From positions 46,562,001 to 46,626,000 of the forward strand of contig NC_079165.1 of the NCBI RefSeq assembly GCF_947568905.1: a stretch of 64,000 nucleotides of DNA. The letters run 5' to 3'. This stretch comes from Ostrea edulis (Eukaryota). Below, piece after piece: positions 1 through 64,000 of this stretch; position 1 is the stretch's first letter; each line of letters begins with the position of its first letter. Below the pieces are notes generated by a model. That model saw only the letters and a list, made by a program, of their open reading frames with translations, was not told the origin of the DNA and searched no databases. The translations under genes and the position numbers were made by a program.

Positions 1-330
1 TACATGCTTTTTCTATTAAGTCCCATAGTGACTTGAATTTTCACCTTTTGACCCCCAAATCAGTAGGGGACAGGCCTCAAGTGCAAAAAAATAGGACAAA
101 ATAGATATCTTGCTCCTTGCATAACAGCAAAAAATCTTCAACAAAAACAACATAGTCAATTTCATTTCAGTATGTATTTTCAAAACCAAAATACTAATTG
201 ATTCCATGATCATGATGAAATACACTGCACAAGCACAATATCTACAAAAAACGTTCACAATTTTAAGTCTCACAAATTAAATAAATCTTTCATACTGATG
301 AAGAATGAAGGATATCACAGTCAACATTCA

Positions 331-3300
331 TTAACATAAAACTGGGGGCGGGGACACCTTGTCCTCAAACTGCATGATCATCTGTCGACAGTTCTGTAAG
401 GATTTCTTGTCCCCAAGGGATTCGTACATTTTACTAGCTTCAGAAATCAGAGCTATTCTGTCTTCACTGCATGGCAACATATTTGCAGGTAGATGTTTGC
501 CTGCCATCAGTAATGCTTTTGCCTGGTCTCTATCTGCTGTCTCACTTTCCATGTGGTTAGCATCTTCTGAAAGAATACACGACATTCAAAATCAAACGAG
601 CCTCTTTCAGAAACTTTTTTTATACATTTAAATACTGTTTTCAAGATATCAAGGGTAAATTGGTTGAAAATTATAGATGCAAGAGTTCTTTCTTTCTTCT
701 ACCAAAAAAACTAACCTTTGTCATTTTTACTTGTATGTCTCCTCCTAATACTTCTGTCCAGAAGTTGCTGAGTTCTAGCAGGACTAGCACCAGCCATCAG
801 CCGTGCTGTAGCTTCATGGAGGAACACCTGAACAAATACACAATCTCTCCATAAAAACTCTTATTATTCATTCTAAGGCAAATTTTATTCTGTGACAATA
901 ATGCACATAGTAAATTGTGAAGTAAATCTTGCTGCTAATCACCTTCGGCAAAATATTTTTATGCACTTGAGCTAGTTTCCTCAAGCTGTTCAGGTCCTGT
1001 TGAAATGCTATCATTTCAGTCTGCGAAGTTACGCTGGATTCCTCTTTGCTGTTTTTCTCCCATAGTTCTGTCCTTGTAGTCAGCAGCCAGTCACAAACAA
1101 GAAGCTGAAGAAGCTACAAAAATAAAAAATATATATAACTATGTTTAAAAGGACAAGCTTTTTGTTAGTCATGCAAGGTTTATGGCCAATAGTACCCACC
1201 TACCCCAACCCTCTTATATATATTTCATTGGATTCTTCTGCAAACTGTTAATTATAAGAACAATATTTTTCCAGATCAGTCTAAGCATTAGTTCCTACAT
1301 GTTTATAGCATCATGAGCCTGTGCTTGTTCAAATATTTGATTGAAATAAAATTGTGAGGGCCATCTTTTAATAAAATGACTACATATACAGTAATGAATA
1401 CATGTATGCTGATCGCCAGCATGGTGCCATATAGTGAGTACAACTAATTCATTCAATAATAATGATGACAATAAAGATCCTAGCTAGTATATCAAATTGT
1501 TAATAAGGGTTTGAGAATTTCAATAAGAAAATTTTTTTTTTTAAAATTAAATCATAACTGTAGCATAAGATGAATATAATTTACCATAATCCAGTGCTGC
1601 AGCAAGCATCTCACCAAATGACAAAACTATCTCCATATTTGCTTTGCAGATGCATTGCACACTTTGTTTAAATGCAATGCAACTACAATGCACTATGGCA
1701 ATAGCAAGTTTCTTTCTTGTCCTGCAAACTCAATTGAAACAAGAACAAACATTCGCACTTGAAATTCCTCACCTGTACAATTTGTTCATTCTGTTTGGCA
1801 TATGACAGCTTCAGACTCTCTCTCAACAAGCGACCAGCTCTGTCACACTGACGAATGCAATGGGGGGATCCATGAGTATTATTCATCAAATTTCTCCTTG
1901 CACGATAAGCGACCAGGACAGCTTTAGGCAGAGGATCACTTTCAAGTAAAGAACAAAGAATTAAATAACTGCCAACATTAATATTCTAGGCTACTCCGTT
2001 TAAATTCGGACACTCAAAGGTAATGCTTACTCGGACTTTTGAAGTTTCTGGGGGAAGGAATCGCACATGGGATACTGGTTTTCTACATTCTCTTCATCTC
2101 CGACTAACCATTCAATGGCAACAGTAACAATAGCTGACCACCACTGTCCCAATTCATCACCCCCTAAAATACAGAACACAAAAATCGATGAAAATTAAGC
2201 TAATTACCAATATACTAATTAGCAGACATTCACATTTCCATTATACTATATTAAAATGTACTATTGATTTATTTCTGCATGAGGTCAAAGTTGCTAAACA
2301 TGGTTCTCTCAATCTATTTGCACAAGAATACATCCTTATTTCAATTACCAACCTGTGATGGTGCTGATGCCTCCTCCTGATAAGCTGACTGGCTTGGTGG
2401 TAGAGGATGCACTATCAGAAAGCAACTGTGTATACAGCGACACTTCTGCAGATTGTGTTGGTCCTTCCTTGCTCCTGGCAGGACTGACCAATGAAAACAG
2501 TGCTTTTTCCAACATGTATTCTCTAAACATCTGAGCAACATGCTCCAAAGGATCAGCTGCAACATCAATGAAAAAGATTAAATTGGCTATGTCTTATGTA
2601 CACAACTTTGAACTTGCTCCAGCTTCAAGTGCATTAAAATAATTTTTCATTTTTATATTAAGTAATGACTATGGTCATATAATTTCACCATGCTGTGTAC
2701 TGTTGACAATTTTTGCCCTTCATACAATAAACCAAAAGTGAAAATAAAACTAAAAACAATAAAACACTATTTTCAAATCTTTTTTTGGAAAGTGAAAGTT
2801 TTTTATATTAACCTTCGCATCCAAGAGTGGTGAAGAGGCTAGTTTGTCCACCTAGAGTCCATTTTCCACCAACAAAAAATCTATAACCTTCTGGATGAGA
2901 AAGCCACTGGATACTGGGTGGTAGGCGATCTCCACTAGTTAAACATGCTTTCCTGGCCCGACTCAGCAAGTACTTCTGCAAGAAATTGCATACTCCATAG
3001 TAGAAATTGCATACTTCATAAAATAAAATATGAAATTTTACACCAGTATTGTTTAATTGAAATTTTTGAACCATCTCAAGTAATAAAATTCCTCCATTGC
3101 TGTTTTTTTCCAATCTACAGTAAAACATGCTTAAAATGAATTCATGCTTATTGCAATGTGATATTATTCCCTATGATAGATATATACTGGATTGGATATA
3201 ACAAAGTTTGGGTGTAACGACAATTTTCCCATGGCCCTGGGGGTTCGCTATGTGTGTGTGTATATATATATATATATTATATATAAACACACTCATATTA

Positions 3301-5834
3301 ACATTTCCAATGTTTTTGCCCGTGATATCTTTACAAAATGTAATGCTAGCAATTTTTTAAACAGCTGGGTATATTCCGTGAAATAAAATTAGAAAGTAAA
3401 TATTAGAAATGAACTTCATTTTTCAAAATACAAGAGGACATGAACTATAATGCTTAACACCGACATACTTCTCATGAAGCACCAAGTGTGCTGGTGTGTC
3501 AAAAATGAAATTTACTTCTTATATAAAACACAAAATATTCTTACAGATAGATATTTCATTTTCCATGGTAAACTACTCTGCATTCTTATTGCACACGTAG
3601 CATAAATCTCGGCCAACTGTGATAGTGGAAGGGCATCTCCTGCAGCTTCAGCCATGTTAATGGCACACAAACTGAGATTCACTCCCCACCAACTACTTCC
3701 AGGAATATGACCTAAAACAATCAAATGAGCTCCATAATACAATAAGCATAGTTATTAAATAAACAATACAGAAAATTTATCGGCATATGAACATGTCATT
3801 ACCTGCCAAATGAAGCTGGTTCAATCTATGATAAACCAGGGCAGCATTCTTGGCCGACATGTTGATGTCTTCTTTACTGCGGACTGCTGTAGCTCTGCTA
3901 AACAACCACTTTCCAACAAGTCTGTGAAATATCTGTCTCAGTAAATTCCATGACAGTCCAGACACCAGCTCAAGCTTTGATGTTGGCAAAGGTCTTCCCA
4001 AACCAGCTAAACATTTCCGTAACTGATCTGTTGCCCATGAAAAATTGCCCTAATAAATAAGAAAAATGTGTTAATTCTCTGGGGAACAAAATGTAGACAT
4101 TCACATCACTTCAGTACAACAGTAATCTAACACTGACCTTTTCTAAATGAGCTTCAGCCTGAGTCTTGTGTCTGTAGAAAGAAACTGCTGCTTCAGTGTC
4201 CTTCTTAACTACAGGTTCTCCAAAGATCAGAAGTCGTACCAACACACCAATGCAGATGACACCCTTCAATACCCACATCAACAGAGAAGGGAACATCCAG
4301 TCCATCCAACCATTTGCTTCTCCATCTATCAAAACAAAAGTCAATTTTCAAAGAAGTTACTAATTAATATTAATAAATTTTTGTAATATAATTACAAAAT
4401 ATATCCATAAAGTTATGAACACCATGCATTACTTGAAAATAATCATAATGCTAGGGATATAACAGATTGGAAAAAATCTCACACAGATAACACCTACCAT
4501 TCACATTTTTAAGTGTTCTGCCAGCATGCTGGCCTGCAAAACCATCACTATTAGAACTTGATCCCAGAAGGATTCCAAAAGGGTTGAATGCAAGGACTGC
4601 AAACATGAATATGCACAATGCCATCCTAGTCTGATCCCGCATGGTCAGCATGACATTTCCTCCAGAAACGCTGGAGTCTGACTGGGAGTCTGAGAGAAAT
4701 AAATAATTTCTATATCAAGCAAAAAGGCATTTTATGCTGGATCCCGGAAAGGAATTTGCAGAACAGTAACTACAAAAGAGCAATTTTAAATGTGTGCCAA
4801 CTTTCCACTAACACCCTACTAACCTGATTCATACATGGGACTACCAGGTGGTGATTCACCATCACTTCCAAATTGAGAAATATGAATAGGTGATCCGTTC
4901 TCAGAACTTGGAGGAGTTAATGGTGTTTGTTTTATTAAATCCTCAATATCTACAAATAGTACAGTAAAGCCATATACACAAGACTCCAAACAATATATTC
5001 AATGGCTTTTGGTGTACACAAGTTTTGAACATCAAATAATTTTATATACTTACTACAGTGTTTAGATGCTGCCAATTTGAGAGCCATGTTCTCTTGCTTC
5101 AATCTGTTGTTTGTATTAATCAAGAACCTGATGTAGTCAATAGCCTTCTTCAAGATAGCAGATTTGTTCAACTGTAAAAATAGCACAAAATTTGTAATGA
5201 GGTCTTGACAAATCCTAGGCCTATGCATGAATATCTGGGAATGAATCAATTTTTAAGTGCCTGTTAAAGAAGCCTGCTTTTCATCAAATCACGAAATTAG
5301 ACAATTGAAGTTCTACCTTTGCCTCTGTGCCTGCTACCAAGTCCTTAAGTTCTGTAATTTTGTCATTTATACTCAATCTATACCGCTTCTCGATGGCATT
5401 ATGAGATGTTCTCTTCTCTCCTTTCTTAGGTCCTTTGTTGGGATTGTTAAGGCGGTTTATGGGAACTTTCTCACTATCAACCACCTGAATTGGAATACTT
5501 GTTACAACGGTTTGAACCTGAGGGACGGTGGTAGTGACAGTTTGTTGAGGGGTCAGGGTGGTTGGAGGGAGAGAGGACAGTGTGACGATAGTTGGTGATG
5601 AGGATACCACTTGTGACTGGGTGGTAGCATTCTGTGTTTTAATGATATGTGAAGTTCGTGTTGATGGTGATGACGATGTCGTAGCAGGAATTGCAGATAT
5701 AACAGGCTGGTTCAAAGCTTGAGATTGCAGCAAAAGCTGAAAGAAAATGTACTAAAATGAATTGAAATGTAAAACTGTAAATTCTTTATTCTAAAAAGTT
5801 CATGGATGTATGCGAATACATCAAAGCTTAATAA

Positions 5835-5867
<33 letters not shown>

Positions 5868-6966
5868 TCATATCAACCTTTTCTGGTAAGGATTTGGTAT
5901 TTCGACCCTTTTGGAATTAGTGTTATTCCTTACCTGTTGCAGCTGCTGTAAGCTGACTTGCTGCTGAACCTGTGGCTGAGGCTGTGCAACAACTGGGGTA
6001 GTCTTTTGAGCAGCCTGTTGAAGAATTAATCTCAATTGTTGTTGCAACAATCGAGCTTGTTGTTGTTTCTGCTGTTGTTGCTGTTGTTGTACCAGCAACT
6101 GTTTTTGTTGTTGAACAAGTTGAGCTTGTTTCTGAAGTTTCAATGCAGCCTGTTGAAGCTGTTGAGCACCATTAAAGTGGGAGATGTTAACAAGAGGAGA
6201 TTGAAGTGTACCTCCACCTCCTGTATCCAATAAGTCCACACCTTCCAGACAATTTAAACTATCACTGCTAAAGTTTGCATCATTCAGCAACACACTTGAA
6301 CTACTGCTTGAATTGGTCAAATCAAACTGTTCATCGATAGATAGTTCCTGTTTCAAAGGATCTGACAGAAGCTGAGAATCTACAAACCCCTCTGTATCTG
6401 GCTTCAACAAATTCAGCTGACCATCAAACAAGTCATTCTTTGACGAGTTTGTGTCAGATAACATGTACTGGACAATATCTGTAAAACAAAGATTAACACA
6501 TAATATGTATACCACTAGTCACAAAGTTTACTACAAATTTCGACATAGATCTATCAGCAAAAACTTTTCACAATTGCAGAATACTCATTATCTTCAGTTA
6601 TCACCGGAATACTGCAATACGTATCAGTCGTAAAAACAAAAATTCAAGAAAACGTTGCACCCCCCCTTCAAAAACTAGGACACTCCTTCCATCAAATGTA
6701 TCAGTACTCAAATTAGTAATTAAAGTAAATTAAAGTTACAGTTTAAACGCTAACATTGCCACTCTTTTCCTATTCCCGGGAGTCGGGGGTTCCTTCAGCT
6801 TTCCGATTATATTTCAATCACTCCTGAAAGAAACAGACTTTAAAAGAAACTTACCATCGATGTCATCAAGAGCTACATTACTGAGGTCATTTCCTGATAA
6901 AAAATCATTCCCATGGTCAACTACACTTTCGGCGGCTGGAATCGACCAGCCTTCTAGATTCTCCAT
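331..6966 (-). CDS. SREBP: Sterol regulatory element-binding protein, 16 coding exons, ~1099 aa
   Basis: Exons (minus strand): 6855-6966, 5934-6478, 5317-5736, 5054-5171, 4824-4949, 4498-4689, 4138-4325, 3803-4049, 3545-3711, 2813-2975, 2353-2556, 2031-2163, 1773-1938, 943-1113, 716-827, 331-566. All introns are GT-AG and phase-consistent; total 3300 nt. Acidic N-terminus (LDDIDDIVQYM), Q-rich tract, bHLH-Zip with the SREBP-specific Tyr ([16 protein letters not shown]...[17 protein letters not shown]), DQTR-TM1 with NP (AFNPF), luminal S1P-type site RTLK, TM2, and C-terminal [19 protein letters not shown]. Confidence 0.97.
1633..1698 (-). ncRNA. mir-33: pre-miR-33 hairpin in SREBP intron 13
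   Basis: Reverse complement of 1673-1693 is GTGCATTGTAGTTGCATTGCA, identical to mature miR-33-5p. The 3p arm (GCAATGCATCTGCAAAGCA) and closing CCATA/TATGG complete a hairpin. It lies sense inside an SREBP intron, the known conserved host. Confidence 0.96.
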
Positions 6967-7010
6967 GTCAAAGTGAGCTGGACGAAGAACAGTAACACCA
7001 TAGATTACTA

Positions 7011-7101
7011 ACCAATCAAAATAACGCGTGAGATGGGGTGATTTTGCGTCATGAACATGTTTTCATTATTTGCATAATTTATTCTGAGTGACTCCGGAAG
7101 T
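7011..7101 (-). promoter_or_regulatory. SREBP proximal promoter: NF-Y CCAAT box, SRE-1-like element, ETS-like site
   Basis: AACCAATCA with CCAAT at 7012-7016. 7033-7042 reads ATCACCCCAT on the minus strand, 9/10 to SRE-1 ATCACCCCAC. CCGGAAGT at 7094-7101. All lie within 140 bp of the ATG (6966). Confidence 0.6.
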
Positions 7102-7408
7102 TAAACATGCGAACGATATCAACATGTTCAAACCAAAAAATCAGATGCTATTGGAAAAAAAGGTCAATGTGTATGAATTTAAATATTACGACTTTCACAT
7201 CATGATATATGGATATACGTGGAATCCCTTGAAATGATTACATTTCTAAAAATAGATTAAAAATAAATATGATCTGTACTAGGCTACATAACGTTAATTG
7301 TTATACATGTATGTTCATTCAGGTGATGCGTGTTATTCACATGCTGCACACGTGTCAAAAAATAAACCCAACTAAATCTAGTCCTATAATGAGGCTATAT
7401 GGTACCTT

Positions 7409-7473
7409 ATCTGACGTTTTCCTGGCACAGTTAATATCAAAATCATTTTTAAAAAGCCAGGAAAACGTCAGAT
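7409..7473. repeat. 18-bp perfect inverted repeat (hairpin), probably part of a small foldback element
   Basis: ATCTGACGTTTTCCTGGC (7409-7426) and GCCAGGAAAACGTCAGAT (7456-7473). Confidence 0.7.
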
Positions 7474-7684
7474 ATTTCGGACTAGGTACCTGTACCTTCT
7501 TACTCGCATTATTAATTTTAAAAAAGTATAGAAAGTGTTTTTATTTCCATTTATTAGAGTTAAAACTAATATGTTATCAAATAAAATATTATAGGTCATC
7601 GCACTTTTTCAGAAACTGTTTCTTCAAAAAAATCATAAATAACTGATAATTAAATTTTTTATCATAAAAATTAATCAATATATG

Positions 7685-8010
7685 CAGGAGCGGATCCAGG
7701 AATTGTGGTTACGGGGGCGCCACTTTATGTTGCAGGGGGTCTGGGGGACGCCTTGCCTTGAGGACCCCAGTGGTTCCAGGATGAAGGCCTGGTGGGGGCC
7801 CAGGGGGCGAAGCCCCCGGACGCTCCTGGATTTTATAGGGCTTGAAATATGTCTCCTATTTAGTCATTTGTACTATTTCCTATCATTTTTGATAAGGTGA
7901 AATTAATAAAATGACTCAAATTTTAAGGGTTTTGGGGAAAAAAAATTAAGTTCTCCCAATAAAGTAATTCAAGAAATCAAAAGATTTTGTCATTTATTTC
8001 TCCGAAACCC
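7685..8010 (+). mobile_element. MITE family A (GCGGATCCAGGA.../...TTAAATCCGCC ends), truncated copy
   Basis: Clearly similar to the copies at 12608-13046 (-), 33412-33767 (+) and 36590-37019 (-); shared internal text such as GGGCTTGAAATATGTCTCCTATT and AATCAAAAGATTTTGTCATTTATTTCTC. Confidence 0.75.
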
Positions 8011-9419
8011 TGATCCCCATGAGAATCTTTCAATGGTTCTATTTACATGTATATTTTATTTATAGGCTAGGAGGGGGGGGATATATGCAGTTTGGTGGTC
8101 ATGAGGATATCCTCAAATTGGGGCGAAATATCCATTTGAGAGAAAAGGTGTCATTGTAAATTTTGAATTTACTGGGTGGGTGTAAACCCAAAATAACGAT
8201 ATGATAGTATTCTGTATTCATAACAAATTCATGAAACTTTTTCTTCACAAAAATATCCAAAATGTTTGTGGATAATAAAGGAAATATATCGCATTGATAA
8301 CAAAATCAATGAAAGTAGAGTTATCGCTCTTGGGTTCAATATTTTGAAACATATAATTGATTATTTATATATAACTTAGACGCTTAAAATATTTTATATT
8401 CAACAAGATTTTTTTCGAATAACTATTGGAAAAGACTCTGTCAAAATTTATGGTTCTAATATGCATGAATCTAAATAAATCATTGATTTTGCAAAATCTT
8501 ATGACGTCACATGAGGGTGGAATTACTTTAATATACTATATTTATTTTCCATAGAACATATTTTGTTTTCCAATCAAGGGCCCTCAAGGGGCAGCATGAA
8601 AATACATACAAATAATGTACATATACATATCAAGTAAAGAAAGAAGTGATTACATAACACATAGTTATATACAAATACAGTGTCATATATTGTTCAAAAT
8701 AAATTTTCCAGTTATATTTAGAATAGATGGCTCTTCAGAACATAGTATGTAAATTAATTTTTCTTCATCATTGAGTTTAGTAAAAAAAAAAATTAACTGT
8801 TTTTTCTATAGCACCACAAAAAGATTTCCTTTCATCAACAAACTTTTCACATTTAATCAAAATATGAATCTCATCACCTAATGAACCGGAGTTGCATTTG
8901 TTACATATTCGTTCATTCCTAGTAATGCCAGAATATCTACCAACTTCAATCATTAATTTATGAGCTGATATCCGTTGCTGATGTTGACATTATCCGCTGA
9001 TGTTGACATATATCACTATATGATATCTTGTGATTTAGCTCACACAAATTGAAAGTTTGTGAGCTTTTCTGATTGAAGAGGCATCCCTCGTCGAAAACCG
9101 GACGAAAGTTTACTGGGCTACTGACAGTGGACAGAGGCCATCGATCGATTGGAACGTTTGATATTTTCACTACACATGTAATAAAAAAATGTGTATACAA
9201 TGTATGTGTTTTTAAACTCATTGAAGCCATTTTTTATTAGGTTGTTTTTTTTTATCTTTATACCATAAGTTGGGAATATATTTTTTTACGTTACAACCTT
9301 GAAAATAATAATAATTTTAAAAAAGATTGTAAGAAATTAGTTAAAGAAAATTCTGAGTGTATTAATTTAGAATAATATCAATTGATCGATTGATATTATT
9401 TTGTTAAACGTCACTCTCG

Positions 9420-9575
9420 ATAATTTTTCACTCACATGGAGACGTAACCATTGCCGTTAAAGGCCTATGCTCGGCGCTTGTAACAGCCTTTGACATATTT
9501 GAGCAAGGAGGGATCTTTAGCGTGCCACATTTGCTGTGACACGGGGCCTCGGTTTGAACAGACTCATCCGAAGAC
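9420..9575 (+). repeat. Interspersed repeat family B fragment (SINE-like; class not established)
   Basis: TTTTCACTCACATGGAGACGT...CTATGCTCGGCGCTT...GGGATCTTTA.CGTGCCACA matches the copy at ~29805-29990. Confidence 0.6.
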
Positions 9576-9834
9576 CTATTCTAATTCGGAACAAGAGCTT
9601 CACAAAGCTGGATATATCCCTCGCAATGAGTTTCTATGTAAGCTTTTTCGATGAAGTCCCGTAGTGACTTTGACTTTTTGACCCCAACATCACTAGGGTT
9701 CTTCTTCTCTTGAAAACAAGGCTACATGTGAAGTATCAAAGTGGCCTGTACGTAGAGTGTCTACAAGCTTTTTCTCGTTAATTGACTTTTACCTTTAGAC
9801 CCCAAAATCATTAAGGTTCTTTCTCTCTTAATAA

Positions 9835-10987
9835 AACAAGAGGCCCACAGGCCTATCGGTCACCTGAATACTAGTGAAGAAGTATCGCTACTTCCATGGG
9901 CTATGAAATCTAGAAAAAAATTCCTGTTCTGAATATCTAAGCTAAATTCTAATGTTCAGCAACAGTATAAAACAAGACGTGTTCTTAAAACTTCACTGCC
10001 CTTACTCTGGGGAAAATCAAATTTACAATTTTGGTGAAAGACTACCTGCTCTATCCATTTAGTTTCAATTTAGTATCAAAAGCACTAAAGAAAATGTTAT
10101 TAAAGTGTTTTACACATAAACACTATATAACAAGTTTGGCCCCGCCTTGGGGTCAGAACCTTACCCCGGGGATCATGAAATTTACAATTTTAATAGAGGC
10201 CTTCCTGCTCTACATCACTATGCATTTAGTTTTTCTTACATGTGTGTGGTCATTGAGAAGAAGATTTTTGAAAAATTGTCATTTTAGGGCAGTTTTTGCC
10301 CTGCCCCATAGGCCCCAGGGGTGCAGGAATCCTGAAATTTACGATTTATGTTCCCTTTGTTCCAAATATGTTTCATACCAAATTTGAAATGAATTGAAAT
10401 GATAGTTATGAAGAAGAAGTTAAAAATGTCTATTGTTCACACATTTAATAACTGACCATTTTGGCCCCACCCTGATGCCAAAACCCCTACCCCTGAAATA
10501 ATCAAATTTACAATTTTGGTAAAGGACTACCTGTTCTTCCTAAATATCTATTTACTTTCGTTTTAGTATCAATAGCATTAAAGAAGATGTAATTTAAGTG
10601 TTTTCCACATAAACACTATATAACAAGTTTGGCCCCGCCCTGGGGTTAGAACCCCTACCCCGGGGATCATGAAATTTACAATTTTGATAGAGGCCTTCCT
10701 ACTCTATATCACTATGTATTTAGTTTTTCTTACATGTGTGTGGTTGTTGAGAAGAAGGTTTTTGAAAATTTGTCAATTATGGGCAGTATTTGCCCCGCCC
10801 CTAGGGCCCCAGGGGTGCTGGAGTCCTGGAATTTACAATTCATGTCCCCCTTATCCCAAAGATGCTTCATACCAAATTTGACTGGTGGTTATCAAGAAGA
10901 AGTTAAAAATATTCACGACGCACGACGGACGACGACGGATGAAAACCAAATGCAATAGGTCACCTGAGTTTTCTCAGATGACCTAAT
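9835..10987 (+). mobile_element. Non-autonomous HINE/pearl-like (Helentron-associated) element with internal tandem repeats
   Basis: 5' AACAAGAGGCCCACAGGCC..GGTCACCTGA; two internal diverged repeats of ~450-480 bp (e.g. CATAAACACTATATAACAAGTTTGGCCCCGCC at ~10117 and ~10608); GACG-type microsatellite; 3' palindrome AGGTCACCTGAG-TTTT-CTCAGATGACCT at 10958-10984. It sits inside a degenerate ~110-bp repeat array (9640-9830, 10990-11140). Confidence 0.7.
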
Positions 10988-11144
10988 AAATGGAGCAAAA
11001 AAATGTGGCCTGTAGAGTGTCTACAAATCTTTTCCATTCAGTCCTTTAGTGACCTTTTGACTCCATAGCTATAGGGTTTTTCCTCTCTTGATAAGAAAGC
11101 TACATGTGAAGTATCAGATCAAATCAAATATGAGAGGGAATATA

Positions 11145-12474
11145 CGAGGGCTGTTCGATAATCATATGTAATGTGTATTGTACCACGGCGCAATAACGCT
11201 TTGCACGATTTCGTGGATGATGATACTCTTGAATAGCTCTATTCAATACCATTTCAACGGTATAAACACGAGCCCTCAGCTCCACATACTTTTAAACTCA
11301 AGTCATTTAAATAGAGCCAGTCGTTGACCACTGTTGTAAAATGGTTGGGAAACGGGTTGAGAATATTCAAGAAATTAGAGCTTATATAAAAGTTTGCACA
11401 AAACTCGGTCATTCAGTAATGCAGATTTTTACTGAATTGGGGGAAGTTTATGGATCTGATAAGGTATCTTATGAGACAGTTCGTAGGTGGAGAAAGAAAT
11501 TTCTGATTGGCACAGAGTCCGTCAAAGATGCTGCAAAACTAGCCGACCTGTGACTGTAACAGGCAAGGTAAATGTCTCAATAGTCAGGGAAATAAGTAGA
11601 TACACAATTCGTGATATTGCCAAAGCTGTTGGCATATCGCTATCGCGGATGGCATTTCAATTTGAAGCGTATTTTGAAAGTACGAAAGATTTCTGCCAGA
11701 TGAATACCGCATATATTGACAAGATGACAAAAAACCGGGCACGAGTACAAACCGCTAAGCAACTGCTCAAAATGTTTCCCAAATTCAATCAAAGACAGTC
11801 TGCAAACATTGTTACTGGTGACGAAACATGGGTTCACTATTTCGAACCAGTAAGAAAAATTGGAATCAAAATATGGCTAACTAAACACGGTAGAAAGCCT
11901 GTAGTTGCCAAAAGAACCATAAGCACAAAGACGATTCTTTATTGCATATTCTTCTCATGTGATGGTCTAACCATACAAATTCCGGTGCCGAAGGGCAAAA
12001 GTGTTACAGGTCGGTATTACCGAGATGTTATACTAAACAATGCTAAAAAATCTCAAGAAATATTATCATAAACGACGCCCTGTGTCAGGATTTAGGCACG
12101 TTCGTCTACTTCATGATAATGCTCCATCACATACATCTTAGCTTGTGAAGCAATTTTTGAAGTCGGAGAAGGTTACCGTCTTGCCACACCCACCATAATC
12201 TCCAGATCTAGCCCCATGCGACTTTTTCCTTTTTTCAAAACTTATAAAGTTCTTATCTGGTCGTCATTACAAGTCCCGACAAGCTCTTGGCCCAGCCATC
12301 AGTCAGTGTCTCAGAGGTATACCTAAATCAGCGTACCGTGACGCATTTCAAAAATGGATTCAGAGATTTCAAACCGCGAAGAATACTTTGAAGGGATGTA
12401 ATGTTCATTTCACTATTTGAGTCGAATGCTTTTGAGATATCGTTCAATATAAATTACAGATCGAACATTCCTCG
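11145..12474 (+). mobile_element. Mariner (Tc1/mariner DD34D) transposon, full length 1.33 kb, decayed
   Basis: TA flanks at 11143-44 and 12475-76; imperfect TIRs CGAGGGCTGTTCGAT / ATCGAACATTCCTCG; encloses a broken transposase. Confidence 0.92.
11341..12402 (+). pseudogene. Mariner transposase pseudogene
   Basis: N-terminal HTH (IRAYIKVCTKLG...VSYETVRRWRKKF), IVTGDETWVHYFEP, LLHDNAPSH and HPP*SPDLAPCDFFLF; several frameshifts and in-frame stops. Confidence 0.9.
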
Positions 12475-12607
12475 TAGTAACGGGTCCGTGTGTGCATGCG
12501 CGTGCGTGCTTTGATATTTAACGTATTTTACTGTATTATGATTATCATTTGGAACATGCCAATGGTCATTCCATGCTTTGCTCAGTCCAACTGTCACACC
12601 GTCATTT

Positions 12608-13046
12608 GCGGATTTAAGGAGAGGGCGCATCCGGCGCCCCCCCCCCTCCCCCCATACATTTTCAAATTGAAGGTAAATCGTAGTCTCTTCTTTAAAAAAA
12701 TGTAAACGAAAAAAGAAGTAATAATTTCTTTCACACTCAGAGAAATAAATGACAAAATCTTTTGATTTATTGAATTACTTTTATGGGAAAATTTACATTT
12801 TTTCTAATTTAAACCCTTAAAATTTGCGTCATTTTATTGATTTCACCTTATTAAAACTGACAGAAAATAGTAAAAATTACTAAATAGTCCTAGACATATT
12901 TCAAGCCCAATAAAATCCAGGAGCTTCCGGGGGCCGCCCCCATCGGGGCTTCGCCCTGTATCCACTGGGCCCTCAAGGCGGCCCCAGACCCCCTGCCTCA
13001 TAATGTTGCCCCCCCCCCCCAACCGCGATTCCTGGATCCGCCCCTG
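12608..13046 (-). mobile_element. MITE family A, near full-length copy
   Basis: Ends GCGGATTTAAGG and CCTGGATCCGCCCCTG form imperfect TIRs; internal sequence shared with the other family A copies. Confidence 0.78.
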
Positions 13047-14149
13047 ACCGTTATACCATTCTCTCACTAGATAGAAGTGCAAATTAATTGCTAGAACCGA
13101 CGGAAGCTGAAAGTGAATTTCCAGACCTGAATTATGAAGGGCAGATCTGAGACTCAGTGAGGGCATTAGTCCAAGTATTCAGCCGAGCCGAAATTACCTC
13201 AACCACATGTTAATAATATTTATATAATGCAAGCATCCTCATTATGTAATGTAAACACCATCAACTTGTGGTCTTAACAGGGCCACAAGAGGGGTTTAAA
13301 AGTATAGGCATATATATATATATGAAAATTCTTTGAATTAAGATCTTCATGAAAGGCCCGTTACTGTAACTCAGTCGCTCCAATTATATGTAATGAAAAT
13401 CAGAGAGTACTTCAGCATTTCTACAATAGTTGAAGACAAAATTTCTCTAAATTTGTGTCTGGGGTACAGGAATATCTCCTTTTTTGTAATGAAGAAAGTG
13501 CGTGCATTCTAGTACATAATGAAACTGATAAGGTGAATGATGGGGAACATCATTGTCGCGAGCCACGCCTATATTGTCCCCGTTTACGCTATTAGGGTAG
13601 GTACTACCGAACTCAGTAACCGTGGCTAACGACGATGGGGGAACATTAATTTCTTCTTTCAAGTTTGTCAGTTCTTAGTAGATATTAAATAGCCCCCTTT
13701 CAACATAAGGAGTATGGTCCGTTTTCACAGCTGTTTTACTCTTTAATCATTTTAATTTTGATTACTTTTAAGTACCGAAAATTTATGGGATATGTTATTT
13801 AAAAACATTTCAGACGAATGATACCGGTATAAAAGGCCTTATAATAATGCCAGGGTATCTTTCAGTATACATACCTAAAATCGAAATAAATCGAAAACAA
13901 ATTAAAAAAGATTTTTTATTATATTTAGTCACCAATGTTTGAGGTCTCAATAAAAATACCAATCTGACTAAAGATTGTAAAAATACAAGCATAAAAATAT
14001 CATTACACTTACATCAGCACAAAATAATGAAATAGAGGGCCTCCATGTCCACTTCTTTTTATGTTTGATAACGTGGTCAAACAATCGAGGGGGAAATATA
14101 ATAAATTAAAACAAACTATATATACATGTACCACAACGCTCACCTGGAT

Positions 14150-14280
14150 CATCATATGAACCTCGTAACGGTACAGTCTCCATACATTATGATCCCAAAC
14201 ATACCAATTAACCAGGGGGCCGTGTTTGTCCAACTCTTGATTTTGTATTCCTTATAGCAGTTATGAAATCGATCACTTCC
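14150..14280 (+). mobile_element. Terminal fragment of the Penelope-like family
   Basis: GGGCCGTGTTTGTCCAACTCTTGATTTTGTATTCCTTATAGCAGTTATGAAATCGATCAC matches the reverse complement of the terminal repeat at 44065-44150 and 62210-62290. Confidence 0.5.
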
Positions 14281-15234
14281 TTCAACAACCATGGCTGCCA
14301 AAGTGAACGTGATTAGTTTGATAATGTGATTGAAACTTTAGTCTTCAGGAATGCAAGATTTACTAAAGAAAATAGTGACATATCCACGCCATTTCCTATT
14401 CATCCACACCTTTAGGAGAGGACGTGGTCCGATTTTGACAAAAGCTAATACTCCCTTTTTAAAAAAAGAATCGTTTGTGTAAGTTTGTTGAAATTCGCTT
14501 TGTGGTTTTCTCGAGGTTTAAAATGTACAAAGATTATACAGAAAAACATGCAACAGCTGGCTCACCCTTTTCAATAACTGTTTTGACCGGTGTCGCATAA
14601 TTTCAATTTTACAGGAATTCTATAACATGAAAGGGGCTTTCGATTTAATGTTACGTCTCCATTTTAATTCTTAGATAGAGTGGCGAGGGCGGGGACAAAA
14701 GTACTCTCGTTTATATTTTGGATCCTATGGGGAAAATGTAGTGGAATGCAAATGCGGAAATGACTCGTGAGCTCGTGACACTAAACCGAGATTAGGCATT
14801 GAATGTCTCGGAACATCTAACTATAAAATTTTTGTTATCATTCCTGCAGGACTAGCCGTACAGGAAATCATAATTGGAACAATCTTGGATCCATATTGTA
14901 TATCGATTCTAGAATGTTTAATCGTCTAATAATAATTGCAACCTAGTTGCACTGCTCAAGAATATTTGTACGGATTTCCGCTATGCCCAAATGGAAAACT
15001 GCACTACAAATGTGGTTTCATCCTATGACCATGCAGAAATCCGTGATGAGGTGGACATTATTTTGCAGACTGACAACAGAAAAATCTCACTCAATATTCT
15101 TGCTCATACACATGTATGCTGAAAATAGTACATTACGTATCCATATATATACAAACGTGAGTAATTATATATTACTTGAAAATAATTCATAGAAATAGTA
15201 GAACAATCATAGGAAAATTTATTTCGATACTAGT

Positions 15235-15383
15235 TTATTTGTTTTCTTTGACACTCTTCTGTACGATGTCCAGTACTTTGTCGATACTGCCGTGATTTTC
15301 TCGAAGCAAGCACTGCAACCATCCTCCGTCATTATGAAATCCCATTGACATCATTTGCGTCAAAGATTCGTCAATTCTCGGGT
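15235..15383 (-). CDS. UBA-domain terminal exon of the p62 paralog (absent from the ORF track)
   Basis: Acceptor tttttgctattttAG; translates (D)PRIDESLTQMMSMGFHNDGGWLQCLLRENHGSIDKVLDIVQKSVKENK*, colinear with the p62 UBA (human [23 protein letters not shown]). Confidence 0.93.
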
Positions 15384-16478
15384 CTAAAATAGCAAAAATG
15401 ATCAAATATTGTTGGACGTGCTAGTGCAAACTTACGTATAGATTTGAGGGTGGATTTAATTACCATATAGATATTACTAAAATGTTGTTTGAGCAAATTT
15501 TACAGGCAATAATCTATGATGGGTTGCGGGTGGATTTTATTGAGGTGTTTTGACGATTATTTTATATACAAGGTTCCGCTCAATTTGTGGACTAAACAAC
15601 CAGTTGTTTTATACTTGACAGATATTTTCTACTTGGGGTTTACGTAGTAGTTACCCCATATGATATTGTTGGTTATGTGCAGCTGCACTTGTACCATAGT
15701 TTGACATGTCTTCTTTTGTTAGAAGTGTTGGTTATCTGTACATAACCCACACCTTTCTTCAAACCCCGCCCACAAACTCGAAACAACAACATCACTATCC
15801 ACTGTATGAAGTTCTTCCTGATCAAAATTGCCCATATCAAACATGGATAACTAACTCTTAGTTCGCCAAATAAATATTCGCACTCAATCTCATTTGAAGC
15901 TTAAGACAAGATAATATCGTCAGTAGTTTCGTCCCAAAGACTTCCTATTTCCATATTCTCCTCCATGTGTGCGAACAAGTTGAGAAACACGTGTAAGTAG
16001 AAATACAGGTATTTATAAAGATTTTTCTAAAAGACCCAGTCACGTGATAAGAACGCGTTTGAGAGATATACTTGTTTTGTGGACAGGGTGAACAGCGGCG
16101 GCCAATCAGACTTGTCGTGTTTCTTTTATGGTTCAGCGCCATACAATTCTTAATATTTTTTTCGCTTATGTTTCACCGATTTTTTTTAATTCATTGTATA
16201 TACATGTAAATGTTTTTCAGCCAATTTAGTCAAAATATGTATTACAATGAAGAATATCAAATAGGATTTTTAAAAGAGTAACTACCATCATCAATTAAAT
16301 ATGTTGCTAAATTTTTAAACAGAAAAATGCATAAATATGGGTTCTTTGAATTTTAATTGTATCTAATTTCAATTCTTTAAAGCAAATACGGGTACTAGAA
16401 GTCGTAAAATGAGTAAATGCGAAATAAAAATATCAAAACCAACAATCCTAACATTTATATGCATTTCAAAAAAAGTTT

Positions 16479-16509
<31 letters not shown>

Positions 16510-19500
16510 TAATGATCATACAATTTTTTGTCATAGAAAGTCATTTTAATAGAAATATATGGTGTACAAAGTGCAATGTAAAGACAAAAAAAAAAATAAA
16601 AAAAATAAAAAAAAAAATAGGAATCATATTGTAAACAGGCGACCGCGCTTCCGAAAGCTATAATAAAATATAATGAATAATAGTAAACTATGGTAGAAGT
16701 CACTTACCCCATATAATATTGTTGATTATGTTATTCAGATACCCGATGGGCGTGGTCATAAGGACACTCGGGAGCTACGCTCCCTCGTGTCCTTATGACC
16801 ACGCCCATCGGGTATCTGCACATAACCAACAATATTGTATGGGGTAACTACTACATAATCAACAATATTATATGGGGTAAGTGACTTGTACCATAGTTTA
16901 CTATTATTCGTTATATTTTATTATAGCTTTCGGAAGCGCGGTCGCCTGTTTACAATATGATGCCAATTGTTATGTATTTAAATTACACTTTGTACACCAT
17001 ACATTTCTATCATGATTACTTTCTATCACCGAAAAATGTATGTTCATTAATTGTTTTTAAAAAGCCGTTTTTAAAGTACATATAAATGTTTGGACTGTTG
17101 GTTTTGATATTTTTATTTAACATTTACGCATTCGTCGACTTTTAGTACCGGCATTGGCTTTAAGAATTGAAATTTAAAAATTCAAATAAAATTCTTAGAA
17201 CCCATATTCATGCATTTTTCTGTTTAAAAATTTAGCAATATATTCAACTGATGATGGTGGTTACTCTTTTGAAAATCCTATTTGATATCCTTCATTTTGA
17301 TACATATTTTGACTAAATTGGCTGGAAAAACATTTACATGTATATAAAATAGATTTTTAAAAAAGGTGAAACATAAGAGAGAAAAAATTAAGAATTATAA
17401 GATGCGAAACCATAAAAGAAACACAAGTCTGATTCACTCTGTCCGCTAAACAAGTTTATCTCTCAAACGCATTCTTATCACGTGACTGGGTCTTTTATAA
17501 AACTCTTTATAAATGCTACCCGTATTTCTACGTACACGTGTTTCTCGACTTGAGGAGAATATGGAAATAGAAAGTCGTTGGGACGAAACCATTGACGATA
17601 TTATCTTGTATCAAGGTTTAAGTGAGATTCAGTGCAAATATCTATAATGTATTTGGAGAACTTAGTCTGAGTGAGTTATCCATGTTTGATATGTGCAATT
17701 TTGATCTGGAGGAACTTCATACAGTGGACAGTGATGTTGTTTTATTCTTTCGAGAATGTGGGCGGGGTTTGAAGAAAAGTGTGGGTTATGTACAGATAAC
17801 CCACACTTTTAACAAAAGAAAGCACGCCAAACTATGGTACAATTGTATTTACACAGTCTTGTTTTACACATGCTGCTGCTTATATCAATAGCTGTAACAG
17901 CACAATACACCAGTATCACTAAAACGTCACTGCCATGTTTTCGTAAAATTGTACACACAGTTTCGTATTTTACTCTAGCATAATTTAGCTGATGACTAGC
18001 TGCGGTCACAACTCGTTGTGACGCAAAAATTATAACATTGGTGCTAAGCCTATGTTATTTTATGATTCATTACGTAAATTTGCCCAGAACTATAGTTTTG
18101 TCACCCTTGCCTTGTTCCACGTATGCCAGACATCATCTACTGTAGCTCACATTGTTTACTCATGGAATATAAATGGTTTGATAATGAAGTCTTTACTTAC
18201 AGTGAAAACAAATGTCCATTATAGTCCTGGTTGAATGATCCTTTTTGTATATGTCGAATTACTTGTATATTTTAAGTTGTACAAATGTTTACGATATATT
18301 TTTTTGAACCCGTGTGCTGTACGGCGTCGTAATTTGTTGTGATTGGTTGAACGTGTCCGTACAGTATTTCTATTGGTTAATTCCTATCATGTAACACTTA
18401 CAGAAAGGCTGAGCTAGCCATTATCGGCAGATAATTTGTCAGATGCAGGGCGCCAAAGTTTGAAGTCAACATTTACATGTATAGCTACCTTAGATAAGTA
18501 TACTAAGTGAAGGCAAGTCAAGATAGTGATCTCTAAACACAATGGATACCTGTTAATATTTTGTCAAACATTTTTGCCTATTCTATAGTCTAAATAACGT
18601 TACACAATGTCATAATCCCCACATTGCTGTTCAGTATAGAGATCACCAAAACAATCATATTGTTTTATGAATTATAAGAAGGTTTTGTCTTCTTTTAACA
18701 CCGCCTGTATCAGAGAGTGACCAGAAACTGATTAGCAAGATGTATTACGGTTATACTTTGTACTCCCTATTTAACAAATGGACATCCGCGGGGAGCTTAC
18801 AGTATTGTTTGAAGTATCCTGAACATGGAAATTCCCAAATGACTTATTTCATTGAATTTCGTAATCATTTTCAATTCAAAAAGGAGAAAAACGAGGAAAA
18901 TTTAGATGATTGGAATTCTATTATAGGACATAATGAGTACTTGTAGTTTTAACATTCTTCTTCGGACCGATGAATTGCAAACAGTAGTGCAATGTCAATA
19001 GTAAATCAAAATCACTTTATGTCACTGTAAGATAAATATGGAAAGCATCTGAAGGCATTTCAGAACATTTACTTAATACAGTACTAGTAGAAAACTATTC
19101 AATGAGACGAGGTGGTCAGCTAGGAGAGAAAATATGAATTATCACAGTCAGAGAGGACACTGGCAGCTAGGAGAGAAAATACGACTATCACAGACTGTGA
19201 GAGAGGACACTGTCAGCTAGGAGAGAACATGCGATTATCACAGACTGTCAGAGAGGACACTGTCAGTTAGGAGAGAAAATACGATTATCACCGACTGTCA
19301 GAGAGGACCATGTCAGCTAGGAGAGAAAATACGACTATCACATACTGTCAGAGAGAACAATGTCAGCTAGGAGAGAAAATCCGATTATCAGTCAGAGAGG
19401 ACACTGTCAGCTAGGAGAGAAAATACGATTATCAGAGACTGTCAGAGAAGATCATGACAGCTAGGAGAGAAAATACGACTATCACACACTGTCAGAGAGG

Positions 19501-22500
19501 ACCATGTCAGTTAGGAGAGAAAATACGATTATCAGTCAGAGAGGACACTGTCAGCTAGGAGAGAAAATACGACTATCACACACTGTCAGAGAGGACCATG
19601 TCAGCTAGGAGAGAAAATGCGATTATCACACACTGTCGGAGAGGACCATGTCAGCTAGGAGAGAAAATACGACTATCACAGACTGTCAGAGAGGACACTG
19701 TCAGCTAGGAGAGAAAATACGATTATCAGAGACTGTCAGAGAGGACACTGTCAGCTAGGAGAGAAAATGCGATTATCACACACTGTCAGAGAGGACCATG
19801 TCAGCTAGGAGAGAAAATGCGACTATCACAGACTGTCAGAGAGGACACTGTCAGCTAGGAGAGAAAATACGATTATCAGAGAGTGTCAGAGAGGACACTG
19901 TCAGCTAGGAGAGAAAATGCGATTATCACAGACTGTCGGAGAGGACCATGTCAGCTAGGAGAGAAAATACGACTATCACACACTGTCAGAGAGGACACTG
20001 TCAGTTAGGAGAGAAAATACGATTATCACAGACTTTCAGAGAGGACCATGTCAGCTAGGAGAGAAAATACGATTATCACAGACTGTCAGAGAGGACACTG
20101 TCAGCTAGGAGAGAAAATAGACTATCACACACTGTCAGAGAGGACACTGTCAGCTAGGAGAGAAAATACGACTATCACACACTGTCAGAGAGGACACTGT
20201 CAGCTAGGAGAGAAAATACGACTATCACACACTGTCAGAGAGGACAGTGTCAGCTAGGAGAGAAAACAAGATTATCACACAGTCAGAGAGGACCATGTCA
20301 GTTAGGAGAGAAAATACGACTATCACACACTGTCAGAGAGGACACTGCCAGCTAGGAGAGAAAATACGATTATCACAGACTGTCAGGGAGGACCATATCA
20401 GTTAGGAGAGAAAATACGACTATCACAGACTGTGAGAGAGGACACTGTCAGCTAGGAAAGAACATGCGATTATCACAGACTGTCAGAGAGGACCATGTCA
20501 GCTAGGAGAGAAAAAACGATCATCACAGACTGTCAGAGAGGACCATGTCAGCTAGGAGAGAAAATACGACTATCACAGACTGTCAGAGAGGACACTGTCA
20601 GTTAGGAGAGAAAATACGACTATCACACACTGTCAGAGAGGACACTGCCAGCTAGGAGAGAAAATACGATTATCACAGACTGTCAGGGAGGACCATATCA
20701 GTTAGGAGAGAAAATACGACTATCACAGACTGTGAGAGAGGACACTGTCAGCTAGGAAAGAACATGCGATTATCACAGACTGTCAGAGAGGACCATGTCA
20801 GCTAGGAGAGAAAAAACGATTATCACAGACTGTCATAGAGGACCATGTCAGCTAGGAGAGAAAATACGACTATCACAGACTGTCAGAGAGGACACTGTCA
20901 GTTAGGAGAGGACATACGATTATCACAGTCAGAGAGGACACTGTCAGCTAGGAGAGAACATGCGATTATCACAGACTGTCAGAGAGAAATACTGTCAGCT
21001 AGGAGAGAAAATACGACTATCACACACTGTCAGAGGACAAAGTCAGCTTGGAGAGAAAACAAGATTATCACACAGTCAGACAGGACACTGTCAGTTAGGA
21101 AAAAAAATACGACTATCACATACTGTCAGAGAGGGCACTGTCAGCTAGGAGAGAAAATACGATTATCAGAGACTGTCAGAGAAGATCATGACAGCTAGGA
21201 GAGAAAATACGACTATCACACACTGTCAGAGAGGACCATGTCAGTTAGGAGAGAAAATACGATTATCAGTCAGAGAGGACACTGTCAGCTAGGAGAGAAA
21301 ATACGACTATCACACACTGTCAGAGAGGACCATGTCAGCTAGGAGAGAAAATGCGATTATCACACACTGTCGGAGAGGACCATGTCAGCTAGGAGAGAAA
21401 ATACGACTATCACAGACTGTCAGAGAGGACACTGTCAGCTAGGAGAGAAAATACGATTATCAGAGACTGTCAGAGAGGACACTGTCAGCTAGGAGAGAAA
21501 ATGCGATTATCACACACTGTCAGAGAGGACCATGTCAGCTAGGAGAGAAAATGCGACTATCACAGACTGTCAGAGAGGACACTGTCAGCTAGGAGAGAAA
21601 ATACGATTATCAGAGAGTGTCAGAGAGGACACTGTCAGCTAGGAGAGAAAATGCGATTATCACAGACTGTCGGAGAGGACCATGTCAGCTAGGAGAGAAA
21701 ATACGACTATCACAGACTGTCAGAGAGGACACTGTCAGTTAGGAGAGAAAATACGATTATCACAGACTTTCAGAGAGGACCATGTCAGCTAGGAGAGAAA
21801 ATACGATTATCACAGACTGTCAGAGAGGACACTGTCAGCTAGGAGAGAAAATAGACTATCACACACTGTCAGAGAGGACACTGTCAGCTAGGAGAGAAAA
21901 TACGACTATCCCACACTGTCAGAGAGGACACTGTCAGCTAGGAGAGAAAATACGACTATCACACACTGTCAGAGAGGACAGTGTCAGCTAGGAGAGAAAA
22001 CAAGATTATCACACAGTCAGAGAGGACCATGTCAGTTAGGAGAGAAAATACGACTATCACACACTGTCAGAGAGGACACTGCCAGCTAGGAGAGAAAATA
22101 CGATTATCACAGACTGTCAGGGAGGACCATATCAGTTAGGAGAGAAAATACGACTATCACAGACTGTGAGAGAGGACACTGTCAGCTAGGAAAGAACATG
22201 CGATTATCACAGACTGTCAGAGAGGACCATGTCAGCTAGGAGAGAAAAAACGATTATCACAGACTGTCATAGAGGACCATGTCAGCTAGGAGAGAAAATA
22301 CGACTATCACAGACTGTCAGAGAGGACACTGTCAGTTAGGAGAGGACATACGATTATCACAGTCAGAGAGGACACTGTCAGCTAGGAGAGAACATGCGAT
22401 TATCACAGACTGTCAGAGAGAAATACTGTCAGCTAGGAGAGAAAATACGACTATCACACACTGTCAGAGGACAAAGTCAGCTTGGAGAGAAAACAAGATT

Positions 22501-25500
22501 ATCACACAGTCAGACAGGACACTGTCAGTTAGGAAAAAAAATACGACTATCACATACTGTCAGAGAGGGCACTGTCAGCTAGGAGAGAAAATACGATTAT
22601 CACACACTGTCAGAGAGGACCATGTCAGCTAGGAGAGAAAATGCGACTATCACAGACTGTCAGAGAGGACACTGTCAGCTAGGAGAGAAAATACGACTAT
22701 CACAGACTGTCAGAGAGGACACTGTCAGTTAGGAGAGGACATACGATTATCACAGTCAGAGAGGACACTGTCAGCTAGGAGAGAACATGCGATTATCACA
22801 GACTGTCAGAGAGAAATACTGTCAGCTAGGAGAGAAAATACGACTATCACACACTGTCAGAGGACAAAGTCAGCTTGGAGAGAAAACAAGATTATCACAC
22901 AGTCAGACAGGACACTGTCAGTTAGGAAAAAAAATACGACTATCACATACTGTCAGAGAGGGCACTGTCAGCTAGGAGAGAAAATACGATTATCACACAC
23001 TGTCAGAGAGGACACTGTCAGCTAGGAGAGAAAATACGATTATCAGAGACTGTCAGAGAGGACACTGTCAGCTAGGAGAGAAAATACGACTATCACAGAC
23101 TGTCAGAGAGAACACTGTCAGCTAGGAAAGAACATGCGATTATCACAGACTGTCAGAGAGAAACACTGTCAGCTAGGAGAGAAAATACGACTACCACACA
23201 CTGTCAGAGGACAAAGTCAGCTAGGAGAGAAAACAAGATTATCACGGTCAGAGAGGACACTGTCAGTTAGGAAAGAAAATACGACTATCACATACTGTCA
23301 GAGAGGACATTGTCAGCTAGGAAAGAAAATACGACTATCACACACTGTCAGAGAAGATCATGTCAGCTAGGAGAGAAAATACGACTATCACAGACTGTGA
23401 GAGAGGACACTGTCAGTTAAGAGAGAAAATACGATTATCAGTCAGAGAGGACACTGTCAGCTAGGAGAGAAAATACGATTATCAGAGACTGTCAGAGAGG
23501 ACACTGTCAGCTAGGAGAGAAAATGCGATTATCACACACTGTCGGAGAGGACCATGTCAGCTAGGAGAGAAAATACGACTATCACAGACTGTCAGAGAGG
23601 ACACTGTCAGCTAGGAGAGAAAATACGATTATCAGAGACTGTCAGAGAGGACACTGTCAGCTAGGAGAGAAAATGCGATTATCACACACTGTCAGAGAGG
23701 ACCATGTCAGCTAGGAGAGAAAATGCGACTATCACAGACTGTCAGAGAGGACACTGTCAGCTAGGAGAGAAAATACGATTATCAGAGAGTGTCAGAGAGG
23801 ACACTGTCAGCTAGGAGAGAAAATGCGATTATCACAGACTGTCGGAGAGGACCATGTCAGCTAGGAGAGAAAATACGACTATCACAGACTGTCAGAGAGG
23901 ACACTGTCAGTTAGGAGAGAAAATACGATTATCACAGACTTTCAGAGAGGACCATGTCAGCTAGGAGAGAAAATACGATTATCACAGACTGTCAGAGAGG
24001 ACACTGTCAGCTAGGAGAGAAAATAGACTATCACACACTGTCAGAGAGGACACTGTCAGCTAGGAGAGAAAATACGACTATCCCACACTGTCAGAGAGGA
24101 CACTGTCAGCTAGGAGAGAAAATACGACTATCACACACTGTCAGAGAGGACAGTGTCAGCTAGGAGAGAAAACAAGATTATCACACAGTCAGAGAGGACC
24201 ATGTCAGTTAGGAGAGAAAATACGACTATCACACACTGTCAGAGAGGACACTGCCAGCTAGGAGAGAAAATACGATTATCACAGACTGTCAGGGAGGACC
24301 ATATCAGTTAGGAGAGAAAATACGACTATCACAGACTGTGAGAGAGGACACTGTCAGCTAGGAAAGAACATGCGATTATCACAGACTGTCAGAGAGGACC
24401 ATGTCAGCTAGGAGAGAAAAAACGATTATCACAGACTGTCAGAGAGGACCATGTCAGCTAGGAGAGAAAATACGACTATCACAGACTGTCAGAGAGGACA
24501 CTGTCAGTTAGGAGAGGACATACGATTATCACAGTCAGAGAGGACACTGTCAGCTAGGAGAGAACATGCGATTATCACAGACTGTCAGAGAGAAATACTG
24601 TCAGCTAGGAGAGAAAATACGACTATCACACACTGTCAGAGGACAAAGTCAGCTTGGAGAGAAAACAAGATTATCACACAGTCAGACAGGACACTGTCAG
24701 TTAGGAAAAAAAATACGACTATCACATACTGTCAGAGAGGGCACTGTCAGCTAGGAGAGAAAATACGATTATCACACACTGTCAGAGAGGACACTGTCAG
24801 CTAGGAGAGAAAATACGATTATCAGAGACTGTCAGAGAGGACCATGTCAGCTAGGAGAGAAAATACGACTATCACAGACTGTCAGAGAGAACACTGTCAG
24901 CTAGGAAAGAACATGCGATTATCACAGACTGTCAGAGAGAAACACTGTCAGCTAGGAGAGAAAATACGACTACCACACACTGTCAGAGGACAAAGTCAGC
25001 TAGGAGAGAAAACAAGATTATCACGGTCAGAGAGGACACTGTCAGTTAGGAAAGAAAATACGACTATCACATACTGTCAGAGAGGACATTGTCAGCTAGG
25101 AAAGAAAATACGACTATCACACACTGTCAGAGAAGATCATGTCAGCTAGGAGAGAAAATACGACTATCACAGACTGTGAGAGAGGACACTGTCAGTTAAG
25201 AGAGAAAATACGATTATCAGTCAGAGAGGACACTGTCAGCTAGGAGAGAAAATACGATTATCAGAGACTGTCAGAGAGGACACTGTCAGCTAGGAGAGAA
25301 AATGCGATTATCACACACTGTCGGAGAGGACCATGTCAGCTAGGAGAGAAAATACGATTATCACAGACTGTCAGAGAGGACACTGTCAGCTAGGAGAGAA
25401 AATAGACTATCACACACTGTCAGAGAGGACACTGTCAGCTAGGAGAGAAAATACGACTATCCCACACTGTCAGAGAGGACACTGTCAGCTAGGAGAGAAA

Positions 25501-28500
25501 ATACGATTATCAGAGAGTGTCAGAGAGGACACTGTCAGCTAGGAGAGAAAATGCGATTATCACACACTGTCAGAGAGGACCATGTCAGCTAGGAGAGAAA
25601 ATGCGACTATCACAGACTGTCAGAGAGGACACTGTCAGCTAGGAGAGAAAATACGATTATCAGAGACTGTCAGAGAGGACACTGTCAGCTAGGAGAGAAA
25701 AAACGATTATCACAGACTGTCAGAGAGGACCATGTCAGCTAGGAGAGAAAATACGACTATCACAGACTGTCAGAGAGGACACTGTCAGCTAGGAGAGAAA
25801 ATACGATTATCAGAGACTGTCAGAGAGGACACTGTCAGCTAGGAGAGAAAATGCGATTATCACACACTGTCAGAGAGGACCATGTCAGCTAGGAGAGAAA
25901 ATGCGACTATCACAGACTGTCAGAGAGGACACTGTCAGCTAGGAGAGAAAATACGATTATCAGAGACTGTCAGAGAGGACACTGTCAGCTAGGAGAGAAA
26001 AAACGATTATCACAGACTGTCAGAGAGGACCATGTCAGCTAGGAGAGAAAATACGACTATCACAGACTGTCAGAGAGGACACTGTCAGCTAGGAGAGAAA
26101 ATACGATTATCAGAGACTGTCAGAGAGGACACTGTCAGCTAGGAGAGAAAATACGACTATCACACACTGTCAGAGAGGATAACACGATCGATGTGTACTT
26201 AATCCTTCTAGAGATTCTGTATCTCTATGAAAGTTATGTCTGCTCATTTTAGAAATCAATGATATTGTCTGTTGATTTTCTATTTGACCCATATGTTATT
26301 GTATACGTGTCAATGCGTTCCTACCATTCCATGGTTTGAGTGAACTAAACTGAACTGAACTAATGTACCTGCATAATTTGTATCTATAAAGGAATCTCCA
26401 GTTATGGTTAGAAAATCCCCTGTCATGCCCTTCCAGTAATTCAGTTGTGAGGAATTCTCACATATACATGTAGGAATGTTTATACAATATTTACATCTCC
26501 AATGCGTTTGCCTTTGATGAATTGTAAAGATAACCATTTCCTCATGAACGTACTGCATATGAACATAGATAAATATAGTACGTCAATGTTAAAAGGGTTC
26601 GCACCTGAGTTTTTTAGTACTGCCAATTTTTGGGGAAGTGTTTTTAATTTCTACGTTGAAGGAGAATAGGGATTTGAACTTAAAAATTATTCAAGATCTA
26701 TGCATTTGATCTTGATATTCCTGTTAGTGTCAATACAACATAAACAATACAGTCCAATCATTACATAAAATAGATATATAATCCAGGGTTGTTGGTTGTT
26801 TTGTTTTGTTTTTTTGTTGTTTTTTTTTGTTGTTTTTTTTTTACAAAATTTCGATTATATTAATTTATACTTTTTAAGAATAGGCGTTCTGTTTGAAAAC
26901 TCTTTTTTCAAACAAATTCACGAATCACAACATCTGAATCAGTTCCAAATCTCAACTACCTTGTATCATAAATTATAAAATTGAAATACACGTATAGGGG
27001 TATGAAAATTTAGGATTTATTGGATAAAGCAGAAACTGTAATAACATGCAGATTTAAAACATTTTGATTAAACAATCCTTCCACCACAAAATGTAGTCCT
27101 GCCAAACCCTTTCAAAATTGAAATTGATACAAAGGATTTCAACTGGATAGGGTTAAGAAATAGATGCATGTATAATATGCTTGGATCAATGGGATGTGCT
27201 CAAAAGCTGGGGAGCTTAGAACTTCCTCAAGAATTCGACAGAAATGGAAGTAGTGTAAATATAAGAAATAATTTTCACTTCTGAAAATACGAAAATGTGC
27301 CTATTTTTCTATTAGGCCCTATAATGAATGAACCATATCTCCTTAAAGAATTTCATAATGTGAAGATACTAGAAAGAAAACGCAGGCCCTCATTTAGGGA
27401 ATTCTTTATATAGAAGAATATCATAATAGAACGTATCATGGAGGTGTGTTTTACTGCATCCTATTTTCCTCTCTTTGATTTGCTAAACGCCGGAATAAAA
27501 ATCACTATTATTGTTATATCAAGTAAGCATTCTTAATGTATTATAAATATGTTCGCTGTGGTCGTGTTAATTATTCATTTTCGCAGAATTGAGGACAAAT
27601 ATGTGATCCGGTATATTATATTACTTTACCAAGTCCACTTGGTGGATCCTCTACTTGAAAACCCCGAGAGTTTTCAGCAGTAAGAGGGCTGTTTGCCTGG
27701 TAGCTCTTGCTTTCTGTCCTCTCTTCCGGATTTGATTCGGCCCTGGTCTGCGGGATTTCGTCCTCTACAAAGGTCCAGTGTCCGTCATTTTTGGACGAGT
27801 CTGTTCCCGCTGCCGGACCATCGACATCTTCGTCCGATTTCTCATTCCTTTCTGGAACACTTTCTTTTGAATCCTCGTTTTCTGTTTGTGTAGTGGGTTC
27901 CCTTTCGTCTGTTGCTTTGGTGTATTCAGGCTTTGAGAAGCAATGTTTCGGCTCGGCTAAGTTTCCTTCCACCCCAAAAAATAAATTAAAGTGCAGGTAC
28001 TTAGTACTGGTATATGATACTAACAATGAAGACTTTCCTAACGAACTCCGAGGGGAAGACACAATAAAATATCTTGTTCTTATGATATCATTTACAAAAA
28101 GAATCTGGAGAAAGTCAACACTTCCTTATTCTTGATGATGAGATAATTTCACAGCTCCCTCAATATAAAGTTACGTCTGCATAAACTATATACATGTACA
28201 GTAGTACTATCAATAGTTACCCAATATTCTTATCGAGTCTTTCCCGAGATCTAGCAACTGGTTGCTTCTTTCACTTCTAATATCCTCCCCTTCCTCAACA
28301 AAATACACTCTCAGGTGTTGAAAAATGTGTTGAAATAGGTTGCTGCTCTATTTAAAAAGACCATGCATGGACAGCGATATATAAAAATGCCAACACAAAT
28401 ATCTTCGGTTGATTTCCCTTTGGAGATGTTTTAGCAAATGGAAATTTGGTGAACAGTTGATTTTAAGATAGAATATTAAATAAATATATTTACTGTATGT

Positions 28501-31500
28501 TGTCACACTAACTGTCGGTATTTACTGTATGGGATCACACTAACTGTCGGTATTTACTGTATGTGATCACACTAACTGTCGGTATTTACTGTATGTTGTC
28601 ACACTAACTGTCGGTATTTACTGTATGTGATCACACTAACTGTCGGTATTTACTGTATGTGATCACACTAACTGTCGGTATTTACTGTATGTTGTCACAC
28701 TAACTGTCGGTATTTACTGTATGGGATCACACTAACTGTCGGTATTTACTGTATGGGATCACACTAACTGTCGGTATTTACTGTATGGGATCACACTAAC
28801 TGTCGGTATTTACTGTATGGGATCACACTAACTGTCGGTATTTACTGTATGGGATCACACTAACTGTCGGTATTTACTGTATGGGATCACACTAACTGTC
28901 GGTATTTACTGTATGGGATCACACTAACTGTCGGTATTTACTGTATGGGATCACACTAACTGTCGGTATTTACTGTATGGGATCACACTAACTGTCGGTA
29001 TTTACTGTATGGGATCACACTAACTGTCGGTATTTACTGTATGTAGAGTAAGTACCTCTGGAAACCCCGAAGACGAATATGTCATCGACTTGCTATGGCA
29101 ACCACCACACGTGCCTGGTACTGTTCCCTGTTCCTTTTGTCGTCTTGTACCTTATTCACAGAAGAGTTAGTTAGGTAAAACATGCTCGATCGTTTTGACA
29201 TTTGACGATTGACTCTATCATTTACAGTGCTTTTGAAACATCCGTTGACCTTGGCTTTTCAGTTGACCTAGTAAGAAGTATCTATCTTACAAATTACCAA
29301 CAGATAGACAGACCCTCAATCTTTGGAGCACCTTAAATTCACATTTTATCAACTGAGATAGTATTTTTATGTTTGCGTCAAAAGAGCATTTTTGTTTTCA
29401 AGTGAAGCGAAATGTATTCAATGTATTATGCTTTAAATAGTTTATGTTTACGCTGAGGGGTTTCTTCAATAAGAATATTTTCCAACACTTCCTCAATGTG
29501 ACCATCTTTCTCTTGCAAAAGACGGAGGAGCCATCCGCCTTCGTTGTGGAAACCCATTGACATCATCTGTTGTAAGGCTTCTTCAATTTCATTGCCTGAA
29601 ATACAAAAATTTAAGAAAATAATATATTTCAGACAACATTTCGAGACCGAGGAGATTACCCTGCATCATCCACGAAAACAAAAACTTCATTTCTATCCTA
29701 CTTCGGCTCAGAAATATAAAGTCGTTTACCTATACAGTTACGAATTAGTCACCGTGATGTCATTGCAGTTATGGTTGTAGGTTGGTTGAATATTACTCAA
29801 GAATTTTTCACTCACATATGGAGACGTCACCATTGCTGGTGAAGAGCTGCAAAATTTAGAGCTATGCTCGGCGCTTACGGCCTTTCAGCAGGGCGGGATC
29901 TTTATCGTGCCACACCTGCTGTGATACGGGGTCCGGTTTTTGCGGTCTCATTCGAAGGACCGCCCCATTTAGTCGCCTCTTACGACATGGAAGTGAACAG
30001 TAGGATAGCTCACAATTTACATACTTTTCATGTATCATGTTTGTTTGCAGATGCTCTACCGTTTTCAATAAAGTGATGCTTGTTTTAAATGTGAAAAAGC
30101 ATGTGTATCATGGAATGATGACATTTCAACTAAGGGAATATTTTTCATAATGTGATCAATATTTGAAAATTTACGTGTGGTAGTATGGATGATCCTCAGT
30201 ACACCCCTCTGTAAATTTTCAAAATGGGATAGAAAATTGCCGATTTCTGATTTTACTTTTATCCATGCGCTCTAAACATAATATAATGATTTCTTCCAAA
30301 AATACATGTAAATGCTTTCTAACTAAACGAGAAAGTCATTTTATCAGCATTCTTTTGTGAGTTATTCTATGCAAAAATGGAAATACGCAATGAAGGTATT
30401 CATCCAATAACTTGTAACGACACTTGTAGATTTCGAGAAGGATTCTGGGAAGAAACGTTGTTCCCGTGCTCTTACAGGAAAATATCTTAATCATTCAGGA
30501 ATATAGTATGTTGTTGTGAATCATACCATCATTGGGGTGACCGTTGCAATGGTGGAGGCATATTGCCCTCAATTTAAAAAGAGGAATTTATGTTGTTGCA
30601 GTGAAAGCAAACTCCGAAAACTTCATCAAGTTTGAGCATCTCGAAGTTTCTATTAACAACAACGACAATAATGTTTTTTCTAAGAACAAAATTAACGTTC
30701 TAACTTCTTACATGGATCAGAAATAAATGTTTCACTGGTTTCGCATTCGGTCACTGTGTTTTCTTCCAGTTGGTTCTCGGGTTTTGTGTTCTGCTCGCTC
30801 TTAGCATTACTCTGGTCGACACGCTCTACTTCTTTGTCGATGTCAATTGATTCTTTGTTATTTTCGGTGCTCTCGTTGGTGACGTCAACATTTTCAAATC
30901 GATCAGCGCTTTCGGAAACCCTTTGATCAGCATTTCCTGTGAATGTTAAAAATGTTTTTAACATGTTTAATAGAAATGCCATTGAAATTGCACTGTAATT
31001 GGTACCGGTAGTCGTCTTCACCTTGGCCAGTCATGTAATCTGGGAATAGTTTTACGCCGATGGTAATATATTGCACAAATTCTTCTGTTCCAACTTCTGG
31101 AATTTTTGTTGCACATGCCTTAAGTTTTGGCTTGAGAAATGGTGTACGTGTGTGCACTGGAAAAAATATCAATTTATAGAATACCAGTCGGGGTATGATT
31201 TTTCTCCAAAAGAATGTTTGAACTCTGAACTTTACAGTGTGAATATCTTGGAATTACCTCTAGCGTATATTTTCAAGCAACCGTCTACCGCATTCTTCGT
31301 AAACTCCGACATTTCTTCGTTCGAAGAAAAGGACACAAAGTCACCGTCATCATCTAGGATATAAAGCAAAAAGACGGATTTCTTTTATCTGAAATATGCT
31401 CAAAGTTTCTATCTCTATTAACAATATGTATAAACAATTAAATGCTTTCTTTGTTGTTTTATTGGTGATGAAGGTACATGTAGCTAAAATTGCACAAACA

Positions 31501-34500
31501 ATTCATGTAATTTTTTTTTTGCAATGATTGCTACCCTCATCACCCGATAAAACAACAAAGACAATTCATTATTTATATTTTTATGTATTTTTAAAACATA
31601 TAAACTAGATTGAAATACATATCGTTGACCATTTTGTTACTTTAAACTATGGACACGATTTGAGCTGACAATTTTCAAATTCTATTTTTCCATTTTTTAA
31701 GGTTTAGAATACTTAAGGAAGGAAGTTTTAATAGTCAAACAAAATTTGAATATCAGTTGACTTGAGTTACAGGTGAGATACAGCACTCACAATTATTTGT
31801 TATGTAAACAAGGCTCGTGCCATGTTTTTGTATATATTGCTCAATAGAAAATATCCTGTTTAAAACAAAATGATATGTGCTAAACACTAGCAACTATCTA
31901 ATTGTATTCAGATTCACTTGTAAATTGAAAAATTGCTTTAAACGAAATTTGTACTGGTATATTTAACCTATGTAAACAAAAACCTTGGCACGAGCCTTGT
32001 TTATATAACAAAGAATTGTGAGTTCTGTACATGTATCTCCCATATACCACGACAACCGACATTCAAAGCTGATCATTAGAAATACCTTAGTTAAACATTC
32101 TAAACATTAAAAATGGAAAAACAGAATTAGAAAATTTTCAACTCAAATCGTGTCCATGCCCCTTTGAAGTAACAAAATGGATTTGAAACAACAAACATGT
32201 AATAAAAGCAATCTCAATTTCAAAAGAAATGTAAGAGAAAACATTCAGTGAATATAAATACATGTACAAGATAATTTTGATGCAAAGCATCTTTAATAGA
32301 ATCGGTAGCTAAAATTTTAGATATTATAAACTCATAAACTATTTCGAAACACACACACACACGGAATTTGTAATATGAAATAATTCATTTAAAAATGGAA
32401 ACAAAATTTAGAAACAATCTAATTCAAATACACTTTTAAAAAAGCACCAATACTATCATCTATGTAAGAGCACTAAAAAAATTTAGGTTTAAATAATGGA
32501 TGTGTCCGGTTGATATTGCAACAGAACTTGAACTTAAATAAATGATTTTAGAATCAGCAGGTGCATCTCTAGAGCTACATCATGTGTATCGAGGAAATTC
32601 ATAGAAAGCATATACAAAATACGGACGTTAAGCAAGTGTGTCTATGAAAAATATGCTAGACACAGGGAACTAACATTGTAATCAATAATTATTGGATGAA
32701 GTTTAGATTCTTTTAGTTTTACACCAGATTTCATTATTGAATAATAATAAACACGGGACGTTCCGGGATTTCGCCCCCTTTGACGCCCATCGGAGCGAAC
32801 TGGGGACTTAAATGCAACCAACAGGTCTTTTCCCCACGCCCCACTGAATTGAAATCCTAAATCCGCCTAAGCTACAGATGTAATAAAGGAAATTTGCATC
32901 CAAGAACCTAAATATTGATTTATAAAATGTTGAAGTACCATCATGATGGTATGCAAAAATAACTCTTGTTTTTATCAATTCATTATGTTAAATAAATCTG
33001 GAACCTCATAATGAGTTGCTTCTATATTCTACACACTGCCATTCCGGGGAGGAGCTTCGTATGAAATATTTGTTTAATGAATGTATTGATTACAGTAATC
33101 AACAATGATATTTCTGTATTTTTTTCAAAATCTGTTATTCATGTCATTGATAAGAAATCATCCTACCGAAACAAAAATCAAAATATATGATTTCTCATTT
33201 CTCCATGCGCATTTTCTAACACAACCACAAATGGATGAGGGGGCGGACAAGGGATAGCCCTCTTACCCCCACCCCCACCCCCTTCTCCTGAATAGTGATA
33301 AATTGCATTTCATTTGGGTGCTGAAGTGTATTGCATGCCACTTTCTTACCTATGCACTGCAACGGTTATAATACATATGAATATAACAGGTTTGCGCGAT
33401 GTTGCAAATGTCAGGGACGGATCCAGGAATTGCGGTTAGGGGGTGGAACTTTACGAGGCAGGGGGTTTGGGTCCCCCGGACGCTCCTTGATTTTACAGAT
33501 TTTATAGGGCTTGAAATGTGTCTCCTATGTAGTCATTTTTACTATTTTCGGTAAAATGACGTAAATTTTAAAGGTTTTTGGAAAAAATGTAAGTTCTCCC
33601 ATTAAAAGTAATTCAATAAATCAAAAGATTTTGGCATTTTATTTCTCTGAGAGTGGAAGAAATTATTGCTTCTCTTATAGTTTACAGTTTTCTTAGCAAG
33701 AGACCACGATTTAAATTTGAAAATTTTAGGAGGGAGCGCGCGCCGGCTGCGCCCCCTTAAATCCGCCAATGAATGTATTCTTTATTGTATTTGTAAATTG
33801 TTTCTCTCAAAGTTTCAATATTCCCATCGTCGGATACCCACGGCTGATCTCGTCTTCTACTCGTAGAAGACGAGATCAGCCGTGGGTATATCCGACGATG
33901 CAATATACCCAGCGAATTGCCAATACAAAGCTAAAGCTAAAATGATCAGGTTTAAAATGTAAATATGTTAAAAGAGTATTTTATAGACTTTAAAAAGTTT
34001 AATTGTTGTTGACGTCTGTATTGATATAGGGAGGTGACCATTCTACATTGATCAAGTGCTTTTTTATGGGATTCGAAACTGTGACTGTGAGATGAGTTTG
34101 ACTTCTAGGCGGGCAATTCTACTTTCACTTTGAACGGTAAGTTGAAAAGAGCGTCACCCTTGGCTAGCGAAGATGGCTGCATCTTTGATGTAAAATATCT
34201 CGAAAAGGAATCAAGGACCCAAATGCAAATTTGGCCTTGTTGGATATGTTAGGATTTTTGCTGATAGTTGAAATCTGTCATTATATTTGGAATTTTAAAA
34301 AAAAATATTTAGGGGTTGAAAATGGGTATATTTTCCTCATTTTTATTTATTTTTTACTTCCAGGATGGCAGGTGCCTGAGTGTATCTCAACCCATTTCCA
34401 GGCTAGCAGCAGATGTCATGATGGACCTTTAAAATCTTTCACATGTGTACTTTCAAGAAGCATATACATTATTTTTGAAAATTGGTTGCCATGGTAATAA

Positions 34501-37500
34501 AATCTGAAAATTTAAACAAGGGCTGTGTTCAAGATCGTAGCGGCTAGCATAGGGGGCTAGGTATGGCGGCTGATTTGTGTCATTTTACAACTTATCGTCT
34601 TTTTGTTATTTCGAGGCGAAAAAACACCAAAACTGTTACGATATTTACCGACTTTTCGTCCCGAAATAACGAAAAGACGACAAAATGATAATATCAGCTA
34701 CTTTTCGCCTCAAAATAACGAAAAGACAACACGTTGTAAGATGGCACAAATCAGCCACCATACCTAGCCCCTAAGCTAGCCGCTATACAAGAGGGCGCGT
34801 TACGCAAGCTTCACATACACCTCTGTCAACGCTTGGAATCGCGTGACAATATAATCACATGATATAAACAAGAATTCTCGGTTTCCTTTCCGTTTAAAAG
34901 TTCTGGTAACAGGTGATGACATCAGGCTCTTTTCATAGCCCAATGGCACAAATCAACCACCATACCTAGCCAGTTGGCAATGCATCAAATTCACTCATGG
35001 ATGCCATCGTATTACATCCGAGATCTCAATCTCTACCCAGAGTTATCGTTCCTTACACTCACTTACACCTCTGTAAACGTCTCAAGGGTTTTACAAGATT
35101 TTTGTAAAATGGCACGTATGCTCAAATAAAGTATGGTTTTGACTTCAGTTACAAAAATATACGTAAATAAATAAATATTGAGCAGATGTCAAGTCTTTTT
35201 GTGACACAAGAAGCATTGATTTGGATTGAAACGTAGATATTGGGCAGTTCTATACATAGGTACATGAAGAATATATAGTAATGGAAAAAAATCTACAAAT
35301 AGTTGCTTGTCCTACATTTTCCAGATATTTCATAAAATAGTTCTTAGTTTTATTAGCCGTAAAAAAAAGTGGATTTACATGTGGAATAACATTGCTTATT
35401 TTGAGACGTAAGTGAGTATAAGGAACGATAACTCTGGGTAGAGATTGCCGAGATCTGTGTAGAGTGCGCGAGACATTCGAGGAGTTCCGATTGCGATACG
35501 ATCTTGAACGCAGCCCATTCTCTCACCAGAGGGCGCGTTACGCAGTGCGAGGAGCGCATGGAACTAATATTTAAAGAGACACTACAGCTCATTTTCCACA
35601 TTTTAATAAAGTGTTTTTTAAAACACGTATTGATAAAATGATAAATATCATATCGATACTGACAATTTTGAACAATTGGATGCATCAACTTACTCTCAAA
35701 TGCGCTTTGAAGATCGTCCGGAATTCAAAGGTTTCTTCATACTGACTCGGACTATTGAATGCTTATTTACATCACGTGGTTTTGAATGACAGCAAAGGTG
35801 TTGTGTAGGAAATTATTTAAATTCCCCTTCAAGGGGGTCCACACTCACCTTTCAAGTATAAGATTATTCCCTGCTCCTTATAATAAGTAATTATATAAAT
35901 CATTGTTTCAACAGAAGCCCTTCCATGTTCCAATTGACCGATGTTTTTACAACTAACACGTGTGTGTTCAGATAAAAATAGCACAAGTTTACTTTTAAAA
36001 AGCAGTGTCTTCGCGGCTAGTCCCAATGGCAGATTTAGGGAGGGGGGGGGGCAGGATCCCCCTCCCTCTCGCCACAAATTGTGAGTGAAAATCCAAATTT
36101 TGCACCCAGAAACCCGATTACTTTGGCTAATATTTGACTTTCTCATTCCCCTTCGGAAATCCTAGCTAGATCCGCCACTGAGTTATAATCATTTCTCCTA
36201 GCCTTTTGTTTTCCAACAGTCATACTGATCGCAAGGTCAATTTTATTTCACATATTAGTTTTATCTCATTTTATTTTTACCTCTTTTCTTACAGAATCTG
36301 TCAAAATTCTGGATCTATCTATCCACTACACTTCCTCTCACTGGACGACATGCTGCACTGTTTACTGTCTGTGCGCATGCGTCTGAAGACCGAAAGGAGG
36401 AGACTCGATATTTTTTGTATAGGCCATCAAAAAGTATTAAATTTTACGTTAAAACGAGAATTTTTGACTTTAGATAAGTGTTATTTTCGCAAAGTTCATA
36501 CATTCAACAATGCAACAAAAATTGAAAAATCGCTGGGAAAATTGTCATTTAATGATTTTTGCGCAAAATGAGCTGTAGTGTCTCTTTAAGGAGGGGACGC
36601 AGCCGACCCCCCCCCCCCCTAAAAATTTCAAATTTTATGTAAATCGTAGTATCTTGTTTAGAAAAATGTACTAAGCGATAAAAGAAGCAATAATTTCTTC
36701 CACTCCCAGAGAAATAAATGACAAAATATTTTGATTTCTTGAATTACTTGAGTATGAGAACTTATTTTTTTCCCCAAAAACCCTTAAAATTTGCGTCATT
36801 TTATTAATTTCACCTTATTAAAAATGATAAAATATAATACAAATGACTAAATAGGAGACATATTTCAGGCCCAATAAAATCTGTAAAATCCAGGATCTTC
36901 CGGGGGCTGCGCCCCCACCAGGGCCTCGCCCTGGACCCACTGGGGGCCTCAAGTCGGCCTCCAGACCCCCTGCCTCACCCAGTGGCGCCCCCTGTAGCCT
37001 CAATTCCTGGATCCGCCCCAGGTTTAAGACCCAAAACACAATGGGAACGGCATCGAATACGTATATTCGGTATGATCAGTTTGATGCAGATTAGTGGTGA
37101 AAAACGAAAGGAGTTTTAAAAAAGAAGTATAAGTACCTCTCCACTAAACCTCTACCCCCCCCCCCCCTTCACAACCCCTTCTTCTCACCCTGCCCGCCCC
37201 CTCATAGATCGGCCGCTAATTGCTGGGAAAAGCTCATATTTGCACAGATTCCACGTTTGCACGTACCTAAGACAGTTTTCCCCCCTAGGCTTCTAAATAA
37301 AGTATTGTGCACACATGTACCTTGTACACACTTCCCACTTTGGAAACTGGCATTCCAAAATAAGCACAAGATATCCATCACTTCGTGATAATGAATTTCC
37401 TTCCCCATACAGAGAAATACTTCCCTGTATTCTATTTTACGGGGTGACGTAAGTTAGGCTCGTATGCTATGTACTTCATACATTTGAATTTTTTCTCCGC

Positions 37501-40500
37501 CTTCATGACGTCACATAGTTTATTTGGGGAGGGGGGGGGGGTAAAATCTTTATCTCACTTAAACTCTTTGCATGATAGATATATATTTTTTGCGGAAGGA
37601 ATCATATTCACAGAGTGTAATAAATAAAAACTGGTAAAGAATTTGGTGCCGAAAAAGTATACATTTTCTATAAATAACCATCAACATTAAAGAATTTTGT
37701 AAAGGGCAATGTCTCCTATGCTGGTATTTTTTCTATTGTATGATTCCCCTAATATCCACAATTAATATACATGTACATATATTTTTACAGTAGTAGTTTG
37801 GTTTTTTGGGTTTTTTTTTGTTTTTTGTTTTGTTTTTTGTTTTCTCTAAATAAAGTATTGTACACACACTTTGGAAACTGGCATTCCAAAATAAGCACGA
37901 GATATCCATCATTTCATGATAATGAATTTCCTTCCCCATACAGAGAAATACTTCCCTGTATTCTATTTTACGGGGTGACGTAAGTTAGGCTCGTATGCTA
38001 TGTACTTCATACATTTGAATTTTTTCTCCGCCTTCATGACGTCACATAGTTTATTTGGGGAGGGGGGGGGGGTAAAATCTTTATCTCACTTAAACTCTTT
38101 GCATGATAGATATATATTTTTTGCGGAAGGAATCATATTCACAGAGTGTAATAAATAAAAACTGGTAAAGAATTTGGTGCCGAAAAAGTATACATTTTCT
38201 ATAAATAACCATCAACATTAAAGAATTTTGTAAAGGGCAATGTCTCCTATGCTGGTATTTTTTCTATTGTATGATTCCCCTAATATCCACAATTAATATA
38301 CATGTACATATATTTTTACAGTAGTAGTTTGGTTTTTTGGGTTTTTTTTTTGTTTTTTGTTTTGTTTTTTGTTTTCTCTAAATAAAGTATTGTACACACA
38401 CTTTGGAAACTGGCATTCCAAAATAAGCACGATATATCCATCATTTCATGATAATGAATTTCCTTCCCCATACAGAGAAATACTTGCGAGGTGACGTAAG
38501 TTAGGCTAGTATATATCATGCATTTAAAAAAAATTCTCCGCCCTCATGTGACGTCATAGTTTGTTTTATTTTGTTTTGTTCAAATCTTTGCATGATAGAA
38601 ATATATTATATGAGGGATTTATATTCACAGGGTATAATAAAAAAGAATTTGGTGCTGAAAAAGTATACATTTTCTATAAATAATCAATCATCAACATTAA
38701 AAAATGTTGTCAATGACAATCAGTGCTGGTATTTTTTTCTATTCTAACTCTATCATACAATGGTTTCCATAATACCCATTTAAATATATTTTTACAGTAG
38801 GTTTTTTTTTTTGAATTGTTGATAATAAACTATGCAATTTTAAACAGCATTTATTATTTTTTTTATCTTGCTGTTTCAATAATGGAAACGTGCGATTTTC
38901 TGATGTTGATATATAATTTATATATACGTATATACTTATCTGACAGCTTTAAAAAGATGGCAACATATACATTTTCTTTGGTCATCGATTAAATCAAACT
39001 ATACTGAATGGAAATTAATACAGGTTTTCTGCTTTTAACCATTGATATTGATAAGTCACACACAACAAAGAAAACAAAATAAAATCATACGTCACATTTT
39101 ACCACATGATGTCAGTCACATTGACATTTGGATCACAAACTTCCGCCAGAGTTCGTTTGCTTACATTACTATTCGTAGGTGACGTAATGAGGCCTCGACG
39201 GGGAGTTTGATGTGGATCGCGATTTGTCACTTGCTTACATATTTTCTTGTGTTGGATTTACCATTAGTGACAACGTAATCGTTGCATGCAAGGGTAAGTT
39301 TTCATGTAGTAGAAATTTTCACAGAGTTAAAAGCCGCAAATTATTGCATTTTCTGATATTTGAAGACTTACTTTGGGTCAATCGTATCTACTCGGCTATT
39401 TCCGTAACCACAAATGAACCGAATACGGAAAAGGACGACTTTGGGTAGATCTAGGCCTAAACAATGCAATTTCTCGTATTTTCTCAATCTGTCGGAGATG
39501 AGCGACTTCAAAGTCGATCTCTAAAGGGCAGCGAAATACGCATTGCATCCATAGTCTACACATATTTTCCGTCATGACAAACTTCACCTTCGCCTTCGGT
39601 ACAGACAAATAACGGAGTTAAGATGGCGACCTCCGCAGCCACGTGTAGACTCTTCTAAGTGAATCATTGCGCGGCTCAGTTGACTTGTATTTTTCCGAGT
39701 TTATGTACATTTTGATAAACAAAGGTTAATATCTTTGTCTCCTGCATTAAATTATAATACAAGTTATACGAGTATAACCTGGTTTGGGTCAGTTTACGCT
39801 TTTTTATAATCCGCTTCGCGTAAAGCGTAAACTGACCCAAACCAGGTTATACTCGTATAACTTGCCCCAGAATTAAAGTCATTCCTTAAGTAATTTGAAA
39901 CTCCAAATTAAATGCTCCTTTAATATGTAACATAAATGATCTCTCTCCGTATTGAAAATTAGATAATGCACTATATGAATGACAAACAGAAAAACTTCTA
40001 TATTGTAAACAGTGGCCTAATTATTGGACATTGTCAGGTAGTGTACTATATACTAATTTCGGTCAAACGTTTAAACTTCACAGTTTTAAGGCGCAAACTT
40101 CACAGAACAGTCCCAGACCATTCGATAGTCTGACACATTGGACAGTTTTCGACTTATTACTTACTTTCAAGATCTGTGTCATTACAAAACATGTTCAACC
40201 AAAAATTTTTTTTTTTTTTTGGTTTATCAATGTGATTGTACATATCAGTAACTGTGTAAATGAATTATTACAAAAAGTCGTAACAGCGACTTCTATAATC
40301 ACGGAAAAAATTAAGAACATCAAAACTATCAGATGAATATCGTATTTTATCGATGTGTCAGGTCGTTGGTCTCGTGAGGGGGGTGGTGCCCTTCGTTTAA
40401 TGAGATTTATATAAATAACATAATTGTAAATCTTCATAAAATGATAAATATGGGCCAAGTCAAAGCTATTTTAAGTATAACTAACACTGAATACCTACAC

Positions 40501-43110
40501 AATTTTATGCTGATCATGTTGTAAACCAATCGCAATTTCTCAGCTTGCCGGAAAGGCCCGAGAACGTGCGATTGGTTGTAGACCTAAGCGTCAATGATGT
40601 TGCCTCATTCTGGGCGCTTCGTTCTGGAAATTTCCATAAAGCGGATTCAAGACTAAAACTACCAATTGAAGAAACGAACAGGCATATCTTATCTATTCAA
40701 CAATTATCAAAACTTATTTCCTATGTAAGATCAAAATCAAGCATCGATAAACAACGGATTTACTTCAGATCGTATTATCTTAAGTTGTCATTAGAAGAAA
40801 AAAAGAAAAATGGCTTAGATCCTCCAAAGTGTGTCCGCTACTTACTCTCATGTTTGCTATTTCGGGGTAGTTTATCGAAAACGAAAGTAGATTTTTAATT
40901 AATTTTACGACATTAACTTATCATGCACGATTCTATTATAGTTTACGGACCTCACCTCACATTTGAAACAATATTAAAGGTGCAAGAAGTAACTCTGGAG
41001 CAAGCTTTTCGAAGTTCATTGGCAAAATTTGTTAATTTATAAGTATAGATATATGTATCGGGGTATCCAGTGTAAATCTTTGATCCCTTATTGTGGCCCA
41101 CCCTACCCTGGGGAACCATGGTTTAAACAAACTTGAATCTACTCTATGTCAAGGAAGCTTCCATATATATTTTAACTTTTCTGGCGCAGTGGTTCTTGAC
41201 CACGTTCTATTTTTCGTTTTTCATGGTTATCTCCCCTTTGAAAAAAAAACCAACTTCTCTTTACCCAAGAATTTGTGCCAAGTTTGATTGAAAATGGCTC
41301 AGTGATTCTTGATAATCTTTAAAAAAAAGATGCCACAAAATGTTTACTATTGAATTCTTAATTATCTTCACTTCAAAAAGGGCGTGCCACTTCCCTTCCA
41401 AATGATGAGATTCTTCAAAGTCATGCTTCAGTTTTAAACACATTAATATCCCAGTCAATGTGACGAATGGTTACGAGATACGTACTAGATTGGATTTCTA
41501 AACTTCACAAAAACCCTACATAGTTACTAGTACGTTGCTGGATCCAGTAAATGTTCTACCAAGCGTATCTCTTATTCCTTACGAAGATATCAACTGCTGT
41601 GAAGGAGAAACTTCAAATGTATTGTGCTACAACATATGCCAGAAATGTGGATTCTAAAAAATTCTAAAGAACTTCAGTAAATTTGAAATCACAAAACATT
41701 TCTCAAATCTACAACATAAAAACATATGACTTTTTCAACACTTGACACGGCCGTTTTGCGTGATGAATTAATCAAAGATTATTAGATTTTTTGACACTAT
41801 AGACAGTTGTTTCTTCAATGAAAAAGGAAATACTCATAAATATTTATATTCAGTGATCAGTCATTCAAAAGGTTACTTTATTAAACACTACTCTGATTCT
41901 ACGCACAAGTACCCTGAAGCATCCTCTCAAGATGACCCTGAAGTTGATAAAAGAAAGTACTGGAGTTCCCCATCGACAATATCTTTGTAATCTTTGGTGA
42001 TCAGGTCTTCCAACAGTCTGTTGAAATTCCCATAGACACGAATTGTGCTCCTTTATTAGCTGAGCTGTTTTTATATTTTTACAAGGCAGAATTTATTCAA
42101 AAGCTTCTACGTGAATAGAAAAAAACCTCTTGCTGTAGCCTTCACCTAGACATTTGAAAAAAATTGACGATGTTTTATCTATTTACAATAATCATTTTAC
42201 ATTCATGTCGATTCGATATATCCCAGTGAACTCGAAATAAAGACAACACAGAGACTTCCACATCTATTTCATACTTAGATATTTTATTGAACACAGATGT
42301 TAACGCCAAGCTAACAACCCAACTTTGTTGCAAACGAGATGACTTCAGCTTCTCCATCGTTAATTTCTCATATCTATCCAGCAATATTTCATTATTATCT
42401 GCATATGGTGCTTATATCGCTTAACTGATTCGATACGTAAGAGCTTTTTCTGCGTATGAGTTTTTAAATCGAGGCAGGCTACTGACAAATAAGTTGATGT
42501 TACAAGGGTTTCAACGGTCTCGTTTAAAGTCAGCATTTAGCAGATTCTTTTGTGTAATACAACCTGTCATTGGGTCAAATTCTGTCTGACGTGTTTCATA
42601 CCAAATGTTAGGCCGTCCTTTGCATACTACTTTTGACTACAGATTACTCCGTTTACCTGATCAAGATATAGGGCTACTTCGCTAACCGAGGATTTTCGGT
42701 CCACTTCGCTTCTCATAAACAATGACACAACGGGGAATCTCTACATATAGTCGACTTCATAGCCACTTTTATAATCAAACAAGACAATTCTTCCGAATAT
42801 GTACAATGTTTAGTGGTCTAGATGTAAAAAAAGAAAAGACAACTCGTTACGTCTTGGAGAGAGAAAGAGCTAGGTTAATTTCCTATACCCACAAGTTCAG
42901 ATTCTGAATTTTGTTAGTTTCGATATATTAGATGAAATATTTACCTTGCCACTGAAGACTAAAGGTTTTGTTTTGGAGTTCAGGGAACACGGCTTTTATC
43001 CTTTCGTATAGTTGATTGAAGGTAGTCGTTGATGGGTACGAAAATCGTCGTATTTCTGATATTTCCCTCCCACCCCTCATCAAATGAACCTTAACCGTCC
43101 TATCTGCCAT
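15235..43110 (-). CDS. Divergent SQSTM1/p62 paralog (PB1 - ZZ remnant - LIR - UBA), 8 coding exons, ~442-445 aa
   Basis: Exons (minus strand): 42945-43110 (MADRTVKVHL...EIRRF...LQWQ), 31258-31353 (DDDGDFVSFSSNEE, OPCA motif), 31022-31156, 30712-30936, 29056-29150 (CGGC), 28221-28347, 27630 to ~27965/27974 (LIR DGHWTFVEDE; acceptor uncertain), 15235-15383 (UBA). Phases 1,1,1,1,0,1,1 join into one open frame. With the two extra 1-1 exons removed they match SQSTM1 phases 1,1,0,1,1. Middle exons are less certain than PB1/LIR/UBA. Confidence 0.82.
15689..17842. repeat. ~2.15-kb foldback: two ~1-kb inverted arms around a central hairpin
   Basis: 15689-16731 is the diverged reverse complement of 16853-17842 (e.g. 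GACCCAGTCACGTGATAAGAA / TTCTTATCACGTGACTGGGTC). Each arm has ACCATAGTTT...AAACTATGGT inverted motifs near its ends. Central hairpin at 16736-16818. Confidence 0.9.
19115..26179. repeat. 50-bp satellite array, ~141 units, with higher-order repeats
   Basis: Consensus TGTCAGCTAGGAGAGAAAATACGACTATCACAGACTGTCAGAGAGGACAC; variant blocks recur at 1434, 393 and 2172 bp offsets; lies in the last intron of the p62 paralog. Confidence 0.98.
27630..27974 (-). CDS. Acidic/LIR exon of the p62 paralog
   Basis: ...DEDVDGPAAGTDSSKNDGHWTFVEDEIP...DPPSGL with a phase-1 GTAAAG donor; parallels SQSTM1 exon 5 ([10 protein letters not shown]...[12 protein letters not shown]...IYPPT, phase-1 donor). The 5' boundary is uncertain. 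Confidence 0.8.
28487..29043. repeat. 32-bp minisatellite, ~17 copies
   Basis: Unit TTTACTGTATGGGATCACACTAACTGTCGGTA; in intron 5 of the p62 paralog; period is not a multiple of 3 and translation is interrupted by stops. Confidence 0.97.
29805..29990 (+). repeat. Interspersed repeat family B copy (SINE-like; class not established)
   Basis: Matches 9420-9575. Confidence 0.6.
31649..32157. mobile_element. MITE with 16-bp TIR ATGGACACGATTTGAG (Kolobok-like, inferred)
   Basis: TIR at 31649-31664 and its reverse complement at 32142-32157; a partial end also occurs at ~45985 (GGGCATGGACACGATTTGAA). Confidence 0.7.
33412..33767 (+). mobile_element. MITE family A copy
   Basis: CAGGGACGGATCCAGGAATTGCGG ... 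CCCCTTAAATCCGCC; internal sequence shared with the other copies. Confidence 0.78.
33825..33900. repeat. 76-bp near-perfect palindrome/hairpin
   Basis: CATCGTCGGATACCCACGGCTGATCTCGTCTTCTAC-TC-GTAGAAGACGAGATCAGCCGTGGGTA(TA)TCCGACGATG; 36-bp stem with one 2-nt bulge. Confidence 0.92.
34538..34785. mobile_element. 248-bp TA-ended MITE with long (~80 bp) imperfect TIRs
   Basis: TAGCGGCTAGCATAGGGGGCTAGGTATGGCGGCTGATTTGTG... versus ...CACAAATCAGCCACCATACCTAGCCCCTAAGCTAGCCGCTA; partial copy at ~34940-34970. Confidence 0.75.
35575..36585. mobile_element. Kolobok-like non-autonomous DNA transposon, 1011 bp
   Basis: Perfect 21-bp TIR AGAGACACTACAGCTCATTTT; TTAA target duplication at 35571-74 and 36586-89; purine-purine termini fit Kolobok rather than piggyBac. 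A small GGCAGATTTAG...TAGATCCGCC MITE is nested at ~36025-36180. Confidence 0.8.
36590..37019 (-). mobile_element. MITE family A copy
   Basis: Colinear with 12608-13046; ends CCTGGATCCGCCCC. Confidence 0.78.
37293..38800. repeat. Tandem triplication of a ~532-553 bp unit
   Basis: CTAAATAAAGTATTGT restarts at 37293, 37846 and 38378; copies 1 and 2 are nearly identical, copy 3 diverges after ~38480. Confidence 0.9.
39761..39863. repeat. 103-bp hairpin with perfect 42-bp stem
   Basis: AAGTTATACGAGTATAACCTGGTTTGGGTCAGTTTACGCTTT, 18-nt loop containing CGC-TTC-GCG, then the exact reverse complement. Confidence 0.93.
41030..41430 (+). repeat. Degenerate Cg170-like satellite/Helitron-associated monomers
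   Basis: AACAAACTTGAATC...CCCAAGAATTTGTGCCAAGTTTGATTGAAAATGGCTCAGTG resembles the bivalve ~166-bp repeat as I recall it; a related inverted piece lies at ~54720-54900. Confidence 0.5.
41470..42680 (+). mobile_element. Penelope-like retroelement reverse transcriptase remnant (pseudogenised)
   Basis: Broken frames give TAVKEKLQMYCATTYAR, MWILKNSKE, KTYDF/STL, IDNIFVIFGDQVFQQSVEIPIDTNCAPLLAELFLY, IDDVLSI, IYPSELEIK, KRDDFSFSIVNF, LIRYVRA and RLKSAF, motifs typical of PLE RT; many stops and frameshifts. Confidence 0.85.
42945..43110 (-). CDS. First coding exon (PB1 N-half) of the p62 paralog
   Basis: MADRTVKVHLMRGGREISEIRRFSYPSTTTFNQLYERIKAVFPELQNKTFSLQWQ with a phase-1 donor, colinear with SQSTM1 exon 1. 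Confidence 0.92.
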
Positions 43111-43310
43111 TTAGTTAACACTTACGGTGTTTCAAGTATTCAAAGAAATGTTTCCCTATATTGGTATATACATGTACATGTATATACTGTGATAATTGAA
43201 ATTGTGTGATTATTTTCCTCGTACATGACGCTTTATTGTATGAATTTTCAATATAAATAGCTGATAAAGGAAGAGCACAGGGAAACTCACTGCACGAAAT
43301 CGCTGCTAAA

Positions 43311-43682
43311 ATATATACATGTAAGAGAATTCTAAAATATATACATGTAAGAGAATTCATTTATATATACATGTAAGAGAATTCATTTATATATACATGT
43401 AAGAGAATTAATTTATATATACATGTAAGAGAATTCATTTATATATACATGTAAGAGAATTCATTTATATATACATGTAAGAGAATTCATTTATATATAC
43501 ATGTAAGAGAATTCATTTATATATACATGTAAGAGAATTCATTTATATATACATTGTACATGTAAGAGAATTCATTTATATATACATGTAAGAGAATTCA
43601 TTTATATATACATGTAAGAGAATTCATTTATATATACATGTAAGAGAATTCATTTATATATACATGTAAGAGAATTCATTTA
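43311..43682. repeat. 26-bp minisatellite, ~14 copies
   Basis: Unit ATATATACATGTAAGAGAATTCATTT; 200-570 bp upstream of the paralog ATG. Confidence 0.95.
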
Positions 43683-44044
43683 CGGGGGTTGCAATCTTCC
43701 ATTTGAAAACTTGTCTATTTGGAGTCTGCAATCCACTTTTTAGGGGGCGGAATAGGTATCATCTTTGGTTGCATCCCTTTTGAAAATTTCTCGATCCACC
43801 CTTGGATTTCTTGGTATGGTAATCTACTGAACCGCAACAGAACATGTGCACTCGACATTAGGACTCACACTTCCTTTGATCTACCCCCCCCCCCCCCCTT
43901 GTTCAATGTGCAAAAACTAATAATAGATATTTCCTGAAATGTTCTCGATTATGTGCCCATCAATCCTTAATGCCATTTTGCGCTTTATCAAACTTGTTAA
44001 AGGACACATCGCATGTTTCTAACCTTTTCGATTTTTTTTCAGTT

Positions 44045-44580
44045 TTACTGGAAAAAATATGAAAAGTAAAGATAACGAATAGTGAACAATCTCATAAATC
44101 CCATAAAGAATGCAAAATTAAGAGTAGGACAAACATGGACCCCTGGACACATCAGAGGTGGGATAAGTTGCATAGGAGGAATAAGCATCCCCTGTTGACC
44201 GGCAACACCCACCGTTAGCCCCTTATCCCGACCTTGCAAAAGGAGCAATCTGCAGCCAAATCAACATGCATGGTCCGACAATTGGTACGAAACATGCCAG
44301 GCAGCATCCAACCCAACGACGGGTTGTATTTGCAAATAGCATCAATCCAACCATAGAATTTGCGAAATGCTGACTTCAAACGAGACCGTCGAAATCTTTA
44401 ACATCACCTATTTGTCAGTAGTTTGTTCTGATTTAAAAATTGTTAATTCGCAGAACATGCTCAGATGAGAGATATAAACACCATGATTATGTAGGAGATA
44501 ATGGAATATTGCTACATAAAAATGGGAAGTTGATGAAGGAGAAACTGAAGTCATCCTGCTTTTCTGCCATCACTTGTCAG
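44045..44580 (-). mobile_element. Penelope-like 3' fragment with terminal repeat
   Basis: Reverse strand encodes RRSRLKSAFRKFYG-like RT C-terminus, followed by the GGGGATGCTTATTCCTCC...GGGGTCCATGTTTGTCC terminal repeat shared with 62200-62530. Confidence 0.75.
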
Positions 44581-46048
44581 ATTGGAAGATGATTGTTGGT
44601 ATCCTGCAGAATAATCTTTTGAATTTTCATTTTCACCCTGGGGAACAAATGAGGGTTTAAAAAACAGATTTTTTTTTTATTTCGACAAATAACCCTTGTT
44701 CCCAAAACTCCTCTTACATTTTGCGCAGTAGCCAAATCATCCTTTGGAAGGAATTGATGTGCAATAAAGGTTTCAGAATTGGGGAGTTGAAACGACATTT
44801 TTCTATAGAAAAACCTGGTTCCTAGAACCCCTCTTACATTTTATGCAGTAGCCAAATCATCTGTTGGGATATCATTGGTGGTGTCCTGTAGATGTACAAT
44901 GTGGAATTTTCTTTGAAACCTGAGGGGCAAATAGGGTGTAAAAACGATGAATATTCAAGTAAATTATAAAATAACTATTGTGGTTTCACAAGTATGACGG
45001 AGAATACACGCTGCCCCCCCCCACCCTTAAATCCGCCACTGGACTCCACCTGTAGAACGGAGAATAACAATAATTTCTGTGGAAACGAGGGGTAATTTAT
45101 ATTGTCCAGGAGAGACAGCATATAAATTATCCCCTCGTTTCCATAGAAACTATAGCAGCAGTAGCAGGTTTTTATATCAAGCAATGGTAACTGTCTTGCT
45201 CTCTTGGATTTATTATATTGTTTATGTTAATTTCGTTATTCTTTCTGGATATAATATGTACGGGGTTATCCTAGACAGTCCCGTTACAGTATTACACCAA
45301 GCAGAGACGTACATGATGTCTATGTAACGAGGAAAAAAAGGAGGGAGGGAGTTTAGGTATGTAGAAATTTATTTACTATTACATGCGAATGCACAAATAT
45401 TGCATAAAAATGCATAATTACTATGGTAAATTGAAATACATGTACGGCATTGCTACAAGGGGATTCAATTATTAGATAAATGTTCCTAAATGTTCACCAC
45501 TTGCCATTAAATTGTGATTTTGAAAATTTATATCATCCTTTTATGCAATTTCTTTTTCTCGTTTTCTTTTAAATCATTGGTAGAGGCCATATGCATATTT
45601 ATGCACAGTGATTTAGCATCAATTTAGCATCAATCAATCATTTCGATGGGGAGTCCGAACTAACCACCCATGGGCTAGATAGAAAATGAATATAATTGCC
45701 TATTACATGCACTTCCAGTTGTAAAATACTAAATGTTAGTCCACAGTTTTAATATAGTGGTTGCGCTCTCTAACGGCGACATATAATAAATAAATATATC
45801 GTTAATTTCTCTATGGGACGCCGAATGAAATTGTTCTCAAATGATTCTTAATTTTAAAATAATTTCAGAATTATCAATCATAATCACATAAATTGCTAAT
45901 TTCACAAGGGTATGTTATACGTTTGTTACAAATGTCATACAAGTTTTCATGAACTTGTGCGTTTTCTAATGTTACTTTAAAAATGGGCATGGACACGATT
46001 TGAACTGAAAATTCTTTATATCAAAACCTTTAGCATATATATATATAC

Positions 46049-46109
<61 letters not shown>

Positions 46110-46479
46110 AAACATTGTTACTACTGTTACTATAATATGTATACATGCATCTGTGCATATGCATGTATACATATGTATATCTGTGCATTATATGTATTTG
46201 TGTCATATCTAAACTGAGCCACTATTCAGAGGGTCCTGTTCTCTAATAGAGCTGCCCAATGAGTCGGATATGTGTGGCACACCCGTAGCCAGGGGTGGGG
46301 GGGGGGGGGGGTGGGGGTGGGGTTCGTGGGGTTCGTACGAACCCCCCCTTGAAAACTACTAAGCACTATTAAAGTCGGCATTTTGTTTGAATTGTGACTA
46401 TTAAAGTCGGGATTTTTTATGAAAATCATGAAAATTCATAGTAAAAAAGGCATGATTCCAAAATTCAAATTAAGTGCCA

Positions 46480-46517
<38 letters not shown>

Positions 46518-47496
46518 CAGAGCCCTGCCGTAGTGGCACCTCGCGGTGCGAGGTGATAGACTCGCGTTGCGAGTCTATGTAACCCCCCTTGAAAAATCCT
46601 GCCTACGGGCCTGTGTGGACTCATTGTGGCAGCGTGGCGTTTAAAAAAAATATCTGGATTATGTACACACACTGTACCAAATATGTTTCATACGCAGTAT
46701 TGTATTATCCCGTCTCTTGAAATTATGCTGTGAAAATCTTGACATTATGAAGATGAAATAAATAAATCAACAAAAAATTCATATGTAAATCAATAGCTAC
46801 AATATTTTGACATATAGGCCACTGTATCTATTTTGATTCCATGGTAAAATAATAACCATATATTATGTACATTGTATCTTATATATGTATTTCATTTGTT
46901 TTGTATGCTTGTATATGTTTTGTCTTGTTTCATAAAGAAGAATGTTGAAACTATTATGAACACTAACATATCGTTGTATAACCAGTGTTTGTGAAATGTT
47001 GATAATGCTGAACATTGAAGGAAAATGGCAATTTTCTGACGTTGATATATATGGGGTGGTTCTTTTTATGTATGTCTCGCATCTTCCAAAGAGTGATGAC
47101 CAATATACTTTATTCGTTTTAACTCTAATAAATGGAAATAAATACACTCTATATACTTTTATCAGATATTGTATATGCGAGTATGGAGTTACCTTATTCT
47201 GTATGTTTATCACATTTCATTTTGTTTTAAACATGGTATTTTTTACTTTAAGCAATCTACACACAAAAGGAAAATAGAATTTGAACATTTTCAGCTCATA
47301 TGGGAGCTCCTTTTAAAAGATGAATGTTGATTATTTCATGTCATGATATTAGCTTCCAATAAATTCCGAACAGGATTTTTCAGGAGATTTTGAGAAGCGG
47401 TAGCGGAAACCCCCAAAATAACATTTATCATGCTGATATGCAAAGGAACTTTCTAGTATTCTAAAAATAACTATGACATGACGAAATGTTTTGGTT

Positions 47497-47546
47497 GCGC
47501 AGTCACATGACCATGATTTTGTAAATTTGACAGCTCTTATAAAAAG
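47497..47546 (+). promoter_or_regulatory. SQSTM1 promoter: overlapping ARE and CLEAR/M-box-like site, plus TATA box
   Basis: 47497-47506 reverse complement GTGACTGCGC (RTGACnnnGC); 47502-47511 GTCACATGAC (CLEAR GTCACGTGAC with one change, M-box TCATGTG on minus); TATAAAA at 47538-47544; ATG at 47666. Confidence 0.6.
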
Positions 47547-47665
47547 CAGGTTGTGCCTCCATTATCAAACTTGCGCTGTAGAGAAAACCAAAAACAGGAA
47601 GAAAATAGTTCAAAGAAACTGTTTCTGAAGAATATACTAGTTGTCATCGAGGGAATCAACTCAAA

Positions 47666-50600
47666 ATGTCGTTGACTGTAAAAGCTTTTTTGATGAAAGG
47701 AGGAGACGAGAAGGCTGAAATTCGGCGCTTCACGGTCCCGACAGACGTGTCAAGCAGTTTTGATTACCTGCAGAAGAAAATTGCCGAGATTTTTCCAGGT
47801 CTTGCTCGTGGGAATTTTTCCCTGTATTGGAAAGGTAAGTTTAAGTGCAACATTTGTTATGTCAGATGGTGTTTCTATACAGCTAGATGCATGTTCTAAA
47901 TGTTGGTCCCGGTTGTATAACTGTTTTTATAGCGGCTTTTGTAACACTATTTTAGATGAGGATGGAGATTTGATTGCCTTTTCTACTGGAGAGGAGTTGC
48001 TGGAGGCCTTGGGATTTGTTGACAATGGACTTTTCCGTGTTTTCATCAGACCTAGTAAGTTAATTAGACTAATCATTACTTGTCAGAAAATTGTAAAGAA
48101 GAAAACTTCCTTCTAATTTTACACATACATGTACTTGTACATTGCAATACCATAAAATGTTTTCAGCTATAAATAGCTATCTTCTCATTTCTTATTTGTG
48201 ACTGTTAAAGGGACTGGTTCACATATTTTGAAAAAAATATGTTTCCCTTTTATGCTAAACATTAAAAATATAACTCATTTAATGTTGACAGCCAAAATTT
48301 TGACCTTCTGAATGTAAGGATAAGAGCAATATTTTAGCCCAAACTCGATGCTATGTAAACAAAGAATTGAGTCTTTTTATATTTACAAATAAACCAGTGA
48401 AATGTTAATTTTGTAATTTAAAGCATCTCAATTTTGCACAGTCACAAAGGTGTTAAAAACGTTTAGATGACACATTTAAGAATACTTGAAATGTGATAAG
48501 AATTATAATAAACTTAGATTGATATCCATTTTTTTGGAAAACTTCATAAACAGTTGAATAACATAATGATAACTTCTCTAAAATGAGCTTTCTGTGATAA
48601 TGTATAACCTTATTTTTTGGTGAAACCTTTTAAACACATTAGACAGTAAAAGTGAAAAACAAAATTTAGGGGAAATCATGAATCAGATTTTTTAATGCTG
48701 GTTAATTTTGCAAACTGAGTTTTAACGGTAACGCATTAGGGTAGTGGATTAAAAAATACCTTTTGTTTAAAGTATTATGAAATGGAAAGCATTTAAATAT
48801 TATGAAATGTTTGGACGCAAGTTCTAATACATACCAATTTATTTGTAATGATTTTTAAAGCTTCAAATGACCAGCATTTGGAGAGAATTAAATAGCAACT
48901 TATAGTACTCATTATATAATCCATCATAAGAGGAGAATGAAAACCTGGGAGGTGATTCTTACAGTTGTATGATATGTATGGGTGTTCAGTAAAGAATTGA
49001 TAGTCTGAGGCAAGAAATTACAGATAATGTAGTGAATGGTGTACAAGTTATTCTAATTTGACCTCAAATAATTGGTAAGTATTAAATATAGAAAAATAAT
49101 ATAGTAAGAAAAAAGTTTCCTCATGTATGTAATAAGTTCCATATTGTAAATACACGTACACATGCTCACTTTCATAGCTACCCAGTCCACAAATAGCAAT
49201 CCAATTGGAAATGTCCCTCCCCAGGAGCATCCAGGAATTGTCTGTGATGGCTGCGAAGGAAAAGTGATTGGAAGGCGGTACAAGTGCACTATCTGTCCTG
49301 ATTATGACCTGTGTCAGACATGCGAGTCGAAGGGAATCCACGCTGAGCACAACTTCATTATGTATGATACCCCAACCCAAGGATTTGGCTTCCCCTTCTG
49401 CGGTCCCCCAAGACATGGACCTCATGGCCAAGGACCACCAGTAAGTATTAAAAGTACTCCAACTAGGGAAACTTAATGTGTTACTGTATCATTATGTACT
49501 GTGTATGTACCAATTCTTAGCATAGTTAGGAAATTTATTTTGCTCTAAATATTGAGTCTTTAGATTGTGATGAAATCCTACATTTCCATAGTCAAACTAA
49601 TATGATGTTAAAAATTCTACTGCAATTGATTAGCTATTTAGAAATATTAAGAATAATACTATAACATCATAAAAATGACTGAAATTAAATCACAATTTTG
49701 TCATAATTTGTAAACAATACAGTCAAGATTTACTACAGTATAGTATATGTGTTTTAAAACATGTCATGATCAAAACAACTAAATAAAAAATTCACTGAAA
49801 ATCATCGATCAATCGAAAGAACTACAGTCTGCAGTATTTTTAAGTCAAATTGACAAAATTCAAGTAGTGCATTATGTTATCATATTAATGACAAAAACTT
49901 CTTCTCACTCAATGCAATGGTCATAGTTGAAATATTAGATATATCAACCACTGGGAATAAATTCATTTATAAACTTAAGGAAAATCCAGCCTCATGGGAC
50001 ATCATAGGATTTTGCAAAATCTGTAATTAATCAAACTGTGCATAGTAGAAATGTATTGTTTGTAGGAATTCTTTTCACTGGGTACATTAAAAATTTGGTA
50101 AATTAAAGTTTTTATTTCTTATATCAAAAAATATAAAAAATGTTGTCAAGGGTGATAACTCCTATGCTGGTATTTTCTCTTTTGTATGTCTGTTATGCAA
50201 TGATTTCTCTGATATCCACAATTCACAACATGTCTTGCTACAAACAACTTTTTCAGAATTGATGAAAATTAAATTCATGGTTTTTATAAGTAAAATGAAT
50301 AAAATGTACCATATGGAATGTAATTTATTCCCATGATATCTCAAGTCAAAAACATTACAAGATAAAATTTGTAATGAGTTATATAGAAGGAGGGTTAGTA
50401 TATTTCAACTTTTGAACATCATAGAAAATTTACAAGTCACAAGTCCCTTCTTATTACAACCAAAATAAACAAAAAATATCTATATTTATCAACCAATGCA
50501 TCCATTTTTTTTTTTTTTTTGTATCAAGTGTCCTTAATTCGTATGTATTTTAAAAGTAGCAGTTTTTTTAAAACTTCTAAAATTAAGATTCTGTCATTTT

Positions 50601-52282
50601 AACCAATTATTATGTATTTTTATTATGCTGTATAATGAAAATGTGCAATTTTCTTATGTTGACGTATAAATTTACTTCTTTACTAGTAAAAAGTCTGCAA
50701 TATATGCTGGTGTATTTTCTTTGATAATTGATCGAATTAAACTAGTGTCAAATAGAAATTTTAAAATACAATTTTTCTACTTTGAATCCATAATAGTTCA
50801 AATATGGAGTTACCCTAGGTTCACATATGGGCTAAAATAGTATAAAGCTCATGTAGAATATTGCAATGTAAGTCGTGTGCTTTATACTTTGGCAATCATC
50901 ATTTCAGTGAACTTCCTTGCAACTCTACCAAAAATGCCAAAAAATCCACATTAATGAAAACTCCTTATTCCAAAAATGAAATATTTACAGTGTGCCCCTC
51001 CACATTTCTTCCGGTGGATGGAAAGAATGGCTAGAAGACAGCAGAACAGAGAAAATGCAGGTTGCCCATGGAATACCCAGAGAAATACTGAGGAAAAGGC
51101 ATCAAATGAACCCAAATGTGAGAACTCCTGCAACCCGGAGGAGTTCCTACAGTCTGTTGGTCAGTCTGTGGCTGCCATGCTGGATCCACTAGGTCAGCAG
51201 CCATCATGTTCTATTCACTTGAATTTAAAATAAATCAAGAATTTACCAGATAATACATTGGAGCAAGATGATCATTGATTTATTCTATCTCAAAATTACG
51301 AATATGTTTATGGAACTTCCAAATTCTGTCTGACATTGATTTTGAACAAAGTTGCAACTGGCTTATGAACTAAAGCTGTTTCCTCTTACACAGGTATCGA
51401 TGTTGAAGTGGATGTGGAACATGGAGGACGAAGATGTCCAGCATGGGGCCAAGGCAGTAAATGCAGAGGAAGAAAAGGTGGAAGATGCGGACAAGGGAAG
51501 TGTGGAAAGAAGGGAGAGCAGGAGGAGAAAATGGAATCTGATAAACCAGAACCTGAACCAGAGAGTCAGAAGGCTCCAGAGGAGACAACTCCAATGGCCA
51601 CTGACAATGCTGACAAACCAGAGACTGATGGTCCATCCACCAGCAAAGGAAGCAACCCAGAGACTGTATACAAGGACTTGGAGACCTGGACCATCTTGGA
51701 GGATGGTGATAACTCAGGTCCAAGGCCCACCCCCATGGCCGCTGCTCCAGTTCAGCCTCCTCCAGTCCAGCTGATCTATCCTCCCACAGGTAATTAGATG
51801 TTTAGTTACAATATTGTGAATCACCTTTATGAGGATTTTATTTTTACATAAATTCATAAGGTGGTCTTGTCATGAAAATTAAATTAAATTAAATCAAATT
51901 AAATTGGATACTACAAGATCACAAAAATAAAGATCCACACTATAAACACATGTTTAGCTGTACCAGTCTGGGGGGAAATTGGGATAGACCCATTTTCCCC
52001 CCAGATAGCTACAGTTCTGCAACTAGTTCAGAGTAAATCTTTTTCATGCAGTCAATGTGTACAAATTTTGAAAATTTTGTTTACACACTGACATACTAAA
52101 CAACATTTCTTTCAGATCCTACGATTGCCACTGCCCTGCAACAGATGCTGGGAATGGGTTTCCACAATGAGGGAGGATGGTTGCAGCGCCTTCTGGAGGA
52201 GAAAGATGGCAACATCAGTCAGGTGTTGGATTCCATTCAGACCAAGGCTAAGGTTACCTCGGATGGAAGCTACATGGCCTGA
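47666..52282 (+). CDS. SQSTM1: Sequestosome-1/p62, 6 coding exons, 431 aa
   Basis: Exons 47666-47834, 47956-48054, 49178-49440, 50991-51192, 51394-51789, 52116-52282 (1296 nt, GT-AG, phase-consistent). PB1 ([28 protein letters not shown]), ZZ ([32 protein letters not shown]), [57 protein letters not shown]. Confidence 0.97.
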
Positions 52283-52696
52283 ATGTGTATACAGAGCATC
52301 TTGTGAACAGAGATCTAGCTTTTAAATGTTTTTAGATACTTTTAACCTTAAGGATCATCGTAAAATTTAAGTGTTGATTTTCTGTTCTTGTTTCAATACC
52401 AGTTTATTTTTTGTCTCCATTTATGTTACTACATGTACATGTATTATGCTAAAACTTTTCTCTATTGGTGACTTCTGAGACATTGTTATTCAAAAGAATG
52501 TACAATATAATTGATTGTTGTATTAGTTTATGGCTTCAATATATTTTTTTTATGGAATGGTTTTGCAGATCTGACAAATAACAAGGATTATGCCCCAAAT
52601 ATTAGGTATATATAAACTGGCCAATATTCAGTTACTCTTTCATGTGGTTTTTGCATATATTTGTGTATAGATATTAATTTTCATGGTATTTCTGTG

Positions 52697-52702
52697 AATA
52701 AA
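52697..52702 (+). terminator. Candidate polyadenylation signal of SQSTM1
   Basis: AATAAA ~415 nt after the stop, followed by T-rich sequence; not verifiable without RNA data. Confidence 0.35.
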
Positions 52703-55700
52703 ATTTGGATTTTGAAAATGAAATTGCTGGACTTGAAATGGAGTTGATTTGTAATGTCTGTAGACTTTAAATTTTAAGAAAAATTGGACATTGATCCTTC
52801 AATGCTCTATACAGGGCAATTTTCATCCATTTTGCCCTTGTCTTAAATGGGTAAATTTCAAACTAAGCAAATGTAAATGTACTTGCTACTCTAAATTGGC
52901 TAAGAATGGCTTTTTGGCAAATTTGAAAGGAAGCGGAAAATGTGCAAAGAATTCAAAAGTTTGTGTGAAGTAAGATGTCAACATGCTAATTGCACCTCTC
53001 AGCCCTGAAAATAAATAGATGCCAATGAACAGTTAAAATTTATTTTTTGCAAAACTGATTGATTTAATGTAAAGATATTGAAAAAATAGCAGACTTAAAA
53101 AAGATGAAAAATAGTCCAGAATCAAACCTACGCACTGTCTGCTTTGATCTCGCAACAATGGAGTCCGTGGGCAAATTTGAAATGGTTTTAGTGAGTAAAA
53201 CTAGTTGATGTAAGCAGTGATGATTAGTCAGTATGCCTATAATCCAACCACTCTGGATCTGAAGATAATGAAGGCCATCAAGAAATCATCTAGCTTATCT
53301 TAAATTAATATTGCACCCCAACACCGTGTGAACTCTTATGTTGGCCTTAACTAAAAGCACTTCCCACATGTTTCTGACAAAAAATTTGAACATTTATATT
53401 ATGAATCGTGCAAATAAAAGCCAATAAAAAAGGATACAGCATTGGGCAATAAAATGTTTTAAGGTAACATTACAACAAATAACAGCTTTACCCCTACTTC
53501 TTTTCATAAAATCTATATTATAAAAAATTAATTTAATGGGTTGTATATACAATGTACTTAAAAAGAAAAAATAGAATGACATTTAATTGTAAGATAAGGG
53601 AATTAAGAAATATAATGAGTGGAAAATATCTTGATATGCAAGCAATATTTGTTGTCGGTGGGAGAAATTTTGATGAAATTTATTGTGAATCTGTGTTGGA
53701 GAAGATAGCTGGAGTTACAAACCCATCACCTCACTCATAGGGAATCGTAACCCAACCTTCATAAAATCTCTACAGAAACATTACGTAAGAATAATGATCC
53801 AAGGAATCGGAAGTCTGGGCCTGGAGGTTATAACACTTTTACTGTACTCAAACTTGGCCATGTTTGTTTTGAGTATAACTTTGAGCAAGATTCGAAACAT
53901 GCTTGAAAAATCTTGAGCATGCACTCCATTTGAGTGTGAGAATGATTTTATAAATTTGAGCACAGAGTTTGAAAACGTGCTCCAGGCCAGACTGATAAAT
54001 TGTCTGAGATTAGGAGTTCAAAATTACATCATCTGGATCTGGACAGACTTTCAAAAGAAAGAATGAAATCTGATCTAAACTTACAACATAGAGATATAAT
54101 TGAGGTGACAGGTCCAGGAAAAAATATTTGTCTATCTTTAATTAAAAATAGAAACTTCACCCATAATTTGCATCCTTCAAAACTCTTCTTGCAAAAGGGA
54201 CTTGAATTTCGTCACCATCTCAATCTGCAATTACTCCATTGAATCTGGTGATTATGTCACTTGTATTTAACTTGTGAAACATTAATGCAGAAAAATCTCA
54301 GGGTGGAATCAACTGTGAGGAGGTACCAACTAGTGGACAAAAGGATGTTGCCCAATGGAAATTGCTCAAATTGCGAACCAGTAACATGTGAACACCCCCC
54401 ACCCCACCCTTCCCCTCTGACACAACTCCAATTTACTTGTCATCCAGAAAAAAAAATTGGGTTCACCGCAGAGCTTCTGTCTAAATGAACTTTTCAAAAT
54501 TTTATGACACAAAAATGCAGGAATTGACACGCCACACCACCATGATTCGGCATCTGAATGATGCCATATGGAAAGCTCATCATATCATATCCAGGCAGAG
54601 GAATGAGTTGTCCTTGTGCTTCTATAACATCTGTTTCAACATCAATGAAAAACAGGCTATCCTGTAATGCTGACTGCTATTTCAATTTAAATCAGTAAAT
54701 TAAAATGAGATTTAAGACCAGAGCAGTTGCTAATTTCAGTCAAACTTGCCACAAAGCATGCTCGAGTACAGAGGATTCAAATTTGACAGTGTGTAGATTC
54801 AAGTTTGTTAAAATCATGGTCCCTTATGGGGATTGGATGGGGCCACAATAAGGGGTCAATATAAAGTATTACATGGGGATATATAGCATAAATCTTTTAA
54901 AAATCTTCTCAATAACAACAGGACCATGATTACTCGTATGAAGGCCAGGAACAAGTTTAAGTCCTTGGAAAATGGAGCATTAGTATAAGTCCTTGGAAGC
55001 TCACAGGATCTTTCCAAATAAAAGGGGCCTAATGCACCTCATTTGAAAGTCCTAATTAGTCTTTCTTTATATATTATGTACATGTATATCAATGGAATTT
55101 GTGTAGGATGGTCATGAATTTTGTGTTGTAAAGTATTCTAAGTGTACTAAGCACATCTTTTCTAAGTTGCTAGAACCTGTTACTAATCCCTTTGTATATT
55201 TATACAATAAAATATAAATAAATAAAATATGTTCAAATCAAAATCAACACAGCTGTAGACTGAACCTAATTTGGTGCTATCATAAATTAGCACTATCTGC
55301 ATCTCTCAGACTGTACATTTCATGCATGCAGATTCGTACTTTAAAGATAATCTTTTAGCAATGCACTTGCAACTGTACCAAAATATAAACCCCAATAAGT
55401 TTGTACACATTTACATTTAGTATATTATGAGAATTTGTTCATGTGAGGACCTAAGTGTAGGACGACTCAGGCTTGATGTATCCATAATTTCAATAAAATG
55501 CATTTCATGATGTAAAGGATCTGTATAACCTCCTGCACATCCCTCAATAAACCATTGAAAGTTCCAGCAAATTTCAGTTCATTGGTGAATAGAAAAAAAA
55601 TTGAACCAAGGGTAATGAAATCATACCAAGATGAGTACATCATAAAGATTTTGCACAAAGACCTAAGCTTGACCTTTGGGGAAACTAGAGGATTCTTTCG

Positions 55701-56307
55701 TCAAAATCACTGCACAATCTCACTTACATCAATACATGGGTGAAGTATGTATAAAATCATAAGAATATATTCTGCTGTGATTTAGTTGTTTGGGATCATT
55801 GGTTGATGAAAAAACAATTGTTCTTCAATTTCAAATCCATTATGAAACCAGCTTTCTACCCTCATATGCAACATCATATTCACTCAAACAATATTCATTT
55901 TCTGATATTTATGGTATTTAATTATGATAGTATTACAAAACAGAAATGTACACTCAACATAATGTAGACAATGACACTAACAAGAAAAGAATGCAGTACA
56001 GAGTCAATGTGCCTGTTCCAAAGTTCTAAATTTTGCACAATGAGACATACCCCCATTTTTTTCAACAAGGCATTATATACTATAAATGGACTAGCATGTA
56101 TAATAATCATGTTCTTGTACATGGAATAAAATGAAGTATGCAAGTAACATATATTGTCAAGAATCAAATATCACATATAAATTCTTCTCTCACATTTTCA
56201 AGATTTTCAAGTTTCTTTAATTTCCAGAAAGGCACATTCATGTTTTCTTGTCTTTAGAATTTACTTCAGTTTTCCATCAAGGAAATTCAAGATGAATTCA
56301 TTTCCCT

Positions 56308-59300
56308 TTAGCTAGTTTCCTCCCCTTCTTCAGTCTCCTCTTTTGCCTCAGCAGTCTCATCTTTTTCAGATGTTGGATTTTCAGTTTCCTGAGGTTTCTC
56401 TTGAGGTGCAGGGGGTTCCTCAGGTTCTGCAAAAGAAATTTTCATGTAAAAGATTTATGCTTTGTAGGAAAAGAAGCCCTCTGTCCAGCCATGTTAATAT
56501 AGCATATAGCAAAAAATTATGTGAGAGGGGTGCTGCATATAACGTAGTCCTATACAATATAACATAGTATTAAACTTCACAATAATGTATATCAGGATCT
56601 CTATAAAATGTATAATGTACATGTGCTCAGGTAACTTTGTCCTAAAGCCTTTTATTTAGAACTACATATACAAAATATCAATAGTGAGAAATTTCTACCC
56701 ATGTTACTTTCGTCCATTCACAATTCAACCGATTCAAAATTTGCCCAAAACAATTTATACAACTTTAGTTTAAGGGTTTGAGTATAAATTTATGTTCATT
56801 AAGGTTTGAATTTGTCTATTCAGGATGAGTGCAAAATGGGCAAAAATATAACAGGGGTAAAGATTTCCAGGTATTCAGCGTCTAAATTGATATAACATGC
56901 AAGTAACGTCAATATGACATACTTGGCTCTGGGAAAGGCTTTTTGAAGTCATCTGTCCTGGTGTCCTTCCATTCACACAGTCTCTCCAGGGCAGGTCTGG
57001 ATCCCATCACAATATGCTCATTCAGTCCCGTTAACATTTTGTGAGCCATGGCTATGCCATACTGGACTCGGTTTGTGTTAATGGACTCTAAATCTGACAT
57101 GGATCTGGCTATATTGTAAGCCTTACTGAAATATTCTGTGGCCTCATCATAGCGACCCTAAAAAAAATGTATTAACATATAAAATATCATACAAAGTAAA
57201 TAGTTCTTTTATTCAATTTACCTGAAAATGTCCTTGAGGGATTACTACCAGGTGCCTCCCACCTCTACCCTTTCAAACTTGGGACATATTTTCAAAAATA
57301 CTGCATATCTGAAGTTCTTACACTTTGACCATCTTCATTTTCAGAATGTAGAGAGAAATTCAATTTTCTTGTCTCTGAGTTTGAACTTTGACCTTTCTAG
57401 TCCAAATCAACAGAGCCCATTCTCATTTCATGAGGATGCTTTGAAATTTAAATTTAATTGATTCTGTTGGTGATGGGAATTAGACTAGAATGCAAAACCA
57501 TTTTCCATTTGTCAGCATTTCATAAGTTTAATCATAGATCTTTTGACCACAAAATCAATAGGGCATATCCTATTTCACTGGAAGTAATAAAAGTACTTGG
57601 TCATTAAAGTTTAACAACTCTGGAGTATAAAAGGAATTATATTTGACCCCAGAACAATATATTCCTATGATTTGATGACCTTGATCTTTTGACTCACACA
57701 AATGGAGTATTTCCTCAGTGGAATGAGTCTATGGGTGATAAGTTTCCTGATTCCAGGTGAAAATGGAATTCATTGGGAGTCAGAAAAAAAAAATGAGATG
57801 AATGATTTTGAGAAGAGTGCTCAAAAACTTTGTAAAATTCCAATATAATGAATCAATGTGGGAATTCTTTAAATTATGAATATAAGATCCATAGGACTTG
57901 TGGATGAGTTTTCTGAGTTTTTCCGTTCACATAAAGCTTCACAAGTAAAAGCTGCGGAACCAGTAATGGGGTCAAAGGGAGATGACATAGTGAAAGAACA
58001 CAATTATATGTGATTGAGTTGACATGAAAAAGACACACTGTTTGGAACTATGTAACATACAGTGGTGATGTGAGGAAAATATAATGTCAAAAGCCTTTGT
58101 AAACCATCTTCACAAGTCAAGGGTAATTATTGATTCAGTACCTTGCACTAACCCTTGCCATCAGTGACTATCAAAAAGTTGGGCTCGTTCTGATTGTTTC
58201 CACAAAAGAGTGGGAACCAATAAGAATGCAGTTCTATTTATAACAACGCGAAGCGAGAGATTCAAATAAAAACACGTGCATTGATACCTACAGTTATGGT
58301 TATTTCAATTGTTTAAGTAATATTGTCTTAAGAAAAAAAGGTTTCCAAACTTGATCTACTATCAATAAACACAAGAGGTACTGTGAGTAATGCTCACTAA
58401 GAATACCCCCCACTTACCCCAATCTCCCAAAGGGTGTTGTTAATAGGTATAAATTACCTCTTTCCTGAGTGTAAAAATATAGTATGCCTATGTAGAAAAA
58501 AATGGAAAATATAGTCCGAACACAAATCCATGGCATAAACCTATAATTTTGACCTTGAGATCAGAGGTCAAGGTCATAAAGAGGTCATGAATGTACATGA
58601 CACATAGTCTCATGGTGATACACCCATGTCTTATGGTATGACTATGTCAAAACCCTATAATCAATTTTGACCTTGAGGTCAAAGTTCAAGGTCATATAGA
58701 GGTCATGAAGGTACTCGACACATCGTCTAATGGTTATACACTCATGTGTCAAATATGGTATGCCTATGTCAAAGAACAAAGAAGTCATGGCCCTGACATG
58801 AATCCATTGTAAAAACCTTTAATTTTGATCTTGAGGTCAAGGTCATATGGAGGTCATGAAAGTACATGACACATCGTTTCATGGTGATACACTTATGTGT
58901 CAAATATGGTATGCCTATGTCAAAGAACAAAGAAGTTATAGCCCGGACACGAATCCATTGTAAAAAACCTTTAATTTTGATTGATTGATTGGGGTTTTGC
59001 GCTGTTTTGGCAATATTTCAGCCATTTTACGGCGGTTAACTAATTCAATTATGTTTGGTTGTGAGTGTTTGAGTTTCCCTGACGGCTCCCAGTGAGCCTA
59101 CTCTTTTTCGAACATCAGGGAAACAATCTTTTGCGTGCCAAGGGGGGGGGGGTTTACCTTGAGGTTAAGGTCATATAGAGGTCATGATGGTACTCGACAC
59201 ATCGTCTCATGGTGATCCACCTGTGTGCCAAATATGGTATGCCTAAGTCAAAGAACAAAGAAGTTATGGCCCGGACACGAATCTGCACAGACAGACAGAC

Positions 59301-59317
59301 GAATGGACGGACGGACG

Positions 59318-59365
<48 letters not shown>

Positions 59366-60377
59366 ACCCCCAGAACTTCGTTCGGGGGTATAATAATTAG
59401 TGGTGTAAATATTACAATTGTGCATGTTTATCAATACAGCAGTATGAGATTGCATCATTTGTATCCATGTACACCATAACAAGATGCAGAGATTTCATTG
59501 GATGTTTTATTTATAGTGGATTGTGTAATGGTCTAATGAGCCCAACTTTTATATAGCGACTGATGTCAAGGGTTAGTACGAGGTAACAAATCAATAACCT
59601 TTGACTTGTGAAGATGTTGTAAACTGGCTTAAAAGGTTAAATATAATTGTTATTTCACTCACCAGTGAGTTAAATATGTTTCCCAGATTATGACATGCTC
59701 TGCTAAGTCCCTTCTCCTCTCCACTCTGTTCTGTTACTTCCACAAATTTCTTCAAATAATCTATACTTTTTTCCAGTTTGCCTTGTCTGAAATAGCAAAG
59801 ATTGCTTGAATTGTTGAAACAATTTATATCCACCTTATTTTTCTGCAAGTATGCTGTACATGTATCCATAATACCGTAGTAAAATGTAATTAAATTAACC
59901 AGTATTATATATCTATTTTATTCTCCTCACTTGAAAATTGTCTGCAAATAAATGACACATGGATTTTAACCAACCTTGCATAAGACTTGGCAATCGCATC
60001 ACATGCTTTGCCAATGCCATCACTATCCTTGGTAGCATTACATGTGTCTAAATAGCTGTTTAAATGCTGCAAGAAAAAATATACATATTCAGAAACTTGT
60101 GATTTTCTATTCCAAACCAAATCAACATTTTTATGCACAAAGATTAAAGATCAGAGACATTTTGTTGTTTGGCTTTTTAATGTCTGTACATCTGTCAAGA
60201 ACTTTGAATAACCTTGGTCATAACTTTGGACCTAAATACTGAACACAGAGAGAATAAAACATTGAACACAGAGAGAATAAAACATTGAACACAGAGAGAA
60301 TAAAACATTGAACACAGAGAGAATAAAACATTGAACACAGAGAGAATAAAATTTAAACCACGGCAATTACTTTTGAG

Positions 60378-60425
<48 letters not shown>

Positions 60426-63400
60426 ATAGATATATAGTCACAGTTGTGTGTCAAGGTCAACCTTGCTACAATAGACCTTAGCAATTTTTTGGAGAGATTT
60501 GTGTTTCCCTCACAAGCACATCTTGTTTACATGTAAATAAAAATTCCTTTTGAAACGTCAATACAAGTATTGTGCTAAAATTACCAATAATAGAATATAT
60601 ATTGCTCACTGACAATTTTGGTAATGTAGATAAGAGTAGCTGATATTGCTAGAGACGTCAACCGCAATGTTACTGTTTGAGAACAGTTACAGATAAAGAG
60701 AAATTGGAAGAGTGTTGGAGAAGATTGTGGTCTCTGAATGTTTTTCTAAAGTGTTTTAATTTGCAAACAAAAATGCAGCATGTACTACTGTATTCTTATG
60801 ATCAAGCTGTAGAAATGTAGTTTGCTGGTCTGAATTGTGATGGATAAAGTCATCAAACCAGTAAGAGACAGTAGAATCATTAGATTTCATGGAGGCTCAA
60901 ATTTCGTGGGTACCCCTATCACATGATTTTCAAATGACAACAAAATACACAATCTATTTCATGTATCAATGTACAGATATCATATCCACAAAATTACATC
61001 CAAACGAAACAGTAAAATCTCAACAATCTGCAAAAATTGAGCCCCATGAATCTAAATAATTCCATGGTAGCTATATTCTTAATGCATATTTACATTATCA
61101 TTTTATCATCTTGTTGATTTGTCAATTTTGGTCACATAGATTTTTCAGTATATATGTTTGATAGCATGATAGACATAAGGAAAATATACTGTACATTGCT
61201 TATCCTATATTTGCATTAATTTGCAAAAAATCAAAAGTCTCACTTGTTATCATTTATCATTTAATAATTTATATAGAATCATAGAATTGAGTCCTTCAGA
61301 GTAGAGCAATCATGATTTCATGTTCTTAAATGAAGTTGAGCAGAATTTTGACAAATAAAGTTCCGCTATAATATAAGGAATCACAGTATGCTTAGAAGGA
61401 TTTCAAAAGATACCAACCTGCAGAGCAGTTTCACCTTCTCCAATTTTATCATAGGCTTGTCCCAGTCTGTAGGCAGCTTGGCCTTCTAAAACTCTATCAT
61501 TACCTATCAAACAAAATTTTATCAATGCCTATCAAACAAAGCAAGTAGTCAAAATATGTGCAGGATAAATTTGATTTACATTTGAATTTGCAACATTGCA
61601 TTAGCGCAAAAATAAACCTATCATTGTTTAAATATACACTGTAGGTATAGTGATGAACAAACTGAATGTTTGCCAATGTAATTAAAATTAGATATTAGAT
61701 CCACTCGCATTGATATGTATGCAAGTAGATCTAACATCCAATTTTAATTAGACTGAATGTTTGCAAAACTACTGTTATATGTCTTACTAATAAATCTGAC
61801 AAGGCAACTTTACAGAAATAAAGTCTTGCAAAATTCAATATAATATACTTAGAGTTAGAATCTGATCATGAGACCAACTGTATCTGTTTATTAAAAAAAG
61901 ATACCTTTTCCCTTAATTGAATGTGAAAACAGTATTTCCTTACTTTCTGTGGCAAACTTGTGGGCTTTAGTGAGGTATTCTAGTGATTTCTGTTGATCCT
62001 CCTCTTCCATTTTCTCACCAATAGTTGTGTAAATGCGACTTAAATTGATACAGGCATCTGTGTGATAGGTAAAACCATCCCCTTGGATCCATTCCTTGTG
62101 TTCCACTGCAAGTTTGTAGTAGTTCTCAAAGTGTTCAGCTGCCTCAAAGTATTGTCCTAAAATAATCAAAACAAATTTTTTTTTTACCAGTATTAAACTT
62201 GAAAGGAAAGGTGAAGATAACGAACAGTGACAATCTTATAACTCCCATAAGCAATACGAAATAGAGAGTTGGGCAAACATAGACCCCTGGACACATCAAA
62301 GGTGGGATCAAGTGCCTAGGAGGAGTAAGCATCCCCTATCGACCGTTCACACCCGCCCTGCCAAGAACGGTTTAACAATCGGTATGAAACACGTAAGACA
62401 GCATTTGACCCAATGATAGGTTGTATCGGCAAACTAGATTGTTATAACGACTATAGAATTTGCAAAATGCTGACTTTAAATGAGACTGTTGAAACCCCTG
62501 CACCATCAACTTGTTTGTCAGTAGCCTGATTCAGAATTTTTTGTTAAAAGTTTGAAAATAAATAAAAAACTTAATGCTCACACGAATTACTGTTTTGAAC
62601 ATTCAGTTTTACAGTACATGTATGTGCATACCATTGTCTTCAAGAGCAGCTCCTACATTGTAGTAGCCCTGGGCTCGGAGCTTCCCTCCATCCCCTTCAA
62701 TGCTACTGCTGGTATCCAGACAAGTGTTGAAGAAGTGATCAGATAACCATTTATCACCTGTGGACTGAAAATAGCGAGCAAGCTCAAATCTGTTGTGGTA
62801 CACCTCTGAGTAGTCACCTGTAAAATTAGACAGTCTCAATATTAGTCATCAGTACACGAAAAAGAAATGTTGAAAAATATTACTTAAATGAATTTTATAC
62901 CATAGGGTTACGTAGGTCATAACATGCTAATAAAAAAACATACAATAGAATAAACTTTCTGGCGTACTTTGGATATTTAGTATGATAGCACTCTGTCCAG
63001 TATATGTATTCATATTTTTCTAAGAGAAGACAAATACCAACTTACACTGAATTAGAAGTATCAATTTTAGTAAATTTTATGCAATTCAGAAGACAAATAC
63101 AAGGCATATCAGTAATGTCCTTTTCATGTTAAAAGATTAAAGAAATTTATTAGTTCACCTTTTCTCAGAGCTTCCTCTGCCTTTGTCAGATGAAATTTAA
63201 GCATGTCTAGTTCTTGATGTCTATCTTTTAACATTGTCTGTGTCCACATTAATGATTCTTCTCCTTGTGCAAGTCTGTCTTCCTCTTGTTGTTTTATAAG
63301 AGCAAATAGTTCACTAAAAGACTTGTGATATCCATCTTGCAACATATCCAGACACAAATTATGTTTGTATGTGTTTCTGTAGCTGTAGAAAGATAATTAT

Positions 63401-63788
63401 ACAAATGTATAATGCACAATTCAAGTATGACTTAAACAATTTATTATGTAAAAGTGAAACTGAAATTAAGTACTTTAGAATTCTTTTCTTTCTAATTTAC
63501 TTTTCAAAGTTTCTGGTTTGATTTATGCTTTACATTAAATTATCAGTCATTTTGACAGTGTGTTTACATTAATTATTTATGAATACAATACCTCGAGGTT
63601 TGTTTCTTTGATAGATCTGGTTGTTGTTGTCTCAGTACTTCTTGTTTAAATAAAATTTCTCTATCAGTTTTTCCAATTTTTCTCAGTGGTTTCAACTTTC
63701 CACTAGGCGGTCCCTTGGGAGCAGGAACTGCATATCCTTGTCTGCTCCCACTAGCGGACTTGGTAATGGGCGGCAGGGTGGCCGCCAT
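56308..63788 (-). CDS. TTC29: Tetratricopeptide repeat protein 29, 9 coding exons, 491 aa
   Basis: Exons (minus strand): 63592-63788, 63159-63382, 62632-62817, 61944-62156, 61418-61503, 59975-60066, 59663-59786, 56923-57157, 56308-56426 (1476 nt, phase-consistent). LCLDMLQDGYHKSFSELFAL is recognisable as TTC29; TPR-like helices; acidic tail. An acceptor at 63806 suggests a 5' UTR exon further upstream. Confidence 0.9.
58371..59393 (+). mobile_element. Pearl/HINE-like non-autonomous element in TTC29 intron 7
   Basis: 5' ACAAGAGG; internal 120-160 bp tandem units (TTTTGACCTTGAGGTCAAAG..TCAAGGTCAT); (GGAC)n(AGAC)n microsatellite; 3' palindrome CCCCC-AGAACTTCGTTC-GGGGG then TATAA. The last unit is split by a ~180-bp insertion at ~58980-59155. 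Confidence 0.78.
60239..60350. repeat. 23-bp minisatellite, ~5 copies
   Basis: Unit ATTGAACACAGAGAGAATAAAAC. Confidence 0.9.
62200..62530 (-). mobile_element. Penelope-like 3' fragment with terminal repeat in TTC29 intron 3
   Basis: Same family as 44045-44580 and the 3' part of 41470-42680 (e.g. CAACCTATCATTGGGTCAAAT). Confidence 0.75.
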
Positions 63789-64000
63789 TATGGATATTAC
63801 ATTTACTGAAATAAAAATGCAATTACAACACAGATATGTATATTTTTTACGCAATAGCCTATTGGTTAGCGCGAATTAGCCGATGTTCCCAGTTTACACA
63901 GTCTGTGTACCATTCCAAATAAATTCAATAATACAGTTGGAATATATTCATTGATACAATTCAAATCCTCCTATCAGATCAAATATTGATTTACCCATTA

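What the first reader, a model, noticed from the sequence alone, without database searches (positions are those of the whole stretch)
15235..43110. Hidden second p62/SQSTM1 gene: a 28-kb, ZZ-less paralog head-to-head with canonical p62
Seen: eight small exons scattered among satellites and TEs join in frame into a ~442-445 aa protein with PB1, LIR (WTFV) and UBA. Shared intron phases mirror the canonical SQSTM1, whose ATG is 4.5 kb from the paralog ATG on the opposite strand. The UBA exon (15235-15383) and most middle exons are absent from the ORF track, so automated annotation could split or miss the gene. Known: p62/Ref(2)P is usually single-copy in bilaterians, with NBR1 as a distant relative. 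Inference: an old inverted duplication produced a two-receptor selective-autophagy module with divided functions.
Basis: partly seen in the sequence, partly recalled or inferred. Interest (0 to 1): 0.88.

Follow-up and report, generated by a model that had tools for sequence, protein, structure and literature searches.

The report
Oyster p62 paralog with two UBAs
The flat oyster really has a second, expressed copy of the autophagy receptor p62 lying head-to-head with the normal one, but it is already in the public annotation.

Summary
The gene is real. The window is Ostrea edulis. RNA contigs from two studies give GT..AG joints that join seven middle exons on the minus strand. That ORF is identical to RefSeq XP_056010197.1 (LOC130051715 isoform X1), so the gene is not hidden. 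An 8-exon, 445-aa form is RefSeq isoform X2.

The architecture is PB1, helix, acidic linker, UBA1, collapsed ZZ, LIR (WTFV), UBA2. Orthologs with the same layout occur in Saccostrea (two species), Crassostrea virginica and C. gigas. In C. virginica and S. cucullata the gene is also head-to-head with canonical p62. The inverted duplication therefore predates the split of these oyster genera.

The paralog evolves about 3.7 times faster than canonical p62. Its four modules are conserved at 48-85% identity against 9-30% in linkers, and the LIR block has dN/dS 0.09.

It is most likely a ubiquitin-binding autophagy co-receptor; this function is inferred, not tested. No paper in the searched library describes it. 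Another note of this scan (s1-274688, untested) reports other p62-like PB1 genes elsewhere in this genome.

The parts
42945..43110 (-). Paralog exon 1: ATG at 43110, N-terminal half of PB1 (K7, R21, R22 basic cluster). Phase out 1.
   Evidence: Pfam PB1 19.5 bits on the exon alone, 43.4 bits in the whole protein. Donor is GT. Identical to RefSeq isoform X1. The X2 RNA contig runs 244 nt beyond exon 2.
31258..31353 (-). Exon 2: C-terminal half of PB1 with the acidic OPCA motif DDDGDFVSFSSNEE.
   Evidence: RNA contigs of X1-X4 cover it, and the joint 31156/31258 is seen in four runs. Pfam PB1 profile positions 49-79.
31022..31156 (-). Exon 3 (45 aa). Cassette exon, present in all RNA contigs seen and skipped in RefSeq isoform X2. 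Predicted helix at residues 111-129. Contains EEFVQYITIGVKLFPD, which weakly resembles the canonical '[16 protein letters not shown]' motif.
   Evidence: Joints 30935/31021 and 31156/31258 in X1-X4. P0004 lacks exactly these residues. AF2 helix with pLDDT about 67-70. hhalign best local hit E 0.019.
30712..30936 (-). Exon 4: acidic, disordered linker (75 aa).
   Evidence: RNA joints. pLDDT below 50. 12-26% identity between genera.
29452..29595 (-). Exon 5: internal p62-type UBA domain (UBA1, residues about 208-252), spliced 8 codons before an in-frame stop.
   Evidence: Joints 29594/30711 and 29147/29449 in X1 and X2. Pfam UBA_5 42.6 bits. Best PDB match is the human sequestosome-1 UBA, 2rru, E 3e-8. 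AF2 three-helix bundle with pLDDT about 90. 60-71% identity across oysters.
29056..29150 (-). Exon 6: remnant of the ZZ exon. Same phases as the canonical ZZ exon (in 1, out 0). Only one CxxC (CGGC) is left.
   Evidence: RNA joints. Phases. No Pfam ZZ hit in P0035, while canonical P0090 scores 47.8 bits. Orthologs keep more Cys and S. echinata gives a sub-threshold ZZ hit. Disordered in AF2.
28221..28347 (-). Exon 7: middle exon, phases 0 to 1 as in canonical exon 4.
   Evidence: RNA joints 27964/28220 and 28347/29056. Phases.
27630..27965 (-). Exon 8: disordered region carrying the conserved block DVDGPAAGTDSSKNDGHWTFVED (LIR core WTFV).
   Evidence: RNA contigs cover 27636-27964. The LIR block is 48-85% identical across oysters. 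dN/dS is 0.09 for the block and 0.33 for the exon against a related oyster contig, L003.
15235..15383 (-). Exon 9: C-terminal UBA (UBA2) and stop codon.
   Evidence: Pfam UBA_5 41.9 bits. Acceptor AG with matching phase. RNA run X2 holds 0.27 and X1 0.13 of the words of 14850-15420. Contiguous with exon 8 in RefSeq X1 and in all orthologs.
47666..52282 (+). Canonical p62/SQSTM1, six exons: 47666-47834, 47956-48054, 49178-49440 (ZZ), 50991-51192, 51394-51789 (LIR WTIL), 52116-52282 (UBA). 431 aa.
   Evidence: Model built is identical to RefSeq XP_056010202.1. Pfam PB1, ZZ and UBA_5 all above threshold.
43111..47665 (.). Divergent intergenic region between the two ATGs (4.5 kb; about 1.1 kb in C. 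virginica and about 1.9 kb in S. cucullata). The only block conserved among genera is 47353-47648, next to the canonical ATG.
   Evidence: A 26-bp x 14 tandem repeat lies at 43311-43682.

Best explanation
Shown:
- LOC130051715 of Ostrea edulis is an expressed paralog of p62/SQSTM1 that is conserved across oyster genera and evolves fast.
- It arose by an inverted local duplication before Ostrea, Saccostrea and Crassostrea diverged.
- Its layout is: type-AB PB1, a short helix, an acidic linker, an internal p62-type UBA (UBA1), a collapsed ZZ, a disordered region with a conserved LIR (WTFV), and a C-terminal UBA (UBA2).
- All four modules are under purifying selection.
- In O. edulis the ZZ has shrunk to a single CxxC and is predicted disordered.

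Inferred:
- It acts as a ubiquitin-binding selective-autophagy receptor or co-receptor.
- The PB1, which keeps both the basic K7/R21/R22 face and the acidic OPCA face, lets it polymerise with itself and probably with canonical p62.
- The LIR tethers it to Atg8/LC3.
- Two UBAs give it bivalent or differently regulated ubiquitin binding.
- Loss of ZZ removes N-degron/RIP-type inputs.
- The exon order and phases suggest a gene made of one and a half p62 units: [PB1, mid-like exon, acidic exon, UBA] followed by [ZZ, mid, LIR exon, UBA].
For: Transcript and model:
- Spliced RNA contigs with GT..AG joints link exons 2-8 in X1/X2 and exons 2-4 in X3/X4, a second study whose contigs are 100% identical to the window.
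- The nine-exon ORF is open for 490 aa and identical to RefSeq X1.

Domains:
- Pfam gives UBA_5 as two stretches (79.6 bits) and PB1 at 43.4 bits, with no ZZ.
- The best PDB matches of PB1 and UBA1 are human sequestosome-1.
- AF2 predicts PB1, UBA1 and UBA2 at pLDDT about 90 and the rest disordered.

Orthologs and synteny:
- Orthologs with the same layout occur in S. cucullata, S. echinata, C. virginica, C. gigas and a further transcript set.
- The same head-to-head pair followed by an HLH gene is found in C. virginica and S. cucullata.
- The exon structure is conserved in C. virginica.

Evolution:
- The paralog clade has 100/100 support on a long stem. The Ostrea-Saccostrea path is 0.85 against 0.23 for the canonical gene.
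- Domain identities are 48-85% against 9-30% for linkers.
- dN/dS is 0.33 for exon 8 and 0.09 for the LIR block.
- K7, R21, D56 and D60 are invariant, and R22 nearly so, across 29 p62 sequences.
- Phases of exons 6-9 equal those of canonical exons 3-6.
- The exon 3 motif is the best local profile hit to the canonical mid-exon motif (E 0.019).
Against: - No binding, localisation or knock-down data exist, so function is inferred from domains only.
- I did not see reads spanning exon 1->2 or exon 8->9 in O. edulis.
- Between the window and the about 3% diverged RNA source (organism A), the listed exon differences are 13 non-synonymous to 3 synonymous. That is roughly neutral, though the counts are small and the list is incomplete.
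- The ZZ is decaying, which could mean relaxed constraint on part of the protein.
- The one-and-a-half-unit origin rests on phases and one weak motif match. The tree position of the paralog and of the two UBAs is unresolved.
Confidence: 0.72

Rival explanations
1. The paralog is a modulator of canonical p62 rather than a cargo receptor. It enters or caps p62 PB1 filaments or condensates. Its two UBAs, for example through an intramolecular UBA-UBA pairing like the p62 UBA dimer, tune how those assemblies engage ubiquitin.
For: - The PB1 keeps both interaction faces.
- The genes share a divergent intergenic region in three genera, which would permit co-regulation.
- ZZ is lost.
- The dimer-forming GGW/MGF region of both UBAs is conserved.
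Against: - The LIR block is the most strongly constrained part of exon 8 (dN/dS 0.09), as expected for a protein that itself docks on Atg8.
- No conserved promoter block lies next to the paralog ATG.
- Nothing has been tested experimentally.
Confidence: 0.15
2. It is a fast-evolving, immunity-specialised autophagy receptor, comparable to Drosophila ref(2)P in virus resistance, shaped by an arms race with oyster pathogens.
For: - It evolves about 3.7 times faster than the canonical gene.
- There is an excess of non-synonymous differences between close taxa, 13 to 3.
- The gene was retained across oyster genera.
Against: - The fast sites lie mostly in disordered linkers.
- The deeper comparison gives dN/dS well below 1.
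- I examined no expression or infection data.
Confidence: 0.08
3. It is a decaying duplicate on its way to becoming a pseudogene. Transcription and the open frame are residual.
For: - The ZZ is collapsed in O. edulis.
- The gene is bloated to 28 kb by satellites and repeats.
- The shallow comparison looks near-neutral.
Against: - Intact ORFs of 490-553 aa exist in six species or transcript sets that diverged long ago.
- Domains are conserved far above linkers.
- dN/dS is 0.09-0.33.
- All sixteen splice sites are canonical.
- Spliced transcripts appear in two studies, and many C. gigas transcript contigs exist.
Confidence: 0.03
4. There are two separate genes on the minus strand: PB1...UBA1 (43110-29429) and ZZ-remnant...LIR...UBA2 (29150-15235).
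For: Exon 5 looks like a terminal UBA exon, with an in-frame stop 8 codons past its donor. The layout looks like two units.
Against: - Single RNA contigs in X1 and X2 splice exon 5 to exon 6 (joint 29147/29449).
- RefSeq and all orthologous proteins, including transcript-derived ORFs, are continuous through this point.
Confidence: 0.02

Closest known systems
Canonical p62/SQSTM1 (Ref(2)P), here the neighbouring gene at 47666-52282 (XP_056010202.1)
   Same: N-terminal type-AB PB1, a LIR with a WxxL/V core in an acidic disordered region, a C-terminal UBA_5 domain, the same intron phases, and adjacent genomic position.
   Different: - No functional ZZ in O. edulis.
- An additional internal UBA plus two extra exons between PB1 and the ZZ remnant.
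- About 3.7 times faster evolution.
- Only 28% overall identity to the canonical protein.
Plant NBR1 / tobacco Joka2 (PB1-ZZ-FW-UBA1-LIR-UBA2)
   Same: A PB1-containing autophagy receptor with two UBA domains and the LIR lying between them. In Arabidopsis only the C-terminal UBA binds ubiquitin (PMC3547818, read).
   Different: - The oyster protein has no FW/NBR1 domain.
- Its UBAs are p62-type (PF16577).
- Its UBA1 lies upstream of the ZZ vestige.
- It arose independently inside oysters. The similarity is convergent architecture, not orthology.
Metazoan NBR1
   Same: PB1, LIR and a C-terminal UBA in a selective autophagy receptor.
   Different: No FW domain and no coiled coils were detected. 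The best PDB and Pfam matches are to sequestosome-1, not NBR1.

Membership tests
p62/SQSTM1 (sequestosome-1) family | N-terminal PB1 domain of type AB (basic K7/R21/R22 plus acidic OPCA DxDGD...EE) | tested here: met
   Pfam PB1 43.4 bits against a cut-off of 23.6. Aligns to human p62 PB1 4uf9, E 1.8e-8. K7, R21, D56 and D60 are invariant and R22 nearly invariant in 29 sequences.
p62/SQSTM1 (sequestosome-1) family | ZZ-type zinc finger after PB1 | tested here: not met
   No ZZ hit in P0035, while the canonical neighbour scores 47.8 bits. Only one CxxC remains, and the region is disordered in AF2. Orthologs keep a vestige, with S. echinata at 12.3 bits, below threshold. Exon phases show it is the ZZ exon's descendant.
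p62/SQSTM1 (sequestosome-1) family | LIR motif (acidic stretch followed by W/F/Y-x-x-L/I/V) that binds Atg8/LC3 | tested here: inconclusive
   The motif DSSKNDGHWTFVED is present, conserved in all orthologs and under strong constraint (dN/dS 0.09). Binding itself cannot be tested with these tools.
p62/SQSTM1 (sequestosome-1) family | C-terminal p62-type UBA (PF16577) with the MGF loop | tested here: met
   Exon 9 scores UBA_5 41.9 bits. AF2 gives a three-helix bundle with pLDDT 92-97. The MGF/GGW motifs are conserved.
p62/SQSTM1 (sequestosome-1) family | Descent from the p62 gene (shared gene structure and synteny) | tested here: met
   Matching intron phases. Head-to-head adjacency to canonical p62 in three genera. 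However, the tree position relative to bivalve p62 is unresolved; the AU test does not reject an oyster-specific origin, p 0.23.
NBR1 family | FW (NBR1) domain between ZZ and LIR | tested here: not met
   No such Pfam hit at E up to 5 in P0035 or its orthologs.
Double-UBA autophagy receptors (plant NBR1 type) | Two UBA domains flanking the LIR | tested here: met
   UBA_5 appears as two stretches, with the LIR at residues 393-396 between UBA1 (208-252) and UBA2 (442-487). This is architectural similarity only, with no common origin.

The most novel reading that the evidence does not exclude
The oyster paralog is a 'one-and-a-half p62'. It was made by fusing or internally duplicating p62 units, so that a LIR is sandwiched between two conserved p62-type UBAs. 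This converges on the plant NBR1 layout. The internal UBA is not redundant: it acts as a regulatory partner of the C-terminal UBA, through intramolecular pairing or bivalent chain reading. That would give oysters a second, ZZ-independent and fast-evolving ubiquitin-autophagy channel, possibly used in stress or pathogen responses.
Probability: 0.25. Interest if true: 0.55.

Novelty: new variant of a known kind. Interest (0 to 1): 0.36.

Why it matters
p62 is treated as a single-copy hub in invertebrate autophagy studies. The C. gigas autophagy inventory lists one SQSTM1 (PMC7595595). Oysters in fact carry a second conserved p62-derived gene with two UBAs and a decaying ZZ.

This matters in three ways:
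- Interpreting p62 antibodies, qPCR and knock-downs in oysters, because both genes share UBA epitopes and sequence.
- Studying how PB1/UBA receptors diversify.
- As a natural experiment on what a p62 without ZZ but with an extra UBA can do.

It does not change annotation, because the gene models already exist.

Tried and rejected
- Exhaustive phmmer search with exon 8 found only two representatives: one genomic ORF fragment and the S. cucullata ortholog. It was useful as an entry point but gave no hits outside oysters.
- Two word-based searches, with P0002 and with a five-sequence profile, found no ZZ-less PB1+UBA relatives outside Ostreidae. Sensitivity is limited, so absence in other bivalves is not shown.
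- The full-length tree could not place the paralog clade. It sits in a polytomy on a long stem, and AU tests do not reject either an oyster-specific or a pteriomorph-level origin.
- The UBA-only tree (46 columns) groups UBA1 with oyster canonical UBAs at 93/90 and leaves UBA2 apart. A UBA1+UBA2 clade is not rejected (p 0.21), so the source of the internal UBA is unresolved.
- Profile-profile comparison of exons 3-4 with canonical middle exons gave only a weak 16-column motif match (E 0.019). Exon 4 against exon 8 gave nothing convincing.
- The shallow syn/non-syn count from contig differences (3 to 13) is too small and incomplete to use as a selection test. It was replaced by the L003 comparison.
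- Rfam and tRNA scans found nothing inside the gene.
- The hypothesis of two separate genes was rejected by the exon 5-exon 6 joint.
- I could not check isoform X2/X3 usage or the two long-intron junctions with reads, because read laying allows one call of at most 6 kb.


Full report
**What is in the window.** The + strand carries a canonical p62/SQSTM1 gene of six exons (47666-52282). I assembled it from splice sites and homology. The result is identical to RefSeq XP_056010202.1, 'sequestosome-1-like [Ostrea edulis]', 431 aa, with PB1, ZZ and UBA_5 all above Pfam thresholds. The window is therefore Ostrea edulis.

A tblastn search with this protein against the window gave hits on the minus strand. 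It found one PB1 exon pair (43098-42946 and near 31353). Unexpectedly, it also found two UBA exons, at 29.5 kb and at 15.3 kb.

**RNA evidence.** The run index gave four RNA runs:
- X1 and X2, from organism A, whose exons differ from the window by about 3%.
- X3 and X4, from a second study labelled 'mollusc metagenome', whose contigs match the window exactly.

Laying their contigs on 26700-32400 gave single contigs: 2,474 nt in X2, 1,233 nt in X1 and 308 nt in X3/X4. All six joints read CT..AC on the + strand, which is GT..AG on the minus strand. They define these exons:
- 31353-31258
- 31156-31022
- 30936-30712
- 29595-29452
- 29150-29056
- 28347-28221
- 27965 down to about 27636

The X2 contig continues 244 nt upstream of exon 2. 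That fits exon 1 (166 nt) plus a short 5'UTR. RNA runs X2 and X1 also hold 0.27 and 0.13 of the sampled words of 14850-15420, the last exon plus 3'UTR. Given about 3% divergence, that is the same yield as for the middle exons.

**The gene model.** This gives nine exons, all with canonical GT/AG sites, and an open frame of 490 aa. The product is letter-for-letter RefSeq XP_056010197.1, 'uncharacterized protein LOC130051715 isoform X1'.
- Isoform X2 (445 aa, named sequestosome-1-like) lacks exactly exon 3.
- Isoform X3 (441 aa) uses another first exon (ATG at 40517) and so lacks half of the PB1.

It is not hidden from automated annotation, and the form seen in all four RNA runs has nine exons rather than eight.

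I did not see reads across the two long introns (11.6 and 12.2 kb). Those junctions rest on the identical RefSeq model, on orthologous full-length proteins and on contig lengths.

**Architecture.**
- Pfam finds PB1 (43.4 bits) and two separate UBA_5 stretches (79.6 bits together; 42.6 bits for exon 5 alone and 41.9 bits for exon 9 alone). It finds no ZZ.
- The closest solved structures for both the PB1 and the internal UBA are human sequestosome-1.
- An AlphaFold2 model on a 29-sequence alignment predicts PB1 (residues 1-90), UBA1 (207-250) and UBA2 (443-489) with pLDDT about 90. It also predicts a helix in exon 3 (111-129, pLDDT about 67-70). Everything else, including the ZZ remnant, is disordered.
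- The PB1 keeps K7, R21/R22 and the DxDGD...EE acidic motif.
- The LIR is DSSKNDGHWTFVED.

The order is PB1, helix, acidic linker, UBA1, ZZ remnant (a single CGGC), middle exon, LIR, UBA2.

**Relatives and age.** An exhaustive search with exon 8 found a 522-aa protein of Saccostrea cucullata. Searches seeded with it and with a family alignment found orthologs in:
- S. echinata (529 aa)
- C. virginica (497 aa, LOC111127452)
- C. gigas (553 aa, LOC105345618, with many transcript-derived copies)
- a further transcript set (527 aa)

All have PB1, UBA1, a Cys-rich ZZ vestige, the LIR and UBA2. The score gap to canonical p62 proteins is large, at least 656 bits against at most 170 bits.

In C. virginica and S. 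cucullata the paralog is again head-to-head with canonical p62 and followed by the same HLH gene. The window shows the same neighbour: a bHLH exon at 5284-5733 on the minus strand. The C. virginica gene has the same exon layout. The inverted duplication therefore predates the divergence of these oyster genera.

In a maximum-likelihood tree the paralogs form a 100/100 clade on a long stem whose position is unresolved. An origin next to the oyster canonical genes is not rejected (p-AU 0.23). No ZZ-less relative was found outside oysters, but the word-based searches cannot prove absence.

**Selection.** The paralog evolves about 3.7 times faster than its neighbour: the Ostrea-Saccostrea path is 0.85 against 0.23. 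Conservation is strongly modular across genera:

| Region | Identity |
|---|---|
| PB1 | 49-63% |
| UBA1 | 60-71% |
| LIR block | 48-85% |
| UBA2 | 60-78% |
| Linkers and ZZ remnant | 9-30% |

A metagenome contig from a related oyster (L003) aligns to the window only over exon 8, at 79% nucleotide identity. Against it, exon 8 has dS 0.53, dN 0.18 and dN/dS 0.33. The LIR block has dN/dS 0.09.

The listed differences between the window and the organism A transcripts are 13 non-synonymous to 3 synonymous, and 11 of the 13 lie in exons with no domain or motif. That would look neutral, but the counts are small and the list is incomplete. No indels were reported in exons.

**Origin of the extra UBA (inference).**
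- Exons 6-9 have the phases of canonical exons 3-6 (1 to 0, 0 to 1, 1 to 1, 1 to end).
- Exons 3-5 are three inserted phase-1 exons ending in a UBA exon. That exon's frame would stop 8 codons beyond the present donor.
- Exon 3 carries EEFVQYITIGVKLFPD. This is the best local profile match to the canonical middle-exon motif [16 protein letters not shown], but only weakly (E 0.019).

This fits a gene built from one and a half p62 units, by fusion of tandem copies or by internal duplication. It is not proven. The UBA tree is too short to decide.

**Likely function (inference).** The protein has a polymerising PB1, a constrained LIR and two p62-type UBAs. The most economical reading is a ubiquitin-binding autophagy receptor or co-receptor that can co-assemble with canonical p62 and works without ZZ inputs.

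The closest architectural analogue is plant NBR1. It also has two UBAs flanking its LIR, and only the C-terminal one binds ubiquitin (PMC3547818). Alternative readings are scored separately: a modulator of p62 assemblies, an immunity-specialised fast evolver, and a decaying copy.

**Literature.** No paper in the searchable library names these loci. The C. gigas autophagy inventory lists a single SQSTM1 (PMC7595595). Searches for oyster SQSTM1 paralogs gave nothing relevant.

**Verdict.** This is a real, correctly located gene whose existence is already recorded in RefSeq. The new element is the conserved double-UBA, ZZ-decaying architecture and its oyster-wide head-to-head synteny, neither of which appears to have been described. 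Interest is moderate.

Noticed in passing
window 1633-1698 (-), with 5284-5733 (-) and 5868-6515 (-): A mir-33 precursor (Rfam 59.5 bits) lies on the same strand as a bHLH exon ([31 protein letters not shown]-like) and a Q-rich exon. This is the HLH gene that also follows the p62 paralog in C. virginica and S. cucullata. miR-33 inside an SREBP-type host gene appears to be conserved in the oyster.
   Followed up: partly
window 19115-26179: A 7-kb satellite (50-bp unit, about 143 copies, 87% matches) fills much of the 12.2-kb last intron of the paralog. It explains the GC- and AT-skewed block at 19-26 kb.
   Followed up: partly
window 28487-29043 and 43311-43682: A 32-bp x 17 tandem repeat lies inside intron 6. 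A 26-bp x 14 tandem repeat starts about 200 bp upstream of the paralog's ATG.
   Followed up: no
window 29756-30137: A dispersed repeat in intron 4 has enormous summed contig depth in RNA runs X1/X2 (about 43,000 and 26,000) and many variant copies. One weaker copy lies at 9502-9576. There is no Rfam or tRNA match. It is probably an abundant SINE/MITE-like oyster element.
   Followed up: partly
window 47353-47648: The only block of the divergent intergenic region conserved with C. virginica and S. cucullata (72-77% over 200-300 nt) lies directly upstream of the canonical p62 ATG. It is probably that gene's 5'UTR or core promoter. Nothing comparable lies next to the paralog's ATG.
   Followed up: partly
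window about 40517 (-): An alternative first coding exon (MISIKL...) is used by RefSeq isoform X3. It would give a protein lacking the N-terminal half of the PB1. I did not check it with reads.
   Followed up: no
window 11341-12071 (+): ORFs resembling a mariner/Tc1-type transposase fragment lie between the paralog's 3' end and the HLH gene.
   Followed up: no
   Followed up: partly
same genome, another piece (note s1-274688): Another first-stage note reports a head-to-head pair of p62-like PB1 genes with Arg/Cys-rich tails elsewhere in this genome. If real, oysters have more p62-derived PB1 genes than the two in this window.
   Followed up: no
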